A stretch of DNA of 51,878 nt from assembly GCA_964427585.1 (NCBI GenBank), contig CAYRVC010000002.1, positions 130,864-182,741 on the forward strand. Direction: 5' to 3'. The stretch's first letter is position 1, and the number at the start of each line of letters is the position of its first letter. A program made the translations under genes and the position numbers. Below are positions 1 through 51,878 of this stretch, piece by piece. The stretch comes from an uncultured Candidatus Saccharibacteria bacterium (GTDB lineage: Bacteria > Patescibacteriota > Minisyncoccia > Minisyncoccales > Staskawiczbacteraceae). Under the pieces are notes generated by a model that was given only the letters and a program-made list of their open reading frames with translations, did not search any database and was not told where the DNA came from.

Positions 1-129
1 GGGCCGGAGAATTTCAGCGCGGTTTTCGACAAATATTTTGACCCGCGCCACTACGTTCCCGGCAAAAATACTGAGACATGGTTCGATCGCGCCCACAGCG
101 CTTACTTCGATTACCTGGCGGAAACCGGC
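1..129 (+). pseudogene. Fragment of an O-antigen ligase (Wzy_C/WaaL-like) gene, open at the window edge and broken at ~129
   Basis: Frame +1 from base 1 reads GPENFSAVFDKYFDPRHYVPGKNTETWFDRAHSAYFDYLAETG, resembling the G.ENF...WFDRAH...D.L.E.G segment of O-antigen ligase-family proteins. It then runs into antisense of the neighbouring gene. Not in the ORF track. Confidence 0.6.
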
Positions 130-1058
130 ATGTCTTTCAAAAATTGCTTTTCTTTTCCCCCGGTTTCATATTTTTCGTATTTTTCTGGCATCCCTTTCCA
201 CTGTTGCCTTTGGATTTCTTCTTTTTCCCCTGATTTAATCTCCGCTATTTTTCCCTGGGCCAGCCTCTTTTCCCTTTCTTTTTTTGCTTTTTCCGCCTCT
301 ACGTTGGTTATAATTTTAGAATATATCTCCCTTATTATTTTATCGATATCCGCTTTCCTTTTGGCAAGGTTATTTTTTTCAGCGACGATTTTTTCATAAT
401 CTTCGTCTATTTTTTTTATTTTGCTCTCTGTCTTTGCCACCTCTCTTTCCACTTCCCACCTTTTTTTTTCAGCGTTTTTTACCTCTTTTTCCAGCTCCCA
501 CCTTCTTTTTTCCATGCCTTGTTTTTCTTTTGCAATATTGCTTTCTTTCTCTTTTCCCGATATGAATTTTTGCTCTGTTTGGAAGCTTTCTTCTTCCTCT
601 GAAACTTTTGACAGCTTTTTTTCCCATTCCCCTTTTTCCAGCAGAACCCTGTTTTTCTCAAGCTTTAAAGCGGGCTCTTTTTCCTCTTCTATCTTCCTTA
701 CCTGGTCTTCCAAATCAATCCGCTGGGTTTCATAAAGAAAAATCTGCTGTTTTTCCGGCTCGGTGGCGTATTTTTTCAGGCTTAATTCCGCCTCTTTTTC
801 CTCCTCGGATTTTTTCTGCAATATCCTTTCTCTTCCTGTTTTTTCCGCCAGTTGCCCAGCCGACTCTTCTGCCTGTTCTTTCTGCTGATCCGCTGGCAGT
901 TTTTTTTCCCGCTCCTCTTCTGGCGTTTTAATTTTAATAATCGCCTCTCTTTCTTTCAGGGCGTCTGTTTCCCTTAATTTTTGGAGATCTTTTCCCATTG
1001 TCCGTATTTCGCTTCTCTCCAAAAACTCCTTTGTTTGAAGTTCGTCTGCTTTCGTCAT
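111..1058 (-). CDS. Charged coiled-coil hypothetical protein, possibly C-terminally truncated
   Basis: Long E/K/Q-rich ORF. ATG at 1058 (MTKADELQ) preferred because the track start at 1106 overlaps pnp. Confidence 0.7.
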   Translation of the reverse strand: MTKADELQTKEFLERSEIRTMGKDLQKLRETDALKEREAIIKIKTPEEEREKKLPADQQKEQAEESAGQLAEKTGRERILQKKSEEEKEAELSLKKYATEPEKQQIFLYETQRIDLEDQVRKIEEEKEPALKLEKNRVLLEKGEWEKKLSKVSEEEESFQTEQKFISGKEKESNIAKEKQGMEKRRWELEKEVKNAEKKRWEVEREVAKTESKIKKIDEDYEKIVAEKNNLAKRKADIDKIIREIYSKIITNVEAEKAKKEREKRLAQGKIAEIKSGEKEEIQRQQWKGMPEKYEKYETGGKEKQFLKDMPVSAR

Positions 1059-1077
1059 TGTTTGGGTGTTGGATTTA

Positions 1078-3195
1078 TTATTTTTTCGGCTTGAATCCGG
1101 CCTCAACAGCTGATAAGTTTATTCTGCCCAGGTCGTCTATGGAAATGACTTTTACAGGAATTTTATCCCCCTCTCTTACAACATCTTCCACTCTCCTTAT
1201 CTGGTAGGGAACCAATCTTGATATGTGCACCAGCCCGGATTGCCCCGGCAGAATGTCGACAAAAACGCCAAAGTCCATGATTTTTCTTACCGTGCCCTGG
1301 AACACCTCCCCCACTTCTACCTCTCTGACGATATTTTTTATCCAGCTTACCGCGGACTCCACCCCTTTTTCATCCTGACCGGTAATGAATACCAGGCCTG
1401 AATCCTCTATGTCAATGCTTACGCCGCACTCCTCTATTATTTTATTGATGACGCTTCCTTTGGGCCCCACCACTTCGCCTATCTTTTCAGGGTTGATCTG
1501 CATGGAAAATATTTTCGGAGCATACGGAGAAAGGGACTTTCGGGGTTCTGGCAGCGTTTTTTTAATTAAGTCCAATATTTTCAATCTGGCGTCTTTCGCT
1601 TTTGAGAGGGTTTCTTTTATGATTTCTTTGTTTATGCCGTCTATTTTTACATCCATCTGTATGGCGGTAATGCCGTTTTTGGTTCCCGCCACTTTAAAAT
1701 CCATATCTCCGAAATGGTCTTCCGGGCCTTGGATGTCGGTTAAAATTTTATATTTTCCGGTTTCTTCATCTTTTGCCAGGCCTATGGAAATACCGGCAAC
1801 AGGTTCCTTTATGGGCACTCCGGCATCCAGCAAAGCCAGGGAGGCCGCGCACACGGAAGCCATTGAGGTTGAGCCGTTGCTTGATAAAACTTCTGAAACA
1901 ATTCTTATTGTATACGGAAAGACATCGGGCTCGGGGATTAGGGGCAGTAACGCCTTTTCCGCCAGATTGCCGTGGCCTATCTCCCTTCTTTTCGGTCCCC
2001 TCATGGGAGACACTTCGCCAGAGGAAAACGGGGGAAAATTATAATGGTGCAGAAACCTTTTTTTTCCGACAAATTCCATTCCTTCAAGGAGCTGCTGGTC
2101 TCCCGGTCCCCCTAATGTTAAGATTGCCAAAACTTTTGTCAATCCGCGGTGGAAAACTCCGCTTCCATGGGTTCTCGGCAGAACGCCGGCCTCTGCGGAA
2201 AGCGGCCGTATTTCTTCAGAATTCCTGCCGTCTGGCCGCTTATCATTTTCTAAAATATTTTTTATTATTATTTTTTCAATCTCCTTTTCAAAAAAAGGCA
2301 ATGCTTGCTTGGCCTTATCCTGGCCGGCGTATTTTTCTTCTAAAAATTTTGCCAATTCTTCCTTTAGGGAATCAGCGGCGTTGAGATTTTTTTCTTTTGG
2401 TTCGGATTTTACAATTGCTTTTTCGAGCCGGTCGCCCAAAAAGCCCCTGATTTCTTTTTCGATATCCCCTTCCACCGCCGGCTCAAACAAAAACTTTTGT
2501 TTTCCGATCTTTTTTGAGCATTCCTTCTGGAAAATTATCAGTTCCTTTAAATTTTTTTCAACCGATTCAATGGCTTTTAGGACATCTTCTTCTGAAACTT
2601 CTTTGGCCCCGGCTTCAAGCATGTTGACCAAAATATTGTTGTCTTTTTCTGTGCCGGTTAATGTTAAATCCAAATCCCCGTTGTTCCTTTCCTGATAAGT
2701 AGGGTTTAAAATCCATTCTTTGTTCAGCCGGCCTATCCTTATAGGAGCTATGGGGCCCTGCCAGGGGATATCGGAAACGGTCAGAGCAAAAGAAGCGGCC
2801 AGCAGGCCTAAAATATCAGGGTCGTTTTCGCCGTCCCAGGACAGGCAGGTTACAACTACTTGCACTTCTTTTCTAAAATCCTTTGGGAACAGCGGCCTTA
2901 TCGCCCGGTCGATCATTCTGGCGCTTAAAATGGCGCTGTCTGCGGGCCGGCCTTCGCGCTTTATGAATCTGGAGCCGAATATTTTGCCTGCGGCATAAAA
3001 TCTTTCTTCATATTCAACGGTTAACGGAAAAAAATCAACCTCATCCCTGCTTTTTTGAGACATTACCGCTGTTGCCAGAACTTCTGTTCCTCCGCAGGAA
3101 ACCAGGCAGGAGCCTGAAGCCTGTATCGCCCAGTCAGTTGTTTTTATTGTAAAAGTTTTTTCGCCTATTTTTATTTCAAATATTTCTTTATCCAT
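1078..3195 (-). CDS. pnp: Polyribonucleotide nucleotidyltransferase (PNPase)
   Basis: Two RNase PH domains (FFPLTVEYEER, RMIDRAIRPLFP, RTHGSG, RREIGHG, SNGSTSMAS, DMDFKVAGT) plus KH and S1 domains. Confidence 0.98.
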   Translation of the reverse strand: MDKEIFEIKIGEKTFTIKTTDWAIQASGSCLVSCGGTEVLATAVMSQKSRDEVDFFPLTVEYEERFYAAGKIFGSRFIKREGRPADSAILSARMIDRAIRPLFPKDFRKEVQVVVTCLSWDGENDPDILGLLAASFALTVSDIPWQGPIAPIRIGRLNKEWILNPTYQERNNGDLDLTLTGTEKDNNILVNMLEAGAKEVSEEDVLKAIESVEKNLKELIIFQKECSKKIGKQKFLFEPAVEGDIEKEIRGFLGDRLEKAIVKSEPKEKNLNAADSLKEELAKFLEEKYAGQDKAKQALPFFEKEIEKIIIKNILENDKRPDGRNSEEIRPLSAEAGVLPRTHGSGVFHRGLTKVLAILTLGGPGDQQLLEGMEFVGKKRFLHHYNFPPFSSGEVSPMRGPKRREIGHGNLAEKALLPLIPEPDVFPYTIRIVSEVLSSNGSTSMASVCAASLALLDAGVPIKEPVAGISIGLAKDEETGKYKILTDIQGPEDHFGDMDFKVAGTKNGITAIQMDVKIDGINKEIIKETLSKAKDARLKILDLIKKTLPEPRKSLSPYAPKIFSMQINPEKIGEVVGPKGSVINKIIEECGVSIDIEDSGLVFITGQDEKGVESAVSWIKNIVREVEVGEVFQGTVRKIMDFGVFVDILPGQSGLVHISRLVPYQIRRVEDVVREGDKIPVKVISIDDLGRINLSAVEAGFKPKK

Positions 3196-3201
3196 TTTGT
3201 T

Positions 3202-3702
3202 TTATTTAAGCAAGAATTTATCAACGGTCATATCCAAATCGATAAACTCGTCAGCCACTTCTTTTAATTTCGCGGAAGTTGTTCTGCCAAAAGCCATCAC
3301 CTCCACTCTTTTACCCTGATTCTTTAAATATTCTACAAGGGCGATAAAGTCGCCGTCTCCGGACACTAGGACAATCACATCCAAACCAGGGGATGTCCTA
3401 ATGGCGTCAATGACGATGCCCACGTCCCAGTCGGCTTTTTTTGCTCCGCCGTAAAATTCCTGCAAGTCTCTTACTCTTGTTTCAATGCCCAGCTTTGAAA
3501 GCGCTTCAAAAAACGGCTTTTCTTCTCCGGTTTTCGTTTTAACAACATAGGCAAATGCCCTTATGAACTTTCTGCCGGATATCGCCTGTTTTAAAACTTC
3601 TTTAAAATTAACTTTTGCCCGGTAAAGGTTTTTTGCCGAGTGGTATAAGTTTTGGACGTCGATCAAAACTTCTACGCGCTGCTCTTTTGGTTTTATTGCC
3701 AT
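3202..3702 (-). CDS. NYN-domain (LabA/DUF88, PIN-like) protein
   Basis: IDVQNLY, KKADWDVGIVIDA, LVSGDGDF and ADEFIDL motifs. Confidence 0.9.
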   Translation of the reverse strand: MAIKPKEQRVEVLIDVQNLYHSAKNLYRAKVNFKEVLKQAISGRKFIRAFAYVVKTKTGEEKPFFEALSKLGIETRVRDLQEFYGGAKKADWDVGIVIDAIRTSPGLDVIVLVSGDGDFIALVEYLKNQGKRVEVMAFGRTTSAKLKEVADEFIDLDMTVDKFLLK

Positions 3703-3971
3703 TATTTTTTCAGGCCGATTTCTTTAATAATTTTGTTATACCTTTTTTCAGACTCTTTTTTTAAATAAGCCAGCAATTTTTTCCTTTTGACAACCATCTT
3801 AATCAGCCCCCTTTTTGAATGGACGTCTTTTTTGTGTTTTTTAAAGTGCGACACCAGCTTGTCTATTTCTTTTGAGAGCAAAGCAATCTGGACATCCGGG
3901 GATCCGGTGTCTTTTTCATGGATGCCGTGCGCTTTTATTATTTTTGTTTTTTCTTTTGTTTTTAAAGCCAT
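3702..3971 (-). CDS. rpsO: 30S ribosomal protein S15
   Basis: HEKDTGSPDVQIALL and HKKDVHSKRGLIKMVVKRKKLLAYLK motifs. Confidence 0.98.
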   Translation of the reverse strand: MALKTKEKTKIIKAHGIHEKDTGSPDVQIALLSKEIDKLVSHFKKHKKDVHSKRGLIKMVVKRKKLLAYLKKESEKRYNKIIKEIGLKK

Positions 3972-4086
3972 ATACGAAATTTTAAATTTTTTATCGGATT
4001 AAAAGATGAATTTTTTAACATAAACGAGTTCCCATGCCCCATTTTTGTTTTTAGCATACTCTATTTTTATTATTTTGTAAAGGATT

Positions 4087-4596
4087 TTACCAGGTATTGC
4101 AGATGGTCGTGTCTCCGCTGCACACCATCCACGCCCAAGTGGGGCGCACCGGGTCGTAAAATGGCTGGCCGGCCGAAGGAAAACTGTTAGGCGCGCAATG
4201 GGAAAGCAATTTGTAATTTATGCCGTCAGAAATATAAAGATAAGCCGCTTTGTTTGAACCACAAGATGGTATTTTTGAAGTGCCTCCTTGAGGATCTCGA
4301 GGCAAGGCAGATAGGTAGGTCGGGGTTATTCCCGGAATATAATTTCCCCCATTATCGGAAAAAAAATCACCAGGTTCAGAAGAATACCAACCCATGCCGG
4401 TTGACGGGAAAGAGCCGTTATCGCCGTAATACATTGCTAACGCTTTTTGCAAACCCCTCATTTCCGACTTGCGCCTTGAGTCTTTGGCTTTTGCCATGGT
4501 ATTATTTACCCCTACCATAACAATGCCCGCAAGCCCGGCAATAATGGCAATCACCACTATTATTTCAACAACAGTGAATCCTTTTTGTTTTTGCAT
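4087..4596 (-). CDS. Type IV pilin / GspG-like pseudopilin
   Basis: Class III signal KG|FTVVEIIVVIAII with E5, then AKAKDSRRKSEM...LAMYY.DNGSFP and LPRDP. Confidence 0.9.
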   Translation of the reverse strand: MQKQKGFTVVEIIVVIAIIAGLAGIVMVGVNNTMAKAKDSRRKSEMRGLQKALAMYYGDNGSFPSTGMGWYSSEPGDFFSDNGGNYIPGITPTYLSALPRDPQGGTSKIPSCGSNKAAYLYISDGINYKLLSHCAPNSFPSAGQPFYDPVRPTWAWMVCSGDTTICNTW

Positions 4597-4696
4597 ACTA
4601 TTAAATTAAAAATTCGCCGCATTGAATAAAATCCTTTAGGATTTTAATTTCGTAAAGAGAAATCATTCAACGGGCAAAATTTAAAAATTAAATCTG

Positions 4697-4769
4697 TGCC
4701 CCCGTCGCGACTCGAACGCGAAACCAATTCCTTAAGAGGGAAGTGCTCTACCAATTGAGCTACGGGGGC
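4697..4769 (-). tRNA. tRNA-Lys(CTT)
   Basis: GCCCCCG/CGGGGGC acceptor stem, loop CT-CTT-AA, T-arm TCGCG-TTCGAGT-CGCGA. CCA not encoded. Confidence 0.93.
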
Positions 4770-4779
4770 AATGTTAAAA

Positions 4780-5229
4780 CTAAAACGGAGACTTAAACCA
4801 ATTCCCGATATCTTTGTATCCCAGCGCGCTTAAAATGAAATTAATAATTACCCAAGAGCAGAAAACCAGAACTAATCCTATTATTGAAATCCATAGAATC
4901 CTTTTGCCCTGGCTTGCCAAATTAGGATTCCCGCCCGAAATAATAATCATCACGGCTCCTATGGTAAGCATAAAAACCGCCAAGGGCGCAGCTATATTCC
5001 ATACCATAAAATCAAAGATATTGCTAAGCAATATAAAAACATGATAAAGCTGACAGCGGCATACAGGGTCAAACGTAGTAGCATTTTTTGATTCTATGTT
5101 GCAGGGAACGATTCCTGTTTCCCCTCCGTTTGATTCATCACAAGATTCATTTTGCTCCTGGGCATAGATGTAAAAGATTGGAGATAAAATTACAATCGAT
5201 ATTAAAAATATTAAAAAAACTTTATTCAT
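4780..5229 (-). CDS. VirB2/TrbC-like (T4SS pilin-type) membrane protein with Cys-rich N-terminus
   Basis: Signal-like N-terminus, GIVPC...CRCQL, two hydrophobic helices joined by ISGGNPNLASQGK, the same loop as in the pilin array at 45.5-48.6 kb. Confidence 0.7.
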   Translation of the reverse strand: MNKVFLIFLISIVILSPIFYIYAQEQNESCDESNGGETGIVPCNIESKNATTFDPVCRCQLYHVFILLSNIFDFMVWNIAAPLAVFMLTIGAVMIIISGGNPNLASQGKRILWISIIGLVLVFCSWVIINFILSALGYKDIGNWFKSPF

Positions 5230-5313
5230 TTATTTTGGGCTTGTTTATTATTTATTTTATCATTATAACATAAAAAATAAAAGGAAGAAAAAATTTTTTC
5301 TCCCTTATTCTTT

Positions 5314-6465
5314 TCAAAATTGCGGTATTATTTCTCCTTTTTCTTTTTTCCAAATTAAATCTTCTGCACAACTTTTAGCAGCCCTTACCCCGTTTCCATT
5401 TATGTATGTCCAATTTTTTCCGCCATCCCTTGATTCGATTGTTCTATCTAAGCCATCGGCCATAAAAGACGAGAAGTCCGACATAGAAAAAAGAATCGCA
5501 ACAATATGTTGTTCCCCTGTTGCTTCAATTCTTACAATCTTATTTGCAATACCAAGCATATCTCCGGAAGGTTCCTTATAGTCATGTTTTTCAATGCGCA
5601 AAACCATTTTCCAATTTTTTCCGCCGTTCTCTGTCTTATAGATATAAGAAGATGATCGCGACAGTATGCCTATTCTATCATATTCCCAAAATAATGATAC
5701 AAAGCCCGTATTTTTATTTACAAAAACTATACTAGAAATAAGCGGTGTTCGAAAATCACCATCACCGCCCACATCTAATGTGCTGTAAATTTTCCAATCT
5801 ATTCCGCCGTCTTCACTCAACGCTACTGCTGGCATTGTCAGAAGAGGCGAATTGTCTGAATCTAAAGTGTCTAAAAATAAACCTCTTTCTGAAAAAGGAC
5901 GAGCATCTTCCCTTATTACTAAATTTCCACCATTCCAAATACAATTGTCTATTGCGTAGAAATAACTAGAAGAATAAAAATGAAATCCCTTTTCTTTTAA
6001 ATTTTTTTCTATTTTTTCTTTTCCGCCCAGTGCCCTCTCAATTTTTTCATTTTGATCCTCATAAAGTCGCTGTATCTCATATTGGTCTGTTATTCTTTTT
6101 CCTCTTTTTTTCTCTTCTTCTGCTCTTATTTTTTCATCCTTCTCTTTTTTTATTTTCCTTTTTATTTCTTCCTTTTCCGCGGATTCGTGGCGAGTTACAT
6201 AACTCGGAGAGATCTTTTTTATGACTTTTGTTTCCACCATATTAACAGACCAGTCAATCGTTTTATAAATTATCACCAAAATTATTATTATAATAAACAG
6301 ACATCCGAGAGGATCAAAATCTCCGTCGCTACCTCCCCCTCCGCCTCCGGTTACTTCCGGTTTTTCGCGTTTGGTTCTTACGGTAACTTCTCCGCCTTTT
6401 TTTACATCATAAGTCCTGGGCGACTCGCCGCTTGTTTCCACTCTGACCCTGCCTCGCTTGGTCAT
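5314..6465 (-). CDS. Membrane-anchored protein with BNR/Asp-box repeats
   Basis: Single TM segment (LGCLFIIIIILVII), coiled-coil stalk, three Asp-box-like motifs SEDGGIDW, TENGGKNW, SRDGGKNW. AT-rich; start uncertain. Confidence 0.65.
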   Translation of the reverse strand: MTKRGRVRVETSGESPRTYDVKKGGEVTVRTKREKPEVTGGGGGGSDGDFDPLGCLFIIIIILVIIYKTIDWSVNMVETKVIKKISPSYVTRHESAEKEEIKRKIKKEKDEKIRAEEEKKRGKRITDQYEIQRLYEDQNEKIERALGGKEKIEKNLKEKGFHFYSSSYFYAIDNCIWNGGNLVIREDARPFSERGLFLDTLDSDNSPLLTMPAVALSEDGGIDWKIYSTLDVGGDGDFRTPLISSIVFVNKNTGFVSLFWEYDRIGILSRSSSYIYKTENGGKNWKMVLRIEKHDYKEPSGDMLGIANKIVRIEATGEQHIVAILFSMSDFSSFMADGLDRTIESRDGGKNWTYINGNGVRAAKSCAEDLIWKKEKGEIIPQF

Positions 6466-6520
6466 AGTTTGGCTCCCTATCTTTGTAAAGCCCGTGAAAT
6501 TGTAAAGGTGCTTGTAAATT

Positions 6521-6595
6521 TGGTGCCCCTGGAAGGATTCGAACCCTCAACATTTGCTTCGAAGGCAAAGATGATATCCATTTCACCACAGGGGC
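6521..6595 (-). tRNA. tRNA-Arg(TCG)
   Basis: GCCCCTG/CAGGGGC acceptor, anticodon arm TTTGC-CT-TCG-AA-GCAAA, encoded CCA. Confidence 0.93.
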
Positions 6596-6665
6596 TTTTT
6601 AATTATAATTTTGCCATAAAAATTGAAAAAAAACAAGTTTTGGTTTAATATAAAATGAAGAACTT

Positions 6666-8156
6666 ATGTTAATTCCGAAAGAAATAAAATCTATTTTGGA
6701 AAAACTCCAAAAAGCGGGTTTTGAGGCGTATATCGTGGGCGGATGCGCGCGGGATTTTTTACTGGAAAGGGAGCCTAAAGATTGGGACATAACCACAAAC
6801 GCCAAGCCGGAAGAAATACAAAAAATATTTCCCGACAGTTTTTATGAAAATAGTTTTTTGACGGTAAGCGTCAGAACCGGCAGTAAAAACGCAAAATTGC
6901 GGGAAATTGAAATTACAACCTACCGCTCTGAAGCCAAATATTCCGATAAAAGGCACCCTGACCAGGTAAAATTCGCCAAAACCCTGGAGGAAGATTTGGC
7001 AAGAAGGGATTTCACCATTAACGCTATTGCGATAGATTTGAAAATTAATAAATTGAGAAATTCATTGAAAATTGAAAATTGTAAATTGAAAATTGTTGAC
7101 CCGTTTGGCGGACAGGAGGATTTGAAAAATAAAACAATCAGGGCAGTTGGCAACGCGGAGGAAAGGTTTAACGAGGATGCCTTAAGGATGATGAGGGCAG
7201 TGAGGTTTGCGGCAACTTTAAATTTTGAGATTGAGAAAAATACGGCAGAGGCAATTAAAAAAAATTCTCCGTGGATGAAAGAGATTTCCGAAGAAAGGAT
7301 AAGGGACGAGTTTTTAAAGATTATAATGTCAGAAAGGGCGGCCGAAGGAGTGGAGATTTTAAGAGAATTGGGATTGTTAAAACATATTATTCCCGAGCTT
7401 GAAGAAGGCTTCGGGGTTTCTCAGAATAAGCACCATATTTACGACTGCTATCAGCACCTTTTAAAATCATTGGAATACGCCGTAAAAAAGAAATTCAATC
7501 TGCATGTGCGGTTGGCTGCGCTTTTTCACGATATTGCCAAACCAAGGGTTAAAAGGGGCGAAGGCGAAGAAGCGACATTTTATAACCACGAAATCGTGGG
7601 GGCTAAAATGACATTTTCAATATTAAACCGCCTGAAATTTCCCAAAAAAGACGTTGAAAAAATTTCAAAGCTGGTAAAATTCCATTTGTTTTATTATAAT
7701 GTGGGCGAGGTGTCGGAATCTTCTGTGAGGAGATTGGTAAAAAACGTGGGGTCAGAAAACATAGACGAGCTTTTAGAGGTAAGGCAGGCTGACAGAATAG
7801 GATCCGGGGTTCCCAAGGCGGAGCCCTATAAACTAAGGCATTTAAAGTACATAATAGAAAAAATCAGCAAAGACCCGATATCAGCGAAAATGCTTAAAAT
7901 AAACGGAGACGATATAATGAAACTTCTAAAAATAAAGCCGGGGCCGAAAGTCGGCCATATTTTAGACATTCTTTTGAAGTCCGTTATAGACGACCCGGAA
8001 AAAAATAAAAAAGAATTTTTAGAAAAAGAAACAGTAAGGCTGGGAAATCTAAGCGACAGAGAGCTTGAGAAATCGGCCCAAGGATCAAAAGAAGAGATAG
8101 AAAAGATAGAAACCAAAAAAGACCAAATGACCAAAGAAAAATACTGGGTAACTTAA
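6666..8156 (+). CDS. cca: CCA tRNA nucleotidyltransferase / poly(A) polymerase family with HD domain
   Basis: YIVGGCARD, DWDITTNA, EDLARRDFTINA, EDALRMMRAVRF, LFHDIAKP motifs. Confidence 0.9.
   Translation: MLIPKEIKSILEKLQKAGFEAYIVGGCARDFLLEREPKDWDITTNAKPEEIQKIFPDSFYENSFLTVSVRTGSKNAKLREIEITTYRSEAKYSDKRHPDQVKFAKTLEEDLARRDFTINAIAIDLKINKLRNSLKIENCKLKIVDPFGGQEDLKNKTIRAVGNAEERFNEDALRMMRAVRFAATLNFEIEKNTAEAIKKNSPWMKEISEERIRDEFLKIIMSERAAEGVEILRELGLLKHIIPELEEGFGVSQNKHHIYDCYQHLLKSLEYAVKKKFNLHVRLAALFHDIAKPRVKRGEGEEATFYNHEIVGAKMTFSILNRLKFPKKDVEKISKLVKFHLFYYNVGEVSESSVRRLVKNVGSENIDELLEVRQADRIGSGVPKAEPYKLRHLKYIIEKISKDPISAKMLKINGDDIMKLLKIKPGPKVGHILDILLKSVIDDPEKNKKEFLEKETVRLGNLSDRELEKSAQGSKEEIEKIETKKDQMTKEKYWVT
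7038..7094 (+). repeat. AT-rich TTGAAAATT-type repeat tract inside the cca coding sequence
   Basis: ttgaaaatt/gaaaatt/gtaaatt units encode KINKLRNSLKIENCKLKI between NAIAID and VDPFGG. Confidence 0.75.
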
Positions 8157-8191
8157 TAAAATTAAAAATCAAATATCAAAAATCAAAATTA

Positions 8192-8265
8192 CGGAGCGTG
8201 GTGTAACGGCAACATGCACCCTTCGGGAGGGTGAGATTTTGTGGGTTCGAATCCCACCGCTCCGA
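8192..8265 (+). tRNA. tRNA-Pro(CGG)
   Basis: CGGAGCG/CGCTCCG acceptor, CACCC-TT-CGG-GA-GGGTG anticodon arm, GTGGG-TTCGAAT-CCCAC T-arm. Confidence 0.92.
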
Positions 8266-8315
8266 CAGATTTTAATTTTAAAAATAATTAATAATAAATA
8301 TTAGAAGTTAAAATT

Positions 8316-8735
8316 ATGGCAACTTGGATATTTTTTGCGTTGGGATCCGCGGCTTTTGCCGCATTGGTGGCGATTTTCGGGAAAATAGGAATTACTGGCA
8401 TTGATTCTACTTTAGCCACGACTGTCAGGGCGGTTATTATGGCAGTGTTTCTTGTAATCGTCGCGTTGTTGTTCGGCAAAGGGCAGTTAATCGGAACAAT
8501 AACATTAAGGCCGTTTTCTTTTATTGTTTTGTCGGGGGTGGCGGGAGCTCTTTCCTGGCTTTGTTATTTTTTTGCCTTGAAATACGGCCCGGCTGCCGGG
8601 GTGGCGGCTTTAGACAGATTAAGCGTTGTTTTTGTTTTGTTTTTTGCCGCTTTGTTTTTAGCCGAAAAGCTCACCTGGAAAACCTTAATCGGCAGCATTT
8701 TAATCACAGCCGGCGCTTTATTCATGGTTTTATAG
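8316..8735 (+). CDS. EamA/DMT family small transporter
   Basis: Hydrophobic 139 aa with IDSTLATTVRAV, LSWLCYFFALK, LDRLSVVFVL. Confidence 0.88.
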   Translation: MATWIFFALGSAAFAALVAIFGKIGITGIDSTLATTVRAVIMAVFLVIVALLFGKGQLIGTITLRPFSFIVLSGVAGALSWLCYFFALKYGPAAGVAALDRLSVVFVLFFAALFLAEKLTWKTLIGSILITAGALFMVL

Positions 8736-8793
8736 GTAATTTTTCATTAAATTAAAAATTTGAAATTAAAAATTCCCCGCCAAGGCGGGGCCT

Positions 8794-8864
8794 GGGCCTA
8801 TAGTAAAATGGCATTACGCGGCATTCGCATTGCCGAGTTCCGGGTTCGACTCCCGGTGGGTCCA
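8794..8864 (+). tRNA. tRNA-Ala(CGC)
   Basis: GGGCCTA/TGGGTCC acceptor with the G3:U70 alanine determinant; CGGCA-TT-CGC-AT-TGCCG anticodon arm. Confidence 0.93.
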
Positions 8865-8876
8865 CTAAACTGAGTT

Positions 8877-10421
8877 ATGGTAGAATTTTTTAAAAAATAT
8901 TTTTTGTTTTTTACGGTATTTTTGACCGGAGCCGGCGTTTTGATTATTGAGGTTGTTGCCATGCGCGTTCTTGCCCCGTATTACGGAAACACCATATTCA
9001 CGGCATCAAGCGTCATAACCGTTATTCTTGCGGCTTTAAGCATCGGGTATTATGCGGGCGGCAGGCTGGCTGACCGCTACCGCTCGCTCCGTCTTTTTTT
9101 CACTATAATTCTTTTTAGCGGATTGTGCCTGCTTTTTTTCCATTTTGCCAGTTTCGCGATTATACCTGCTCAAAGCCTTGTTTTTTCCATTATTACGGGG
9201 CCTTTGGTTTCTTCTTTATTTTTATTTTTTTTGCCGGCATTGTTGCTTGGGACCATTTCGCCATACGCGATTAAATTGCAAACCGTTTATTTTCCAGAGC
9301 AGGGAGTGGGAACGGTTGCCGGAAAAATTTTCTTCTGGTCCACGCTGGGAAGCATTGTCGGCAGTTTGTCGGCCGGCTTTGTATTGATTCCCAATTTTGG
9401 CATAAACCAGATTATTGTTGCCACGGGGGCAGCTTTGGTTTTTCTTGGATTGGTTCCGCTTATAAATATTGGCTTGGATAAAAAAATTTTAGACAAATAT
9501 ATTATTGTTTTTTTTGTTATTATGACGGCAGCCGTGTTGTCGGGATATGAAACAAATAAGAAAATTATTTATAGCAAAGACGGCGTTTATGAAAAAATAA
9601 TTATTTACGAAGGAGAGCATTCGGGCAGGCCGGCAAGATTTTTTGCGCAGGACCACTCCCTTTCCGGCGCCTCGTTCCTTGATTCTCAAAATCCCTCAGA
9701 TATGGTTTTTGACTACACAAAATACTACAGGCTTTATAAAATTTTAAAGCCAGACGCAAAAGAAGTCCTTATTATAGGCGGAGGAGCTTATTCTATCCCC
9801 AAGGCGATATTGCACGAATTGCCCGATGCCTCGGTTGACGTTTCTGAAATAGAGCCGTCATTGTTTGATTTGGCAAAAAAGTATTTTGGAGCAAAAGACA
9901 ATCCGAGTCTGCGCAATGTTACGGAAGACGGACGGCGTTTTCTGCGCCTGTCTGAAAAAAAATACGACATGATATTCAGCGACGTGTATTTTTCGCTTTA
10001 TTCTGTTCCGCCACACTTTACAACACAGGAATTTTTTAAAATCGCAAAAGAAAAACTCAATAAAGACGGCATTTTAATCATGAATATAATCGGAGATTTG
10101 TCATTGGGGGGCGCTTCACTGATTATGTCGGAAGCAAAGACACTGCGGACTGTTTTCGAAAACAGTTATTTTTTTGCCGTTGACAGCCCCCAAAAAAAAG
10201 GGGCGCAAAATGTTATTTTTGTAGGCTATAACAGCGGCAAGAAAATTGATTTTAATGACTCGTTAATTATTAACCATCAAGATGATATTATCCGGCAACT
10301 TAAAGACAAAGCAATTGATATGGATAAGTTCGATTTGTCTTCAGAAATAGTGCTTTCAGACAATTATTCTCCGGTTGAATACCTTACTGCGAAAGTTTTG
10401 AAAAAAAATTTTGGTTATTGA
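8877..10421 (+). CDS. Fused MFS-like membrane domain / spermidine synthase-like SAM-dependent protein
   Basis: N-terminal TM block (IEVVAMRVLAPYYGNT, STLGSIVG) and C-terminal VLIIGGGAYSIP, EDGRRFL, YDMIFSDV, LSDNYSPVE. Confidence 0.88.
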   Translation: MVEFFKKYFLFFTVFLTGAGVLIIEVVAMRVLAPYYGNTIFTASSVITVILAALSIGYYAGGRLADRYRSLRLFFTIILFSGLCLLFFHFASFAIIPAQSLVFSIITGPLVSSLFLFFLPALLLGTISPYAIKLQTVYFPEQGVGTVAGKIFFWSTLGSIVGSLSAGFVLIPNFGINQIIVATGAALVFLGLVPLINIGLDKKILDKYIIVFFVIMTAAVLSGYETNKKIIYSKDGVYEKIIIYEGEHSGRPARFFAQDHSLSGASFLDSQNPSDMVFDYTKYYRLYKILKPDAKEVLIIGGGAYSIPKAILHELPDASVDVSEIEPSLFDLAKKYFGAKDNPSLRNVTEDGRRFLRLSEKKYDMIFSDVYFSLYSVPPHFTTQEFFKIAKEKLNKDGILIMNIIGDLSLGGASLIMSEAKTLRTVFENSYFFAVDSPQKKGAQNVIFVGYNSGKKIDFNDSLIINHQDDIIRQLKDKAIDMDKFDLSSEIVLSDNYSPVEYLTAKVLKKNFGY

Positions 10422-10471
10422 TAATTCTGCGTTATAATAAAAAAATAATTAGCATTAATGATTTTAATATT

Positions 10472-11434
10472 ATGGATAATCAACAAACAACAAAAAGAAA
10501 TCTGCCAAGGGACGTGTTTTTGCACCTTCTGGCCATAATCACGCTTTACTGGTCGGCAGTAAGTTTTGTGACTTTACTGTGGCAGTTTATTAATTATTTT
10601 TTTCCGGATGTTTTGGCGAGATATTACAGTTACACGGGTTTTACGGGCCCCATAAGGTTCGCGGTTTCCTCTTTGATAATTGTTTTTCCCGTTTTTATGC
10701 TGGTTTCCTGGTATTTGAATAAAATCTACAGGAGAGAAACCGCGGTCAGGGAATCGAAAATAAGGAAGTGGCTGATTTATCTGACTTTGTTTATTGCCTC
10801 TTTGATTATAATAGGAGACCTGATTGCTGTAATAAACATGTTTTTGGGAGGGGAAATAACCATAAGGTTTATACTAAAAGCCTTTTCCGTGCTTTTAGTG
10901 GCCGGATTCGTTTTTGGATATTATTTAGATGATGTTCGGCGCGAAACCGTTACAGGATTGGCAAAGCCTTTTGCTTTGGCCTCGGGCGGTTTGGTTTTGA
11001 TTGCCGTGGTGTCAGCTTTCTTTATAGTTGGTTCGCCGGCAACAGCCCGCCTAATGCAGATTGACCAGCAAAAAATTTCAGACTTGCAGAACATCCAGTC
11101 GCAGATTGTGAACTATTGGCAAAGGAAAGAACAGTTGCCTCCAAAGCTTTCCGACCTCCAGGATACAATATCCGGTTTCAGGGTCCCCGCAGACCCGGAG
11201 ACGGGGGCCTCTTATGAATACAATATAAAAGACCAGACAGCCTTAATATTTGAATTGTGCGCCACTTTTAACAGAGAAGGAAAAGATATCAACAGATATT
11301 ATGAGCCGGCTCCCTTTTCAGGGCCTGTAAAGGGAGGCCAGTATTCCAACTGGGACCACGAGGCAGGCCGTGTTTGCTTTGAAAGAAATATTGATAAAGA
11401 ACTATATCCCCCTATCAATAAAACAAAAGAATAA
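10472..11434 (+). CDS. DUF5671-like membrane protein
   Basis: PRDVFLHLL, IRFAVSSLIIVFPVF, IRKWLIYLTLF, FLGGEITIRF, then DQQKISDL...IVNYW and ELCATF. ATG at 10472 preferred. Confidence 0.7.
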   Translation: MDNQQTTKRNLPRDVFLHLLAIITLYWSAVSFVTLLWQFINYFFPDVLARYYSYTGFTGPIRFAVSSLIIVFPVFMLVSWYLNKIYRRETAVRESKIRKWLIYLTLFIASLIIIGDLIAVINMFLGGEITIRFILKAFSVLLVAGFVFGYYLDDVRRETVTGLAKPFALASGGLVLIAVVSAFFIVGSPATARLMQIDQQKISDLQNIQSQIVNYWQRKEQLPPKLSDLQDTISGFRVPADPETGASYEYNIKDQTALIFELCATFNREGKDINRYYEPAPFSGPVKGGQYSNWDHEAGRVCFERNIDKELYPPINKTKE

Positions 11435-11514
11435 GGTAATTTTGGGAATAGTATAGCTTGTGGATATCTTGTTAGGAAATAGTATAAAAAAGTGGGGGAA
11501 AATTGTGTTTTGCT

Positions 11515-12456
11515 ATGTTAAAAAATTGTGGAGTAGTTGAACCTGAAGACAAAAGATACCCTCTGAAATTGAAGGAAGCGCTAAAAAAATTGGCGCCCAG
11601 TTTGGGGCCGAAAAGATTGTATTATAAAGGAAACTGGCCCCTCGACGCGGCTCAGGGCGGGTCTGATATTTTCAAAGAGTGTTTGGCGGTTGTGGGGTCA
11701 AGGCATTTGACTTCTTATGGCAGAAGGGCGACAGAACAATTGGTAACAGAGGCGGCGGCCACAGGCATTACAATAGTTTCCGGATTTATGTACGGCGGCG
11801 ATGAAGCTGCCCATTCTGCTGCTGTCAAATGCGGAGGCAGAACAATTGCCGTTATGCCCTGCGGAATAAACATAATACACCCTGAAAGCCAAAAAAAGCT
11901 TTACGAGGAAATTTTGGAAAATAACGGCCTTATAATTTCTGAATATGAAAATGATTTTTTGCCTCAAAACTGGTCTTATCTGCAAAGAAACCGCCTGGTG
12001 GCCGGCTTAGCTAAGGCGGTTTTAGTTACCGAAGCTGCTTTAGACAGCGGAAGTCTGATTACGGCAGGATATGCCAAAAAATTCGGCAGAAAAATTTTTG
12101 CATTGCCGGGCCAAATTTTCAGCGAAGTTTCTAAGGGAACAATAAAATTGATAAAAGAAGGGGCCGAGCCGGTAACGGAGGCAAACGATATTTTAAGTTT
12201 TTTCAAGGTTTTAGTCAATCCGGTTAGAGCGGAAGGAAAAGGGTCTCCGACACCCCACAATTGGGGGGTGTCGGAGACCCCCCTAATTGCTTCTTTAGAG
12301 CGGAAAATTCTTGACCAGCTAAAACGCGAACCAATGGAAGCCGACGACATGGCAAGATTATTTAGTGTACCAGTCGCCCAACTCGGCACCACATTGTCTT
12401 TAATGCAATTAAAAGGTCAAATTTCAAATGACTCTGGAAAATATTATATAAATTAA
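11515..12456 (+). CDS. dprA: DNA-processing protein DprA
   Basis: LAVVGSR, TIVSGFMYGGD, SEYEND, QRNRLVAGL, EAALDSGSLITA, C-terminal winged helix; linked to comM and yraN. Confidence 0.92.
   Translation: MLKNCGVVEPEDKRYPLKLKEALKKLAPSLGPKRLYYKGNWPLDAAQGGSDIFKECLAVVGSRHLTSYGRRATEQLVTEAAATGITIVSGFMYGGDEAAHSAAVKCGGRTIAVMPCGINIIHPESQKKLYEEILENNGLIISEYENDFLPQNWSYLQRNRLVAGLAKAVLVTEAALDSGSLITAGYAKKFGRKIFALPGQIFSEVSKGTIKLIKEGAEPVTEANDILSFFKVLVNPVRAEGKGSPTPHNWGVSETPLIASLERKILDQLKREPMEADDMARLFSVPVAQLGTTLSLMQLKGQISNDSGKYYIN
11638..11658 (+). repeat. Small palindromic repeat (CCnTCG..GCTCAGGGC family) in dprA
   Basis: cccctcgacgcggctcagggc resembles cccttcggcaagctcagggc in nusA (16824-16843). Confidence 0.6.
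12241..12280. repeat. Perfect 16-bp inverted repeat inside dprA
   Basis: gggtctccgacacccc-N8-ggggtgtcggagaccc, in frame (GSPTPHNWGVSETP). Confidence 0.9.
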
Positions 12457-12461
12457 TTTTT

Positions 12462-12953
12462 ATGGATAAGCAAATAATAATTAAATTGCATAAAAATTTT
12501 GAAGATTGCGCGCGCGATAAAAATAGTGTGGAATTTTGGTATGCAAGGGAGTTGCAGAATCTGTTGGGTTACGATCGTTGGGAAAATTTTGAGAATGCGA
12601 TAAAGAAAGCAAAAATCGCCTGCGAGAATGCTAAGCAAAATATTTTAGATCATTTTCGTGACACCACGAAAACGATATCAATGCCCAAAGGAGCAAGTAG
12701 GGAAATATCAGACATTATGCTTACTCGCTATGCTTGCTATTTGATTGCACAAAATGGCGACCCAAGAAAAGATGAAATTGCTTTTGCCATGACCTATTTT
12801 GCTGTGCAGACTAGAAAACAAGAAGTTATAGAAAAAAGATTGGCTGAAATTGAACGGATAAAAGCAAGAGAAAAACTTTCTGTTTCAGAAAAAGTTTTGT
12901 CTGGAGTTTTGTTTGAAAGAGGGGTTGCATGTGTTACCTTAAACAAAAGCTAA
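12462..12953 (+). pseudogene. dinD: Truncated DinD-like (DNA damage-inducible protein D) gene
   Basis: FWYARELQ.LLGY..WENF, DIMLTRYACYLIAQNGDPRK.EIAFA..YFAVQTRKQE. Similarity stops at LSGVLFERGV, about half the usual length. Confidence 0.7.
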
Positions 12954-12964
12954 AAATAAACTTT

Positions 12965-13351
12965 ATGCAAAATCCAGAAACGGGTCCGCGAGAGCCCGAG
13001 CAAGAAGTCACGCAAAATGATCCATTAGAAGTCTTAAGGGAAGGCAGAGAGGATGTAAAAAAATCTCCTCGCATGAAAGAATTGCGTGAAAGGTTAAGAT
13101 CTCTTAGCAAAGATCATATATGGCTTGATAGGCAATATAATTTTAATGAAGGAGGGGTGCGTAGAGGGACTATCAAAAGTTTATCTAAAGAAGCTCAGGA
13201 AGAAATAAAACAGAAAGTAGGAGATTTATCGGAGCAATTGGATAAAAATGAGGCAGAACAGGCTGAAATTCGTAAAGAAATAGAAAAAATAGAAGATGAA
13301 ATTAAAGGGAGAATTAGTTTGTCTATTAAGGCCAAAATAAACAAAAACTAA
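12965..13351 (+). CDS. Hypothetical charged/coiled-coil protein
   Basis: Open frame with ATG at 12965; no recognised family. Confidence 0.55.
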   Translation: MQNPETGPREPEQEVTQNDPLEVLREGREDVKKSPRMKELRERLRSLSKDHIWLDRQYNFNEGGVRRGTIKSLSKEAQEEIKQKVGDLSEQLDKNEAEQAEIRKEIEKIEDEIKGRISLSIKAKINKN

Positions 13352-13360
13352 GAAAAAAAT

Positions 13361-14896
13361 ATGCTGATTAAGGTTCCTTCGGTGGCGAATTTGGGGTTGG
13401 AGACAATAAAAGTTGACATTGAAATAAATTTGGCGAACAAAGGTTTGCCAAGCTTTGAAATTGTCGGATTGCCGGACAAAGCGGTTGACGAGAGCAAAGA
13501 AAGGGTGAGAACAGCCATTGTCAGCTCTGGCATTGATTTTCCCCTAAAGAAAATAACAATAAATATGGCTCCAGCCGACGTGCCCAAGGAGGGCTCTATA
13601 TACGACCTGCCAATCGCCTTGGGAATTTTAAGCTCGGTGCTGGAATTTAAAATTCCAGACAAATCTTTGTTTTTTGGAGAATTGTCGTTTGACGGCTCCT
13701 TAAGGCACACCAAAGGAGCTTTTTTAATGGCCCTTTTTGCCAAAGAATTTGGATTTAAAAATTTGTTCGTCCCAAAAGATTCGGCCAACGAAGCGGCATC
13801 CATAAAGGGCATAAAGGTTTTTCCAGTCGAAAATCTGACTCAAATTTGCCGGCACCTTGCAGGCCAAACGGAAATTTTTCCAATTGACTGCAAACAAAAT
13901 TCAGAAAAAATTTTACTGCCAGCGGAGTTTGATATGAAAGAAGTTCTGGGCCAAGAGCAGGCAAAAAGAGCCATGGAAATTGCCGCGGCCGGCGGACACA
14001 ACATAATTATGATAGGTTCTCCGGGCTCCGGCAAAACAATGTTGGCTCGCGCTTTGCCTGGAATTTTACCGCCATTGAATGAGATGGAATCTTTAGAGGT
14101 TACAAAAATTTATTCAGCCGCCGGCAGTATTCCACCCGGCGGTTCTTTAATCACCGTGCGGCAATTTCGAGCGCCTCACCACACGGCTTCCTTGGTTGGT
14201 TTAGTGGGCGGAGGCTCAAAACCTCATCCTGGCGAAATAAGTTTGGCTCACCGGGGAGTTTTGTTTTTAGACGAATTCAATGAATTTCCAAGGTCCATAA
14301 TGGAAGCGATGCGCCAACCTTTAGAAGACGGCTATCTGGCAATTTCAAGAGCAAAACAGCGGGTAGTTTATCCGGCTGATTTTATGCTGGTGGCTTCGGC
14401 AAACCCATGCCCCTGCGGCTATGCTTTGCATCCTAAAAAAACCTGTAGCTGCAGTCAAAATCAAATTCAAAAATACCAAAAAAGAATTTCAGGCCCAATT
14501 TTAGACAGGATTGATTTGCATATTCAAGTTATGCCGGTAGATACTTTTGAATTCCAAGACAACCAGAAAAATTCGGAATTTTTAGAGCCGTCAGAAAAAA
14601 TCCGCGTTCGCGCAATGCAGGCCCGCCAAAAACAGGAAGCCCGTTTTGCTTCAGAATCGATTTGCTCAAACAGCCAAATGAAAAATGAGCATATTAAAAA
14701 ATACTGCAAGCTTTCAAAAGAAGTGGAGCAAATTTTAAGGCAGGCGAGTTTGAAATTCCAGCTTTCGGCCCGCTCTTACATGAAAATGATAAAAGTGTCC
14801 CGCACTATTGCAGATTTAGACGGTTCGGAAGAGATTTCAATCAACCACATGGCAGAAGCCCTGCAATACAAACCAAAAAATTATGGCATGGCATAA
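13361..14896 (+). CDS. comM: YifB/ComM family Mg-chelatase-like AAA+ ATPase
   Basis: GLPDKAVDESKERV, DLPIALG, GSPGSGKT, FRAPHH, PGEISLAHRGVLFLDEF, NPCPCG, LSAR motifs. Confidence 0.93.
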   Translation: MLIKVPSVANLGLETIKVDIEINLANKGLPSFEIVGLPDKAVDESKERVRTAIVSSGIDFPLKKITINMAPADVPKEGSIYDLPIALGILSSVLEFKIPDKSLFFGELSFDGSLRHTKGAFLMALFAKEFGFKNLFVPKDSANEAASIKGIKVFPVENLTQICRHLAGQTEIFPIDCKQNSEKILLPAEFDMKEVLGQEQAKRAMEIAAAGGHNIIMIGSPGSGKTMLARALPGILPPLNEMESLEVTKIYSAAGSIPPGGSLITVRQFRAPHHTASLVGLVGGGSKPHPGEISLAHRGVLFLDEFNEFPRSIMEAMRQPLEDGYLAISRAKQRVVYPADFMLVASANPCPCGYALHPKKTCSCSQNQIQKYQKRISGPILDRIDLHIQVMPVDTFEFQDNQKNSEFLEPSEKIRVRAMQARQKQEARFASESICSNSQMKNEHIKKYCKLSKEVEQILRQASLKFQLSARSYMKMIKVSRTIADLDGSEEISINHMAEALQYKPKNYGMA

Positions 14897-15260
14897 TGAT
14901 GTTGGGAAAATTGGGGAGGATTTGGCAAAAGAATATTTGAAAAAGCAGGGGTATAAAATTTTAGAGCAGAATTATAAGACGAAATACGCTGAAATTGATT
15001 TGGTTCTGGAACGGCGGGCGGGTTTTTTAAAAAAGGAATTAGTTTTTGTCGAAGTGCGAACAAAGGTTGGAGAACAATTTGGCAGCCCGGAAGACACCCT
15101 GAATAAAGCTAAGCTTTGGAAGGTCCTGCAAAATTCTTTTTCGTATTCGGCATTTAAAAAATGGCAGGGCCCCGCCAGAATAGACGCAGTGTGCATTGTT
15201 TTGAATCCCGATTTTACGGTTTCGCGCCTCACCCACCATGAAAACATAATCAATAATTGA
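14883..15260 (+). CDS. yraN: YraN family (UPF0102) endonuclease-like protein
   Basis: GKIGEDLAKEYLKKQGYKILEQNY, EIDLV, LVFVEVRTK. Confidence 0.92.
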   Translation: MAWHNDVGKIGEDLAKEYLKKQGYKILEQNYKTKYAEIDLVLERRAGFLKKELVFVEVRTKVGEQFGSPEDTLNKAKLWKVLQNSFSYSAFKKWQGPARIDAVCIVLNPDFTVSRLTHHENIINN

Positions 15261-15278
15261 CGACTTGTGCAGTTGCCT

Positions 15279-15309
15279 AAATTTTGTGAGCCCCGAGCTC
15301 ACAAAATTT
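15279..15309. terminator. 13-bp perfect inverted repeat after yraN (probable terminator or repeat element)
   Basis: aaattttgtgagc-cccga-gctcacaaaattt. Confidence 0.6.
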
Positions 15310-15322
15310 TGCTATCGTTCGC

Positions 15323-15350
15323 TTGACACTAGTTTTTTTTTGAGTAATAT
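15323..15350 (+). promoter_or_regulatory. Putative sigma70 promoter for nusA
   Basis: TTGACA-16 bp-TAATAT. Confidence 0.55.
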
Positions 15351-15377
15351 GAAATAAAAGATAGAAATTGAGAATTT

Positions 15378-15404
15378 GTCCGTCTGACCACGGACTTTTT
15401 CTTT
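15378..15404 (+). terminator. Hairpin plus U-tract in the nusA leader (possible attenuator)
   Basis: gtccgt-ctgacc-acggac followed by tttttcttt. Confidence 0.5.
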
Positions 15405-15545
15405 AAATTATTCTAATTATTCTAATTTCTCTAATTATTCTAATCAATCTTTAATTTCTAAATTACTAATTTCTAAACTCGTTTTAGGCATTAAACATTT
15501 TATTATTGGGATTTGATTAGGTTAATTAGAATAATTAGGTTAATT
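15405..15545. repeat. AT-rich low-complexity palindromic tract
   Basis: Repeated ttctaatt units on the left and complementary aattag units on the right (aattattctaatt ... aattagaataatt). Confidence 0.7.
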
Positions 15546-15558
15546 AGACATTACGAAC

Positions 15559-16917
15559 GTGGACATAAAACTATTTCAAAGAGCGCTGGCGCAGATCGCT
15601 GAAGAAAGGGGTATTCCTCAGGAAAAAATAATAGAAACCCTGGAAGCGGCCATTGCTACAGCCTACAAAAAGGATTACGGCAAAAAGGGCCAGAAAATAA
15701 AGGCAAAATTCAACCCTGTTTCAGGGGATGTTAAGTTTTGGCTGGTAAAGCTGGTTGTTGACGAATCAATGCTTTATACGGAAGAAGAAATAGAAAAACT
15801 TAAAGAAAACAAGCTGATACCCCCAGACGAGCCGGTAAAAAGCGCCGCGGAAGAAGGGTCGGCAGAAGGAGAGGAGCAAAAAAAGTTTATCTTCAATCAA
15901 GAAAAACACATAATGCTAGAAGAAGCCAGAAAGGAAAATCCTAAGATAAAAACAGGGGAGGAATTGGAGATTCCTTTGGTTTCAAAACAGGATTACGGAA
16001 GGATAGCCGCCCAGACGGCAAAACAGGTTATTCTGCAGAAAATAAGGGAGGTGGAAAAAGAAACCATTGCCTCAGAATATAAATCAAAGGAGGGGGAAAT
16101 AATTTCCGGAATCGTGCAAAGGATAGAGGGTCAGACTGTTTTTATCGACATAGGCAAAACTCTCGGCGTTTTGACGAGGGAAGAACAAATTCCCGGCGAG
16201 TTTTATCGTTCGGGCCAGCGTCTAAAGCTCTATATCTTAAAAGTGGAGGATACGCCAAAAGGGTCTGTTGTCATATTATCCCGTGTTTATCCCAAACTGA
16301 TATCAAGGCTTTTTGAGCTGGAGGTGCCGGAAATAGCCTCTGGAGCCGTTGTGATAAAAGCCATTGCCAGGGAACCGGGTTTCAGAACAAAGGTGGCTGT
16401 TGAGTCAGAGGAACAGGGCATTGATCCTATCGGCTCAATGGTCGGCCAGAGAGGGACAAGAATAATGGCGGTGATAAACGAACTGGGCGGGGAAAAAATT
16501 GACATTGTTGAATGGCGGAAAGAGCCTGAAAAATTTATTGCCAACGCATTGGCTCCGGCCAAAATCACCAATGTTAAAATTGCGGAAAAAAATACGGCGG
16601 TGGTTTACGTCAAAGAAGACCAGCTTTCTTTGGCCATTGGCAAAGACGGCAGGAATGTAAGATTGGCTGCCAACTTAACGGGTTGGAAAATAGATATTAA
16701 GATGGCCGAAGAAAGCGAAGAAGAAAATAAAAAAGAAGATAAAAAGCCAGGAAATAAGGAAGTGGAAAAAGAAGATAAGTCCTCCCCCACCGAGGCTTCG
16801 GCGGGCGAAGGGGAAAAACCGAACCCTTCGGCAAGCTCAGGGCGAGGAAAGAAATCTAAAAAATCGAAAAAAGATTCTGATGATGAAAAATCAGAAGAAC
16901 CAGCGGAGGAAAAATAA
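15559..16917 (+). CDS. nusA: Transcription termination/antitermination factor NusA with low-complexity C-terminal tail
   Basis: GRIAAQTAKQVILQKIRE, S1 domain, AREPGFRTKVAV, GEKIDIV, QLSLAIGKDGRNVRLAANLTGWKIDI. GTG start. Confidence 0.97.
   Translation: MDIKLFQRALAQIAEERGIPQEKIIETLEAAIATAYKKDYGKKGQKIKAKFNPVSGDVKFWLVKLVVDESMLYTEEEIEKLKENKLIPPDEPVKSAAEEGSAEGEEQKKFIFNQEKHIMLEEARKENPKIKTGEELEIPLVSKQDYGRIAAQTAKQVILQKIREVEKETIASEYKSKEGEIISGIVQRIEGQTVFIDIGKTLGVLTREEQIPGEFYRSGQRLKLYILKVEDTPKGSVVILSRVYPKLISRLFELEVPEIASGAVVIKAIAREPGFRTKVAVESEEQGIDPIGSMVGQRGTRIMAVINELGGEKIDIVEWRKEPEKFIANALAPAKITNVKIAEKNTAVVYVKEDQLSLAIGKDGRNVRLAANLTGWKIDIKMAEESEEENKKEDKKPGNKEVEKEDKSSPTEASAGEGEKPNPSASSGRGKKSKKSKKDSDDEKSEEPAEEK
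16781..16843 (+). repeat. Two small GC-rich palindromic repeats in the nusA tail
   Basis: cctcccccaccgaggcttcggcgggcgaagg (16781-16811) and cccttcggcaagctcagggc (16824-16843). Confidence 0.6.
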
Positions 16918-17050
16918 ATAAAATTAAAAATTAATATAAACTAATTTTAAGTTTTCAATTTTAAATTTTAATTGAATAGCCTAATTTTAAATTTTAAAAT
17001 TTATTTATTTAGACTTCATTTAAAATTTAGAATTTTAAATTTTAAATTCG
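16918..17050. repeat. AT-rich AAATT/AATTT repeat tract between nusA and hppA
   Basis: About 130 bp made almost entirely of aaatt/ttttaa units. Confidence 0.7.
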
Positions 17051-17051
17051 T

Positions 17052-19049
17052 ATGAGCCTCATTTATTTTCCGATTATTGTTTCGCTTTTTGCGATAATTT
17101 ATGTTTTTTTCCTTATAGCAAAAATCAGAAAGTCCCCTGTTGCCGGGGGCAAGGCGATAGCCATTACGCAGGCCGTGCAGGAAGGAGCTGTTTCATATTT
17201 GAAAAGGCAGTATAAAACAGTCGGCTCCGTGGCTGTTGTTTTATTTTTTGTGCTTTTTGTGGCGACGGGTCAGAAAACGGCTTTTGGATTTTTAATCGGC
17301 GCCGTGCTTTCCGGATTTTCCGGATTTGTGGGCATGCTTATTTCCACCCAGGCAAACACAAGGGTGGCCAAGGCCGCTGAAAAAGGATTGAAGCAAGCGC
17401 TTGATCTGTCTTTCAAAGGAGGATTGGTAACAGGGCTTTTGGTGGCGAGTTTGGGATTACTGGCTGTTTCAGGGTATTACTTTTTAACAAAGGATACCCA
17501 GGGCTTGATTGCCTTGGGATTCGGAGCCAGCCTTATTTCTGTTTTTGCCAGAGTTGGGGGAGGCATTTATACAAAAGCGGCTGATGTGGGAGCCGACTTG
17601 GTTGGCAAGGTTGAAAAAGGAATTCCCGAAGACGATCCGAGGAATCCGGCGGTAATAGCCGACCAGGTTGGAGACAATGTGGGAGACTGCGCCGGCATGG
17701 CGGCTGATATTTTTGAAACCTATTCGGTAACCATAATTGCCACGATGCTTTTAGGGACTTTGCTTTTTCCCGCCAGTCCGCAATTTGTCGTGCTGCCCAT
17801 GATTTTGGGGAGCATATCAATTCTGACTTCGGTTGTCGGAAGTTTTTTTGTGAAGCTTGGGGAAAAAAAGAATATAATGGGAGCTATGTACAAAGGCGTT
17901 GCCGCCTGCATTGTTTTATCCGCCATAAGCTTTTATCCTGTTATTTCAAGGATGATGGCAGACCAGGAAATAAGCGCCATTAATCTTTATTTTTCTTCAT
18001 TGGTCGGTTTGCTGATTGCCGCCGGAATGTTTATTATCACAGAATACTACACCTCCAAAAGTTATAAGCCGGTAAAATCAATTGCCAAGGCTTCTGAAAC
18101 TGGTCATGCTACTAACATAATTACCGGGCTGGCTTTGGGAATGAGGTCAACCGCCCTGCCGGTTTTATTGATTGCCGCAGGCACGGTTGTCAGTTTTTGG
18201 CTGGCTGGAATTTACGGGGTGGCTTTGGCCGTAATGGCAATGCTGTCAATTTCAGGCATCGTGGTTGCCGTTGACGCCTACGGCCCGATTACAGACAATG
18301 CCGGAGGAATTGCCGAAATGGCAGGGATGAGCGATAGCGTTAGGGAAATAACAGACGCATTGGATGCCGTTGGCAACACGACAAAATCAGTGACAAAGGG
18401 CTACGCAATCGCGTCTGCCGGTTTGGCGGCATTGGTTTTGTTTTCAGCATATTCGCAGGAAGTGATTAATCTGTCGGGAGTAAATAATATAATAAATTTT
18501 TCATTGGACAACCCCAAGGTGGCCGCAGGCCTTTTAATAGGCGGACTGCTTCCTTATTTGTTTGCTTCTTTTGCGATGTCGGCAGTGGGCAAAACAGCCG
18601 GAAAGGTTGTCGAAGAAGTAAGAAGGCAGTTTAAGCAGATTCCCGGGCTGATGGACGGCACGGGAAAACCCGAATACGGAAAATGCGTTGATATTGTGAC
18701 AAAAGCCGCCATAAGAGAAATGCTGTTGCCTGCTTTAATTCCGGTGTTAGCCCCGATTTTAGTCGGATTTATTTTAGGCCCCGAAGCTCTCGGGGGCATG
18801 TTGATAGGCAGCATCGTAACGGGAATTTTCGTCGGCATTTCAATGACAACCGGAGGAGCGGCATGGGACAATGCCAAAAAATACATTGAAGCCGGAGCTC
18901 ACGGCGGCAAAGGCAGTTTCGCCCATCAGGCGGCCGTCACCGGAGACACAGTCGGAGATCCCTACAAAGACACTGCCGGCCCCGCCATAAACCCGATGAT
19001 TAAAGTACTCAACATCGTCGCCCTTATGATTGTAAGTTTTTTGATATAA
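17052..19049 (+). CDS. hppA: Membrane-bound proton-translocating pyrophosphatase (K+-independent type)
   Basis: [81 protein letters not shown]. Confidence 0.97.
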
Positions 19050-19087
19050 TTTGAAATAATTAAATTTAAAATTTGAAAATCTTTGCC

Positions 19088-19107
19088 ATTCCCGCGGAAT
19101 CGGGAAT
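19088..19107. repeat. ATTCCC-N8-GGGAAT palindrome (dRS3-like)
   Basis: attccc-gcggaatc-gggaat followed by cca. Confidence 0.7.
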
Positions 19108-19123
19108 CCAGCTCCGTCCGTCA

Positions 19124-19263
19124 TGGATAAATGGGGACAGCCACCATTTTTTTCATACCCGTATTTTACTACAGGGTGTTGCAATTAATTGTTGGATAAA
19201 TGGGGACAGCCACCATTTTTTTCATACCCGTATTTTACTACAGGGTGTTGCAATTAATTGTTG
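19124..19263. repeat. Exact tandem duplication of a 69-bp unit
   Basis: 19124-19192 is identical to 19193-19261; each unit carries the imperfect palindrome aaatggggacagccaccattt. Confidence 0.92.
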
Positions 19264-19281
19264 AACTAGGGGTGCAATAAA

Positions 19282-19309
19282 TTGACAGGAAATTTTATAC
19301 TGATAATAT
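19282..19309 (+). promoter_or_regulatory. Putative sigma70 promoter with extended -10
   Basis: TTGACA-16 bp-TAATAT preceded by TGn. Confidence 0.55.
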
Positions 19310-19331
19310 AAAAATATAAATAATAAAAAAC

Positions 19332-19661
19332 ATGACAGAAGAAATACAGCAAATTACAAAAAAAGAAATTCAAGAGGTTTTGGGCGAGCAGACGAAAAAA
19401 ATAGAAGAACGCCTAATTGAGCAGACGAAGAAAATAGAAGAACATTTAGCAGAACAGACAGATGTTATTTTGACTGCGGTTGATGAAAAAATAAAAGTAT
19501 TAGATTTAAAATTTACCGAAAAGTTTGATAAACTTACCACAACCCTTGATAATTTTTTGAAAAGGTTAACAGATACAGAAGATGAGTTTGCGATGATGCG
19601 CGCTGATATCAATAAAGTTAAAGAAGTTATAAAGCAAAAATTAGGAGTAGATTTAATGTAA
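19332..19661 (+). CDS. Small coiled-coil protein (paralog 1)
   Basis: QITKKEIQE...LDLKFTEKFDKL.T.LDNFLKRL.D.EDEF...KLGVDL shared with 19860-20177. Confidence 0.8.
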   Translation: MTEEIQQITKKEIQEVLGEQTKKIEERLIEQTKKIEEHLAEQTDVILTAVDEKIKVLDLKFTEKFDKLTTTLDNFLKRLTDTEDEFAMMRADINKVKEVIKQKLGVDLM

Positions 19662-19672
19662 CCTAAAAAGAT

Positions 19673-19840
19673 ATGTTTGTTACAAAGTGCGATTTGTGTA
19701 AAAAAGAAATAAAAAAAGGCAATAATTCGGTGAATCTGAGGTTCAATTTTTATGAAACTGCGGAATTTTGTGAGGAGTGCGGTTTTCCCATTTTAAAATT
19801 TTTGAAGAAAAATAAATTTATAAAAGAAGAAAAAAAATAA
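19673..19840 (+). CDS. Unannotated 55-aa CxxC...CxxC (zinc-ribbon-like) protein
   Basis: Hand translation MFVTKCDLCKKEIKKGNNSVNLRFNFYETAEFCEECGFPILKFLKKNKFIKEEKK*. Fills the gap between the two paralogs and is below the ORF-track cutoff. Confidence 0.75.
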   Translation: MFVTKCDLCKKEIKKGNNSVNLRFNFYETAEFCEECGFPILKFLKKNKFIKEEKK

Positions 19841-19859
19841 ATTAAACCAAATTAAAAAT

Positions 19860-20177
19860 ATGACCGAAGGAACAGAACAAATTACGAAAAAAGAAATCCA
19901 AGAACTTTTAAGAGAGCAGACAACTGTTATTTTGGATGCGGTGGACGAAAAACTTTCCGGAGTAAAAATAAATATGGTAGACCTGGAAGAGCGGATAGAG
20001 AAAAAAATAGAAACGTTGGATTTAAAATTTACTGAAAAATTCGATAAACTTGCCACAAGTCTTGATAATTTTTTAAAAAGATTAATAGACAAGGAGGACG
20101 AGTTTACGATAATAAAAGAAGACATCAACAAGATGAAAAAAGTCATAAAAGAAAAACTTGGGGTTGATTTAGCGTAA
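19860..20177 (+). CDS. Small coiled-coil protein (paralog 2)
   Basis: Clear paralog of 19332-19661. Confidence 0.8.
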   Translation: MTEGTEQITKKEIQELLREQTTVILDAVDEKLSGVKINMVDLEERIEKKIETLDLKFTEKFDKLATSLDNFLKRLIDKEDEFTIIKEDINKMKKVIKEKLGVDLA

Positions 20178-20246
20178 ATTATTATTTATTAGTTTAAATT
20201 TTTAAAATTGTCCGAGATTTGTTCTCGGACAATTCGTTATATTGTC

Positions 20247-21521
20247 ATGAAAACAGAAATTAAAAAATTACAAAAGTCCCAAATGGAAGTTGAATTTGAG
20301 TTGACGGCTGAAGAGTTTGAAAAGCATTTAAAGCATGCCGTTTCTCATTTTAAAGCTAAAATCCAGGTTGACGGATTCAGGCTGGGCCAAGCTCCGGATA
20401 AAATAATTGAAGAAAAAATAGGTTCAGAAAAGCTTTTGATGGAAGCCGGAGACATTGCGGTAAAAGAGGCCTACCTTAATTTTGTTTTGGAAAACGGCCT
20501 TGAGCCGATAGGGCAGCCCGAAATAAATATTTTAAAAATTGCCAAAGGCAATCCGTTTTTATTTAAAGCCAAAATTTCCGTTTTGCCAGAAATCGGCCTT
20601 CAAGATTATAAAGAAGCCGCAAAACAGGTCAAAAACAAGGAAATATCCGTCAAAGAAGAAGAAATTGAAGGAGCATTGAGCTACTTACGAAAATCGCGGG
20701 CCAAATTTTCGCAAAAAAACGGGGAAGCTGAAAAAGGGGACTTTGTGGAAATTGAATACCAGAGCAAAGACATAGATAATAATAAGCAGATAAAAGACAA
20801 GTTCATTTTAGGGGAAGGAGGATTTGTAAACGGTTTTGAAAACAGCCTGGCGGGAATGAAAAACAGCGAAGAAAAAGAGTTTTCCGTAAAATTTCCCGAT
20901 AACTACCAAAGGAAAGACCTGGCCGGAAAAGATATTTCTTTTAAGGTAAAAATGATTTCAGCCAAGAATATGGAGATGCCAGAAATAAATGACGAGTTTG
21001 CCAAATCTTTGGGGGCTTTTGAAAATTTATCAAGCCTGAAAAAAAACATTAAGGAGGGCATAACAATGGAGAAGCAAGAGGAGGAAAAACAGAGAAAAAG
21101 AGCGGAAATTTTGGATAAAATACGCCAGTCAGTTGAAGAAAAAAGTAATTTTGAAATACCGGAAATACTGCTTGATTATGAAAAAGACAGGCTGCTGGAA
21201 GATTTAAAGCATAAAATCACCCAGGCGGCAAAAATTACGTTTGAAGAATATCTTCAAACAGTAAAGCAAACGGAAGAAGCTATCAGGGAGAATTTTGCCA
21301 AGGAAGCCGAAAAGCGGCTTAAGAATTTTTTGATTTTAAGGGAGATAGGAAAAAAAGAAAAAATTGAAGTTTTAGCGGAAGAGCTGGAAGAAGAGTTGGC
21401 TAAATCCTTAGAATATCAGAAATCGGAAAAATTTGACACGGAACACTTCAAAGAGTATACTAAAGGCGCGATATATAATGAGAAAGTTTTTCAATTGCTT
21501 GAAAAGCTTTCTGAAATTTAG
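20247..21521 (+). CDS. tig: Trigger factor
   Basis: IQVDGFRLGQAP, FKBP-like middle (FILGEGGFVNGFE, VKFPDNYQRKDLAGK), upstream of clpP. ATG at 20247; the track start lies inside a 12-bp inverted repeat (20206-20234). Confidence 0.95.
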   Translation: MKTEIKKLQKSQMEVEFELTAEEFEKHLKHAVSHFKAKIQVDGFRLGQAPDKIIEEKIGSEKLLMEAGDIAVKEAYLNFVLENGLEPIGQPEINILKIAKGNPFLFKAKISVLPEIGLQDYKEAAKQVKNKEISVKEEEIEGALSYLRKSRAKFSQKNGEAEKGDFVEIEYQSKDIDNNKQIKDKFILGEGGFVNGFENSLAGMKNSEEKEFSVKFPDNYQRKDLAGKDISFKVKMISAKNMEMPEINDEFAKSLGAFENLSSLKKNIKEGITMEKQEEEKQRKRAEILDKIRQSVEEKSNFEIPEILLDYEKDRLLEDLKHKITQAAKITFEEYLQTVKQTEEAIRENFAKEAEKRLKNFLILREIGKKEKIEVLAEELEEELAKSLEYQKSEKFDTEHFKEYTKGAIYNEKVFQLLEKLSEI

Positions 21522-21542
21522 ATTTATTTAAAATTAAAGATA

Positions 21543-22133
21543 ATGCCTATAGTTCCAAGCATTATAGAAAAAGGACAGCGCGGTGAGCGCGTATACGATA
21601 TATTTTCCAGGCTTTTAGAGGAGCGCATTGTTTTTTTGGCGGGGCCGGTCACCGATTTGAACGCAAACTTGGTAATCGCCCAGATGCTTTATCTGGCTTC
21701 AAGAGACCAGAAAAAAGACATAAAGCTCTATATTAACAGCCCGGGTGGTTCGGTTACTGCGGGTTTAGCCATTTATGACACGATGCAATACTTGAAATGC
21801 CCGATATCCACTATTTGCATAGGCCTTACGGCTTCCATGGCGGCAATAATTTTGGCATCCGGCACCAAGGGCAAACGATTCGCCCTGCCTAATGCCGAAA
21901 TTCTTCTGCACCAGGTAGCCGGAGGATTCCAGGGCCAGGCAGTGGAAATTGAAATTACGGCAAAACAGATAATCAAGATGAAGGAAAAGCTAAACCAGAT
22001 TCTGTCGTCCCATACAGGCCAGTCCATAGAAAAGGTGGAAAAAGACACAGACAGGGATTTTTATTTGACAGCAGAGGAGGCGAAAAAATATGGCCTTATT
22101 GATGAAGTCATAGAATCGAAAGAAGAGAAATAA
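21543..22133 (+). CDS. clpP: ATP-dependent Clp protease proteolytic subunit
   Basis: [29 protein letters not shown] (catalytic Ser), [13 protein letters not shown]. Confidence 0.98.
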
Positions 22134-22224
22134 TCGAATAAAGTATAAAAAATTATACGCAAATACGAACTCACCGCGTAGGCTGAGTTTTTTTATTTAA
22201 AATTAATAATCAATAATCAAAATT

Positions 22225-23754
22225 ATGGAACAATTTATTTTATTGCTAACAGTAACCCTGTCAATGATTGGAGGCTCCATTTTAGGCTATTATGTCCGCC
22301 AATCGATAGCCAAAAGAAGAGCGGGAACATTGGAGGCAAAACTAGAGAAAAAAGTATTGCAGGTAAAGGAGGAAACTTCAGCCGCAATAAAAAAAGCCAA
22401 TGAAAAAGCCTCGGAAATCACAGATCGGGCGCAAAAAGAAATCGACGAAAGGAGAAGGGAATTTTTGAAAGCCCAGCAGCTTTTGCTGAACAGGGAAAAA
22501 CTGCTTGATTCAAAGATTGCTTCATTCGAGGGAAAGGAGGCGGAGCTAAAGGCAAAGGAAGAAAAAGTGAAGGAAATAAAAGAAGGATTGGATAAATTAA
22601 GGCTTGAAGCGGAAAAAAAGCTGGAAAAAGTGGCCAACCTTTCAAGAGAAGAAGCCAAGAAAGAGCTTTTAAGCCTGGTGGAAATAGAATACGAAAGGGA
22701 TATTTTAGAAAAGGTTAAAAAAATGGAAGAGAAAGGCAAAGAAAAGCTACAAGCCAGGGCAAAGGAAATAATCGCCATGGCGATACAAAAATGCGCCGTG
22801 CCCCAGACGCAGGAATTATCCACCACCACTATTATTCTGCAAAACGAGGATATTAAAGGAAGGATTATCGGAAAAGAGGGCAGAAATATTAAAACGTTTG
22901 AAAAGCTTACAGGCGTTGAGTTGATAGTGGACGAAACCCCTGATTCGGTGGTTATTTCCGGGTTCAATCCGGTGCGGAGGCAAATAGCCAAAATCGCTTT
23001 GGAAAAACTGATTCAGGACGGAAGGATACAACCGGCAAAAATTGAAGAAAAAATAGAAGAGGCCAAGGTTGAAATAGCCAATAAAATAAAGGAAGCCGGA
23101 GAGAAGGCCGCTTATGAAACAGGAATAATCGGCATGGATGACAAATTGGTGCAGATATTGGGCAGGCTTTATTATAGAACAAGTTACGGGCAAAACGTTC
23201 TTCTCCATTCAATGGAAGTGGCTTTGATATCGGAAACAATAGCCGAGGAGTTGAAAGCTGACAGTCAAGTTGCCAAAAGGGCAGGCCTTTTGCACGACAT
23301 AGGAAAAGCCATTGACCACCAGGTGCAAGGATCCCATATTGAAATCGGCATTAAAATACTGGAAAAATTCGGAGAATCGGAAGCTATAATAAAGGCCATG
23401 AGGGGCCACCACGAAGATTATCCCGCCGAAACGCTGGAAGCCATTATTGTAAAAACAGCCGACGCCGTTTCAGGGTCACGCCCCGGAGCAAGGAAAGACA
23501 CTTTGGAAAATTATCTTCAAAGGCTGAAGTCGCTTGAGGATATAGCCAATAAATTCCAGGGAGTTGACCGGTCTTATGCCATACAGGCTGGCAGGGAAAT
23601 AAGGGTTTTCGTGAAAGCGGATATGATTGACGATTTGGGAACCCAGAAAATGGCAAAGCAAATCGCCCAGGAAATCGAAGAAGAGCTGAAATACCCAGGT
23701 GAAATAAAGGTGGTTGTCGTAAGAGAAAACAGGGTGGTGGAATACGCCAGGTAG
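22225..23754 (+). CDS. rny: Ribonuclease Y
   Basis: N-terminal TM, coiled coil, KH (KGRIIGKEGRNI), HD (RTSYGQNVLLHS, LLHDIGKA), YAIQAGREIRV. Confidence 0.97.
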   Translation: MEQFILLLTVTLSMIGGSILGYYVRQSIAKRRAGTLEAKLEKKVLQVKEETSAAIKKANEKASEITDRAQKEIDERRREFLKAQQLLLNREKLLDSKIASFEGKEAELKAKEEKVKEIKEGLDKLRLEAEKKLEKVANLSREEAKKELLSLVEIEYERDILEKVKKMEEKGKEKLQARAKEIIAMAIQKCAVPQTQELSTTTIILQNEDIKGRIIGKEGRNIKTFEKLTGVELIVDETPDSVVISGFNPVRRQIAKIALEKLIQDGRIQPAKIEEKIEEAKVEIANKIKEAGEKAAYETGIIGMDDKLVQILGRLYYRTSYGQNVLLHSMEVALISETIAEELKADSQVAKRAGLLHDIGKAIDHQVQGSHIEIGIKILEKFGESEAIIKAMRGHHEDYPAETLEAIIVKTADAVSGSRPGARKDTLENYLQRLKSLEDIANKFQGVDRSYAIQAGREIRVFVKADMIDDLGTQKMAKQIAQEIEEELKYPGEIKVVVVRENRVVEYAR

Positions 23755-23792
23755 CTGAATTTGACGGCTTGTATTATTTATCGCATAAACCA

Positions 23793-23821
23793 TTGACATA
23801 TGCTCCTAGCTATGCTAGGAT
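23793..23821 (+). promoter_or_regulatory. Putative sigma70 promoter with extended -10
   Basis: TTGACA-17 bp-TAGGAT preceded by TGn. Confidence 0.6.
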
Positions 23822-23856
23822 TATAAATCCTCTTAGAAAGGGGATTTTTTAATGCG

Positions 23857-24025
23857 ATTTCCCTTGAATTACGAAATGCCTTACGAATTATTTTATTTTT
23901 GCTTGCGGGCGAGACTTTGAAAAAATTTTGAGGCATATACGGAGTATTCTGCCTCAAAATTTTTACAAAGGCGCAGCCCAAGCCAAAATATAAAGAATTT
24001 AAGCGCATTTCATAATTCAAGGAAT
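23857..24025 (+). ncRNA. Long rod-like hairpin (candidate structured leader or 6S-like RNA)
   Basis: Hand pairing gives a near-continuous stem: 23859-23883 with 24000-24024, and a perfect 15-bp inner stem 23921-23935/23950-23964. Confidence 0.5.
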
Positions 24026-24028
24026 GAT

Positions 24029-24517
24029 ATGATTTTTAGAATAATTTTGATAAAAAAGCTTTTTGTTGTTCTTGCAATTGCAGGAATGATTTCCTTAGCC
24101 GTATTGTTAGGATTATTTATTCCCGGACCCGCCAAAGCGGAGCCTTTTTTCGGGTCCCTATTGGAAAAAGCCGCGGCTTTTAATTCTTTTTGCAAGCTTT
24201 ATAACACCAATCACGAGGTTAAAAAGAGGGTAAAAATGATAGTTACCGGTTATTCCAGCAGGGTGGAGGAAACAGACGATACTCCCTTTATCACCGCTTC
24301 GGGGAAAAACGTGGCGGAGGGTATAATCGCTAACAACATGTTGCCGTTTGGCTCTAAAATCAGGATTCCTGAATTATACGGAGACAGAATATTTATTGTG
24401 GAAGACAGGATGCACCAAAGAAAGGGAAACTACCATGTTGACATTTGGTTTTCAGAATATTCTGAAGCAAAGGAGTTTGGAGCGAAAATAACTTACGTGG
24501 AAATATTAAAAAACTAA
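24029..24517 (+). CDS. Secreted or membrane 3D-domain (RlpA/DPBB-like) protein
   Basis: N-terminal hydrophobic segment; VTGYSS, TDDTPFITASG, LPFGSKIRIP, VEDRM, VDIWF. Confidence 0.85.
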   Translation: MIFRIILIKKLFVVLAIAGMISLAVLLGLFIPGPAKAEPFFGSLLEKAAAFNSFCKLYNTNHEVKKRVKMIVTGYSSRVEETDDTPFITASGKNVAEGIIANNMLPFGSKIRIPELYGDRIFIVEDRMHQRKGNYHVDIWFSEYSEAKEFGAKITYVEILKN

Positions 24518-24534
24518 TTTTGTAAAATAACGAG

Positions 24535-24568
24535 AAAAGGACTGCCCTTAGTTAGGGGCAGTCCTTTT
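24535..24568. terminator. Bidirectional intrinsic terminator
   Basis: aaaaggactgccc-loop-gggcagtcctttt between convergent genes. Confidence 0.85.
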
Positions 24569-24586
24569 TGCATGCTCTTTTTACGT

Positions 24587-25327
24587 TTATACTTCTAAAA
24601 ATTTTAAAAGATACATCGCTATTATTCCCAAAAATATTACCGCATAATTTAAAGAGGATTTTTTAATGTTATTTTCTTTCTGTATTTCGGGTATCAGGTC
24701 GGTTGCGGCAATATACAAGAATCCGCCGGCCGCAAACGCCAACAGATACTTTGAAAGAGGTTCAACCAGAAATAAAAGGTAAAACCCGAATATTCCTCCC
24801 AAAACAGATGTTATTGCTGTTAAGAAATTAAAAAGCAGGGCTTTTTTTCTTCCGAATCCGCCGTGCATTAAAACTCCGAAATCTCCGACTTCCTGCGGTA
24901 TCTCGTGCAGGATTATGGCGATGGTGGAAGCAACTCCTATTTTAAAACTGATGGCAAAACTTACCGCGATTATGATGCCGTCAATGAAATTATGGATTGC
25001 GTCGCCTATGAGGTTCATATAAACAAAAGTATGAACCTTGCAATCGCTTTCATGGCAGTGCCTCCAATGAATGATTTTTTCCACCATTAAAAACAAAAAA
25101 AACCCGGCCAGAGCGAACACGAAAGCGTTGCCGTTGCCGAATTCTTCGGTGGCTTCAGGCAACAGATGCAAAAAAGCGTCGCCCATGAGGCCCCCCACGG
25201 CCAGCGCCACAAAATAAAAAAGAAGCTTCTTTAAAATTTTTTCGTTTAAAGAAAGGGTAAAAATTCCGATAAAAGAAATCAAACTTACCAAAAAAGCGCT
25301 TAAAATAATTAAAAAAAGAGTAGCCAT
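24587..25327 (-). CDS. ZIP family metal (zinc) transporter
   Basis: LMGDAFLHLLPEA, HWRHCH loop, GDAIHNFIDG, LHEIPQEVGDF, YIAATDLIPE. Confidence 0.92.
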   Translation of the reverse strand: MATLFLIILSAFLVSLISFIGIFTLSLNEKILKKLLFYFVALAVGGLMGDAFLHLLPEATEEFGNGNAFVFALAGFFLFLMVEKIIHWRHCHESDCKVHTFVYMNLIGDAIHNFIDGIIIAVSFAISFKIGVASTIAIILHEIPQEVGDFGVLMHGGFGRKKALLFNFLTAITSVLGGIFGFYLLFLVEPLSKYLLAFAAGGFLYIAATDLIPEIQKENNIKKSSLNYAVIFLGIIAMYLLKFLEV

Positions 25328-25553
25328 AGTTTTTTAAAAATACGCGCCTGGTCTTCCCAGAATGGAACACCATCAAAAGCGTTATTTTACGTTTGAAAGG
25401 GGTATTTCAAACCTATTCTCTCGCCTGAACAGATAAATACCTGACATTTTATATGCTAAGCATACCACCAAAATATCCACAAATCAATTAATTGTTATCA
25501 TCAGATGTTTGTATTTCTCATTTATTTTGATACAATGAGGTAATATTAAAGCC

Positions 25554-27806
25554 ATGGAAAGACGCACATCTGGCGCAGAACAAACGCCTGAAGAGGAGCC
25601 TTCTTTAGCTCCCGAGCAGGATTATAAAGCCATAGAACCCGAAAAGACAGAACAAGAAAAACCAATTGAAAGTTTTTCTGATTTTTCATTGGAACAGCAG
25701 GAGGAAATTTTATATAAGCAAAAAATACTTTCGTCCTTGGCGTATTTTATCGGCAAGGATTTTCATATTCCCGTAGAGCTCAATAAACCGGGGGCCGGTT
25801 GGCATTGGGATTTTAAAAATAACGTGATCAGGGTTGACCCCAAGGATCTGTTGGAAAAATCAATGGATGTTCTCAGATTCATTATTTGCCACGAAGGAGG
25901 CCACCGACGAATTTCCAGGACTGATTTTATCCCAACCGAACAGTGGCGCCAGCAAGGTTTCCCTTTCATGATGAACGCCATTGAAGATGGTAGGGATAAT
26001 AACTTTGTGGCGGAAAGCTATCCAAAGTTTGCCGACCAGATGGCATTGGCATATAACGAATTTGCTGAACTTGAAGCCAAAGCAAAAGAATCATCCAAAG
26101 AAAAACTGGGGCAACAGCCGAGGTTTATGAAAGCTGGTTTTGAATATTTGAAGCAATGGTTCCGTGAAACTCAAGGACAGGCTTTTGAAATATCAGAAGA
26201 CCTTCCGGAAGAAGTGAAAGCAGTTGTCGCCAAAACTCTAAAATCAGCCCAAGATTCCTGGTTAACCTATCCATCTCGAAAAGAAGCCGATGCAGGAGGC
26301 AATATAGGAAAGAAAAAAGTTGATGGAGAAACAATAATCGGTGAATTTGCAAAGCGTTCTTATGAAATTAACCGGGATGAAGTCTGGCCTGAATTTAAAA
26401 AGTTGGTTGATATGGACATAGAAGACCAAAAAATGCAGGAAGCGCTTGATGATATGCAAAAGAATCAAGAAGAAGGGTCGCCGGACGGCAAGGATTTACC
26501 ACAGGACTTAAAAGATAAGCTTACAAAAGAGGAACAGGAGGCGTTGAAAGAAGCCATTAAAAAAGCGCTGGGCGAACCACAAAAAGAGGGAGAAAAACAA
26601 CCTGAAGATGGTGAACAGCAAGAAAGTGGCCAACCATCCGAGGATCAAGAGGGTGGAGAAGAAGAGCCAGAAGCCAAAAAGAAATCTTTTAAACCTGTTG
26701 ATTTGGACGCTTTGTCAAAAGAGTTAAAACAAAAAATAAAAGAATATATTGATTCTCTCCCGGAGGAAAAACAGGAAGCAATGGAAGAAAGCGCAAAAGC
26801 CAGGTTAAAAGAATTTGAAGATTCTTTAAACGAAGAGTTGCAGGGTAAACTGTCCGAAACACCCGAAGATGTGGTCGGTAAAAAAGAGCAAGCGGCAGAA
26901 CCGGAAAGCGACGGCAAAAAGACAGATTGGGAAAAAGAAGAAAGGAAGCAGGCGCAAAAGCGGGTTGACGTACGCAAAAAAATGGAAGCGACTCTGGAAA
27001 GTGGAGAGAAAAACACTTATGGAAAAACGCTGGAGAAGGTGGCTGATTTGGTTGACAAGATGACAGCGGATTTAAGGGATATTTTTATCAAAAGAAAAGA
27101 GGAAAAATATGAAAGCGGGTATCGCTCGGGGCGCCGCTGGAATATCAGGAAAAGAATCAGAGAAAAAATCGCCCAAATACCTTTATTAAAAACCGAGGCC
27201 CGAGAACAGCCGGAAAGCGAAAGCGAGGAAATGGACTATGCCATCACGCTGATGGTTGATTTATCCGGATCAATGAGGAGCAATAAAAAAATCCAGGAGG
27301 CGTTTAAATCAGCTGTTATTTTGGCTGAAACATTAAATAATCTTGGCGTTAAATTTGAAATCGTCGGATTTCAGGATATTTTGCTCGAATTTAAATCGTT
27401 TGAGGATAATTTTGACGACAGGGTGCGGGATAAACTCAGCCAAATGATTTTAGAAGTATATGGGAATAATCCTGGAGGTCATAATAACCCTTCAGATAAT
27501 GATGATGGAGCATGCCTAAAAAAGGCCTCGGAGCACCTGGAAGAGCAGGCAGCCAAAAATAAGGTGCTGTTTGTAATTTCCGACGGTATTCCTGAAACAG
27601 AAAATAAAAGCAGGAGTCAGCTCGACAGGGAACTTAAGGAAGCGGTAGCAGAAATATCTATCAATACAAGCCAGAAGCTGGTTGGCCTTGGATTGAACTC
27701 AGAGGCTGTCAAAAATTACTACCCAAATAATATATCGGGTGTTGATGCTAAAGAAATGGCTGAAACACTGGCCGGTTTATTAAGGGAAGTAATTGAAAAA
27801 TATTAA
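25554..27806 (+). CDS. vWA (MIDAS) protein with N-terminal HExxH putative metallopeptidase domain and acidic linker
   Basis: FIICHEGGH and NAIEDGRDN near the N-terminus; E/Q/K-rich linker; C-terminal LMVDLSGSM, EIVGF, NDDG, LFVISDG (CobT/NorD-like vWA). Confidence 0.85.
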   Translation: MERRTSGAEQTPEEEPSLAPEQDYKAIEPEKTEQEKPIESFSDFSLEQQEEILYKQKILSSLAYFIGKDFHIPVELNKPGAGWHWDFKNNVIRVDPKDLLEKSMDVLRFIICHEGGHRRISRTDFIPTEQWRQQGFPFMMNAIEDGRDNNFVAESYPKFADQMALAYNEFAELEAKAKESSKEKLGQQPRFMKAGFEYLKQWFRETQGQAFEISEDLPEEVKAVVAKTLKSAQDSWLTYPSRKEADAGGNIGKKKVDGETIIGEFAKRSYEINRDEVWPEFKKLVDMDIEDQKMQEALDDMQKNQEEGSPDGKDLPQDLKDKLTKEEQEALKEAIKKALGEPQKEGEKQPEDGEQQESGQPSEDQEGGEEEPEAKKKSFKPVDLDALSKELKQKIKEYIDSLPEEKQEAMEESAKARLKEFEDSLNEELQGKLSETPEDVVGKKEQAAEPESDGKKTDWEKEERKQAQKRVDVRKKMEATLESGEKNTYGKTLEKVADLVDKMTADLRDIFIKRKEEKYESGYRSGRRWNIRKRIREKIAQIPLLKTEAREQPESESEEMDYAITLMVDLSGSMRSNKKIQEAFKSAVILAETLNNLGVKFEIVGFQDILLEFKSFEDNFDDRVRDKLSQMILEVYGNNPGGHNNPSDNDDGACLKKASEHLEEQAAKNKVLFVISDGIPETENKSRSQLDRELKEAVAEISINTSQKLVGLGLNSEAVKNYYPNNISGVDAKEMAETLAGLLREVIEKY

Positions 27807-27837
27807 AATATTCAGTAGAATAAGCAAATCACTATTC

Positions 27838-28266
27838 ATGAAGAAATTACAAGAAGAAATCAGTCAATTTTCAAATGCCAGCCTGTCTTTAGGGAAGGCC
27901 GGTTTGATTATTTTGGAAAAACAAAAGGATTATGCCGCAAACCTGAAAAAGTTGGAAAAGACACTGTCAAACTTGGGGTATAAAAAAAGCAATGATTATG
28001 TTGACTTAATGGATGATTTATCTTCAGGGAAAAACAGGATTTTTTATGTTGAGCATGACAAAAAGCTTGACGGTTTTGCCTTGGAAATCATTGCTGAGTT
28101 TGAAGCGGGAATCGTAAGCTTGGCTGATAGAAAAAACAAGTCAGGGCTCAAAACAGCAACATGGAATCCCCTGAAGACTTCTATGATAATCGTCATGGCG
28201 CGAAAACAAATAGAAAATAGCTACCCGCGTCTTTTTGAATATATAAATTTAACGAAATCAATTTAA
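27838..28266 (+). CDS. Small hypothetical protein between the vWA and AAA+ genes
   Basis: Open frame; its TAA overlaps the ATG of the AAA+ gene (TAATG). ATG 27838 preferred over the track TTG at 27793. Confidence 0.7.
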   Translation: MKKLQEEISQFSNASLSLGKAGLIILEKQKDYAANLKKLEKTLSNLGYKKSNDYVDLMDDLSSGKNRIFYVEHDKKLDGFALEIIAEFEAGIVSLADRKNKSGLKTATWNPLKTSMIIVMARKQIENSYPRLFEYINLTKSI

Positions 28267-30347
28267 TGCCTAGTCCAGAGCAAAGGGCAAGCGACCCTGA
28301 GCCGCAATTAACACAGGAGGAGGTTGTTGAAAATATTCCAAATCCAGAATATCCGTATATTGTAATAAAAGAAAAATCAGTTTCTTATCTTGGCGTTGAA
28401 GTGCCAAAATCAGAAGGCGGCCGATTAGTGCCCAAAGAATCTGAATTCAAGGAAGAATACTTTTACTTAGAGGGTCATCATGAAACCATGAGGGAAATTG
28501 CCACTTCCCTGCTTTTAAATAAGCCTATTTTGCTTGAAGGAGGAACAGGAGTTTATAATAAGACGACTACTGTGGCCAAAATGTGCAAGGATTTAAATGC
28601 TAATTACTGCAAGGTGAATTTTGACCGGGAAACAGCCAGAGAAGATGTAATAGGAGGTCAGACTTTGAAAGTTGATGAGAATGGAAAAGAGAAACTTGAA
28701 TGGTATGACGGAGACCTGATGTATGCTATAAGAAATGGCGGCGTGGCCTTTTTGGACGAGTATAACCGTCAAAGCAAACTGGCGGGAATTATCAATCCCA
28801 TTATTGATGCCATATTAAACGGCAGGAAGGAAATTACTAATCCCTATAACGAAAATGAACGGGTTGCGGTTCACCCCGATTTCAGGCTGGTTGCGGCCCA
28901 GAATCCACCAGGCTTTGAGGGAGGACACGAGTACACTGACAGAAACCAACTGCCTGCCGAAACCTTTGGCAGATGGATTTACAAAAAACTGCCCATTGAA
29001 TATACCGAAGAGCAGGAAAATAAACTTTTTGCGGGTATGATTGGCGAGGATGTGGAACTTAATATTCCTGAATCGGAATTTCGTCATCCTGGCGAAGGCA
29101 TCCCGGTAAAAGAATTGGCTGAAGTTCCGGGCATGGTTCATTGGAGAAGAGAGATTATTACCATTTTGAGAACCTTAGAAGCAAAGTCATCAGGATCCAA
29201 ACGGGAAATGGCCAAGAATCAACGCCAGAATCTTTACTTTAACCCAAGATTGAAAAAAACCATCATTGACTACATTGCCAGATTCTACAACGGCGATATT
29301 AATGAAACCGTAAAAAACGGGTTTGAAACCTGTATTGTGGGAATGTATAGCTCACAAGAGGATAAGCAGAAAGTCAGGCTTTTGCTGGACCAGGCATCTT
29401 GGACTGCGCCAAAAGTTGAATCCAAACGAAGGGGGCTGGAAACAAGAGGCATCGAAGCTGGAAAAAAAAGAAAACTCATTGATGAAATAGAAACTCTGAA
29501 ATCAGAAATTGAAGACAGCGGCAAATTGCCGGAAACTCTCAAAACATCAGAAGCCGATAAGGAAGAAAATCCCATTATTAAAGGAAAAACCGAAAAAGGG
29601 GAGCCGGTAGAATTTAATTTTGAACAAATTAAAAGCAAGGTAGTTGATTTTAATCGAAACCAGGGTCTGGAAGAATTAGCCAATGTGATAGAGAGCAGCT
29701 CAATCTCTTTAACTAAAGAACAGCAGAAAGCCATCGTGGAAATGGTTGAAAAAGAAGGCTTTGATTCTGCTTGGATTTTCCCCGGCAATGAAATGATGCG
29801 GGAAAATTCGGTAAAAATAAAAGAAGGGACAGAGAAGGATATGGAGGGGCTGGATCCAAGGAATCAGTACAGCGAAGAAGGAACATATCTTTACAACGAA
29901 GTATCGTTTGAATTCCCAGATAAGATACAAAATAATAACCGGCCGGATAAACCCTACGTGCTTTTATACAAATCCAATCTTGAAACTGATGAAGAGACGA
30001 GAAAATCCCTTAAGGGGTTAGATGATAAAGAAGTTGATAATTCAGCGGAAAATCTTAGGAAGTATTTTGAGAAACGAGGCATTAAGGGACTAACCCTAGA
30101 AGAATACTTTGTCTTGCAAAGAGTAATAACGGAAAACAATAAGGCTGAGGAAAATCCCCACCCCGACACCAAAAATTGGACATGGTTATTGGATTCTGAA
30201 TTATCACCGGATTCCAAAAATCCCGGTCGGGTCTTGCGGGCTCATTGGAATCCCGGCTATCGGCGGGTCAGGGTGGGTTCGAATACTCCTGGCCTTTCCT
30301 ATCCGTCTGTTGGGGCTCGCTCCTCAGCCATCTTTGAAATACTTTGA
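28266..30347 (+). CDS. MoxR/AAA_5-type AAA+ protein fused to a C-terminal DGR target (C-type lectin-fold-like) domain
   Basis: PILLEGGTGVYNKTT (variant Walker A), AFLDEYN (Walker B), HPDFRLVAAQNP, FGRW; C-terminus LTLEEY..LQR...HPD.KNWTWLLDS...GRVL.AHWNP...VGARSS typical of DGR variable proteins; a DGR-type RT remnant follows. Confidence 0.85.
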   Translation: MPSPEQRASDPEPQLTQEEVVENIPNPEYPYIVIKEKSVSYLGVEVPKSEGGRLVPKESEFKEEYFYLEGHHETMREIATSLLLNKPILLEGGTGVYNKTTTVAKMCKDLNANYCKVNFDRETAREDVIGGQTLKVDENGKEKLEWYDGDLMYAIRNGGVAFLDEYNRQSKLAGIINPIIDAILNGRKEITNPYNENERVAVHPDFRLVAAQNPPGFEGGHEYTDRNQLPAETFGRWIYKKLPIEYTEEQENKLFAGMIGEDVELNIPESEFRHPGEGIPVKELAEVPGMVHWRREIITILRTLEAKSSGSKREMAKNQRQNLYFNPRLKKTIIDYIARFYNGDINETVKNGFETCIVGMYSSQEDKQKVRLLLDQASWTAPKVESKRRGLETRGIEAGKKRKLIDEIETLKSEIEDSGKLPETLKTSEADKEENPIIKGKTEKGEPVEFNFEQIKSKVVDFNRNQGLEELANVIESSSISLTKEQQKAIVEMVEKEGFDSAWIFPGNEMMRENSVKIKEGTEKDMEGLDPRNQYSEEGTYLYNEVSFEFPDKIQNNNRPDKPYVLLYKSNLETDEETRKSLKGLDDKEVDNSAENLRKYFEKRGIKGLTLEEYFVLQRVITENNKAEENPHPDTKNWTWLLDSELSPDSKNPGRVLRAHWNPGYRRVRVGSNTPGLSYPSVGARSSAIFEIL
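30222..30329 (+). other. Putative DGR variable region (VR)
   Basis: Only 10 A in 108 nt at the 3' end of a strongly A-rich gene; many NNT codons among W/P/G/R scaffold residues. Confidence 0.65.
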
Positions 30348-30429
30348 TGTTTGGACCTTTAAGCTTTGATGATTTGGTTTTAATATTTAATCCTTAATTT
30401 TCGTCCGCCGCAAATTTTTACTCAATGCG

Positions 30430-31302
30430 CATTGCCCGTATAAAAAGTTTGTAATTTGCGACCCCAAAGAAAGGATAATCCATAAGTCCGCGCTAGTTGA
30501 TAGGATTGTCCATCAGATGATTTTTAATTATTTAAACCCCATATTCGAAGACAGGTTTATTTTTGACATATATGCTTCGATAAAATGCCGGGGAAATCAC
30601 TTAGTGGTTAAAAATTTCAGGATGAAATGCTTAAGAGAAAGCCGAGGGGGAAGGAGGGTGATTTGGGTATTAAAATGCGATATCAAGAAATTCTTTGATA
30701 GCATCGACCACAAAATCCTATTTTCTTTTATTGCAAAACAGGTTAAGGACGAGAAAATCCTTAAATTAATAAAAGACATATTGTTCAGCTATAATGTATT
30801 ACCGGGCAAAGGCCTCCCCTTAGGCAACCTAACCAGCCAACTTTTTGCCAATATTTATCTTCACGAGCTCGATTACCATGTAAAGCACGTTTTGAAGATA
30901 AAAAACTATGTTCGGTTTAATGATGATTTTGTTATCATTTCTGAAGATAAAAATATTTTGCAGGATTTTTCGGCAAAAATTAAAGAATTTTTACATGACA
31001 GGCTGGAACTAAGCCTCCCTAATAACAAAACATCAACAAGAAAATTCATGTGGTGAATAGACTTTTTGGGATATATAGCCTTGCCCGGAGGATTTTTATT
31101 AAGAAAGAAAACCAAAAAAAGAATGTTCCGCAAGATTGAAGAGAGAAGCATCAAATACCTGAAAAACAAAATATCTTTTAATAAGAAAAATCAAACAGTA
31201 AATTCTTACTTGGGGATGATAAAAAACTGCAATTCCTTCAGATTAAATCAAAAAGTCCTATTAACGCTATTGCTAATGGATGAAAAAAGTTTTGATGTTT
31301 AG
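30430..31302 (+). pseudogene. Decayed DGR-type reverse transcriptase (5'-truncated, one in-frame TGA)
   Basis: One frame reads HCPYKKFVICDPKERIIHKSALVDRIVHQ, VLKCDIKKFFDSIDH, GLPLGNLTSQLFANIYL, YVRFNDDF, then MW*IDFLGY with TGA at 31054-31056. Track ORFs 30517-31056 and 31066-31302 are the same frame. No start codon after the upstream TAA at 30388-30390 until 30517. Confidence 0.9.
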
Positions 31303-31371
31303 ATGGAAAGTTTTACTATTAAAGAAATATATCACTTTTTAACGATGCAAAAATGGTAAATTATAAGTCAA

Positions 31372-31393
31372 AAGAGGGCTTTGAAGCCCTCTT
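31372..31393. terminator. Hairpin downstream of tRNA-Leu and the RT remnant
   Basis: aagagggct-ttga-agccctctt. Confidence 0.6.
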
Positions 31394-31423
31394 AAATCGC
31401 CAAAATACCCATATTGGGTCATC

Positions 31424-31509
31424 TGGTGCCCGGAGTGGGAGTCGAACCCACATGAGCTTTCGCTCAAAGGATTTTAAGTCCTTCGTGTATACCATTCCAC
31501 CACCCGGGC
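31424..31509 (-). tRNA. tRNA-Leu(TAA)
   Basis: GCCCGGG/TCCGGGC acceptor, AAGGA-CT-TAA-AA-TCCTT, long variable arm TGAGC-GAAA-GCTCA, encoded CCA. Confidence 0.95.
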
Positions 31510-31516
31510 ATGTCTT

Positions 31517-32254
31517 TTATATTATTTTAAAAGTTGTACGTATTTTATTTTTCCAACTAGATTTATTTTTTTCTAAGAAATAATCATATTTTTTAGAAAA
31601 ATTTTGTGTTTTAGAAATATTTAAAAATTCTGCTTTTCTGTCCATTCCAACTGGATAATTTGTGTAGTACATAAATCTTAATAATTTTAATGTGTCATAC
31701 GTGCCATATCCCAATTTAAGTGAACTGCCATCATTATATCCACATATTTTCTTTTTAAATAAACCTAGTTTCTTGTACAAAATATCCTGAAGGCTTTCTA
31801 AAAATTCAATACTCCCCGAAGTAAAATTACTCCTTAACTCTGATCGTGATTTTTTATTCTTCGTATTTATATAATTCACAAAGAATACGCTTCCATCTCC
31901 ATCAAAATATCCCCTAATAAAATCTGGCAAGAATTTGTTTGGAACCGGGGGAAAAATAACTTTTCTGCTTTTACATCTTACTCCACCAAGTTCTAATAGT
32001 TTCGAATACAATTTTTTAGAAAATATAATTAGATCTTTACTATCATCTCTCTTTCGAAAAATTATTTTATGATCTGAATCTAAACATTTTCTTATAGAAA
32101 GTAATATATTAACATCCTTTGAGCAAAAACTAATTCTATAAGATTTTTCATGACGCATATACCCGTCGGCGAACCAAAACCCTAAAACATATGCCATTTT
32201 TGGACACCATTCATCAAAAAAATTCTCATTAATAAAATACTTTTTTGCCAACAT
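31517..32254 (-). mobile_element. Free-standing double-motif LAGLIDADG homing endonuclease gene (245 aa)
   Basis: AYVLGFWFADG and FIRGYFDGDG motifs; AT-rich. ATG at 32254; the track start lies inside tRNA-Cys. Confidence 0.88.
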
Positions 32255-32255
32255 A

Positions 32256-32331
32256 TGGAGGCGGCGATGAGATTCGCACTCATGTATAGTGGTTTTGCAG
32301 ACCACTGCGTTAGCTTCTTCGCCACGCCGCC
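32256..32331 (-). tRNA. tRNA-Cys(GCA)
   Basis: GGCGGCG/CGCCGCC acceptor, discriminator U, GCA anticodon, encoded CCA; T-loop reads TGCGAAT. Confidence 0.9.
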
Positions 32332-32361
32332 TTATTACCTTCCATTTTATTCCATTCTACT

Positions 32362-32709
32362 TTATTTTTCCTCTTTTTTCAACGATTCCAGCAACTCCTC
32401 CACCCTGCCCAACCTGCCTGTTTCTTCGTCATTTGCAAATTTGATTTTAGGGATGGGGCGCATATTCAGTTTTTTGTTTATTTTTTGCTGAATATGAAAA
32501 ACATCTTTATTCAAAATTTTAAAAACTTCACCCGATTTGTTTTCGGGAAATGTTGAAACATAAACTTTTGCCTCAATTAAATTTGAAGTTGTTTCAACGC
32601 GGGTTAGGGTAACCATGACTCCGTCGGGAAAAGAGATTTCCCTAAGGATTATTCCGCTTATTTCCCGCTTCAGCAAGGAGTTCACTTTTTCAACGCGATT
32701 GCTTGGCAT
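32362..32709 (-). CDS. rbfA: Ribosome-binding factor A
   Basis: RVEKVNSLLKREIS, VTLTRVETT, MRPIPKIKF; follows infB. Confidence 0.92.
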   Translation of the reverse strand: MPSNRVEKVNSLLKREISGIILREISFPDGVMVTLTRVETTSNLIEAKVYVSTFPENKSGEVFKILNKDVFHIQQKINKKLNMRPIPKIKFANDEETGRLGRVEELLESLKKEEK

Positions 32710-32730
32710 ATTGATTCTTGTTTGAAGTTT

Positions 32731-34248
32731 TTATAACTCGCCCTTTTTCCGCTCTTCTGTATATGCCGCCAAAATATCTCCCTTTTCAATCTTCACGTTT
32801 CCTTCAAATAAAATTCCTGCTTCGTCGCCTTTTACCAGGCGGTCTGCATTTTTTTTATCGCGCTGGAGGTTGATTATTTTTCCCGCCCCTGTTTTTTTGT
32901 TATCCCGGACAACTTCCAGCTTCAATCCTTTTTTTAATTCGCCTTCAATGATTTTTCCGCCGACAATCTGGCGGTTTTTTTCTCCCCAGAAAACAAGCAG
33001 TGTTTTTAGTTTGCCGATGTCTTTTCTGATGATTTCCGGTTCCAGTTTTTTTTCCAGACCCTGCCTTATGTCCTGTATCAGTTCGTAAATCACATTGAAT
33101 ATTTTAATCCTTAACTGCTTTTCCATATCGTTTTTCATAAACCTTACAACCTCTGGAGACATTTTTACCCTGAAGCCGATTATTTGGGCTTTTGACATTT
33201 TTGCAAGTTTCAGGTCGTTTTCTGAAATATCGCCTGCCTCCGACTTTAAAATCCTTAAAATAACCTTATCCTGAGGCAAGTTTTTCAGCATTGATTCTAT
33301 CGCCTCCAGCGAGCCGAAAACGTCAGCTTTTAAGATTATATTAAGTATTTTTTTATCGGGGTCTGTTTCAAGCACCGTTGAGCCGATTTCTCTTTTCGGC
33401 CCTTCTTTTTTTAATTTTTGTTCAGCCTCCTCAACTGTTTTGTAACTTTTAAATTTTTCTCCGACTGCCGGAACTTTTTCAAATCCCAGAACAATTGCCG
33501 GCTGTGAGGGTTTTGCTTCTTCAATTTCTTTGCCCTGGAAATTCTGCAAAGACCTCACTTTTGCCAAAGCCAAATCCGTGGCTATTATATCCTTTTTTCT
33601 TAAAATTCCTTTTTTAACAATAACAGTGGCAATAGGGCCTTTTAAGCCGTGCATATAGGATTCGATTACCAGCCCTTCGCTTGGAACATCTGTTTTTGCT
33701 TTTAATTCTTTGATGTCGGCCATCAGCAAAATTATTTCCAGCAGTTCAGGTATCCCTGTTTTTTCTTTCGCAGACACCTCAACCGATGGAATGTCGCCCC
33801 CCATTGATTCTGCCAAAATATTGATTTTTGCCAGTTCTCCTTTTATTTTTTCAGGGTTGGCTGTCGGCAGGTCAATTTTGTTTAAAACAATAATCATGGG
33901 GATTTCCGCCATTTTTATTGCCGCTATCGCTTCTTTTGTCTGCGGTTGCACCGATTGGGCGGCATCAATAACCAATAGGGCGATATCTGCCACACTGGCT
34001 CCCCTCGCCCTCATCGCGGAAAACGCCTCGTGCCCGGGCGTATCTATAAAGGTTATTTTTTTTCCCTTTTCTTCCACCTCGTAAGCTCCTATATGCTGGG
34101 TAATTCCGCCTGACTCTTTGGAGGTTATTTTAAAATCCCTGATAGCTTCCAAAAGGGAAGATTTTCCATGGTCCACATGGCCTAAAACAACCGCCACCGG
34201 CGGCCTTGTTTTTATATCCTCGTTTTGTTTTTTATTATTTTCAGCCAT
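32731..34248 (-). CDS. infB: Translation initiation factor IF-2 (short form without the long N-terminal domain)
   Basis: RPPVAVVLGHVDHGKSSLL, GGITQHIGAY, DTPGHEAF, NKID, ILKADVFGSLEAI. Confidence 0.97.
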   Translation of the reverse strand: MAENNKKQNEDIKTRPPVAVVLGHVDHGKSSLLEAIRDFKITSKESGGITQHIGAYEVEEKGKKITFIDTPGHEAFSAMRARGASVADIALLVIDAAQSVQPQTKEAIAAIKMAEIPMIIVLNKIDLPTANPEKIKGELAKINILAESMGGDIPSVEVSAKEKTGIPELLEIILLMADIKELKAKTDVPSEGLVIESYMHGLKGPIATVIVKKGILRKKDIIATDLALAKVRSLQNFQGKEIEEAKPSQPAIVLGFEKVPAVGEKFKSYKTVEEAEQKLKKEGPKREIGSTVLETDPDKKILNIILKADVFGSLEAIESMLKNLPQDKVILRILKSEAGDISENDLKLAKMSKAQIIGFRVKMSPEVVRFMKNDMEKQLRIKIFNVIYELIQDIRQGLEKKLEPEIIRKDIGKLKTLLVFWGEKNRQIVGGKIIEGELKKGLKLEVVRDNKKTGAGKIINLQRDKKNADRLVKGDEAGILFEGNVKIEKGDILAAYTEERKKGEL

Positions 34249-34300
34249 TAAAATAAATATTAAACAGGCGATTTTTTTGTTATCGCCTTATTCTTTTCAT

Positions 34301-34389
34301 TGGCGGAGGAGGTGGGACTCGAACCCACAAGACAGCTTGCGCCGTCAAAGTTTAGCAAACTTTTGGAATAACCATTATCCGACTCCTCC
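34301..34389 (-). tRNA. tRNA-Ser(GCT)
   Basis: GGAGGAG/CTCCTCC acceptor, AAAGT-TT-GCT-AA-ACTTT, long variable arm, discriminator G, encoded CCA. Confidence 0.93.
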
Positions 34390-34471
34390 AGTTGATTTTT
34401 TATTTTACTATTTAAAATCAATTAAGTCAATTTGATTTTATGAATATTTGTGATATGGTTAAAATAATAAT

Positions 34472-34544
34472 GCGCCCGTAGTTTAATGGATAAAACGTAG
34501 GGTTGCGGACCCTAAAACTGCAGGTTCGATTCCTGCCGGGCGCA
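34472..34544 (+). tRNA. tRNA-Arg(GCG)
   Basis: GCGCCCG/CGGGCGC acceptor, TAGGG-TT-GCG-GA-CCCTA, GCAGG-TTCGATT-CCTGC. Confidence 0.93.
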
Positions 34545-34547
34545 CAT

Positions 34548-36752
34548 ATGTTAACTCTCGAAACGCCGGTTGAGCAGTTTCCTAAAATAGGTTTAGCTTA
34601 TCAAAAAAAACTTAAAAAACTGGGGATTAAAACAATCCAGGACATGCTTTTTTATTTTCCGGCAAGGTATGATGATTTTTCAAAAATAATCAAAATATCT
34701 TATGCCAGGCAGAAACTGGGGGAAACCGTATGTCTGCAGGGGAGAATCACCCAAATAGAATCAATGCTGACCTGGAAAAAGGGAATGAGCGTGATTGAAG
34801 CTTCTGTCGAGGATAATACGGGAAGCATGCGGGCGATTTGGTTTAATCAGCCGTATTTGGCAAAAATTTTGGCAGAAGACGATTTTGTATGCCTGGCGGG
34901 AAAGGTAAGCCTGGGGAAAAGCGGGCTTTATCTGAATAATCCCAGTTACGAAAAAATAAACGGAATAGGGGAAAATGAAAACCTCACCCATACGGGCAGA
35001 ATAGTTCCCGTGTATCCTGAAACAAAAGGTATTACCTCAAGGTGGCTTAGATATGTAATAAAGCCTCTGCTTTTTATGTTTTCAGAACAGGTGCAAGAAA
35101 GCCTCCCCCGCGAAATAATCAAAAAAAATAAATTTTTAAATATCAACGAAGCCCTGTGGCAACTGCATTTTCCCGATTCTTTTGAGCACGCGGACGCGGC
35201 TAAGGCGCGTTTTTCTTTTGAAGAAATTTTTTTAATACAACTTCTCGCCCTTAAAGAGAAGATGCGGCTGATGCAGAAAAAATCAGAGGCTTTTTCGCTG
35301 GACGAAAATCTAATGAAACGGTTTGCGAAATCTTTGGCTTTTAAGCTTACCGACTCCCAAAGAAAATGCGCGTTTCAGGTGTTGAAAGATTTGGAAAAAA
35401 CAGTTCCGATGTCCAGGTTGCTTGAAGGGGATGTCGGGTCAGGAAAAACAGCGGTGGCGGTGATGGCTAGCCTGAATGTCGTGAAAAATTCCATATCTCC
35501 TGCCGGCCAGGTTGCCTATTTGGCTCCCACGGAAATACTGGCAAAACAGCATTTTAAAAATATTTCCCAGTTGCTGGACAGCTTTGGCGTAAAAATAGGC
35601 CTTTTAACCAGCAAAGAAGCAAGGATTAAAAGCGACAGTGAAATATCGGAGGTTTCCAAAAAAAGCCTTCTGGGGGATTTGGAAAACGGCCAGCTTGATA
35701 TTATTATCGGAACGCATTCTCTTATCCAAAAAGGAGTGGATTTTAAAAATTTGGCCTTGGTGATTGTGGACGAACAGCACAGGTTCGGGGTCAGCCAGCG
35801 CAGCGCTTTGGTAAGCAGAGGCGATAAAATGCCCCACTTGTTATCAATGACAGCCACTCCTATTCCCCGCACTTTGGCGTTGACCGTTTACGGAGATTTG
35901 GATTTGTCGCTGATAGACGAGATGCCAAAAAACAGGAAAAAAATAAAAACAATCGTTGTGGAACAAAAGCAGAGAAAAGAGGCTTACGAATTCATAAAAA
36001 AAGAAGTAAAAGAGGGGAAAGGAGTTTTTGTAATCTGCCCGAAAATAGAAAGCAAAAAAGAAAATTCATCAAATATGACCGATATGTCCGGTTCTTACTC
36101 AGCTGAATTCGGCTTATCTGACTTTAAGCCAAAGAATTATGACTTGAGAAGCTTATCGATAATGGAAGTGAAGGCGGTGAAAGATGAATATGAAAAGCTT
36201 TCATCTGAAATTTTTCCGGATTTGAGGATAACAATGCTGCACGGAAGAATGAAGCCGAAAGAAAAAGAAATAATAATGCAGGATTTTAAAAACGGCGAGA
36301 TTGATATTTTAGTTTCCACTTCTGTCGTGGAGGTGGGAATTGATGTTCCCAGGGCCACAATAATGATGATAGAGGGAGCCGAGCGTTTTGGCTTGGCCCA
36401 GCTCCACCAGTTCCGTGGCAGGGTGGGAAGGTCGGATATGCAGTCATACTGTTTTTTATTTACCACCGACCCCAGCCAGCAAAACAGAAGGCGGCTGAAG
36501 GCAATGGTTGAATATGACAGCGGCTTCAAATTGGCTGAAAAAGATTTGGAAATTAGAGGCCCCGGCCAGATTTACGGAACTCAGCAGTGGGGAATTCCGG
36601 ACATTGCCATGCAGGGACTGACCAATATATTTTTGGTTGAAAAAACCAGGCAGGCGGCAAAAGAAATTTTAGAAAAAGACCCTGAATTGGAAAATCACCC
36701 TTTATTAAAAGAAAGGCTAAAACAATTTCAACAGAGAATACACTTTGAATAG
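34548..36752 (+). CDS. recG: ATP-dependent DNA helicase RecG
   Basis: FYFPARYDD, WFNQPY, EGDVGSGKT, VDEQHRFGV, MTATPIPRTL, AQLHQFRGRVGR, DLEIRGPG. ATG at 34548; the track start is inside the tRNA. Confidence 0.97.
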   Translation: MLTLETPVEQFPKIGLAYQKKLKKLGIKTIQDMLFYFPARYDDFSKIIKISYARQKLGETVCLQGRITQIESMLTWKKGMSVIEASVEDNTGSMRAIWFNQPYLAKILAEDDFVCLAGKVSLGKSGLYLNNPSYEKINGIGENENLTHTGRIVPVYPETKGITSRWLRYVIKPLLFMFSEQVQESLPREIIKKNKFLNINEALWQLHFPDSFEHADAAKARFSFEEIFLIQLLALKEKMRLMQKKSEAFSLDENLMKRFAKSLAFKLTDSQRKCAFQVLKDLEKTVPMSRLLEGDVGSGKTAVAVMASLNVVKNSISPAGQVAYLAPTEILAKQHFKNISQLLDSFGVKIGLLTSKEARIKSDSEISEVSKKSLLGDLENGQLDIIIGTHSLIQKGVDFKNLALVIVDEQHRFGVSQRSALVSRGDKMPHLLSMTATPIPRTLALTVYGDLDLSLIDEMPKNRKKIKTIVVEQKQRKEAYEFIKKEVKEGKGVFVICPKIESKKENSSNMTDMSGSYSAEFGLSDFKPKNYDLRSLSIMEVKAVKDEYEKLSSEIFPDLRITMLHGRMKPKEKEIIMQDFKNGEIDILVSTSVVEVGIDVPRATIMMIEGAERFGLAQLHQFRGRVGRSDMQSYCFLFTTDPSQQNRRRLKAMVEYDSGFKLAEKDLEIRGPGQIYGTQQWGIPDIAMQGLTNIFLVEKTRQAAKEILEKDPELENHPLLKERLKQFQQRIHFE

Positions 36753-36825
36753 AATTTCTAATTTTCAATTTTCAAACAAAAAACCGGCGAGAAGCCGGAT
36801 TTCTATGCAAAAATCGTTTTTTTGG

Positions 36826-37131
36826 TTATAATTTGGTGCCCAGCTTTTCGGCAATTTGCTGAAACCACTTTTCGTGCGTGTCGACGCGAAGGTTGACTCT
36901 TGAGGCGACCGTAATAAATTCCTGGCGCAGATCGTCTATTGCTTTAACCAGTTTGTCAACGGAAATAACCAGTGCCCTCACCAATTCCTTTAAGTCGTTG
37001 ATATCGGTTTTAATTTCTTTTTTAAAAACCTTGAATTCTTCTTGGGGCAACATTCTAAAGGATAGATTGTTAAAATCCTCCTTAGTTGCCAGAAACTGCG
37101 TCAATTTTTCGATATCCGAATCCTCAAGCAT
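36826..37131 (-). CDS. Small coiled-coil protein with its own promoter and downstream hairpin
   Basis: LATKEDF...DKLVKAIDDLRQEF...IAEKLGTKL, loosely like 19332/19860; hairpin aaaccggc-gagaa-gccggattt near 36780-36805. Confidence 0.7.
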   Translation of the reverse strand: MLEDSDIEKLTQFLATKEDFNNLSFRMLPQEEFKVFKKEIKTDINDLKELVRALVISVDKLVKAIDDLRQEFITVASRVNLRVDTHEKWFQQIAEKLGTKL

Positions 37132-37146
37132 TTATTATGTGTTTTA

Positions 37147-37174
37147 ATTATAGTGATGAGTATTTATATGTCAA
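37147..37174 (-). promoter_or_regulatory. Consensus sigma70 promoter for 36826-37131
   Basis: TTGACA (37174-37169), 16 bp, TATAAT (37152-37147). Confidence 0.7.
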
Positions 37175-37238
37175 TCCTGGCTTTAATCTTAACACTTGTA
37201 AAATAAAAATCCGATTAAAACCGGATTTTTCAGGCTTT

Positions 37239-38777
37239 CTATTTGCGTATTTTTTCAGTGACCCAAAATCCCATATGTTTGCCCAGCATCAGGCGGATTT
37301 GGGCGTCTAAGGCGGGAAAAGAGCCGAATACGATTAATGTCACAGGCAACAGCAGCCACTGTAAAAATATGGACATCCTTTTTCTCAATCTTATATAGCG
37401 CCCGAATTTTTTAGGCAGAGGCGGCAGAAGCATCGTGCTTAAAATGGCGGAAACGAACATTCCGATAAGAGAGACTGTCATTATTCTGCTGGTAAGAATG
37501 GGAAGGTTGAAGGAAAGGATGGTAAGGTTGAATTTTTCCCCTCCTAAAATTAATGGCAGCCATCCTAAAACAAACAGCAGGAGGGCGGCTGTGGACCATG
37601 ACCAGAAGCCGTCGATTATCGTGTACAAATGGGAGATTTTTTTCAAAGAGGAAATTTTTTTGTTTTTCCAGAAACCGAAAATTATGTAAGGTATTTCGCT
37701 ACAGCCCCAGGCCCAGCGTTTTTGCTGTTTATACTGGTTTATTATTGTTTTAAAAAAGCTTAAAGTCATTACGGCATCCATTGAAACCAGGTAATAAATG
37801 GGCACTACCCGGTAATCGCCGTCGTAGCAAAGATAAGCCCTCCAGAAGATTCTGGAATCGTCGGAAACAACGTTTGCCGGATATCCCACTTCAAAAAATA
37901 CCTTGCCGGGAATGGAGTGGGAAGAATATGTGGTAAGCTTTTCCGCCCTTTCCTGCTGAATCATCTGCCAAAAGGTGTTGGATGTTGAGACAACCCTGGC
38001 AAAGGCGGAAGCAGACCAGATGTTATTGTTATAAACCGGAATAGGCTGATAACTTGCTTTTAAAGGATTTTCCATTGCCAGGTAATACCATGTGAGGCAC
38101 GCAAAATATTGAGGATAAACTTTAGTGTCTATGTCAAAACTTGAAACCAAGATATTCTCGTAAGGAATTTTTGATTCGTCTATGAATTTTTTGGCTTCTT
38201 TCCCTGCCCAGGCGACATTAGACCCCTTCCCGCTTATTTCCCCAGGTATATTGTCTGGGTGGGCGGATATCAAAAATTTATAAAAATTGGAGCCATATTT
38301 TTTTGCGATGGTTTCTGCCGCTTCTTCTGCCTTTTGTCCGGCCCGTTTTTCTATTGCCAGGACAACTATCATTTTTTCTTTCGGATAATTTGAATTTACC
38401 AAAGAATCAATGGTTTCTTTTATTATTTCCGGGCCCTCTTTGTATGTGGGCAGGATTATAAGGTGGTATATATTTTTCCATTCGCGGTTTTTTTTAAGAG
38501 CCCTCATCCAGTCTTTTTTCAAATGACTTTTTATTTTAAAGTAGCTTACGATCTGGTGCAGAGAAAAATAAACTACCCTGAAAAGATAATAAAGGCAGAA
38601 ACAAATTATAAATATGGCCACGTATGAGGGAATCAGCCAAGAAAAAACAAGAACTCCGAAAAGAGTTCCCAAGCTTAAAATTCCAGGAATGGTTTCCAGC
38701 AGGCGGTATAACAATCTTTCTTTTTGGTTTTTTATATCGCCGGCTTTTGAAATATCCAGATAATCTTTTTTTTCCAT
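37239..38777 (-). CDS. Processive-type GT2 family membrane glycosyltransferase
   Basis: HLIILPTYKE, SGKGSNVAWA, SSFDIDT, VVSDDSRIFW, QQKRWAWG, flanking TM helices. ATG at 38777; the track start runs through tRNA-Glu. Confidence 0.88.
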   Translation of the reverse strand: MEKKDYLDISKAGDIKNQKERLLYRLLETIPGILSLGTLFGVLVFSWLIPSYVAIFIICFCLYYLFRVVYFSLHQIVSYFKIKSHLKKDWMRALKKNREWKNIYHLIILPTYKEGPEIIKETIDSLVNSNYPKEKMIVVLAIEKRAGQKAEEAAETIAKKYGSNFYKFLISAHPDNIPGEISGKGSNVAWAGKEAKKFIDESKIPYENILVSSFDIDTKVYPQYFACLTWYYLAMENPLKASYQPIPVYNNNIWSASAFARVVSTSNTFWQMIQQERAEKLTTYSSHSIPGKVFFEVGYPANVVSDDSRIFWRAYLCYDGDYRVVPIYYLVSMDAVMTLSFFKTIINQYKQQKRWAWGCSEIPYIIFGFWKNKKISSLKKISHLYTIIDGFWSWSTAALLLFVLGWLPLILGGEKFNLTILSFNLPILTSRIMTVSLIGMFVSAILSTMLLPPLPKKFGRYIRLRKRMSIFLQWLLLPVTLIVFGSFPALDAQIRLMLGKHMGFWVTEKIRK

Positions 38778-38854
38778 GGTGGCCCCAACCGGATTTGAAC
38801 CGGTGTTCTCAGCTTGAAAAGCTGGTGTACTGGACCAGGCTATACGATGGGGCC
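38777..38854 (-). tRNA. tRNA-Glu(TTC)
   Basis: GGCCCCA/TGGGGCC acceptor, loop TT-TTC-AA, T-loop TTCAAAT, encoded CCA. Confidence 0.93.
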
Positions 38855-38915
38855 GTACTGAATTTCGTAATTCAAGGTATGTATTCAATTTTACATAGAA
38901 AACTGAAAAAATCAA

Positions 38916-40538
38916 CTATTTTTTTAGAATTATTGCCGTATCGTCTTCGTAAATTGTCTGCCAGCCGAGGTTGGTGAGTTCTTTGTAAAGATTTTTTTCT
39001 TCGTCCATAGAATTACGGAAAACATAGTTAAGCAGGCGGTATTTTTTGATGAAATTTTTTATTTTGTTATTCCTGTTTTCCATAGGATTATCTTTTATGG
39101 TTCTGGACAAAGCGGCCATTTTAATGTCATATTTTTCCATTATTTTTTCAAAACCTTCCTCTGCGTCATATATTTTAAGATAATCTCCAAACGCGAATTG
39201 GCCGTTTTGCCGCCAACTCGGCATCCGGCCGTCAATGAAATATTTTCTTTCCGGTATTTTCCATATCAAATATCCGCCCCAGCGGTATTCGTTGAATAAG
39301 TTGTCTTCTTGGGGCAATGTTTTAAGAAAAGGAATTGCCTTTTCCGGATAATCGTCCGCCCAGCTGTCGCCGAAAAAATCCGGCAGGAAATTATGGAAAA
39401 ATCCATAGGTTAAAAAAATAAAAACCAATGCCAGTTCAAGAACTAATTCCCTTTTTTGGGAAAAATTGAGGGATTTTAAGGTTTTTGGCAGGTTGGATTT
39501 TATGTACAAGGCTGTTTCGTTTAAAATTTCGCTTAAAACGGGAATGGTAATAATGACAAAAAGCAAAAAATGCCTGGCGCTGGCCATGGCAAGGGAAAAG
39601 AAAAAAAGCGAGACAATAATTTGGTTGAATTCCACTTTTCTGTAAAACACAGCCAATAAAACGGCGAATACTGCTATGTACAAAGATATGAACATATGAA
39701 ATCCAAGAGAGAAAAGCGGGAACCATTCCACAATATTGAATCTTAAAAAGTTGTCCCCGATTGTCCTGAAAACTTCTTCGTAAATCATTAGTCCGTAGGG
39801 GTTTATAATCGTGGCAAGAAAAGAAAACAGGAGAATAAAAAACAGGGCTGAAATTTTTTTCCAAGGTTGTTCTTCAAAATAAAGATTGTTTACCCCCACA
39901 CCAAACGAGCGATGGCTGGTGCCCGCTTTTTTGTCTCTCGTTATGGTGTGGGGGTAAATTTTTTTGAAAATTTCAGCCAGAAGTTCTATAAATAAAATAA
40001 CAAGGCCGGCAAAAAATCCGGCATGCAGGTTAGTCCACAAAATAAACATCAAGGGCAGAAAATAAGCCGACCTTGAGGAACGGCTTAAAAAATCATTTAT
40101 TGTTTTCCATAAAACCGCCACAAAGAACACGGTTATAATTTGGAGCCTTATTCCTAAAAAATTGACTGTGGCGAGGTATCCGAAAATAAATATTATTGTA
40201 AAAATCCATAATTTTTGGCTTCTGTTTCCGACAACGAAAAAAGACAAAGCATGGATAGAAAGAAAAATAAGCAGAAGCAAATCGGCTCCGGAAATTGAAT
40301 GGATTTTGTAAATCAAAACATCTGCCAGCCATTCATGGTCAATCCACGGAAAATCAGGCATAGTGTAAGAATACCAGTCTTTGTAAGGCGCGCCTTTCTC
40401 CAATATCAGCTCGCCTGTTTTCAAGTGCAAGCCGAAATCAGGGTCTGTTGATGAACGCAGGCCAAAAAAGCCGAGAGAAATCATTAATATGAAAACCGCC
40501 GGCAGCAAGAAAAATCTTGATATTTGTATTTTTTCCAT
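38916..40538 (-). CDS. Polytopic membrane protein, GT-C-fold glycosyltransferase-like
   Basis: DPDFGLHLKTGELIL..G.P..D.YSYT...WIDHEWL, LWTNLHAGF, TIINPYG, FNEYRWGGYLIW, FIDGRM. Confidence 0.65.
   Translation of the reverse strand: MEKIQISRFFLLPAVFILMISLGFFGLRSSTDPDFGLHLKTGELILEKGAPYKDWYSYTMPDFPWIDHEWLADVLIYKIHSISGADLLLLIFLSIHALSFFVVGNRSQKLWIFTIIFIFGYLATVNFLGIRLQIITVFFVAVLWKTINDFLSRSSRSAYFLPLMFILWTNLHAGFFAGLVILFIELLAEIFKKIYPHTITRDKKAGTSHRSFGVGVNNLYFEEQPWKKISALFFILLFSFLATIINPYGLMIYEEVFRTIGDNFLRFNIVEWFPLFSLGFHMFISLYIAVFAVLLAVFYRKVEFNQIIVSLFFFSLAMASARHFLLFVIITIPVLSEILNETALYIKSNLPKTLKSLNFSQKRELVLELALVFIFLTYGFFHNFLPDFFGDSWADDYPEKAIPFLKTLPQEDNLFNEYRWGGYLIWKIPERKYFIDGRMPSWRQNGQFAFGDYLKIYDAEEGFEKIMEKYDIKMAALSRTIKDNPMENRNNKIKNFIKKYRLLNYVFRNSMDEEKNLYKELTNLGWQTIYEDDTAIILKK
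39889..39958. repeat. 70-bp palindromic element inserted in frame in the GT-C-like gene
   Basis: Perfect 15-bp arms tttacccccacacca / tggtgtgggggtaaa plus inner aacgag/ctcgtt pairing; encodes YPHTITRDKKAGTSHRSFGVGVN. Confidence 0.88.
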
Positions 40539-40593
40539 TATGGTGTTATCTTACATATTATCACTTTTGTTTTACTATTGAAGTGAATAAAAT

Positions 40594-41859
40594 ATGAAAA
40601 TTTTGGCCATTGAAACATCTTGTGACGACACGGCCGTTGCCGCGCTGGAAATAAAGGAAAAAGCATCCCTTTCTTTTGATGTTCTGTCAAATATTGTTTC
40701 ATCGCAGGCCGGGGTGCATAAAAAATACGGAGGGGTGTTTCCCGCCATGGCGAAGAGGGAACATCAAAATAATTTAGTTCCTGTTTTAACGCGCGCGTTA
40801 AAACAGGCCAAATTATTAAATCCCAAATTTCAAATCCCCCGCCTGCGCCAAGGCTTTGGCGGGCAGGCAAATCCCAAAAAAATAATAAATCCTAAATTCC
40901 AAATTATAAGTACGATTTTAGAGCGAGAGCAAGAACTTTGTAAAAAATTAATTCCGTTTTTTAAAAAATATGAAAATCCGGATGTTGATTTAATCGCTGT
41001 AACGCATGGCCCCGGGCTTGAGCCTTGTTTGTGGGTTGGGATAAATTTTGCAAAGGCGATAGCGTATTTTTGGGATATTCCGATTGTGCCGGTAAACCAC
41101 ATAGAAAGCCATCTTTTAGTGAATATTTTGGAGAATAAAAATATAAAATTTCCCGCGATTTGTTTGGTTGTTTCAGGCGGACATACGCAATTGATTTTAA
41201 TGAAAGGCATCGGCAAATACAAAATACTGGGGGAAACGCGGGACGATGCGGCAGGAGAGTGTTTTGACAAATGCGCCAAAATTTTAGGGCTTGGATACCC
41301 CGGCGGTCCTATAATTTCAAAGCTAGCAGATAGACACCCGATGTCTATCAAAAGACTTGATAGACATCGGGTGTCTATCAAACTGCCGAGGCCGATGATA
41401 AATACAAAAGATTATGATTTTTCTTTTTCAGGGTTGAAGACGGCGGTATTATATGCCGTAAAAGAGAGAAAACGAGTGTGGTCAAATTCCCACGATCGTA
41501 GAAATTTAACCACGCTAAAATTTAAACAATATCAGCAAGAAATGGCGGTCGAGATTCAGCAGGCGATAATTGATGTTTTGATAAAAAAAACAATCAAAGC
41601 CTCAAAGGATTATAAGGCAAAAACAATAATTTTGGGCGGAGGCGTTTCGGCCAATAAAGAGCTGCGATTGCAATTTGAATCAAAAATCAAGAATTCCGAA
41701 TCAAAAATAAATTTTTTGGTTCCGCCAAAAAACCTATCGACCGATAACGCGGTAATGACTGCTGTTGCCGGATATTTTAACCGGAAAAATAAAATTGGGA
41801 GAGCTGTTCTCCGAAAGCTTAAGGCTGAGGCAAATTTACGAATTCACCCGGTCAAATAA
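40594..41859 (+). CDS. tsaD: tRNA N6-threonylcarbamoyladenosine synthesis protein TsaD with three in-frame repeat insertions
   Basis: LAIETSCDDT, YGGVFP, GPGL, VNHIESH, VSGGHT, DDAAGECFDK, FSFSGLKT, GGVSAN, STDNAVM. 421 aa, longer than the usual ~340. Confidence 0.96.
   Translation: MKILAIETSCDDTAVAALEIKEKASLSFDVLSNIVSSQAGVHKKYGGVFPAMAKREHQNNLVPVLTRALKQAKLLNPKFQIPRLRQGFGGQANPKKIINPKFQIISTILEREQELCKKLIPFFKKYENPDVDLIAVTHGPGLEPCLWVGINFAKAIAYFWDIPIVPVNHIESHLLVNILENKNIKFPAICLVVSGGHTQLILMKGIGKYKILGETRDDAAGECFDKCAKILGLGYPGGPIISKLADRHPMSIKRLDRHRVSIKLPRPMINTKDYDFSFSGLKTAVLYAVKERKRVWSNSHDRRNLTTLKFKQYQQEMAVEIQQAIIDVLIKKTIKASKDYKAKTIILGGGVSANKELRLQFESKIKNSESKINFLVPPKNLSTDNAVMTAVAGYFNRKNKIGRAVLRKLKAEANLRIHPVK
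40811..40905 (+). repeat. Nested repeat insert in tsaD: GC palindrome within AAATCCCAAATT-type repeats
   Basis: aaatcccaaatttcaaatcc-[cccgcctgcgccaaggctttggcgggcagg]-caaatcccaaaaaaataataaatcctaaattccaaatt. Confidence 0.75.
41329..41379. repeat. Perfect 23-bp inverted repeat in tsaD
   Basis: gatagacacccgatgtctatcaa-aagac-ttgatagacatcgggtgtctatc; each arm is itself an 8-bp hairpin. Confidence 0.93.
41475..41516. repeat. 42-bp imperfect palindrome in tsaD
   Basis: agtgtggtcaaattcccacgatcgtagaaatttaaccacgct, centred on acgatcgt. Confidence 0.8.
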
Positions 41860-41907
41860 TTTTATTTGATTGGGTAAACAAAATATGATAAAATTTTAAA
41901 ATAAGCA

Positions 41908-44121
41908 ATGGAACTGTCTAAAACATACGATCACAAACAGGTTGAAGATGAAATTTACCGGCTTTGGGAAAAGTCCGGATTTTTTAATCCTGACAAACTG
42001 CCTTCTCGCCATAAAAACCCGTTTTCAATTTTATTGCCCCTTCCCAACGCCAATGACCCTTTGCACATGGGGCACGCGCTCTTTACCATTGAAGATATTA
42101 TGGCCAGGTTTCACAGGATGAAAGGCGAAAAAGTGCTTTGGCTGCCGGGCGGAGACCATGCCGGCATTGAAACGCAATTTGTTTTTGAAAAAAAACTGGC
42201 CAAGGAAGGAAAGAGCCGTTTTGATTTTGACAGAAAAACCCTTTATCAGATGATTGCAGAGTACGTGGAAAAGAATAAGAATATAAATAAGGAACAATTG
42301 AAGAAAATGGGGTTTTCTCTGGACTGGTCGAGGTATCATTACAGCTTAGAGCCGGATATTGTCGCCATGGTCATTAAAACTTTTCAAAGGCTGCACAAAG
42401 ACGGGTTGATTTACCGCGGAGAGAGAATGGTAAATTTTTGCACAAAATGCGGAACTGCTTTTTCAGACCTTGAAGTTGATTATGCGGAGAAGGATGATTT
42501 TTTATATTATTTGGATTATGGAATCTTAAAGATAGCCACCACCAGGCCTGAAACAATTTTCGCCGATTCGGCTGTTGCCGTAAATCCAAAAGACAAGCGT
42601 TATAAGGGCTTAATAGGCAAAACGGCGAAGATACCGCTTATAGATAAAGAAATTAAAATAATATCTGACGATACCATTGATATAGAGTTTGGAACAGGCG
42701 CTTTAAAAGTTACGCCGGGGCACGACAAGGCTGACTTTGACATCGGCCAAAGGCATAATTTGGAAATTATAACCATAATAGACAGGAGGGGCAAACTTGT
42801 GAACGCGCCGGAAAAATATAATGGGCTAAGCGTAAAAAACGCCAGGGAAGAAGTCGCAAAAGATTTGTTGGCAGAAAATAAATTGATAAAAACAGAACCC
42901 CTTAAACATTCAGTGGGAATATGCTATCGATGCAAATCAACCATTGAACCCCTTATAATGCCTCAATGGTTTTTGAAAATAAAGCCGCTGGCTATGCCCG
43001 CCCTTGAGGCCGTTAAAAAAGGAAAAACGAAAATTTTTCCCGAAAAAAGGTTTAAAAAAATGTATGTTGACTGGCTGAAAAATATTTATGATTGGAACAT
43101 CTCAAGGCAGATTGTGTGGGGGCCCCGGATTCCGGTTTGGTATTGCTTAGACTGCAACGATAATATTCTGGTGAATTTTATTGATAAAAGCGGACAAAAA
43201 ACAAGCGGATTTTATAAAGACCTTAAAAATAAATACGGCTTTGAGGAAATAAAAAGCGGATTGCAGTCGTTGATAGCGCCAAAAGACGCCGTTTATTCAT
43301 TGAAGGAAGAGAAATGCAAAAAGTGCAAGGGCGATAATGTTTTGCAGGAAACAGACACTTTTGACACATGGTTTTTGTCCGGGCAATGGCCGCTGACTGC
43401 TTTGGGATATCCTGACAGCAAGGATTTCAAAACATTTTATCCCACTTCTGTTATGGATACCTTATGGGATATTTTATTTTTTTGGGTGGCAAGGATGATG
43501 ATGTTCGGTTTGTTTTTGGCAAAAGATGTTCCTTTCAAAACAGTGCATCTGCATTGCCGGATTGTGGACAAACAGGGCCAAAAAATGAGCAAAAGCAAAG
43601 GGAATGTGATGGATCCTCTTTTTATGACGGAAAAATACGGCACGGACGCCCTGCGTTTTGCCCTGGTTTTCGGGGCTTCGCCGGGAGCCGACATCCATAT
43701 AAGCGAAGACAAAATCCGCGGAATGAGAAATTTTGCCACCAAAATTTGGAACGCTTCCAGGTTTGTGCTTTCTTTTGAGGGAAAAGCCAAAAGAACAGCG
43801 AAAAAACACAAAGACGACTTATGGATTTTAAAAGAACTTAAAAAAACAATCAAAAAATCAACGGGCTATATGGAAAAATACAGGTTTGACCTGGCCTCAG
43901 ATGAAATTTACCATTTTTTCTGGCATAAGTTCTGCGATAAATATATTGAAATTAGCAAAAAAAGAAGAGAAGAAGCCCAGGTGACCCTTGTTGAAACATT
44001 GAATGCCTCTCTAAAACTATTGCATCCGTTTATGCCTTTCGTAACGGAAGAAATTTACCAACAAATGCCCTTGAAAAATAAAAAAGAGTGTTTGATGATA
44101 GAGGAATGGCCAAAATCTTAA
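41908..44121 (+). CDS. valS: Valine-tRNA ligase lacking the C-terminal coiled-coil arm
   Basis: HMGH, WLPGGDHAGIETQ, ATTRPETIF, FGTGALKVTPGHD, WNISRQIVWG, KMSKSKGN, LHPFMPFVTEEI. Confidence 0.96.
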   Translation: MELSKTYDHKQVEDEIYRLWEKSGFFNPDKLPSRHKNPFSILLPLPNANDPLHMGHALFTIEDIMARFHRMKGEKVLWLPGGDHAGIETQFVFEKKLAKEGKSRFDFDRKTLYQMIAEYVEKNKNINKEQLKKMGFSLDWSRYHYSLEPDIVAMVIKTFQRLHKDGLIYRGERMVNFCTKCGTAFSDLEVDYAEKDDFLYYLDYGILKIATTRPETIFADSAVAVNPKDKRYKGLIGKTAKIPLIDKEIKIISDDTIDIEFGTGALKVTPGHDKADFDIGQRHNLEIITIIDRRGKLVNAPEKYNGLSVKNAREEVAKDLLAENKLIKTEPLKHSVGICYRCKSTIEPLIMPQWFLKIKPLAMPALEAVKKGKTKIFPEKRFKKMYVDWLKNIYDWNISRQIVWGPRIPVWYCLDCNDNILVNFIDKSGQKTSGFYKDLKNKYGFEEIKSGLQSLIAPKDAVYSLKEEKCKKCKGDNVLQETDTFDTWFLSGQWPLTALGYPDSKDFKTFYPTSVMDTLWDILFFWVARMMMFGLFLAKDVPFKTVHLHCRIVDKQGQKMSKSKGNVMDPLFMTEKYGTDALRFALVFGASPGADIHISEDKIRGMRNFATKIWNASRFVLSFEGKAKRTAKKHKDDLWILKELKKTIKKSTGYMEKYRFDLASDEIYHFFWHKFCDKYIEISKKRREEAQVTLVETLNASLKLLHPFMPFVTEEIYQQMPLKNKKECLMIEEWPKS

Positions 44122-44133
44122 TATTTCGATAAA

Positions 44134-44865
44134 ATGGATTTTAAAATCATAATTTACATTATTTTTGGAATTCTGCCCAGCCTGACCTGGCTTTCTTATT
44201 ATTTAAGAAAGGACGTCCATCCCGAATCAAACAGAAACATTATAATGGTTTTTTTGTGGGGAGCCATGGCAACAGCCCCTGTTTTTTTTATCCAGATAGG
44301 GGCAGCTTACTTGCTGGAAAGGGTTGAGTCTTTTCTGCCCCCTTTTGTTGTTTCCTTGATATTTTGGTTTTTGATAATATCTTTTACGGAAGAGTTTTTT
44401 AAATACCTGGTGATCAAGAAAAAAATCATCAACAATAAAGAGCTGGATGAACCTTTGGACATAATGCTTTATATGATTATTTCAGCTCTTGGGTTCGCCG
44501 CCCTAGAAAACATCCTTTACCTTATTTCTCCTCCAGGCAACCTGTCTTTTCAAGCCTTGATGGGAAGGACAATGGCTATAAGCTTTTTGCGCTTTATAGG
44601 CGCCACTTTTCTGCATACTTTATGCTCCGGGCTTTTGGGTTATTTTTTGGCTGTTTCATTCTGCGAAACAAAAAGGAAAACAGTCATATTCCTCGTGGGG
44701 CTTTTTTTGGCGACCCTCTTGCACGGTTTGTATGATTTTTCTATAATGACATTAGAGCTTCCTATAAAAGTCATAATACCTCTGGCAATTCTTGTGATAT
44801 TAGCCATTTTTATGATTTCCTGGTTTGAAAAGCTAAAAAAGTTAAAAAGCGTATGTAAAATATAA
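44134..44865 (+). CDS. PrsW family intramembrane metalloprotease
   Basis: FTEEFFKY, SALGFAALEN, FLHTLCSG, LHGLYDF. Confidence 0.9.
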   Translation: MDFKIIIYIIFGILPSLTWLSYYLRKDVHPESNRNIIMVFLWGAMATAPVFFIQIGAAYLLERVESFLPPFVVSLIFWFLIISFTEEFFKYLVIKKKIINNKELDEPLDIMLYMIISALGFAALENILYLISPPGNLSFQALMGRTMAISFLRFIGATFLHTLCSGLLGYFLAVSFCETKRKTVIFLVGLFLATLLHGLYDFSIMTLELPIKVIIPLAILVILAIFMISWFEKLKKLKSVCKI

Positions 44866-44868
44866 TTT

Positions 44869-45288
44869 ATGAAAGCAAAACCAAAAATTAAAAAAGAGCC
44901 TTTAGCTCAAAAAATCCAAGAGCCAGAATTGGAAAATAAACCCGGCATTTTTAGCAGAGAGGGAGAGCTGGTGGTTGATGTGTTTGAAACAAATTCCGAA
45001 TTCGTGGTTTTGGCGGCAATAGCCGGCATACAGATAAAGGACATCGATATTTCTCTGGAAAAGGAAATGCTCGTTATAAAGGGAAACAGGCAAAGCCCCA
45101 ATATAGGCTTGGAGAAAAAATATTTTTACCAGGAATGCTATTGGGGGCCGTTTTCAAGGAAAATAGTTTTGCCTGAAAATATAAATATAGCGGAGGCTGC
45201 CGCGGAAATGGACAAAGGCGTTTTAACCATTAAGATTCCTAAGGCAAAGCAGGGAAATAAGGAAAAAATTGAAGTAAAAGTTTCGTAG
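44869..45288 (+). CDS. Hsp20/alpha-crystallin small heat-shock protein
   Basis: LVVDVFET, YFYQECYWGPFSRKIVLP, GVLTIKIPK. Confidence 0.92.
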   Translation: MKAKPKIKKEPLAQKIQEPELENKPGIFSREGELVVDVFETNSEFVVLAAIAGIQIKDIDISLEKEMLVIKGNRQSPNIGLEKKYFYQECYWGPFSRKIVLPENINIAEAAAEMDKGVLTIKIPKAKQGNKEKIEVKVS

Positions 45289-45307
45289 TTATTTTAAAAA
45301 AAACAAT

Positions 45308-45336
45308 AAAAAAGCGAAGCCCTGCTTCGTTTTTTT
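45308..45336. terminator. Bidirectional intrinsic terminator between Hsp20 and tRNA-Leu
   Basis: aaaaaa-gcgaagc-cct-gcttcgt-tttttt. Confidence 0.8.
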
Positions 45337-45349
45337 ATTTTTAACTTCG

Positions 45350-45431
45350 TGCCGCGGGAGAGATTTGAACTCTCAATCCTTTCGGAACATGCTCCTAAGG
45401 CATGCGCGTATTCCAGTTCCGCCACCGCGGC
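45350..45431 (-). tRNA. tRNA-Leu(TAG)
   Basis: GCCGCGG/CCGCGGC acceptor, CATGC-CT-TAG-GA-GCATG, variable arm TCC-GAAA-GGA. Confidence 0.94.
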
Positions 45432-45472
45432 TTTTTTAATATAATTTTTTTGCACTTGTTTATGATTTATAA

Positions 45473-45793
45473 TTACAGCCAGCGTTCTATAATTTCAAAT
45501 ATTGAAGCCGCCACAACTAAAACCACTGCTCCAACGACCGCGTAAAGAAGGGCGCTTCTCGCCTTTTTTATCTTTTCAGGGTCTCCTGAAGATGTGATGA
45601 ACATAATACCCGATATCAAAAGCATTATTACCACCATGGCTATGCCGACGGTATATATCAATCCCTTGATGAGCTTGATGATATTTTCAAAAGTTATATT
45701 AGTTGGCGGCCCGCCGGATGCTGACATAACTGCGGCCGGAAAACAAACAAAAGCAGTCAAAATTAGCGATAACGCAATTTTTTTATCTTTCAT
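45473..45793 (-). CDS. VirB2/TrbC-like pilin, array copy 8 (in transcription order)
   Basis: Signal peptide, two TM helices, GIMFITSSGDPEKIKKAR..LLYAVVG. Confidence 0.8.
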   Translation of the reverse strand: MKDKKIALSLILTAFVCFPAAVMSASGGPPTNITFENIIKLIKGLIYTVGIAMVVIMLLISGIMFITSSGDPEKIKKARSALLYAVVGAVVLVVAASIFEIIERWL

Positions 45794-45794
45794 T

Positions 45795-46148
45795 TCAACT
45801 TGTTGTTGTTGACGTACCTATCCAGCCTTCTATAACTTTAAATATTGAAGCCGCAACAATTAAAACCACTGCTCCCACTACAGCGTAAAGAAGGGTGTTT
45901 CTTGCTCTTTGCACTTTTTCAGGGTCTCCCGCAGACGTGATGAACATAATGCCCGATATCAAAAGCATTATTACCACCAGGGCTATGCCGATTGTGTATA
46001 TTAATCCTTTAATGAAGCTTATTATTTGATCAAAGGTTTTACCCTCTGGCGGCTGTTGAAGCGCCGAAGCTGCCATGGCGGCAACCGGAATCAGAATAAT
46101 GCCGGCCAGGAGAATCGCATGGGCGATTTTTCTATTTTTATTTTTCAT
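45795..46148 (-). CDS. VirB2/TrbC-like pilin, array copy 7
   Basis: GIMFITSAGDPEKVQRARNTLLYAVVG. Confidence 0.8.
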   Translation of the reverse strand: MKNKNRKIAHAILLAGIILIPVAAMAASALQQPPEGKTFDQIISFIKGLIYTIGIALVVIMLLISGIMFITSAGDPEKVQRARNTLLYAVVGAVVLIVAASIFKVIEGWIGTSTTTS

Positions 46149-46190
46149 TTTTAATCTAATGTTTTTAAATTAATATGCATTGAGCTAAAA

Positions 46191-46517
46191 TTAACTTAGC
46201 CAATCCTGTATTATTCTGAATATTGAAGCCGCCACAAGCAAAACCACTGCTCCCACTACCGCATATAAAAGGGTTTGCCTGGCTGCTTGCACTTTTTCCG
46301 GACTTCCGCCGGAAGTTATAAACAAAATACCGGCTATTAAAAACATTATAACTATTATCGCTATGCCGATTGTGTAGATGGTTCCGGTAATGAAGCTTAT
46401 CAGTTGATCAAATGTTTTTCCTGTTGGAGGCTGGTTGGGCGGAGCGGCAATGGCTAAAACCGGAAGCGCCAGAATAGAGGATAAGAGCAAGAAAGACGTT
46501 ATTTTTTTTATTTTCAT
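46191..46517 (-). CDS. VirB2/TrbC-like pilin, array copy 6
   Basis: GILFITSGGSPEKVQAARQTLLYAVVG. Confidence 0.8.
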   Translation of the reverse strand: MKIKKITSFLLLSSILALPVLAIAAPPNQPPTGKTFDQLISFITGTIYTIGIAIIVIMFLIAGILFITSGGSPEKVQAARQTLLYAVVGAVVLLVAASIFRIIQDWLS

Positions 46518-46599
46518 AGTTTTTATTGATTTTATTATTTTTCGACCTATTTTACCTATTATAGTATTATTATTTAAAATGTCTATTGCTTGGCTGTGG

Positions 46600-46638
46600 A
46601 AAATCTAAAAACCCGGTTTATCCGGGTTTTTAGATTTT
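46600..46638. terminator. Perfect 17-bp inverted repeat inside the pilin array
   Basis: aaaatctaaaaacccgg-tttat-ccgggtttttagatttt. Confidence 0.75.
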
Positions 46639-46663
46639 TACCGTATTTTAGATAACAATGCGA

Positions 46664-46990
46664 TTATCCAAGCCATGTCTGTATTATTCCGAATATCGAA
46701 GCTGCCACGAGTAAAACCACTGCTCCCACTACCGCGTATAAAAGGGTTTGCCTGGCTGCCTGAACCTTTTCAGGGTTTCCGCCGGCTGTAATGAACATAA
46801 TGCCTGCTATTAAAAACATCACAACTATTATTGCTATGCCGACTGTGTAGATTGTTCCTGTTACGAAAGTTACCAAGTTATCCCAGGTTTTTCCTGTTGG
46901 CGGCTGGTTTGGCGGAGCGGCAATGGCTAAAACCGGAAGCGCCAAAATGGCGGCTAACAGCAATGAAGACGCTATTTTTTTTGTGTTCAC
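46664..46990 (-). CDS. VirB2/TrbC-like pilin, array copy 5
   Basis: 89/108 residues identical to copy 6 by hand count; GTG start. Confidence 0.8.
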   Translation of the reverse strand: MNTKKIASSLLLAAILALPVLAIAAPPNQPPTGKTWDNLVTFVTGTIYTVGIAIIVVMFLIAGIMFITAGGNPEKVQAARQTLLYAVVGAVVLLVAASIFGIIQTWLG

Positions 46991-47170
46991 TTTCTGTCCG
47001 GCAAATTTATTTTTTTAAAATTTTTTCAAATTTTAAAAATTTTGATCCGCCGGTATTTTCAGTAATTTTGATAATATAATTTTTTTCTATGCAATTTCGA
47101 CCTTTTTTAATATTACTCAATTAATCAATTATAACTGTTTATTTTGACTTGTCCATATTTTACCTGTGAA

Positions 47171-47473
47171 TTACAGAAAACCCAGTATTATCCAGAATAT
47201 CGAACCGGAAACAATGCCTACCACCACTCCCGCCACGCCCCATATCATGGCGGACCTGGCTCTGGAAATTTTTTCAGGGTCTCCCTGGGCTGTCAGAAAC
47301 ATAATTCCAGCCAAAAGAAAGAAAACAACCGCAAAAACCATGAACACAATCCAAAAAGCCGTAACAATATTTTTACCAAGATCAGTTAAGGTGGTTGCCA
47401 AAGCAAAAGCTTTTTCAGGCAAAAACAGCCAGGTTAAAGCAAGAAAAAGGGCAATAATTAAAAATTTTTTCAT
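47171..47473 (-). CDS. VirB2/TrbC-like pilin, array copy 4
   Basis: AGIMFLTAQGDPEKISRARSAMIWGVAG. Confidence 0.8.
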   Translation of the reverse strand: MKKFLIIALFLALTWLFLPEKAFALATTLTDLGKNIVTAFWIVFMVFAVVFFLLAGIMFLTAQGDPEKISRARSAMIWGVAGVVVGIVSGSIFWIILGFL

Positions 47474-47510
47474 TATTTATAAAAATTTGGCGATTATCTG
47501 CTCAAAAATT

Positions 47511-47849
47511 TTAACACGAAGTAGTGTTGCCCAAGTTGCCAAATGCGTCTTTTACAATATCAATTGCGCTACCTGCCAACAGAACAAGCACTGTTCCGAT
47601 TATAGCGGCTATCAAGGCTTTTTTGGCAGTATCCATTTTTTGCGGGTTCCCTATGGCCGTTAAATATAAAATGCCGGCTATAACCCAGCTGATAACCACT
47701 AATGTGCCTCCTACTTGTTGGACAACAGTCTTAAATTTTTTTAACGCATCACAAAATACGCCAGCTGACGCCGTTCCCGGAAGCGTAAGGATAATTGCCG
47801 TTAATAAAATTAAAAATAATATTTTTTTATCCATTATTTTATTTTTCAT
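47511..47849 (-). CDS. VirB2/TrbC-like pilin, array copy 3
   Basis: AGILYLTAIGNPQKMDTAKKALIAAIIG; has a Cys pair (FCD...TSC). Confidence 0.8.
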   Translation of the reverse strand: MKNKIMDKKILFLILLTAIILTLPGTASAGVFCDALKKFKTVVQQVGGTLVVISWVIAGILYLTAIGNPQKMDTAKKALIAAIIGTVLVLLAGSAIDIVKDAFGNLGNTTSC

Positions 47850-47923
47850 TTTGATATTTTGTGCCAGTTAAAAAATATTTTGCATCTATTTTGCAAAACC
47901 AAATTATTCAACCGGATTAATTT

Positions 47924-48226
47924 TTAAATTCCAAAGAACAATGCGTTCTCTATTATGACAATTGCGACTTGAGACAATATTACAATAGCCGTTCCCGCTA
48001 TTGAGGCATATAAAGCTTTTTTTGCTAGGGAAAGCTTATCTGGAGCTCCTTGGGCCGCTAAAAACAAAAGGCCGGTGATAATCCAGAAAATCACAACCAA
48101 TATGGTTGCCACCAGCACAATTATTTTTGCCACATTGGCAACCATTCCCGTAATAGTCACGGTTGCCGCCAAAACTGTATTTGGCAAAACCAGCAAGCTG
48201 AATAAAAATAATAATAATTTTTTCAT
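47924..48226 (-). CDS. VirB2/TrbC-like pilin, array copy 2
   Basis: TGLLFLAAQGAPDKLSLAKKALYASIAG. Confidence 0.8.
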   Translation of the reverse strand: MKKLLLFLFSLLVLPNTVLAATVTITGMVANVAKIIVLVATILVVIFWIITGLLFLAAQGAPDKLSLAKKALYASIAGTAIVILSQVAIVIIENALFFGI

Positions 48227-48272
48227 TTTTTAAATCAAAAAAGAGTGTTTAGCGACCTTTTTAAAATATATA

Positions 48273-48614
48273 TTAACTTGCCCTGAGCCCCAATATTTCT
48301 TTTACGGCGGCAATTATGCTGACGGCCAATACCGCTATAACCAGCCCAACTATGGCATATATCAGGGTTTTTTTTGCCGCCTCCATTTTTTGGGGATTAC
48401 CGCCTGAAACAAGGTACATTATGCCCGCAACCACTATCATTATGGTGGCTATAACGCCTACCAGTTTAGCCACAGTCGAAGAAATGGCTTCCAAAAGAGC
48501 CGGTAGATCATTTGGTCTCAACGGATTTGAAATAACAACACCGGAGGCAAAAGCCGAACCTGCTAAGGAAAATAAGATAACGAGAGATATTAGGGAAAGG
48601 ATGAGGCTGTTCAT
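48273..48614 (-). CDS. VirB2/TrbC-like pilin, array copy 1
   Basis: ISNPL, AGIMYLVSGGNPQKMEAAKKTLIYAIVG. Confidence 0.8.
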   Translation of the reverse strand: MNSLILSLISLVILFSLAGSAFASGVVISNPLRPNDLPALLEAISSTVAKLVGVIATIMIVVAGIMYLVSGGNPQKMEAAKKTLIYAIVGLVIAVLAVSIIAAVKEILGLRAS

Positions 48615-48616
48615 AT

Positions 48617-49138
48617 TTATTCTGTAAACAGCAGGCCGTAGTGGTACGACCCCGCGTCTATTTCTTTTTTCAAGGTAAGGCCGGCTTCCATTGCTATTTT
48701 TTTAACTTGTTCGGGGCTTATTTTTCCCTCTTTCGGGCCGAAAGAGGCTCCGTCTTTCCAGTCAATTATCAAAACCTGGCCGCCCGGCTTCACCACTCTT
48801 TTGGCTTCAATTATTATGGCGCTTTTATTTTCCGCCTGAAAGAGCACATTGCAGATTAAAATAACATCTATGGAGTTGTTGGGCAGAGCGGAGCCTTTAA
48901 CAGCCTCCAGGTCGCAAAGTATTGTTTCAATATTTAAAACTTTTTCCAGGGCCGCCCTGTTTTTTAACGAGGACAGTTTTTCTTCCTGGATGTCCAGGCC
49001 GTAAACCTTGCCGAGCCTTAGTTTTTTTGCCAGCAATATTGCAAAGATTCCGGCTCCCGAGCCGAACTCGGCGGCAGACATGTCTTCCCTTAACTCAAGT
49101 TCTTTTATGATATCCTCTGGGTTGAAAAAACCGGCCAT
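48617..49138 (-). CDS. Class I SAM-dependent methyltransferase
   Basis: AEFGSGAG, VYGLDIQ, ILICNVLFQ, RVVKPGGQVLIIDW. Confidence 0.85.
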   Translation of the reverse strand: MAGFFNPEDIIKELELREDMSAAEFGSGAGIFAILLAKKLRLGKVYGLDIQEEKLSSLKNRAALEKVLNIETILCDLEAVKGSALPNNSIDVILICNVLFQAENKSAIIIEAKRVVKPGGQVLIIDWKDGASFGPKEGKISPEQVKKIAMEAGLTLKKEIDAGSYHYGLLFTE

Positions 49139-49195
49139 ATTTCTTTTATTATACTAAAATATTCCATAGACTATCAAATGCAGGCTGTGGATATC

Positions 49196-51664
49196 TTACA
49201 GGCAAGCTCCAGAGGCCACCTTGTCCCCTTCGTCAAGCCGCATTATCCTTACGCCCTGGGTTGCCCGGCTTAACATTGATATTGATTTTATTTCCGATCT
49301 GATGACCTGGCCTTTCTGGGAGATGACTATCAAATCTTCTTCTTCCGAATGTTCCACAATGGCGGCTAAAACTATTTTGCCGGTTTTGGCTGTGATTTTG
49401 GCTGTTTTAATTCCCGACCCCCCTCTTCCCTGCAATCTGTATTGGTCAATATCCGTTCTTTTTCCGTATCCGTTTTCCATCACCACCAGCAAATATTGTT
49501 TTTCTTTTTGTTTTTCATTTTTGTTTCCTATAACATCCATTCCAACCACTTCGTCTCCTTTTTTCAGGCGGATGCTTTTAACTCCGGCGGCCGCCCTGCC
49601 CATGGGCCTTACATCTTTTTCTTCAAACCTTATGGCAATGCCGTCTTTTGTTGTTATTATTATGTCGTCTTCGCCTGTTGTTTTTACCACTTTTTTCAAA
49701 GAATCCCCCTTTTCCAGCCCCATCGCGATGATTCCGCTTTTTCTTACGTTGCCGAATTCCTCTAAGGCAGTCTTCTTTATCCTGCCGTTTTTGGTCACCA
49801 TAACCAGATATTTGAATTTTTGAGCCTCATCTTTTGTTATGGGAATCAATGATAAAACCTTTTCTTCTTGAGGAAGGTCCAAAAAATTTAATATGCCCCG
49901 GCCCCTGGCCACCCTGGCGCCTTCCGGGATTTCATAAACCTGGGTTTGCAAAACCTTTCCAGAGTCTGTAAAAAAGAGCAGATTGTCGTGGGTGGAGGCG
50001 CAGAGAAAATGCTCAATAATGTCGTCTCCCATTGTTTTCATGCCCATAATTCCCTTTCCTCCCCGTTTCTGTATTTTGTAAGTTGCCGGGTTTATCCTTT
50101 TGATGTATCCTCCGGTAGTTAAGGTAACAATCGTATCCTCCAGGGGGACAAGGTCGATTTCTGTCATCTCTCCCAGTTTCTGCTTTATCACTTTTGTTTT
50201 TCTTTTGTCGCCGTATTTTTCTTTCAGGTCCGTAAATTCTTTTTTGATGATTTCCTTCAGTTTTTCTAAGCTTTTTAAAATAGCCTCAAGTTCTTTTATT
50301 TTTTTTAATATTTCATTGAGTTCGTCTTCTATTTTTTTCCTTTCTAAGCCGGCCAGGGTTTGCAGTCTCATTTCCAGGATGGCTGTTGCCTGTATTTCCG
50401 TAAGCTTGAATTTTTTAATTAAATTTACTTTTGCCTCTTCTTTGTCGGCTGATTTTTTAATTGTGGAAATTACCGCGTCGATGTTTTTTAACGCGATCAT
50501 CAGCCCTTCTAAAACATGGGCTCTTTCTTTCGCCCTTTCCAGGTCGAATTTCGTTTTCCTTGTAATCACCTCTTTCCTGTGCTCAATAAAGTATTTTAAA
50601 ACATCGGAAATGGAAAGAATTTCAGGCTGTATGCCGTCCACCAAAGCCAAAAGGTTCAAGTGGAAAGTTTTTTGCAGATTGGTGAATTTATAAAGGCGGT
50701 TTAAAATTCTTTGGGGCTGGAATCCTCTTTTAATGTCGATGACAATGCTCATTCCTTCGCGGTCCGACAAGTCGCGGATGTCTTTTATGCCCTCTATTTT
50801 CTTTTCTGAAACAAGATCAGCCATTTCTTCAACCAGCGAAGATTTTAAAACCTGGTAGGGAATTTCCGTTATTATTATTTGTTCCGATCCGTCTTTTTTT
50901 TCAACGATATCCGCTTTTCCCCGCATCAAAATAGAGCCTTTTCCCGACGAGTAGGCTGAAATTATTTCTTTTTGATCGTAAATTATGCCGCCCGTGGGGA
51001 AATCAGGGCCTTGGATGAATTGGAACAAGTCGGGCGTTTCGGCCTTCGGGTGGTCTAACATATAAATAGAAGCGTCAAGCACTTCGGTTAAGTTGTGGGG
51101 CGGTATATTGGTGGCCATTCCTACCGCAATTCCCAAACTGCCGTTCAAAAGCAATTGGGGCAGTGGCGAGGGTAGGACAACGGGCTCTTTTCTTGTCCCA
51201 TCATAATTGTCAATAAAATTAACAGTGTCTTTATCTATGTCTCTTAGCAATTCTTCGCCGATTGCAGACAAGCGGCACTCTGTGTATCTTTGGGCTGCCG
51301 CAGAGTCTCCGTCAATGCTTCCAAAATTACCCTGGCCTTGCACCAACGGGTATCTTAAGTTGAAATCCTGGGTCATCCTTACCAGGGAGTCATAAACGGC
51401 AATGTCTCCATGGGGATGGAATCTGGCCAAAACCGTTCCCGTAACATTGGCGGATTTCCTGAATCTTGTGTTGTGCCGCAATCCTTCTTCCAGCATCGCA
51501 TACAAAATCCGGCGGTGCACGGGCTTTAAGCCGTCTCTTACGTCGGGCAGGGCGCGAGCCACTATAACAGACATCGCGTAATCGATATATGATTCTTTCA
51601 GTTCTTCAACGATTTCCCTGGGCTTTACTTTGCCTATATTATTTTTTTCTTCTTCTTCTGGCAT
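49196..51664 (-). CDS. gyrA: DNA gyrase subunit A
   Basis: RALPDVRDGLKPVHRR, FHPHGD, AAQRYTE, GyrA-box QKRGGKG, C-terminal pinwheel repeats. Confidence 0.98.
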   Translation of the reverse strand: MPEEEEKNNIGKVKPREIVEELKESYIDYAMSVIVARALPDVRDGLKPVHRRILYAMLEEGLRHNTRFRKSANVTGTVLARFHPHGDIAVYDSLVRMTQDFNLRYPLVQGQGNFGSIDGDSAAAQRYTECRLSAIGEELLRDIDKDTVNFIDNYDGTRKEPVVLPSPLPQLLLNGSLGIAVGMATNIPPHNLTEVLDASIYMLDHPKAETPDLFQFIQGPDFPTGGIIYDQKEIISAYSSGKGSILMRGKADIVEKKDGSEQIIITEIPYQVLKSSLVEEMADLVSEKKIEGIKDIRDLSDREGMSIVIDIKRGFQPQRILNRLYKFTNLQKTFHLNLLALVDGIQPEILSISDVLKYFIEHRKEVITRKTKFDLERAKERAHVLEGLMIALKNIDAVISTIKKSADKEEAKVNLIKKFKLTEIQATAILEMRLQTLAGLERKKIEDELNEILKKIKELEAILKSLEKLKEIIKKEFTDLKEKYGDKRKTKVIKQKLGEMTEIDLVPLEDTIVTLTTGGYIKRINPATYKIQKRGGKGIMGMKTMGDDIIEHFLCASTHDNLLFFTDSGKVLQTQVYEIPEGARVARGRGILNFLDLPQEEKVLSLIPITKDEAQKFKYLVMVTKNGRIKKTALEEFGNVRKSGIIAMGLEKGDSLKKVVKTTGEDDIIITTKDGIAIRFEEKDVRPMGRAAAGVKSIRLKKGDEVVGMDVIGNKNEKQKEKQYLLVVMENGYGKRTDIDQYRLQGRGGSGIKTAKITAKTGKIVLAAIVEHSEEEDLIVISQKGQVIRSEIKSISMLSRATQGVRIMRLDEGDKVASGACL

Positions 51665-51673
51665 GATTGTTAA

Positions 51674-51865
51674 TTATTGCGTTTTTATTTGCGGCGCCTC
51701 AATTTTTTGAACAGTTTCCCCTAATTTTGAAATTCTTTTTTTGGCTAAATTGAACCAAAAAAATAGCATTGCGGCTGCTAAAAGAGCGACAACGGCCCAC
51801 AAGATGATTTTTTTATGCTTGTCGGGCAAATTCTGCAATTTTTCTATAAATCCAGGGATAGTCAT
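51674..51865 (-). CDS. Small single-TM hypothetical protein upstream of gyrA
   Basis: 63 aa, LQNLPDKHKKIILWAVV hydrophobic segment; co-oriented and closely spaced with gyrA. Confidence 0.65.
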   Translation of the reverse strand: MTIPGFIEKLQNLPDKHKKIILWAVVALLAAAMLFFWFNLAKKRISKLGETVQKIEAPQIKTQ

Positions 51866-51878
51866 GATTACGGCTGTA

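What the first reader, a model, noticed from the sequence alone, without database searches (positions are those of the whole stretch)
7038..41516. Several unrelated palindromic repeat families inserted in frame in housekeeping genes (RPE-like phenomenon in a CPR genome)
Seen: at least nine repeat-derived segments lie inside intact reading frames, in cca (7038-7094), dprA (11638-11658, 12241-12280), nusA (16781-16811, 16824-16843), the GT-C-like gene (39889-39958) and tsaD (three). Some families recur between genes (CCnTCG..GCTCAGGGC in dprA and nusA; CC(G/A)AGGCTT(C/T)GGCGGGC in nusA and tsaD), and a related short palindrome is intergenic at 8775-8790. Established: Rickettsia palindromic elements insert into ORFs and add peptide segments. 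Inference: REP/MITE-like mobility is adding new loops to core proteins here. I am not aware of a systematic description in Parcubacteria, but cannot check.
Basis: partly seen in the sequence, partly recalled or inferred. Interest (0 to 1): 0.72.

Follow-up and report, generated by a model that had tools for sequence, protein, structure and literature searches.

The report
Palindromic mobile repeats inside CPR genes
Tiny hairpin-forming mobile DNA elements, one kind tied to a REP-type transposase and another built like a miniature transposon, have been fixed in frame inside essential genes of a Parcubacteria (CPR) genome, where they add short extra loops to core proteins.

Summary
Six of the nine listed segments are copies of short repeats that recur in other Patescibacteria genomes and are absent from orthologs. 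Three are not: the cca heptamer array, the first nusA motif and the third tsaD segment.

The two strongest hairpins in the window lie inside tsaD (41329-41379) and dprA (12241-12280). Each is an inverted doublet of a short hairpin with a YCCGA loop. The tsaD unit recurs in unrelated genes and spacers in metagenomes. Identical units flank, and sit in frame inside, a Y1/HUH transposase gene whose best structural match is the E. coli REP-associated transposase. In six loci the hairpin stem co-varies with the gene. The window's own genome (GCA_016181665.1) encodes one about 33 kb upstream.

The element at 39889-39958 is a 58-75 bp MITE-like element with 18-nt inverted ends and a 4-bp TNNA target duplication. 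It has 42 exact-arm copies in GTDB genomes, about half of them in frame in genes such as uvrA, ftsZ, leuS, pgk and tsaD.

So REPIN/RAYT-like and MITE-like elements colonise coding loops of gene-dense CPR genomes. This is a known kind of phenomenon in a new variant and setting. I found no prior description.

The parts
41329..41379 (.). REPIN-like inverted doublet inside tsaD, in frame (peptide DRHPMSIKRLDRHRVSI, aa 246-262). It consists of two 21-nt hairpin units, GATAGACA-CCCGA-TGTCTATC and its complement.
   Evidence: The unit recurs in 11 metagenome contigs in unrelated contexts and flanks a Y1 transposase gene. It falls in a low-pLDDT loop, residues 248-263. No T-tract follows it.
12241..12280 (.). 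REPIN-like inverted doublet inside the dprA linker, in frame (peptide GSPTPHNWGVSETP). Each 16-nt arm carries a TCCGA core.
   Evidence: Orthologs carry different but equally perfect palindromes with the same TCCGAC core at the same place: L046, L047, and a singlet in L048. A TCGGA loop also occurs on the REP that flanks the RAYT-like gene in L066.
15279..15309 (+). Intergenic REP singlet AAATTTTGTGAGC-CCCGA-GCTCACAAAATTT, between the UPF0102-like ORF and nusA.
   Evidence: It shares the 13-nt core GAGCCCCGAGCTC with the hairpins flanking the resident RAYT-like gene (L061), and is identical in stem to the REP flanking the RAYT-like gene in L066.
39889..39958 (+). MITE-like 'PHT/GVGV' element in frame in membrane-protein gene 38916-40538(-) (peptide YPHTITRDKKAGTSHRSFGVGVN). 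It has 18/19-nt inverted ends, ACCCCCACACCAAACGAG and CTCGTTATGGTGTGGGGGT, a 27-nt variable core, and flanks TTTA/TAAA.
   Evidence: There are 42 exact-arm copies in GTDB genomes. The closest homologs lack 12-20 aa at this site.
40839..40869 (+). Short GC-rich hairpin of the CGCCAAGGCTTYGGCGGGCA family, in frame in tsaD (peptide RLRQGFGGQA). It is embedded in an A/T-rich heptamer array (NPKFQI...NPKFQI).
   Evidence: It is absent from P0003 and other orthologs. The same 22-mer is exact in L002 (TsaD C-terminus) and L049 (DprA linker). It falls in the low-pLDDT segment 81-97.
11638..11661 (+). 24-nt GC-rich element CCCCTCGACGCGGCTCAGGGCGGG, in frame in dprA (peptide PLDAAQGG), of the CCCTTCGACAAGCTCAGGGC family.
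   Evidence: The site is empty in L046 and L047. The reverse-oriented relative sits at the identical codon boundary in L049.
16824..16843 (+). Copy of the CCCTTCGACAAGCTCAGGGC family (1 mismatch), in frame in the nusA C-terminal tail (peptide PSASSG).
   Evidence: It is present in L048 (PSTSSG) and absent in L046. The exact 20-mer occurs in L024 and L044.
16788..16809 (+). Doubtful diverged copy of the CGCCAAGGCTTYGGCGGGCA family in the nusA tail (4 mismatches).
   Evidence: Orthologs have segments of equal length here, so an insertion is not shown.
7064..7095 (+). Not a palindromic element. It is a tandem A/T-rich heptamer array (ATTGAAA x4.6) in frame in cca.
   Evidence: TRF. Arrays of the same kind are intergenic at 8158-8188, 8749-8774 and 16943-17048. 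This site is a 14-aa insertion versus the Bacillus enzyme, but ortholog L048 has an equal or longer segment.
41475..41516 (.). Eroded palindrome (84%) in tsaD (peptide RVWSNSHDRRNLTTL). It is a lineage-specific segment, possibly an old insertion.
   Evidence: The peptide is conserved in P0002, P0003 and P0006, and absent in other orthologs and in solved TsaD structures.
8775..8790 (.). Intergenic GC hairpin CCCCGCCAAGGCGGGG, just upstream of tRNA-Ala. Family assignment is uncertain.

Best explanation
The window comes from a Candidatus Staskawiczbacteria MAG (GCA_016181665.1, or a near-identical genome). It carries several classes of very small hairpin-forming mobile elements that have been fixed in frame in permissive loops and linkers of conserved genes.

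Class A: REP/REPIN-like elements (tsaD 41329-41379, dprA 12241-12280, intergenic 15279-15309). Each unit is a 17-25 nt hairpin with a variable 5-10 bp stem and a conserved YCCGA loop, found as a singlet or as an inverted doublet. The likely mobiliser is a RAYT-like Y1 (HUH) tyrosine transposase. That gene is itself flanked by its cognate hairpin and contains a copy of it in frame. By analogy with E. coli TnpA-REP and IS608 TnpA, it would cut and rejoin single-stranded hairpin DNA (inferred).

Class B: a 58-75 bp MITE-like element (39889-39958) with 18-nt terminal inverted repeats and a 4-bp TNNA target duplication. Core plus duplication is a multiple of 3. Its transposase is unknown.

Class C: short GC-rich hairpin motifs of about 20-30 nt (tsaD 40839-40869, dprA 11638-11661, nusA 16824-16843). 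These are dispersed across CPR genomes. Their mobiliser is unknown.

The genome is about 89% coding, so most insertions hit genes. Selection would then keep only copies that preserve the frame, lack stop codons and fall in surface loops. The 21-nt REP unit (7 codons, open in two of three frames in both orientations) and the 3n-compatible MITE lengths make such survival likely. The result is lineage-specific peptide loops in TsaD, DprA, NusA and others.

Shown: dispersal, empty sites, the target duplication, the co-variation of transposase gene and hairpin, the HUH fold, and the loop location. Inferred: catalysis by the RAYT-like protein, translation of the inserts, and the selective filter.
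For: Hairpin strength: the strongest hairpins of the window are intragenic, at -41.2 and -38.4 kcal/mol against a mean of -8.9 (sd 4.7).

Class A:
- The 21-mer GATAGASACCCGATSTCTATC was found in 11 metagenome contigs. It is in frame in an RlmN-like gene, a KsgA-like gene and another TsaD; it is intergenic next to a tRNA; and there are three copies around and inside one ORF.
- That ORF matches Pfam Y1_Tnp (35.7 bits, cutoff 23). Its best NCBIfam hit is REP_Tyr_transpos.
- It has the HUH motif MPNH[IL]HLL and a conserved Tyr in YIFTNP.
- An AF2 model of the window genome's copy best matches 4ER8, RAYT bound to a REP hairpin (E 1.7e-5), followed by the IS608 and ISDra2 TnpA structures.
- In six independent genes (L055, L050, L061, L066, L065, L019), an internal in-frame copy has the same stem as at least one flanking copy; both flanks carry a hairpin in L055, L050, L061 and L066, only the upstream flank in L065, and in L019 the internal copy matches the downstream flank while the upstream hairpin has another stem. 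Stems differ between loci, while the loop stays YCCGN or, in L019, CCGGG.
- The gene P0266 lies on JACOYW010000020.1, the same contig as the window's tsaD. L064 is 100% identical to window 39594-42075.
- The gene is syntenic between L061 and L066.
- CCCGA is the commonest 5-nt loop among hairpins with stems of at least 6 bp in 420 kb of CPR DNA: 13 CCCGA or TCCGA loops against 0.9 in shuffles.

Class B:
- 42 exact two-arm matches in GTDB genomes, nearly all Patescibacteria, with up to 6 per genome.
- About half lie in long ORFs of unrelated genes: UvrA, Mur ligase, Asd (two sites), Fpg, LeuRS, Acs, PCMT, YbeY, FtsZ, PGK and TsaD.
- 25 of 44 copies have identical flanking tetranucleotides, against 5.4 by permutation (maximum 14 in 5000).
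- The core length is 2 mod 3 in 19 of 22 ORF copies.

Class C:
- Exact 20-mers and 22-mers occur in unrelated genes of other genomes.
- The empty and filled dprA site differ by exactly 24 nt.

Location: TsaD and DprA alignments show hypervariable hot spots that hold different palindromes in different orthologs. The inserts fall in low-confidence loops of the TsaD model and in gaps relative to solved structures.

Reproducibility: the tsaD hairpin is present in an NCBI MAG and in an independent Logan assembly.
Against: - No transposition event or insertion polymorphism within a population was observed.
- The stems of the tsaD and dprA doublets (GATAGACA, GGGTC) differ from the REP flanking the resident RAYT-like gene (TCGAGC). 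The resident enzyme may therefore not be their mobiliser, unless it reads mainly the loop.
- The dprA arms were not found anywhere else in about 470 kb of CPR DNA.
- The tsaD and membrane-protein sites are hypervariable loops, so the empty sites there are not base-exact.
- The RAYT-like protein scores below NCBIfam's equivalog cutoff (40.6 against 80). It has no sequence-level PDB hit, and its model is only moderate (pLDDT 64.8).
- No autonomous partner with the MITE's inverted ends was found.
- Copy number in the complete source genome is unknown, because only about 67 kb of it was seen.
- Translation of the inserts is inferred from intact frames only.
Confidence: 0.75

Rival explanations
1. 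The palindromes arise in place, by template switching or hairpin-primed duplication during replication, and are kept perfect by intra-palindrome conversion. There is no transposition.
For: At the dprA linker and the tsaD loop, orthologs carry different palindromes whose arms are each perfectly compensated (win, L046 and L047; win, L003 and L002). The dprA arms are unique in 470 kb of CPR DNA. Doublets are inverted copies of a unit that is itself palindromic, as a template switch would produce.
Against: Identical 21-mers occur in unrelated genes and spacers. The hairpins co-vary with and flank a Y1 transposase gene. The MITE-like family has a 4-bp target duplication. Exact 20-22-mers are shared between different genes of different genomes. 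Conversion between arms may still act after insertion.
Confidence: 0.1
2. The hairpins are host-selected cis-acting signals rather than selfish insertions. They could be mRNA stability or processing sites, protein-binding or DNA-uptake-type motifs, or sites that regulate the Y1 protein.
For: All six RAYT-like genes conserve a cognate hairpin in frame at one position in their own ORF. Stem pairing is maintained while the sequence changes. RAYTs are described as domesticated, vertically inherited genes (PMC5581495).
Against: Presence and absence vary among close orthologs. Unrelated elements occupy the same loops. Both orientations occur. There is no common position relative to gene starts or ends. 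No Rfam family matches. No T-tract follows the hairpins, so they are not intrinsic terminators.
Confidence: 0.1
3. The inserts are intervening sequences removed from the mRNA or from the protein, so they add nothing to the mature proteins.
For: There is no direct evidence. CPR rRNA genes are known to carry excised insertions (from my own knowledge), and the hairpins would make good RNase substrates.
Against: Copies inside ORFs keep the frame and lack stop codons. The MITE-like core is 3n-compatible in 19 of 22 ORF copies; among copies outside ORFs, 15 of 23 have a loop length divisible by 3 (loop lengths). The stop-containing frame of the REP unit is never the one used. 'Intergenic' copies do not split genes. 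The frame test is partly circular.
Confidence: 0.04
4. The hairpins are assembly or amplification artefacts.
For: Short perfect inverted repeats can arise as chimeras in amplified DNA.
Against: The same tsaD hairpin is in an NCBI MAG and in an independent Logan assembly of another run. Related elements occur in dozens of independent assemblies, always in frame.
Confidence: 0.01

Closest known systems
REP / REPIN - RAYT systems (E. coli TnpA-REP, Pseudomonas fluorescens REPINs)
   Same: A Y1/HUH tyrosine transposase gene is flanked by its cognate short palindromic hairpins. Inverted doublets form long hairpins. The gene sits in the same genomic context in related genomes. Each gene lineage has its own hairpin variant (PMC3116915, PMC5581495).
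   Different: - Many copies are intragenic and in frame, including one inside the transposase gene itself. Classical REPs are defined as extragenic.
- Units are shorter (17-25 nt). What is conserved is the YCCGA loop; no GTAG or CGTC 5' tag was seen.
- The protein is about 245 aa, with an extra C-terminal region, and scores below the NCBIfam RAYT cutoff.
- Copy number per genome has not been established.
Rickettsia palindromic elements (RPE)
   Same: Palindromic repeats inserted in frame in housekeeping genes of a small-genome, host-dependent bacterium, adding peptide segments at tolerated sites. Several families coexist (from my own knowledge; see also the review PMC10969869).
   Different: RPEs are about 100-150 bp, encode 30-50 aa, and have no identified transposase. 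Here the elements are 21-75 nt (7-25 aa), one class has a candidate transposase, and another has a target-site duplication. Sequence relatedness to RPEs was not tested.
Bacterial MITEs (Correia/NEMIS, ERIC and similar)
   Same: The 39889-39958 family has terminal inverted repeats, a short target-site duplication, multiple copies per genome, intergenic and in-frame intragenic copies, and ends that can supply a -35-like TTGACA (PMC2229807).
   Different: It is much smaller (58-75 bp) than typical MITEs. It has a variable core containing a small GC hairpin. No parent IS was found. One reading frame is strongly preferred (14 of 22).
GC-rich palindromic clusters and double-hairpin elements of fungal mitochondria; palindromic coding repeats of Methanocaldococcus jannaschii
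   Same: GC-rich hairpin elements spreading in an A+T-rich compact genome and tolerated in frame within genes (from my own knowledge).
   Different: The hosts and sequences are different. No transposase link was reported for those. I did not test this comparison here.

Membership tests
REP/REPIN-RAYT | Y1 (HUH) tyrosine transposase with an HUH motif and a catalytic Tyr | tested here: met
   Pfam Y1_Tnp at 35.7 bits against a cutoff of 23. H95, H97 and Y155 are invariant in 33 homologs. The best Foldseek hit is 4ER8, RAYT bound to REP (E 1.7e-5).
REP/REPIN-RAYT | Transposase gene flanked by its cognate REP hairpins | tested here: met
   In 6 of 6 genes at least one flanking hairpin has the same stem as the internal copy, and the stems co-vary between loci; four genes (L055, L050, L061, L066) have a hairpin on both flanks.
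REP/REPIN-RAYT | Inverted REP doublets (REPINs) forming hairpins | tested here: met
   Doublets occur at window 41329-41379 and in L003, L059 and L060, with spacers of 4-9 nt.
REP/REPIN-RAYT | Single-copy, vertically inherited gene | tested here: inconclusive
   The neighbours are the same (exonuclease-HAMP-fpg upstream, S20 downstream) in L061 and L066. Copy number per complete genome was not measurable.
REP/REPIN-RAYT | REPs abundant (tens to hundreds per genome) and predominantly extragenic | tested here: not met
   Roughly half of the copies seen are inside ORFs. Only a few copies occur in about 67 kb of the source genome, and total abundance is unknown.
REP/REPIN-RAYT | Matches the curated RAYT model (NCBIfam NF047646) at its cutoff | tested here: not met
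   40.6 bits against a cutoff of 80. It is the best hit, but below the equivalog threshold.
Rickettsia palindromic elements | In-frame insertion of palindromic repeats in conserved genes, with empty sites in orthologs | tested here: met
Rickettsia palindromic elements | Element size of about 100-150 bp and sequence membership in the RPE families | tested here: not met
   The elements here are 21-75 nt. Sequence comparison with RPE consensus sequences was not possible with these tools.
MITE | Terminal inverted repeats | tested here: met
   The 18/19-nt ends are identical in 44 copies, with a conserved 1-nt bulge.
MITE | Target-site duplication | tested here: met
   25 of 44 copies have identical flanking tetranucleotides (TNNA), against 5.4 expected. 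None of 5000 permutations reached 25. The window copy itself has TTTA/TAAA.
MITE | Multiple dispersed copies per genome | tested here: met
   Up to 6 exact-arm copies per GTDB genome, plus diverged copies and arrays.
MITE | Autonomous IS with the same ends encoding the transposase | tested here: inconclusive
   No long-range arm pairs were found in the fetched loci. The collections could not be searched with long gaps.

The most novel reading that the evidence does not exclude
Patescibacteria may host their own clade of RAYT-like transposases. Its REP hairpin, defined by a YCCGA loop, is built in frame into the transposase gene itself, which could make a self-recognising or autoregulatory unit. 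Its REPINs, together with nano-MITEs, could be a main generator of the lineage-specific insertions that distinguish CPR versions of universal proteins. That would be a general mechanism of protein-loop innovation in gene-dense genomes, not a curiosity of one MAG.
Probability: 0.3. Interest if true: 0.85.

Novelty: new variant of a known kind. Interest (0 to 1): 0.68.

Why it matters
CPR proteins are well known for unexplained lineage-specific insertions. This finding offers a concrete and testable source for some of them.

REP and REPIN elements are by definition extragenic. A RAYT-linked hairpin family that lives largely inside coding sequence, including inside its own transposase gene, extends what such elements can do. 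It also gives a natural system for asking how selfish DNA persists when a genome has almost no non-coding space.

There are practical consequences too. These repeats explain the length heterogeneity and low-confidence loops in CPR orthologs. They can mislead alignment, homology search and structure prediction. They also provide markers for strain-level and lineage-level tracking.

Tried and rejected
- Rfam at gathering thresholds found only tRNAs, so no known RNA family lies at any hairpin.
- An IMG/VR scan for the MITE arms gave 0 hits, so there is no sign of a phage origin. A second viral scan failed on pattern syntax.
- I first took the gene upstream of tsaD in L001-L003 for the ortholog of the window's membrane-protein gene. 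It is in fact the GT2-like neighbour, so that empty-site test was void. I redid it with the representative search.
- The 8-nt direct repeat CAAATCCC flanking the tsaD 40839 element looked like a target duplication. It is part of a heptamer array with period 37, so I rejected it.
- The GC island at 11181-11211 in the DUF5671 gene is not an insertion, and ComM has no insertions.
- 'Intergenic' MITE copies were tested for splitting genes. They do not.
- No transposase is encoded in the window itself (tblastn).
- A sequence search of the RAYT-like protein against the PDB found nothing. Only the fold comparison did.
- A possible link between the MITE's inner stem (ACGAGG...CCTCGT) and the hairpin upstream of the L019 RAYT-like gene rests on one case, so I left it open.
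- No conserved 5' tetranucleotide could be defined for the REP unit. AGCA precedes 6 of 17 copies, with AGCG at a seventh.
- Literature searches found no paper on such elements in CPR. The library is incomplete, so absence is not proven.

Full report
SOURCE AND GENES

Pfam confirms cca (6666-8156), dprA (11503-12456), nusA (15559-16917) and tsaD (40594-41859). The window is about 40% G+C and about 89% coding. A 2.5-kb stretch of NCBI contig JACOYW010000020.1 (GCA_016181665.1, titled Candidatus Staskawiczbacteria) is 100% identical to window 39594-42075. The window is therefore that genome or a near-identical one.

An unbiased RNAfold scan of 60-nt windows gives a mean of -8.9 kcal/mol (sd 4.7). 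The two extreme outliers are both inside ORFs: tsaD 41321-41380 at -41.2 and dprA 12241-12300 at -38.4. The element at 39896-39955 scores -27.4, which equals the best terminator-like hairpins at 46581, 24511 and 31371. The inverted-repeat tool reports the following:
- 23-nt arms at 100% complementarity at 41329-41379;
- 20-nt arms at 95% at 12241-12280;
- 15-nt perfect arms, 40 nt apart, at 39889-39958.

All are in frame. No T-tract follows them, so they are not intrinsic terminators.

Within the window each family is essentially single-copy. Recurrence therefore had to be tested outside the window.

Three of the nine listed segments do not hold up as palindromic insertions:
- The cca segment is a tandem heptamer array (ATTGAAA x4.6), like several intergenic arrays. 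The syntenic ortholog L048 has an equal or longer segment at that site, although the site is a 14-aa insertion relative to the Bacillus enzyme.
- The first nusA motif lies where both orthologs have segments of equal length.
- The third tsaD segment is an eroded palindrome whose peptide is shared by several orthologs.

ORTHOLOG COMPARISONS

TsaD homologs of this clade are 58-68% identical to the window protein and vary from 371 to 439 aa. The alignment shows at least seven hypervariable hot spots.
- The window's RLRQGFGGQA is absent from P0003 and others.
- Its 17-aa doublet peptide lies after ISKLA. There the shortest orthologs, and the solved T. maritima and E. coli enzymes, have 6-9 residues.
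- The same peptide families occur at other sites in other orthologs. HPHT...GVGVN follows SGGHTQLIL in P0011, and SLRQGFGGQA lies near the C-terminus of P0008.
- At the DNA level these are the same elements.

DprA shows the same pattern.
- Site 1, after YYKGNW, is empty in L046 and L047 and holds exactly 24 extra nucleotides in the window.
- L049 holds a 24-nt relative in the opposite orientation at the identical codon boundary.
- In the linker, the window, L046 and L047 each carry a different perfect palindrome sharing a TCCGAC core. L048 carries a single hairpin with a TCGGA loop. L049 instead carries the CGCCAAGGCTTCGGCGGGCAAG motif.

In NusA, the PSASSG motif is present in the window and L048 and absent in L046.

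For the membrane protein, most homologs align in two pieces that break at the insert, and the closest ones lack 12-20 residues there. One homolog (P0361) has the LRQGFGGQ-family element, in another frame, in the same loop.

An AF2 model of the window's TsaD has low-confidence segments at residues 81-97 and 248-263, which are the two inserts. Genes such as comM carry no inserts.

CLASS B: A MINIATURE TIR/TSD ELEMENT

The two arms of 39889-39958, with a 10-40 nt gap, match 42 places in GTDB representative genomes and none in IMG/VR.
- Nearly all hits are titled Patescibacteria: Nealson-, Wolfe-, Harrison- and Staskawiczbacteria, Minisyncoccales, Paceibacteria, and 'Saccharibacteria' MAGs.
- Two contigs are labelled Gammaproteobacteria; these may be mis-binned.
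- One genome has up to six copies.

The anatomy is: T-N-N-A | CCCCCACACCAAACGAG | a co-varying 3-bp stem extension | a 12-40 nt variable core that usually holds a small GC hairpin | CTCGTTATGGTGTGGGGG | T-N-N-A. A 1-nt bulge is conserved.

The flanking tetranucleotides are identical in 25 of 44 copies, against 5.4 by permutation (maximum 14 in 5000). This is a target-site duplication.

About half of the copies lie in long ORFs of unrelated proteins: UvrA (two copies in one gene), an MBL hydrolase, a Mur ligase, Asd at two different sites, Fpg, LeuRS, POR, Wzy_C, Acs, PCMT, YbeY, FtsZ, PGK, an FAD oxidoreductase and TsaD.
- Core length is 2 mod 3 in 19 of 22 ORF copies, so core plus the 4-bp duplication preserves the frame.
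- 14 of 22 use a single orientation and phase, giving xPHTKRG...RYGVGVx.

Intergenic copies do not split genes. Several of them create a TTGACA at their right end. No long element bounded by the same ends was found.

CLASS A: REP/REPIN-LIKE HAIRPINS AND A RAYT-LIKE GENE

The 21-mer of the tsaD arm (GATAGASACCCGATSTCTATC) occurs in 11 metagenome contigs, in varied contexts:
- as a single in-frame unit (DRHRVSI) in an RlmN-like gene;
- as a doublet in a KsgA-like gene;
- as a doublet at the same TsaD site in another organism;
- next to a tRNA gene;
- in L055, three times around one ORF: 43 nt upstream of it, in frame inside it, and overlapping its stop codon in the inverse orientation.

That ORF matches Pfam Y1_Tnp (35.7 bits, cutoff 23). 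Its best NCBIfam model is the REP-associated tyrosine transposase, at 40.6 bits, below the cutoff of 80. It has 1758 homologs at E<=1e-10; all those that carry a source name are named Patescibacteria, Parcubacteria or Staskawiczbacteria transposases.

One homolog, P0266 (71% identical), lies on the same NCBI contig as the window's tsaD, about 33 kb before the window start.

Its AF2 model (pLDDT 64.8) best matches 4ER8, the E. coli RAYT bound to a REP hairpin (E 1.7e-5). The IS608 and ISDra2 TnpA structures follow. The HUH histidines and a Tyr in YIFTNP are invariant in 33 homologs.

In six independent genes (L055, L050, L061, L066, L065, L019) the same hairpin appears next to the gene, on one or both flanks, and in frame inside it, between YEFN and the HUH motif. 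L065 shows it only upstream; in L019 the internal copy matches the downstream hairpin and the upstream one has a different stem.
- Stems differ between loci: GATAGACA, GATAGAGA, TCGAGC, TTGTGAGC, CGTGGAGG, GGGGGAGG.
- The loop stays CCCGA, CCCGT, CCGGG or TCGGA.

The window's intergenic hairpin at 15279-15309 (GTGAGC-CCCGA-GCTCAC) shares its 13-nt core with the hairpins flanking the resident gene, and its stem with those of L066. The gene has the same neighbours in L061 and L066, as described for vertically inherited RAYTs (PMC5581495).

In 420 kb of CPR DNA not selected for this motif, CCCGA is the commonest 5-nt loop among hairpins with stems of at least 6 bp. There are 13 CCCGA or TCCGA loops against 0.9 in shuffles, and two of the 13 are tRNA-Pro anticodon arms.

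The unit is 21 nt. It reads DRHPMSI or IDTRCL forward and DRHRVSI or IDIGCL in reverse. The third frame has a TAG stop and is never the one used.

CLASS C: SHORT GC-RICH MOTIFS

- CGCCAAGGCTTCGGCGGGCAAG is exact in L002 (TsaD C-terminus) and L049 (DprA linker). It has 2 mismatches in the window's tsaD.
- CCCTTCGACAAGCTCAGGGC is exact in L024 (a GatB-like ORF) and L044. It has 1-2 mismatches in L003 LeuRS, L013 and the window's nusA. I expect about 0.02 such hits by chance in 385 kb.
- The dprA site-1 element is a diverged member.
- What mobilises these motifs is unknown.

INTERPRETATION

The best-supported reading is that several families of very small hairpin elements transpose in these genomes. 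Because about 89% of the DNA is coding, the copies that persist are those that keep the frame and land in tolerant loops.

For class A the candidate enzyme is the RAYT-like Y1 transposase. Its catalysis is inferred by analogy.

Points against this reading, or still open:
- The stems of the two in-ORF doublets differ from the resident gene's REP.
- The dprA arms are unique so far.
- No polymorphic insertion was seen.
- Translation of the inserts is inferred only.

Rival explanations are in-situ template switching, host-selected cis elements, excised intervening sequences and assembly artefacts. They are weighed in the Rival explanations section. None accounts for dispersal, the target duplication and the transposase co-variation together. 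Conversion between arms after insertion is still likely, and a function for the hairpin inside the transposase gene remains possible.

COMPARISON AND NOVELTY

The phenomenon works like Rickettsia palindromic elements: in-frame palindromic insertions in core genes. Class A works like REPIN-RAYT systems (PMC3116915, PMC5581495). It is not a straightforward member of either:
- REPs are defined as extragenic, and the RAYT model cutoff is not reached.
- RPEs are several times larger and have no known transposase.

Searches of the paper library for such elements in CPR, Patescibacteria or Parcubacteria returned nothing relevant. The library is incomplete. I therefore rate this a new variant of a known kind.

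Noticed in passing
L061 12066-14382 (JACOYW010000020.1, same genome as the window, outside it): A bAvd-like ORF and a reverse-transcriptase ORF (RVT_1) lie side by side, like a diversity-generating retroelement. They sit 1.3 kb downstream of the RAYT-like gene.
   Followed up: no
L055 2854-2874; L050, L061, L065, L066 and L019 at the equivalent position: Every RAYT-like gene examined carries its own cognate REP hairpin in frame inside its coding sequence, between YEFN and the HUH motif. The stem matches at least one flanking copy.
   Followed up: partly
window 19124-19263: A perfect 69-bp x 2.0 tandem duplication in an intergenic spacer.
   Followed up: no
window 38777-38854 (-): tRNA-Glu lies inside the 5' end of the mechanical ORF 37239-38915(-). 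The real start of that GT2-like gene must therefore be downstream of the tRNA.
   Followed up: no
window 17052-19049: This 665-aa ORF after nusA is an H+-pyrophosphatase by synteny with L048 (Pfam H_PPase there).
   Followed up: partly
window 8158-8188, 8749-8774, 16943-17048 (intergenic); 7064-7095 and 40808-40838 (coding): A/T-rich heptamer arrays (AAAATCA, AAATTAA, AATTTTA, ATTGAAA, AAATCCC) occur both in spacers and in frame in cca and tsaD. The same heptamers give peptides such as NFQFSIFN and NPKSQIPN in TsaD orthologs. This is a second, non-palindromic source of inserted low-complexity peptide.
   Followed up: partly
window 40780-40807: A perfect 14+14 palindrome, CCTGTTTTAACGCG|CGCGTTAAAACAGG, lies in a conserved part of tsaD (VPVLTRALKQ). 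It could be chance or structure-related.
   Followed up: no
L004 1543-1690, L023 4267-4412, L042 3080-3383, L018 2585-2800: The MITE-like element forms head-to-tail arrays, with one copy's right end immediately followed by the next copy's left end. L005 has two copies inside one uvrA ORF.
   Followed up: partly
L003 10080-11285 and 11505-12158: LeuRS is called as two ORFs separated by about 220 nt in this metagenome contig. The first part carries an in-frame LRQAQG motif.
   Followed up: no
window 11638-11661 versus L049 (dprA site 1): The same 24-nt element family occupies the identical codon boundary in opposite orientations in two orthologs. This could reflect independent hits on one target or an in-situ inversion.
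   Followed up: partly

Follow-up and report, generated by a model that had tools for sequence, protein, structure and literature searches.

A conserved operon of a predicted zincin–vWA protein, a small protein and a MoxR-class ATPase with a DGR-type variable region, next to a broken DGR reverse transcriptase

Three co-oriented genes and their predicted proteins

The window, i.e. the whole stretch of DNA that was analyzed, is 51.9 kb long, and the operon locus has the same sequence in GCA_016181665.1 and in two independent SRA assemblies. The ORF list contained three consecutive genes on its forward strand. Gene 1 (25554..27806) encodes a 750-aa protein with zincin, acidic linker and vWA parts. 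Gene 2 (27838..28266) encodes a protein of 142 aa from its ATG, or of 157 aa if an upstream TTG is used. Gene 3 (28266..30347) encodes a 693-aa AAA+ protein. The gene 2 stop and the gene 3 start overlap as TAATG (28264-28268). The ORFs and the sequence bore out the first-pass annotation on the co-orientation, the overlap and all the motifs it had quoted. The Rfam scan of the window returned tRNAs only, and no defence-system model of PADLOC matched.

In the predicted cytoplasmic gene 1 protein, a zincin-like N-domain (residues ~41-290) is followed by a linker (residues ~291-510) and a MIDAS-bearing vWA domain (residues ~555-750). By composition, the linker is acidic and charged (D+E = 29%). The zinc-binding/catalytic motif HEGGH occupies residues 113-117 (25890..25904, forward strand; H113, E114 and H117). 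E144/D145 (25983-25988) in NAIEDGRDN (residues 141-149) are the candidate third ligand. The VWA_2/CobT_C alignment placed the MIDAS motif DxSxS, here DLSGS, at residues 569-573 (27258..27272, forward strand; D569, S571 and S573). All of these named residues were invariant in 36 gene 1 homologues, consistent with the earlier description of a metallopeptidase joined to a DLSGS vWA domain. Pfam assigned the C-terminal part to CobT_C/VWA (CobT_C, 65 bits against a curated cut-off of 21), and no Pfam peptidase family matched gene 1. More than 558 homologues share the identical architecture.

The AF2 model of the zincin domain had a pLDDT of 89.9. The best Foldseek matches were selecase and jannalysin (probability 0.9-0.99, E only 0.1-0.4; TM 0.43-0.53, normalised to the ~108-residue target), and LTA4H came next. 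The invariant HExxH and E/D residues, together with these minigluzincin fold matches, support the zincin identity of the N-domain. The minigluzincins (selecase and jannalysin) and the M1 gluzincins (LTA4H) have the HExxH helix and a downstream acidic ligand in common with gene 1, but the gene 1 domain has ~250 residues and additional helices. E144 or D145 would provide the third ligand, and the predicted domain may be catalytically active.

Every locus that covered this stretch had gene 2 between its vWA gene and its AAA gene. No Pfam family matched gene 2 or its 16 homologues, and NCBIfam, PHROG, PADLOC and PDB profile searches with gene 2 gave no match. A search of 1.84 billion proteins gave no more than 20 representative clusters of relatives. 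Short fragments aside, they were all stand-alone proteins of about 120-160 aa. The gene 2 product is an orphan protein and the third conserved component of the operon.

Gene 3 contains a CbbQ/NorQ/CobS-like AAA+ core (residues ~70-390), to which a putative ligand-binding module of 250 aa is joined at the C-terminus. The core matched AAA_5 in Pfam (49.4 bits against a curated cut-off of 22), and its PDB sequence matches were CbbQ, NorQ and CobS. A MIDAS-bearing vWA partner is adjacent in every locus that reaches upstream of the AAA gene. By sequence, gene 3 is a MoxR-class AAA+ ATPase of the CbbQ/NorQ/CobS group. Walker B D164/E165 (28755-28760) and the sensor and Arg residues (N213 and R236) were invariant. 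Gene 3 has 73 homologues. The Walker A motif, GGTGVYNKT (28539..28565, forward strand), deviates from GxxxxGK[ST] by a one-residue insertion and an N preceding the K. GVYNKT was found in 36 of the 73 homologues, and the rest had GxGKT. Because of this deviant Walker A, ATPase competence is uncertain in the GVYNKT subclade.

The variable region and its sibling loci

The C-terminal module of gene 3 (residues 441-693; 29586..30344, forward strand) was also found as a stand-alone protein in 27 homologues. In sibling loci, such copies are extra DGR targets of ~340 aa, and second and third targets occur in L001, L003 and L006. The AF2 model of the module reached a pLDDT of 95.4. Foldseek placed FGE, EgtB, C-type lectins and Mtd best in PDB, with E values of only 0.3-2.6 and probabilities of at most 0.35; no C-type lectin or FGE match of the module was significant. 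The BFVD fold search was empty, and Pfam and PDB profile searches found no CLec or FGE-sulfatase sequence match to the module.

The variable region (VR) covers residues 653-690 (38 codons; 30222..30335, forward strand) and aligns to the TRs of L001, L003 and L006. Between the window VR and the L003 TR, 18 mismatches were at adenine sites and 2 elsewhere. Twenty of the 38 TR codons contain A, and eight are AAT. The last ~38 ATPase codons pair with a nearby TR in 15 sibling loci, and nearly all mismatches fall at adenines of the TR (adenine-site mismatches: L006, 16/16; L014, 16/16; L017, 22/22; L021, 19/19; L024, 17/17). bAvd was detected in L001, L004, L006, L008-L011, L014-L017, L019, L021, L024 and L027. 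Because the sibling TR–VR mismatches are concentrated at adenines in this way, and bAvd and a DGR-type RT adjoin, the tail of gene 3 is truly a DGR variable region, as the first-pass annotation had called it. The window VR bears the same adenine signature. Searching 3' of the VR for a GC-rich hairpin (target-recognition element) yielded AT-rich palindromes only, in the window and in its siblings.

Variation among orthologues is concentrated at the C-terminus, as had been predicted. The mean pairwise identity of gene 3 orthologues was 0.62 in the last ~45 residues and 0.80 elsewhere. The dN/dS of the VR was 2.66 (window against L001) and 1.59, compared with 0.02-0.15 for the rest of gene 3. Between the window and L001, dS was 0.12 in the VR and about 1 elsewhere. 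For the same pair, dN/dS was 0.055 for the vWA gene, 0.07 for the small gene and 0.039 for the AAA core.

The order vWA–small–AAA was conserved in 21 of 21 GTDB-representative loci with sequence upstream of the AAA gene (22 loci in total), so the three genes are kept as a unit, as the first-pass annotation had supposed. Almost all triad loci belong to Patescibacteria, and the order was also seen in further metagenome contigs. The triad and the DGR do travel together: an A-biased TR was adjacent in 15 of ~20 informative loci. Downstream of the operon, intact relatives carry zero to two stand-alone module copies, a TR, bAvd and a DGR RT. By these comparisons, the locus is a member of a cassette widespread in Patescibacteria.

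The cassette might instead be part of a mobile element or prophage and serve that element and not the cell, e.g. in superinfection exclusion or counter-defence. In L001, L003, L014 and L015, a large serine recombinase directly adjoins it, and in L004 a transposase does; the vWA and AAA cores have matches among the PHROG families, and the window copy is surrounded by a tRNA-rich region. Against this, no phage structural genes were found among the loci examined, and housekeeping genes (RNase Y, IF-2, RecG, tRNA synthetases and gyrase) border the cassette of the window and that of L005. The CobS/CobT-like genes of Vibrio phage ICP2 and Roseobacter phage CRP-810 and the AAA gene of Staphylococcus Kayvirus show distant vWA/AAA-core homology to the operon, but these CobS/CobT-like pairs of cultured phages are 24-29% identical in the cores only and have no zincin, VR module or DGR. 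We consider service to an element unlikely.

Another reading is that the diversified module recognizes molecules of the episymbiont's host cell and not invaders. DGRs of CPR/DPANN are commonly tied to host attachment (PMC8632793, PMC7495880). However, signal peptides and TM segments are absent from all three operon proteins, an AAA+ ATPase requires cytoplasmic ATP, and the architecture resembles intracellular MoxR–vWA conflict systems (PMC7159879, PMC10907252). We consider host recognition unlikely as well. With neither signal peptides nor TM segments in the three proteins, the host-surface protein offered earlier as one possible substrate is unlikely.

Loss of the diversification engine

The first-pass annotation had placed a DGR RT after the ATPase. 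The frame in question (30421..31302, forward strand; RVT_1 match in Pfam) lies 75 nt downstream of the ATPase VR and is an N-terminally truncated pseudogene of a DGR-type RT. It retains the GNLTSQLFAN motif and the FNDD box. About 57 N-terminal codons are gone, and the sequence before motif 1 contains no start codon. An in-frame TGA is present at 31054-31056, where relatives have GGA. Reading TGA as Gly was ruled out: the 22 stop-to-stop frames with a length of 250 codons or more (11,827 codons) were uninterrupted, and relatives have GGA. The TGA therefore arose by a simple G->T nonsense mutation, which postdates the deletion described below.

The other DGR components are missing as well. A repeat search (seed 6) and blastn (word size 7, VR as query) found no TR in the 51.9 kb. 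A six-frame search of the whole window found no avd homologue, and no second target or other RT was present anywhere in it. The break in colinearity with L001 and the RT alignment placed a deletion junction at 30399..30430. Here, colinearity with L001 jumps from 10140/11266 to 12217. Compared with L001, the window has lost about 1-2 kb, which held the second target, the TR, avd and the first ~57 codons of the RT. The GenBank MAG and the two independent SRA assemblies were 100% identical across the junction, which rules out an assembly artefact as the cause of the deletion. The VR was also identical in the three. This agreement of three independent assemblies shows a real deletion and an invariant VR.

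TR and avd are absent and the RT is broken; the domain was therefore DGR-written, and at present no diversification proceeds from the window locus. The window VR thus appears as the fixed product of past mutagenic homing. The receptor, described earlier as hypervariable, is no longer so in the window genome because the DGR engine was deleted. The three operon genes are under strong purifying selection, and their diversification engine has been lost.

It is very improbable that the DGR is currently active and that the downstream RT keeps rewriting the ATPase C-terminus. The RT-homologous frame with its DGR-type motifs just past the VR and the adenine-mutagenesis signature in the VR would fit such activity, but the window has no TR or avd, the RT has lost its start and N-terminus and carries a TGA that is not a sense codon here, and the three assemblies have the same VR. 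Activity in cis is already largely refuted, and only an intact cognate DGR in trans would rescue it. A cognate TR could lie in a part of the genome beyond these 51.9 kb, and 'frozen' would then be wrong. With the engine lost, the window is a natural 'frozen' allele of a DGR target.

Known systems and a possible mechanism

Most CPR reverse transcriptases are DGR enzymes, and their commonest target is an AAA ATPase. As summarised from Paul 2017 in PMC10907252, an AAA-ATPase–CLec fusion is the commonest CPR DGR target architecture. The UVR4 DGR targets of Wu et al. 2018 (PMC5758913) have a match to a Midasin/AAA domain. The CPR/DPANN AAA targets, as far as they are outlined in PMC10907252 and PMC5758913, come from the same phyla and also combine an AAA_5-type ATPase with a C-terminal VR. 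In the same outlines, CPR/DPANN DGR cassettes consist of one or more targets, a TR, avd on the opposite strand and an RT. The sibling loci are exactly of this kind, whereas the window copy has no TR, avd or working RT. AAA-ATPase-fused DGR targets have thus already been reported, and the fixed zincin–vWA and small-protein partners are less documented. In the CPR DGR literature, with Paul 2017 represented by later summaries, we found no mention of zincin–vWA and 142-aa partners. These partners place the commonest CPR DGR target within the MoxR–vWA remodeling paradigm.

DGR-coupled MoxR–vWA systems have been described, with CPR left out of the analysis (Kaur et al. 2020, PMC7159879). These VMAP/iSTAND systems (PMC7159879, PMC10907252) are intracellular and, as here, combine a MoxR AAA+ protein, a vWA protein, a third component and a linked peptidase. 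They also use a DGR-diversified ligand-binding FGS (C-type lectin) domain, but there the vWA protein or a separate target carries it, whereas the window operon has its VR on the ATPase. Their peptidase is usually a trypsin or caspase, often an inactive one, that belongs to the VMAP protein; in the window operon, a predicted zincin whose HExxH is intact is fused to the vWA protein. Pfam detected no VMAP domain (VMAP-N/M/C) in the operon proteins. The RT clade probably differs too, CPR RTs being assigned to clade 2 in PMC10907252.

NorQ–NorD, CbbQ–CbbO and CobS–CobT gave the best AAA-core matches. They are likewise encoded by adjacent genes, and a MIDAS and an acidic region also occur in their vWA partner. 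However, all scores were far below the family cut-offs, and these pairs have no zincin, VR module or small third protein and act on defined metalloenzymes as clients. That the operon encodes an aerobic cobaltochelatase CobS/CobT, or a metal-insertion chaperone for a housekeeping client with an incidental variable tail, is hardly credible: the CobT_C match in Pfam, the CobS/NorQ/CbbQ matches in PDB, weak CobS/GvpN matches in NCBIfam and the CobT label of homologues in some databases point that way, but the CobS equivalog TIGR01650 scored 28.7 bits against a cut-off of 558.55, gene 1 had no CobT equivalog match, CobST proper has no zincin domain, VR module or orphan partner, and the triad is tightly linked to DGR cassettes. 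A true CobST chelatase was ruled out by these scores and the genomic context. Patescibacteria are not known to synthesize cobalamin, which also counts against it.

The best explanation overall, which we hold to be fairly probable, comprises a conserved triad, a DGR-written VR, an engine lost in the window and a putative capture–remodel–proteolysis role. By analogy with NorQ–NorD, CbbQ–CbbO, CobS–CobT and the MoxR–vWA conflict systems (Kaur 2020, Dore 2024), the ATPase would assemble as a ring with several copies of the diversified module on display. The module would bind a cytoplasmic ligand, most plausibly a protein from an invading phage or mobile element. ATP-driven remodeling would couple binding to the vWA partner, and the zincin domain of this partner may be the proteolytic output, either cleaving the captured ligand or being activated by capture. 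The small protein may be an obligate adaptor or regulator. The linkage of the three proteins is genomic. The first proposal, that the ATPase receptor selects a substrate for a protease or remodeller, went too far; it would follow by analogy with MoxR–vWA pairs. In the window genome, the machine would be restricted to a single fixed specificity.

More tentatively, the triad could be a CPR-wide, DGR-programmable machine for intracellular recognition and proteolysis, i.e. an adaptive-like immune sensor. A hexamer would show six receptors and pass invader proteins to the vWA-tethered zincin, and the engine would be repeatedly discarded once a useful specificity was fixed. If true, this would give the commonest CPR DGR target a mechanistic role. 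Together, the window and its siblings point to repeated, independent engine loss while the operon remains under strong purifying selection; the engine lesions differ among the window, L001 and L003.

Gene content and conservation of the triad

Three co-oriented genes make up the triad. Gene 1 (25554-27806) encodes a 750-aa vWA protein with HEGGH (residues 113-117), NAIEDGRDN (141-149), and DLSGS (569-573) motifs, and its residues ~555-700 matched CobT_C/VWA above the curated Pfam cut-offs. Gene 2 (27793/27838-28266) encodes a small protein, 142 aa long from the ATG at 27838, the start used by relatives. Gene 3 (28266-30347) encodes a 693-aa AAA+ ATPase, whose residues 88-220 matched AAA_5 above the curated Pfam cut-off. 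Genes 2 and 3 overlap in TAATG (28264-28268), where the stop codon TAA of the former runs into the ATG of the latter. The orientation, overlap, and motifs quoted in the first-pass annotation were thus all present in the window. No transmembrane segment or signal-like N-terminus was found in any of the three proteins.

Among solved structures, those closest to the ATPase core were CbbQ, NorQ, and CobS. The CobS and GvpN equivalogs scored 28.7 bits against cut-offs of 558 and 267, far below threshold, so the protein is a MoxR-class AAA+ ATPase and not a chelatase subunit. Its Walker A (28539-28565, residues 92-100) reads GGTGVYNKT in place of GxGKT, with a one-residue insertion and Asn for Gly ahead of the Lys. 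GVYNKT was conserved in 36 of 73 ATPase homologues, which points to a variant kept by selection instead of a lesion; it could mean altered nucleotide handling.

The vWA-protein family has >558 members of uniform length and architecture. H113, E114, H117, E144, and D145 and the MIDAS residues D569, S571, and S573 were invariant in 36 homologues. Residues 41-310 of gene 1 were modeled by AF2 with a pLDDT of 89.9. In Foldseek, this N-domain matched the minigluzincins selecase and jannalysin (probability 0.9-0.99, E 0.1-0.4; TM 0.43-0.53, measured on small targets), with LTA4H next in the ranking. We take the domain for a zincin whose active site is intact and which is presumably catalytic. The small protein had no Pfam match, and no relative of it was found in Pfam or PDB. 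In a set of 1.84 billion proteins, it was represented by only 20 clusters (counted as representatives); short fragments aside, their proteins stand alone and are about 120-160 aa long.

Of 22 loci from representative genomes, 21 include sequence upstream of the AAA gene, and all 21 keep the gene order vWA protein, small protein, ATPase, as do the metagenome contigs that were inspected. In some loci the small gene escaped phmmer, and a diverged ORF of ~135 aa occupied the gap. The triad is therefore conserved as a unit. The genomes bearing it were mostly Patescibacteria. It was also seen in MAGs labelled as an archaeon (L013), Bdellovibrionota (L018 and L027), Gammaproteobacteria (L022), and Dadabacteria (L026), reflecting either real horizontal spread or binning contamination.

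The C-terminal module and its variable region

The 73 ATPase homologues were about 690 aa long, with conserved N-terminal halves. The last ~40 residues differed among otherwise near-identical ATPases, at fixed positions in a conserved scaffold. In TR-VR alignments of sibling loci, mismatches were almost exclusively at TR adenines (L006, 16/16; L014, 16/16; L017, 22/22; L021, 19/19; L024, 17/17). In 15 of the loci examined, a TR with such mismatches lay no more than ~3 kb from the 3' end of the ATPase gene, consistent with the expectation that the triad and the DGR travel together. The TR codons included eight AAT, and 20 of 38 contained adenine. When the window VR (30222-30335) was aligned to the TR of the sibling locus L003, 18 differences were at adenine positions and only 2 elsewhere. 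The VR 3' end reads GGGGCTCG[C/T]TCCTCAG.

The window was compared with L001, another sibling locus, region by region. The dN/dS was 0.055 for the vWA gene, 0.07 for the small gene, 0.039 for the AAA core, and 0.065 for the module upstream of the VR, versus 2.66 for the VR. The dS was 0.12 in the VR versus about 1 elsewhere; this is the pattern expected if a conserved template had repeatedly overwritten the VR. Thus, the triad is kept by selection and the diversification engine is dead. The excess variation foreseen for the last ~40 residues of orthologues was borne out. When window 30222-30335 was set against L001/L003, the VR dS of 0.12 contrasted with 1-1.8, near saturation, in the rest of the gene. 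The TRs of L001 and L003 differed at one position in 114 aligned nt, and the TR was far more conserved than the surrounding genes. This could mean that the TR RNA is strongly constrained or that lineages have exchanged the DGR module.

The C-terminal module (residues 441-693) was modeled by AF2 with a pLDDT of 95.4, and the VR was placed in terminal β-strands. Formylglycine-generating enzymes (FGE), EgtB, C-type lectins, and Mtd were among its top PDB Foldseek matches, with E of 0.3-2.6 and probability ≤0.35. The BFVD fold search returned no match, and no sequence-level link to C-type lectin-like or FGE families was found. The module might therefore have a C-type lectin-like fold.

RT remnant and loss of the engine

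An RT-like frame with a Pfam RVT_1 match follows the ATPase gene (30421-31302). It bears an FNDD box and GNLTSQLFAN, which we take to be DGR-type motif 4. The frame opens just ahead of motif 1 (…YKKFVICDPKERI) without a start codon, and compared with relatives it is about 57 residues short at the N-terminus. An in-frame TGA lies at 31054-31056, where relatives have W-G-[IV]-D-F-L-G with a GGA codon. Reading TGA as a sense codon was ruled out, as 22 frames of ≥250 codons (11,827 codons) were uninterrupted under code 11. The window RT is a pseudogene: the DGR-type motifs of the annotated RT stand, but the frame is truncated, startless, and broken by a nonsense codon. Repeat search and sensitive blastn found no TR in the window, and a six-frame phmmer search across all of it gave no hit to Avd, a second RT, or a second target. 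The ATPase tail is accordingly a DGR-diversified domain by its adenine signature and sibling TRs, with no TR, avd, or working RT in the window.

The full cassette was found on contigs of close relatives, namely L001 (85% aa identity), L003 (78%), and L006 (80%), a Staskawiczbacteria MAG. The triad comes first in it, then one or two stand-alone proteins of ~340 aa, the TR, bAvd in reverse orientation, and the RT. The stand-alone proteins share the 250-aa C-terminal module of the ATPase. From 25508 to 30398 the window runs colinear with L001 (5235-10140), with an nt identity of 82%. Beyond 30398 the colinearity jumps, window 30430-30849 corresponding to L001 12217-12636, and therefore 1-2 kb is missing from the window. 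Judged by L001, this part held the second target, the TR, avd, and the start of the RT gene (~57 codons).

The window was 100% identical over 6.5-7.4 kb to the GenBank MAG contig JACOYW010000020.1 and to two independent assemblies, of SRR4343428 and of SRR4343430. An assembly artefact was therefore rejected as the source of the deletion, and the VR is invariant among these samples. The locus is what is left of a DGR, and its receptor is frozen. The closest relatives carried different lesions. The L001 RT (12046-12867) lacked everything after motif 4, and L003 (11369-11900) had an avd cut to 46 aa and no RT; in both, TR and triad were intact. The different lesions suggest recurrent, independent RT loss.

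Proposed function and genomic context

ATPase-VR fusions as CPR DGR targets are already published. Dore et al. 2024 cite Paul et al. for the fusion with an AAA ATPase as the commonest CPR DGR target, and suggest that the C-terminus is a sensor from which the ATPase relays the signal (PMC10907252). The CPR 'UVR4' targets of Wu et al. 2018 match a Midasin/AAA domain (PMC5758913). Ternary MoxR-vWA conflict systems whose FGS domains are diversified by DGR were reported by Kaur et al. 2020, in an analysis that left out CPR genomes (PMC7159879). In those systems the variable domain is on the vWA component and the peptidases are mostly trypsin or caspase (PMC7159879), whereas here the VR is on the ATPase motor and a zincin is on the vWA protein. 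The fixed triad, in which the motor and not the adaptor carries the VR, represents a variation on MoxR-vWA-DGR systems already known. In a literature search that covered Paul 2017 as cited by Dore et al. 2024, the zincin-vWA and small-protein partners of CPR ATPase targets were not found described. The interest of the locus lies in this conserved zincin-vWA/orphan partnership and in the apparently recurrent engine loss.

NorQ-NorD, CbbQ-CbbO, CobS-CobT, and the proposals for conflict systems serve as models of how the triad might work. On these models, the ATPases would form a ring whose diversified modules bind a ligand in the cytoplasm. Remodelling powered by ATP would be coupled via the vWA/MIDAS partner, its zincin domain would be the proteolytic output, and the small protein might be an adaptor or regulator. 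Four rival readings were weighed and judged unlikely: a DGR that is still active, a genuine chelatase, a role in a mobile element, and recognition of the host surface. At the family level the first-pass inference is well supported, and its observation was largely right.

A large serine recombinase (Resolvase + Recombinase + Zn_ribbon_recom) adjoins the cassette in four loci (L001 3805-5118, L003 2172-3488, L014 12607-13095, and L015 7819-9159), and an rve transposase directly adjoins it in L004. These flanks hint that the triad and DGR form a mobile unit. In the window, a ZIP transporter occupies the recombinase position of the siblings. The housekeeping neighbours RNase Y, RbfA, IF-2, and RecG indicate a chromosomal, not episomal, context. 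The window has ten tRNA genes (at 4696-8865, 31424-34545, 38777-38854, and 45349-45431), including four in the 3.2 kb that follow the locus. Immediately past the RT remnant, an ORF for a free-standing homing endonuclease of the LAGLIDADG type (31517-32305, - strand; PF14528, E 2.6e-08) is wedged between tRNA-Leu (31424-31509) and tRNA-Cys (32256-32331). Its GTG start would overlap tRNA-Cys; the deposited annotation starts at a later ATG (245 aa).

What the first reader, a model, noticed from the sequence alone, without database searches (positions are those of the whole stretch)
32252..38854. Start codons abut or overlap tRNA 3' ends (tRNA-punctuated, possibly leaderless mRNAs)
Seen in three places: tRNA-Glu, where the A of CCA (38777) is the A of the GT2 ATG; tRNA-Cys, where CCA-T-ATG starts the LAGLIDADG gene (32254); and tRNA-Arg(GCG), where discriminator-CAT-ATG starts recG (34548). 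tRNA-Ala is also only 12 nt from the next ATG. There is no room for a Shine-Dalgarno site outside the tRNA. Inference: tRNA 3' processing would release leaderless messages or, for Glu, compete with translation by cutting at the start codon (a CCA-adding enzyme in this window could rebuild the tRNA end). Alternatively the tRNA acts as a stabilising or ribosome-recruiting leader.
Basis: partly seen in the sequence, partly recalled or inferred. Interest (0 to 1): 0.62.

Follow-up and report, generated by a model that had tools for sequence, protein, structure and literature searches.

The report
Protein genes starting at tRNA ends
In this groundwater Patescibacteria (Staskawiczbacteria-like) genome, several protein genes begin one to four bases after a tRNA gene, and for one of them (tRNA-Glu followed by an envelope glycosyltransferase) the arrangement is kept in about 30 other species, which suggests that cutting out the tRNA releases a message with almost no leader, as happens in mitochondria.

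Summary
All three start codons are confirmed by N-terminal conservation.

Only one junction exceeds general compaction.
- tRNA-Glu(UUC) to GT2: across 65 species genomes the ATG lies exactly 1 nt (15) or 2 nt (15) after the discriminator, and never 0. That is 30/65 with a gap of 3 nt or less, against 14% of gene-gene junctions (p=6e-9). The state is scattered over the whole GT2 tree.
- tRNA-Arg to recG and tRNA-Ala junctions fit ordinary spacing: other tRNAs 8%, and 3 of 8 in the window gives p=0.09.
- The LAGLIDADG ORF fills an ancestral 7-14 nt tRNA-Cys/tRNA-Leu spacer, and this is conserved across lineages.

"No room for a Shine-Dalgarno site" is moot. The clade is SD-less: 8.4% of genes have an SD core, against 7.7% in the control.

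New here: 193/194 tRNA genes of the clade encode C74 but usually not C75-A76.

Best reading, inferred without RNA data: tRNA promoters drive these ORFs. An endonucleolytic cut at N73/C74 frees a 0-2 nt-leader AUG mRNA, and the CCA-adding enzyme completes the tRNA.

This is a new bacterial variant of tRNA punctuation.

The parts
38888..38915 (-). Promoter-like site TTGATT-16-TAAAAT upstream of tRNA-Glu
   Evidence: In most related loci a conserved cTTGa..tttTTCAATTTTT....TAnAAT motif ends 10-13 nt before the tRNA-Glu 5' end.
38777..38854 (-). tRNA-Glu(UUC). Discriminator A at 38780, C74 at 38779, C75 at 38778. A76 at 38777 is shared with the ATG.
   Evidence: ARAGORN. Rfam tRNA 59.2 bits over 38780..38854. 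Sequence. The cloverleaf is kept in the co-transcript fold.
37239..38777 (-). Family-2 glycosyltransferase with membrane domains (512 aa). Its ATG overlaps the tRNA-Glu CCA.
   Evidence: Start conserved in 120 homologues. Weak GT2, chitin-synthase and PgaC-like matches. The first 61 nt fold at only -2.9 kcal/mol.
32354..32382 (-). Promoter-like site TTGAAA-17-TAGAAT at the end of rbfA, 22 nt before tRNA-Cys
32256..32331 (-). tRNA-Cys(GCA) with U73 and an encoded CCA
31517..32254 (-). LAGLIDADG endonuclease-like ORF (245 aa). It starts 1 nt after the CCA of tRNA-Cys and stops 7 nt before tRNA-Leu.
   Evidence: Pfam LAGLIDADG_3. Homologues and N-termini. The same sandwich is found in L082, L084-L086 and L089-L091. 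tRNA-Cys and tRNA-Leu are directly adjacent in L070, L078 and L080.
31424..31509 (-). tRNA-Leu(UAA) with an encoded CCA. Its 5' end would define the 3' end of the ORF message.
31370..31393 (-). Terminator-like hairpin (GAGGGCU-UCAA-AGCCCUC followed by UUUU) closing the tRNA-Cys/ORF/tRNA-Leu unit
   Evidence: Read by eye. It was not listed by the scan because the T-run is shorter than that scan's rule.
34472..34544 (+). tRNA-Arg(GCG), no CCA. Discriminator A at 34544, C74 at 34545.
34548..36752 (+). recG (734 aa). The ATG lies 3 nt after the discriminator.
   Evidence: Pfam RecG_wedge, DEAD and Helicase_C. N-terminal alignment with orthologues, whose gaps are 3, 4, 11, 14 and 14 nt.
8794..8864 (+). 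tRNA-Ala(CGC), no CCA, C74 encoded
8877..10421 (+). Membrane-anchored spermidine-synthase-like protein. The ATG lies 12 nt after the discriminator.
6666..8156 (+). CCA-adding tRNA nucleotidyltransferase, needed to complete tRNAs cut at N73 or C74
   Evidence: Pfam PolyA_pol, RNAbd and HD. NCBIfam NF009814 scores 296.9 bits against a cut-off of 290.
22225..23754 (+). RNase Y, a candidate endonuclease in RNA processing and decay
   Evidence: Pfam RNase_Y_N, KH and HD.
1078..3195 (-). PNPase, a 3'-5' exonuclease that is a possible tRNA trailer trimmer
   Evidence: Pfam RNase_PH x2, KH and S1.
34301..34389 (-). tRNA-Ser(GCU) with an encoded CCA. It heads the minus-strand run tRNA-Ser, infB (34248..32731), rbfA (32709..32362). 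Promoter-like TTGACT-17-TAAAAT lies at 34430..34402.

Best explanation
These are mixed tRNA-mRNA transcription units of an SD-less Patescibacteria lineage, in which the protein gene has neither a promoter nor a 5' UTR of its own.

Proposed sequence of events:
1. Transcription starts at the tRNA promoter.
2. RNase P cuts the tRNA 5' end.
3. An endonuclease cuts the 3' side at the discriminator or, more likely, after the universally encoded C74.
4. The CCA-adding enzyme completes the tRNA.
5. The downstream product is an mRNA that begins at, or 1-2 nt before, its AUG. It is translated by the leaderless, SD-independent route.

For the LAGLIDADG ORF, RNase P cleavage of the following tRNA-Leu would also set the mRNA 3' end. 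That would be a full mitochondria-style 'tRNA punctuation'.

What is shown: the anatomy, its conservation, the absence of SD, the C74 rule and the promoter position.
What is inferred: co-transcription, the cleavage site, the enzyme, and translation of the processed RNA.

The tRNA-Glu/GT2 and tRNA-Cys/ORF/tRNA-Leu units are the real, conserved cases. The tRNA-Arg/recG and tRNA-Ala junctions use the same logic, but their tightness is ordinary compaction.
For: - Starts confirmed.
- tRNA-Glu precedes the GT2 in 65 of 80 species genomes. The N73-to-ATG gap is 1 nt in 15, 2 nt in 15 and never 0, and the rest form a tail of 3-330 nt.
- Enrichment against gene-gene junctions p=6e-9, and against other tRNAs p=3e-8.
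- Gap 1-2 states occur all over the GT2 tree, including outgroups at 54-61% identity.
- The spacer residues are C (14), CC (8), CT (4), CA (3) and T (1). C74 is therefore kept, and the ATG starts at position 75 or 76.
- C74 is encoded in 193/194 tRNA genes of the near clade, covering 21 isoacceptor types, and in 23/25 of an independent sample. Only 39/194 encode the full CCA.
- tRNA-tRNA spacers have a floor of C74+4 nt, whereas tRNA-ATG spacers go down to C74+0.
- A conserved promoter lies 10-13 nt upstream of tRNA-Glu, and no -10-like element lies inside the tRNA 3' part.
- An SD core is found in 8.4% of 561 genes against 7.7% in a control window, and the upstream regions are A/U-rich. Loss of the anti-SD has been reported in about half of Parcubacteria (PMC9297842).
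- The 5' coding region is unstructured, and all abutting starts are ATG. This matches the known leaderless determinants (PMC8459731).
- Unrelated ORFs use the same slot: GIY-YIG genes (L053, L064), an HTH plus LAGLIDADG-like gene (L027, L044, L048), a PdaC-like gene (L020) and an RluA-like gene (L058).
- A CCA-adding enzyme is encoded in the window.
- Precedent for cuts 'between the Cs' of CCA, followed by repair, exists in P. acnes and S. coelicolor (PMC3848588, PMC4681348).
Against: - There are no transcript, 5'-end or ribosome data. No RNA run holds the sequence.
- The 3' endonuclease is not identified. No RNase Z gene was seen in the window, although only part of the genome is in hand.
- Half of the species tolerate 3-330 nt spacers, so a leaderless form is not obligatory.
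- The Glu/GT2 statistic concerns one orthologous junction with shared ancestry.
- C74 conservation could instead reflect RNase P or other precursor recognition rather than the cleavage site.
- With a cut at N73, the window's message would carry a 2-nt leader. In Caulobacter and E. coli that lowers leaderless initiation several-fold.
Confidence: 0.55

Rival explanations
1. Neutral compaction. In a deletion-biased, SD-less small genome, spacers simply shrink until they reach the tRNA end and the start codon. The abutment has no selected role, and expression works in whatever way it can.
For: - Non-Glu tRNA-to-gene gaps (8% at 3 nt or less, median 58) are indistinguishable from gene-gene gaps (14%, median 53; p=0.11).
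- recG orthologue gaps vary from 3 to 14 nt.
- The window-level excess is not significant (p=0.09).
- Half of the Glu/GT2 junctions have longer spacers.
Against: - General spacing in these genomes is not tight (median about 55 nt), yet Glu/GT2 sits at exactly 1-2 nt in 30 of 65 species across deep branches.
- The sharp floor at C74, and the reuse of the same slot by unrelated inserted nuclease genes, point to a functional expression site.
- This rival explains origin, not mechanism. Even if it is true, the message still has to be made from the tRNA transcript.
Confidence: 0.2
2. The unprocessed tRNA-mRNA chimera is the translated species. The folded tRNA acts as a 5' protective cap against 5'-end-dependent decay, or as a ribosome-docking element.
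For: - The cloverleaf and the unstructured coding start fold independently in the co-transcript.
- 5'-monophosphate products of processing are normally decay-prone.
- RNase Y is encoded in the window.
Against: - A start codon 1-2 nt from a closed acceptor stem leaves no single-stranded 5' segment for the ribosomal mRNA channel.
- Spacing between tRNA and AUG is not fixed: 1-2 nt in half of the species and 3-330 nt in the rest. That argues against a geometry-dependent recruiting element.
- This tRNA-Glu is a canonical gene conserved at this site, and is probably the cell's tRNA-Glu(UUC), so it must be released.
Confidence: 0.12
3. Mutually exclusive maturation. The tRNA 3' end is made by a distal endonucleolytic cut in the A/U-rich start of the ORF plus 3' exonuclease trimming back to the encoded CCA. 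Each transcript then yields either a tRNA or a message, which is the first reader's 'competition' idea.
For: - The window's tRNA-Glu, tRNA-Cys, tRNA-Ser and tRNA-Leu(UAA) genes do encode CCA.
- 'CC' is over-represented among the 2-nt spacers (8/15 against a 22% background, p=0.008).
- PNPase and RNase Y are present.
Against: - 51 of 65 tRNA-Glu orthologues, and about 80% of all tRNA genes of the clade, lack CCA. They must be cut at N73 or C74 and completed by the CCA-adding enzyme.
- Under this model the near-universal C74, with free positions 75 and 76, is unexplained.
Confidence: 0.08
4. The ORFs are transcribed from their own promoters hidden inside the tRNA genes, giving primary leaderless transcripts.
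For: Primary leaderless mRNAs are common in several bacterial phyla (PMC4007540, PMC4633059).
Against: - The 12 nt upstream of the ATG are the G/C-rich acceptor 3' strand (TGGGGCCACC), with no TAnnnT element.
- The only conserved promoter lies upstream of the tRNA.
Confidence: 0.05

Closest known systems
Mitochondrial tRNA punctuation (Ojala-Montoya-Attardi model), with leaderless mt-mRNAs
   Same: - ORFs are flanked by tRNA genes with spacers of 0 to a few nt.
- The ORFs have no promoter of their own and no SD.
- Message ends would be set by RNase P and by the 3' tRNA endonuclease.
- Start codons lie at or within 0-3 nt of the 5' end.
   Different: - This is a cellular bacterium with many separate short units, each with its own sigma-70-like promoter, rather than one genome-length precursor.
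- Only a few genes are involved.
- The cut is proposed to fall after an encoded C74 rather than after N73.
- Nothing has been shown at the RNA level.
Bacterial mixed tRNA-mRNA operons (E. coli thrU-tyrU-glyT-thrT-tufB, secG-leuU; PMC2241853)
   Same: A protein gene is co-transcribed with tRNA genes from one promoter and separated from them by RNase P or other nucleases.
   Different: In those operons the protein gene keeps a normal leader with a Shine-Dalgarno site. Here the ATG is 1-4 nt from the tRNA and there is no SD.
tRNA-like 't-elements' that define mRNA ends (plant mitochondria; Haloferax volcanii tRNA-like elements).
   Same: RNase P or tRNase Z cleavage at a tRNA-shaped structure creates the mature end of a neighbouring mRNA.
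   Different: Those are degenerate tRNA-like structures. Here the element is a canonical, conserved tRNA gene that must itself be matured.
Endonucleolytic cleavage inside CCA 'between the Cs' in Actinobacteria (P. acnes PMC3848588; S. coelicolor PMC4681348)
   Same: A cut after C74 is followed by completion by the tRNA nucleotidyltransferase. This is the processing step proposed here.
   Different: - It was observed there on CCA-encoding genes and was not linked to mRNA production.
- Here it is only inferred, from 99% conservation of C74 and from the minimal ATG spacing.
Homing-endonuclease or integrative elements inserted at tRNA gene 3' ends
   Same: - The LAGLIDADG and GIY-YIG ORFs sit exactly at tRNA 3' ends.
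- L053 carries a 19-nt duplicate of the tRNA-Glu 3' end, and L089/L090 carry a degenerate second tRNA-Cys 3' half.
   Different: - There is no integrase and no long element. The insert is a single ORF whose ATG abuts the restored tRNA end.
- The LAGLIDADG ORF is syntenic and well conserved across lineages, which is unlike a freshly mobile gene.

Membership tests
tRNA-punctuated transcription unit (mitochondrial type) | ORF directly flanked by same-strand tRNA genes, with spacers of 0 to a few nt | tested here: met
   - tRNA-Cys, 1 nt, ORF, 7 nt, tRNA-Leu.
- The tRNA-Glu CCA overlaps the GT2 ATG.
- The same layouts occur in related genomes.
tRNA-punctuated transcription unit (mitochondrial type) | tRNA and ORF are parts of one primary transcript | tested here: inconclusive
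   - A promoter-like site lies upstream of each tRNA, conserved for tRNA-Glu.
- There is no room for, and no motif of, a promoter between the tRNA and the ATG.
- A terminator-like hairpin follows tRNA-Leu.
- There are no RNA data.
tRNA-punctuated transcription unit (mitochondrial type) | Mature mRNA ends coincide with RNase P and 3'-endonuclease cleavage sites at the tRNA borders | not testable with these tools
   This needs 5'/3'-end RNA sequencing, and no usable run was found.
Leaderless mRNA (bacterial) | Start codon at the 5' terminus, or within about 0-2 nt of it | not testable with these tools
   The predicted leader is 0-1 nt if the cut falls after C74, and 1-2 nt if it falls after N73. 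The actual 5' end is unknown.
Leaderless mRNA (bacterial) | AUG start codon, unstructured 5' coding region, no SD | tested here: met
   - All abutting starts are ATG.
- The first 61 nt fold at -2.9 kcal/mol.
- The clade has no SD signal.
Classical bacterial tRNA-mRNA operon (tufB type) | The protein gene retains an untranslated leader with a Shine-Dalgarno site | tested here: not met
   The spacers are 1-4 nt. Orthologues with long spacers show no SD either.
CCA-templating tRNA gene | C74-C75-A76 encoded and conserved in orthologues | tested here: not met
   The window's tRNA-Glu reads CCA, but only 14 of 65 orthologues do. In 8 of those the A is the ATG's A. Clade-wide, 39/194 genes encode CCA while 193/194 encode C74.
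tRNA-like leader or t-element | A degenerate tRNA-like structure that is not a functional tRNA | tested here: not met
   These are canonical tRNAs with Rfam scores of 54-74 bits, 7/7 acceptor pairs and proper anticodons.

The most novel reading that the evidence does not exclude
A whole class of Patescibacteria (Staskawiczbacteria and neighbours) may run a mitochondria-like gene-expression mode.
- It has no Shine-Dalgarno pairing.
- Its tRNA genes obligatorily encode only C74.
- A 3' endonuclease cuts after C74 and so manufactures precisely leaderless AUG-mRNAs from tRNA transcripts.
- An essential envelope glycosyltransferase relies on this slot, and selfish nuclease genes (LAGLIDADG, GIY-YIG) repeatedly exploit it as a ready-made expression site.
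Probability: 0.35. Interest if true: 0.8.

Novelty: new variant of a known kind. Interest (0 to 1): 0.62.

Why it matters
- It would be the first bacterial lineage in which tRNA excision is a conserved way of making translatable, leaderless mRNAs. That would show that 'tRNA punctuation' is not an organelle oddity but a solution that reduced, SD-less genomes reach independently.
- It gives concrete, testable predictions: monophosphorylated 5' ends at tRNA position 75 or 76, and a cut after C74.
- It explains recurrent annotation errors. Public gene calls for these ORFs run through the tRNA (549, 541 and 557 aa versions of the GT2) or start at an internal Met (the 226-aa LAGLIDADG).
- It points to an unrecognised rule of tRNA gene structure (C74 only) that bears on how CPR bacteria mature tRNAs and on which nuclease does it.

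Tried and rejected
- RNA evidence. Four run searches found only DNA metagenomes, or three tiny SOLiD metatranscriptomes with zero coverage.
- 16S 3' end. None is present in the window or in 91 loci, so the anti-SD could not be read directly.
- Mis-called starts. Rejected.
- An SD hidden in the tRNA 3' strand. The GGGG or AGGG in the acceptor strand is not conserved (the AGCGGC variants lack it), and the clade has no SD signal at all.
- An internal promoter in the tRNA. No -10-like element was found.
- A general excess of tight tRNA-gene junctions. Rejected for the non-Glu tRNAs.
- Literature. No paper was found on leaderless or tRNA-punctuated mRNAs, RNase Z, or partial CCA templating in CPR.
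- Function of the GT2. Only weak matches were obtained, and this was not pursued further.
- Identity of the 3' endonuclease. Not found among the window's larger ORFs. I did not walk along the contig to look for it.


Full report
**1. What is in the window**

ARAGORN and Rfam find ten tRNA genes. Reading the junctions confirms every coordinate in the finding.
- tRNA-Glu(UUC), minus strand, ends ...UGGGGCC-A(38780)-C-C-A(38777). The last A is the A of the ATG of a 512-aa family-2 glycosyltransferase (GT2).
- tRNA-Cys ends U73-CCA(32256). Then comes one T, then the ATG (32254) of a 245-aa LAGLIDADG ORF. That ORF's stop (31517) lies 7 nt before tRNA-Leu(UAA) (31509).
- tRNA-Arg(GCG) ends A(34544), followed by C-A-T and then the ATG (34548) of recG.
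- tRNA-Ala is followed 12 nt later by the ATG of a membrane spermidine-synthase-like protein.

The minus strand here reads: tRNA-Ser, infB, rbfA, tRNA-Cys, LAGLIDADG, tRNA-Leu, hairpin. The window also encodes a CCA-adding enzyme, RNase Y and PNPase.

**2. The starts are right**

- GT2: a search returned 120 homologues at 70-83% identity, mostly labelled Staskawiczbacteria or Patescibacteria, that begin M[DE]KKDYLDISKA. At the DNA level these codons vary at synonymous positions.
- Several public gene calls are over-extended, and their N-termini are simply the translated tRNA-Glu (P0001, P0013, P0053, P0110, P0064). This was the first hint that the junction is conserved.
- recG aligns from residue 1 with five orthologues.
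- The LAGLIDADG N-terminus is conserved in its closest homologues. Some of these are mis-called from an internal Met or run through tRNA-Cys.

**3. Comparative anatomy of tRNA-Glu/GT2**

I fetched 80 loci, one genome per species. tRNA-Glu(UUC) precedes the GT2 in 65 of them. Measured from the discriminator, the gap to the first long ORF is:
- 1 nt in 15 species and 2 nt in 15 species;
- never 0, and 3 nt only once;
- otherwise a long tail of 4-330 nt.

The spacer is C (14), CC (8, the window's type), CT (4), CA (3) or T (1).

The fraction with a gap of 3 nt or less is 30/65. By the same operational definition it is 89/635 for gene-gene junctions (p=6e-9) and 8/99 for all other tRNAs (p=3e-8).

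On an NJ tree of the GT2 proteins, the gap 1-2 state is scattered through all clades, including outgroups at 54-61% identity. This is the pattern of an ancestral state that is retained, and occasionally broken by insertions. The caveat is that this is one orthologous junction, so the counts are not independent events.

**4. The other junctions**

The tRNA-Arg(GCG)-recG pairing occurs in only six other loci, with gaps of 3, 4, 11, 14 and 14 nt. Elsewhere other genes follow this tRNA. Non-Glu tRNA-to-gene gaps as a whole do not differ from gene-gene gaps (p=0.11). Three tight junctions out of eight in the window is not significant (p=0.09). The recG and tRNA-Ala cases are therefore ordinary compaction.

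The LAGLIDADG case is different.
- In distant relatives, tRNA-Cys and tRNA-Leu(UAA) are directly adjacent, 7-14 nt apart (L070, L078, L080).
- In Staskawiczbacteria- and Nealsonbacteria-like genomes, including two complete ones, the ORF fills this spacer downstream of infB-rbfA. The 5' gap is 2-14 nt and the 3' gap 4-20 nt.
- L089 and L090 keep a degenerate second tRNA-Cys 3' half in front of the ORF, which is a scar of insertion.

**5. The same slot is used by unrelated genes**

- Small GIY-YIG genes start 1 nt after the tRNA-Glu discriminator in L053 and L064. In L053 the insert is followed by a 19-nt duplicate of the tRNA-Glu 3' end, and then by the old spacer and the GT2.
- A 226-230-aa HTH plus LAGLIDADG-like gene does the same in L027, L044 and L048.
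- A PdaC-like gene abuts tRNA-Arg in L020.
- An RluA-like gene abuts tRNA-Val in L058.

**6. Two properties of the clade that change the interpretation**

(a) There is no Shine-Dalgarno signal.
- Among 561 genes with well-bounded starts, 8.4% have GGAG, GAGG or AGGA at -20..-4, against 7.7% in a control window.
- G is depleted and A/U enriched before starts.
- This agrees with the reported loss of the anti-SD motif in about half of Parcubacteria (PMC9297842).
- GT2 orthologues with long spacers also lack an SD.
- So 'no room for an SD' is not an anomaly here.

(b) C74 is encoded almost universally.
- It is present in 193/194 tRNA genes of the near clade, covering 21 isoacceptor types, and in 23/25 of an independent sample.
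- C75 is present in only 24%, position 75 is A in 60%, and the full CCA is present in 20%.
- More distant Patescibacteria show C74 in only 31/47 genes.
- tRNA-tRNA spacers have a floor at C74+4 nt, whereas tRNA-ATG spacers go down to C74+0.
- I found no description of C74-only templating.

**7. Promoters and structure**

A conserved motif, cTTGa..tttTTCAATTTTT....TAnAAT, ends 10-13 nt before tRNA-Glu in most loci. The window has TTGATT-16-TAAAAT ending 33 nt upstream. Promoter-like sites also precede tRNA-Cys and tRNA-Ser.

The 12 nt before the GT2 ATG are the G/C-rich acceptor strand, so there is no internal promoter. In the co-transcript the cloverleaf folds independently, and the first 61 nt of the message are essentially unstructured at -2.9 kcal/mol.

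**8. Mechanism**

The tRNA must be released, and the essential, highly conserved GT2 must be translated from the same RNA.

The simplest model is an endonucleolytic cut at the tRNA 3' end. It yields a tRNA that the CCA-adding enzyme completes, as it must for about 80% of the clade's tRNAs, and an mRNA with a 0-2 nt leader.

The C74 rule, the absence of 0-nt gaps and the C-A consensus suggest that the cut falls after C74.
- That would make the 15 'N73-C-ATG' genomes exactly leaderless.
- It would give the window a 1-nt leader.
- Cuts 'between the Cs' followed by repair have been seen in P. acnes and S. coelicolor.
- ATG-only starts and an unstructured 5' end match the known determinants of leaderless initiation.

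A positioned 'recruiting' tRNA is also unlikely, because the spacing is free in half of the species. All RNA-level steps are inference. No transcriptome could be found, and the nuclease is unidentified.

**9. Comparison and novelty**

Functionally this is closest to mitochondrial tRNA punctuation with leaderless mRNAs. It differs from classical bacterial tRNA-mRNA operons, which keep an SD leader, and from t-elements, which are degenerate tRNAs. I found no report of it in CPR bacteria, or in bacteria generally.

I rate it a new variant of a known kind. Confidence in the processing model is moderate (about 0.55), and interest is about 0.6.

Noticed in passing
All tRNA genes of the window (for example 34545, 38779, 8865) and loci L002-L065, L074, L082-L091: tRNA genes of this clade encode C74 almost without exception (193/194, and 23/25 in a second sample). 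Only about 20% encode the full CCA, and position 75 is A in 60%. More distant Patescibacteria show C74 in only 31/47. I found no description of such 'C74-only' templating.
   Followed up: yes
Window plus 80 loci; 561 gene starts: There is no Shine-Dalgarno enrichment upstream of starts (8.4% against 7.7% in the control). The upstream regions are A/U-rich with G depleted, and T is favoured at -1. This is consistent with the published loss of the anti-SD in part of the Parcubacteria.
   Followed up: yes
L053:5321-5745; also L064 and L038: Small GIY-YIG nuclease genes are inserted right after tRNA-Glu. In L053 the insert is followed by a 19-nt duplicate of the tRNA-Glu 3' end (caaatcccgatgggaccgc), a scar of insertion into the tRNA gene.
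   Followed up: partly
L089:1431-1500 and L090:1431-1500 (complete Nealsonbacteria genomes CP061210 and CP179891): A degenerate second copy of the tRNA-Cys 3' half, ending in CCA, lies between tRNA-Cys and the LAGLIDADG ORF. It suggests that the ORF arrived by insertion into tRNA-Cys. Even so, the ORF is syntenic and 55-79% identical across lineages, which is unusually stable for a homing endonuclease.
   Followed up: partly
window 30517-31056 (+), perhaps continuing into 31066-31302: A short reverse-transcriptase ORF (179 aa; RVT_1; best NCBIfam match is group II intron RT/maturase at 102 bits, below the cut-off). It converges on the tRNA-Leu terminator and looks like a truncated or split retroelement gene.
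   Followed up: no
window 37147-37174 (-), upstream of ORF 37131..36826: A perfect consensus promoter, TTGACA-16-TATAAT (12/12), lies in front of a 101-aa coiled-coil ORF of unknown function just downstream of the GT2.
   Followed up: no
window 34249-34301 (-): The CCA of tRNA-Ser is followed directly by ATG and a 6-codon mini-ORF (ATGAAAAGAATAAGGCGATAA). That mini-ORF overlaps a hairpin (AGGCGAT-N9-ATCGCCT) just before infB. It could be a terminator or attenuator between tRNA-Ser and infB, or it could be chance.
   Followed up: no
Upstream of tRNA-Glu in L003-L065 (about -45 to -10 relative to the tRNA): There is a strikingly conserved promoter with an invariant spacer block: cTTGa..tttTTCAATTTTT....TAnAAT. 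Conservation of the TTCAATTTTT spacer suggests a factor-binding or discriminator-like element.
   Followed up: partly
Public proteins P0001, P0013, P0053, P0064, P0110 (GT2) and P0124, P0125, P0128, P0153 (LAGLIDADG): Automated annotation systematically mis-calls these genes. Some are extended through the tRNA, so their N-termini are translated tRNA. Others are truncated to an internal Met to avoid the tRNA.
   Followed up: yes
window 32731-34248 (-): IF2 is only 505 aa long. It starts at the G domain and lacks the N-terminal domains of typical bacterial IF2.
   Followed up: no
L091, tRNA-Phe (complementary strand, 3517-3589): This is another junction of the form A73-C74-ATG (caCATGAAAAAATT). 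I did not check whether a real ORF follows.
   Followed up: no
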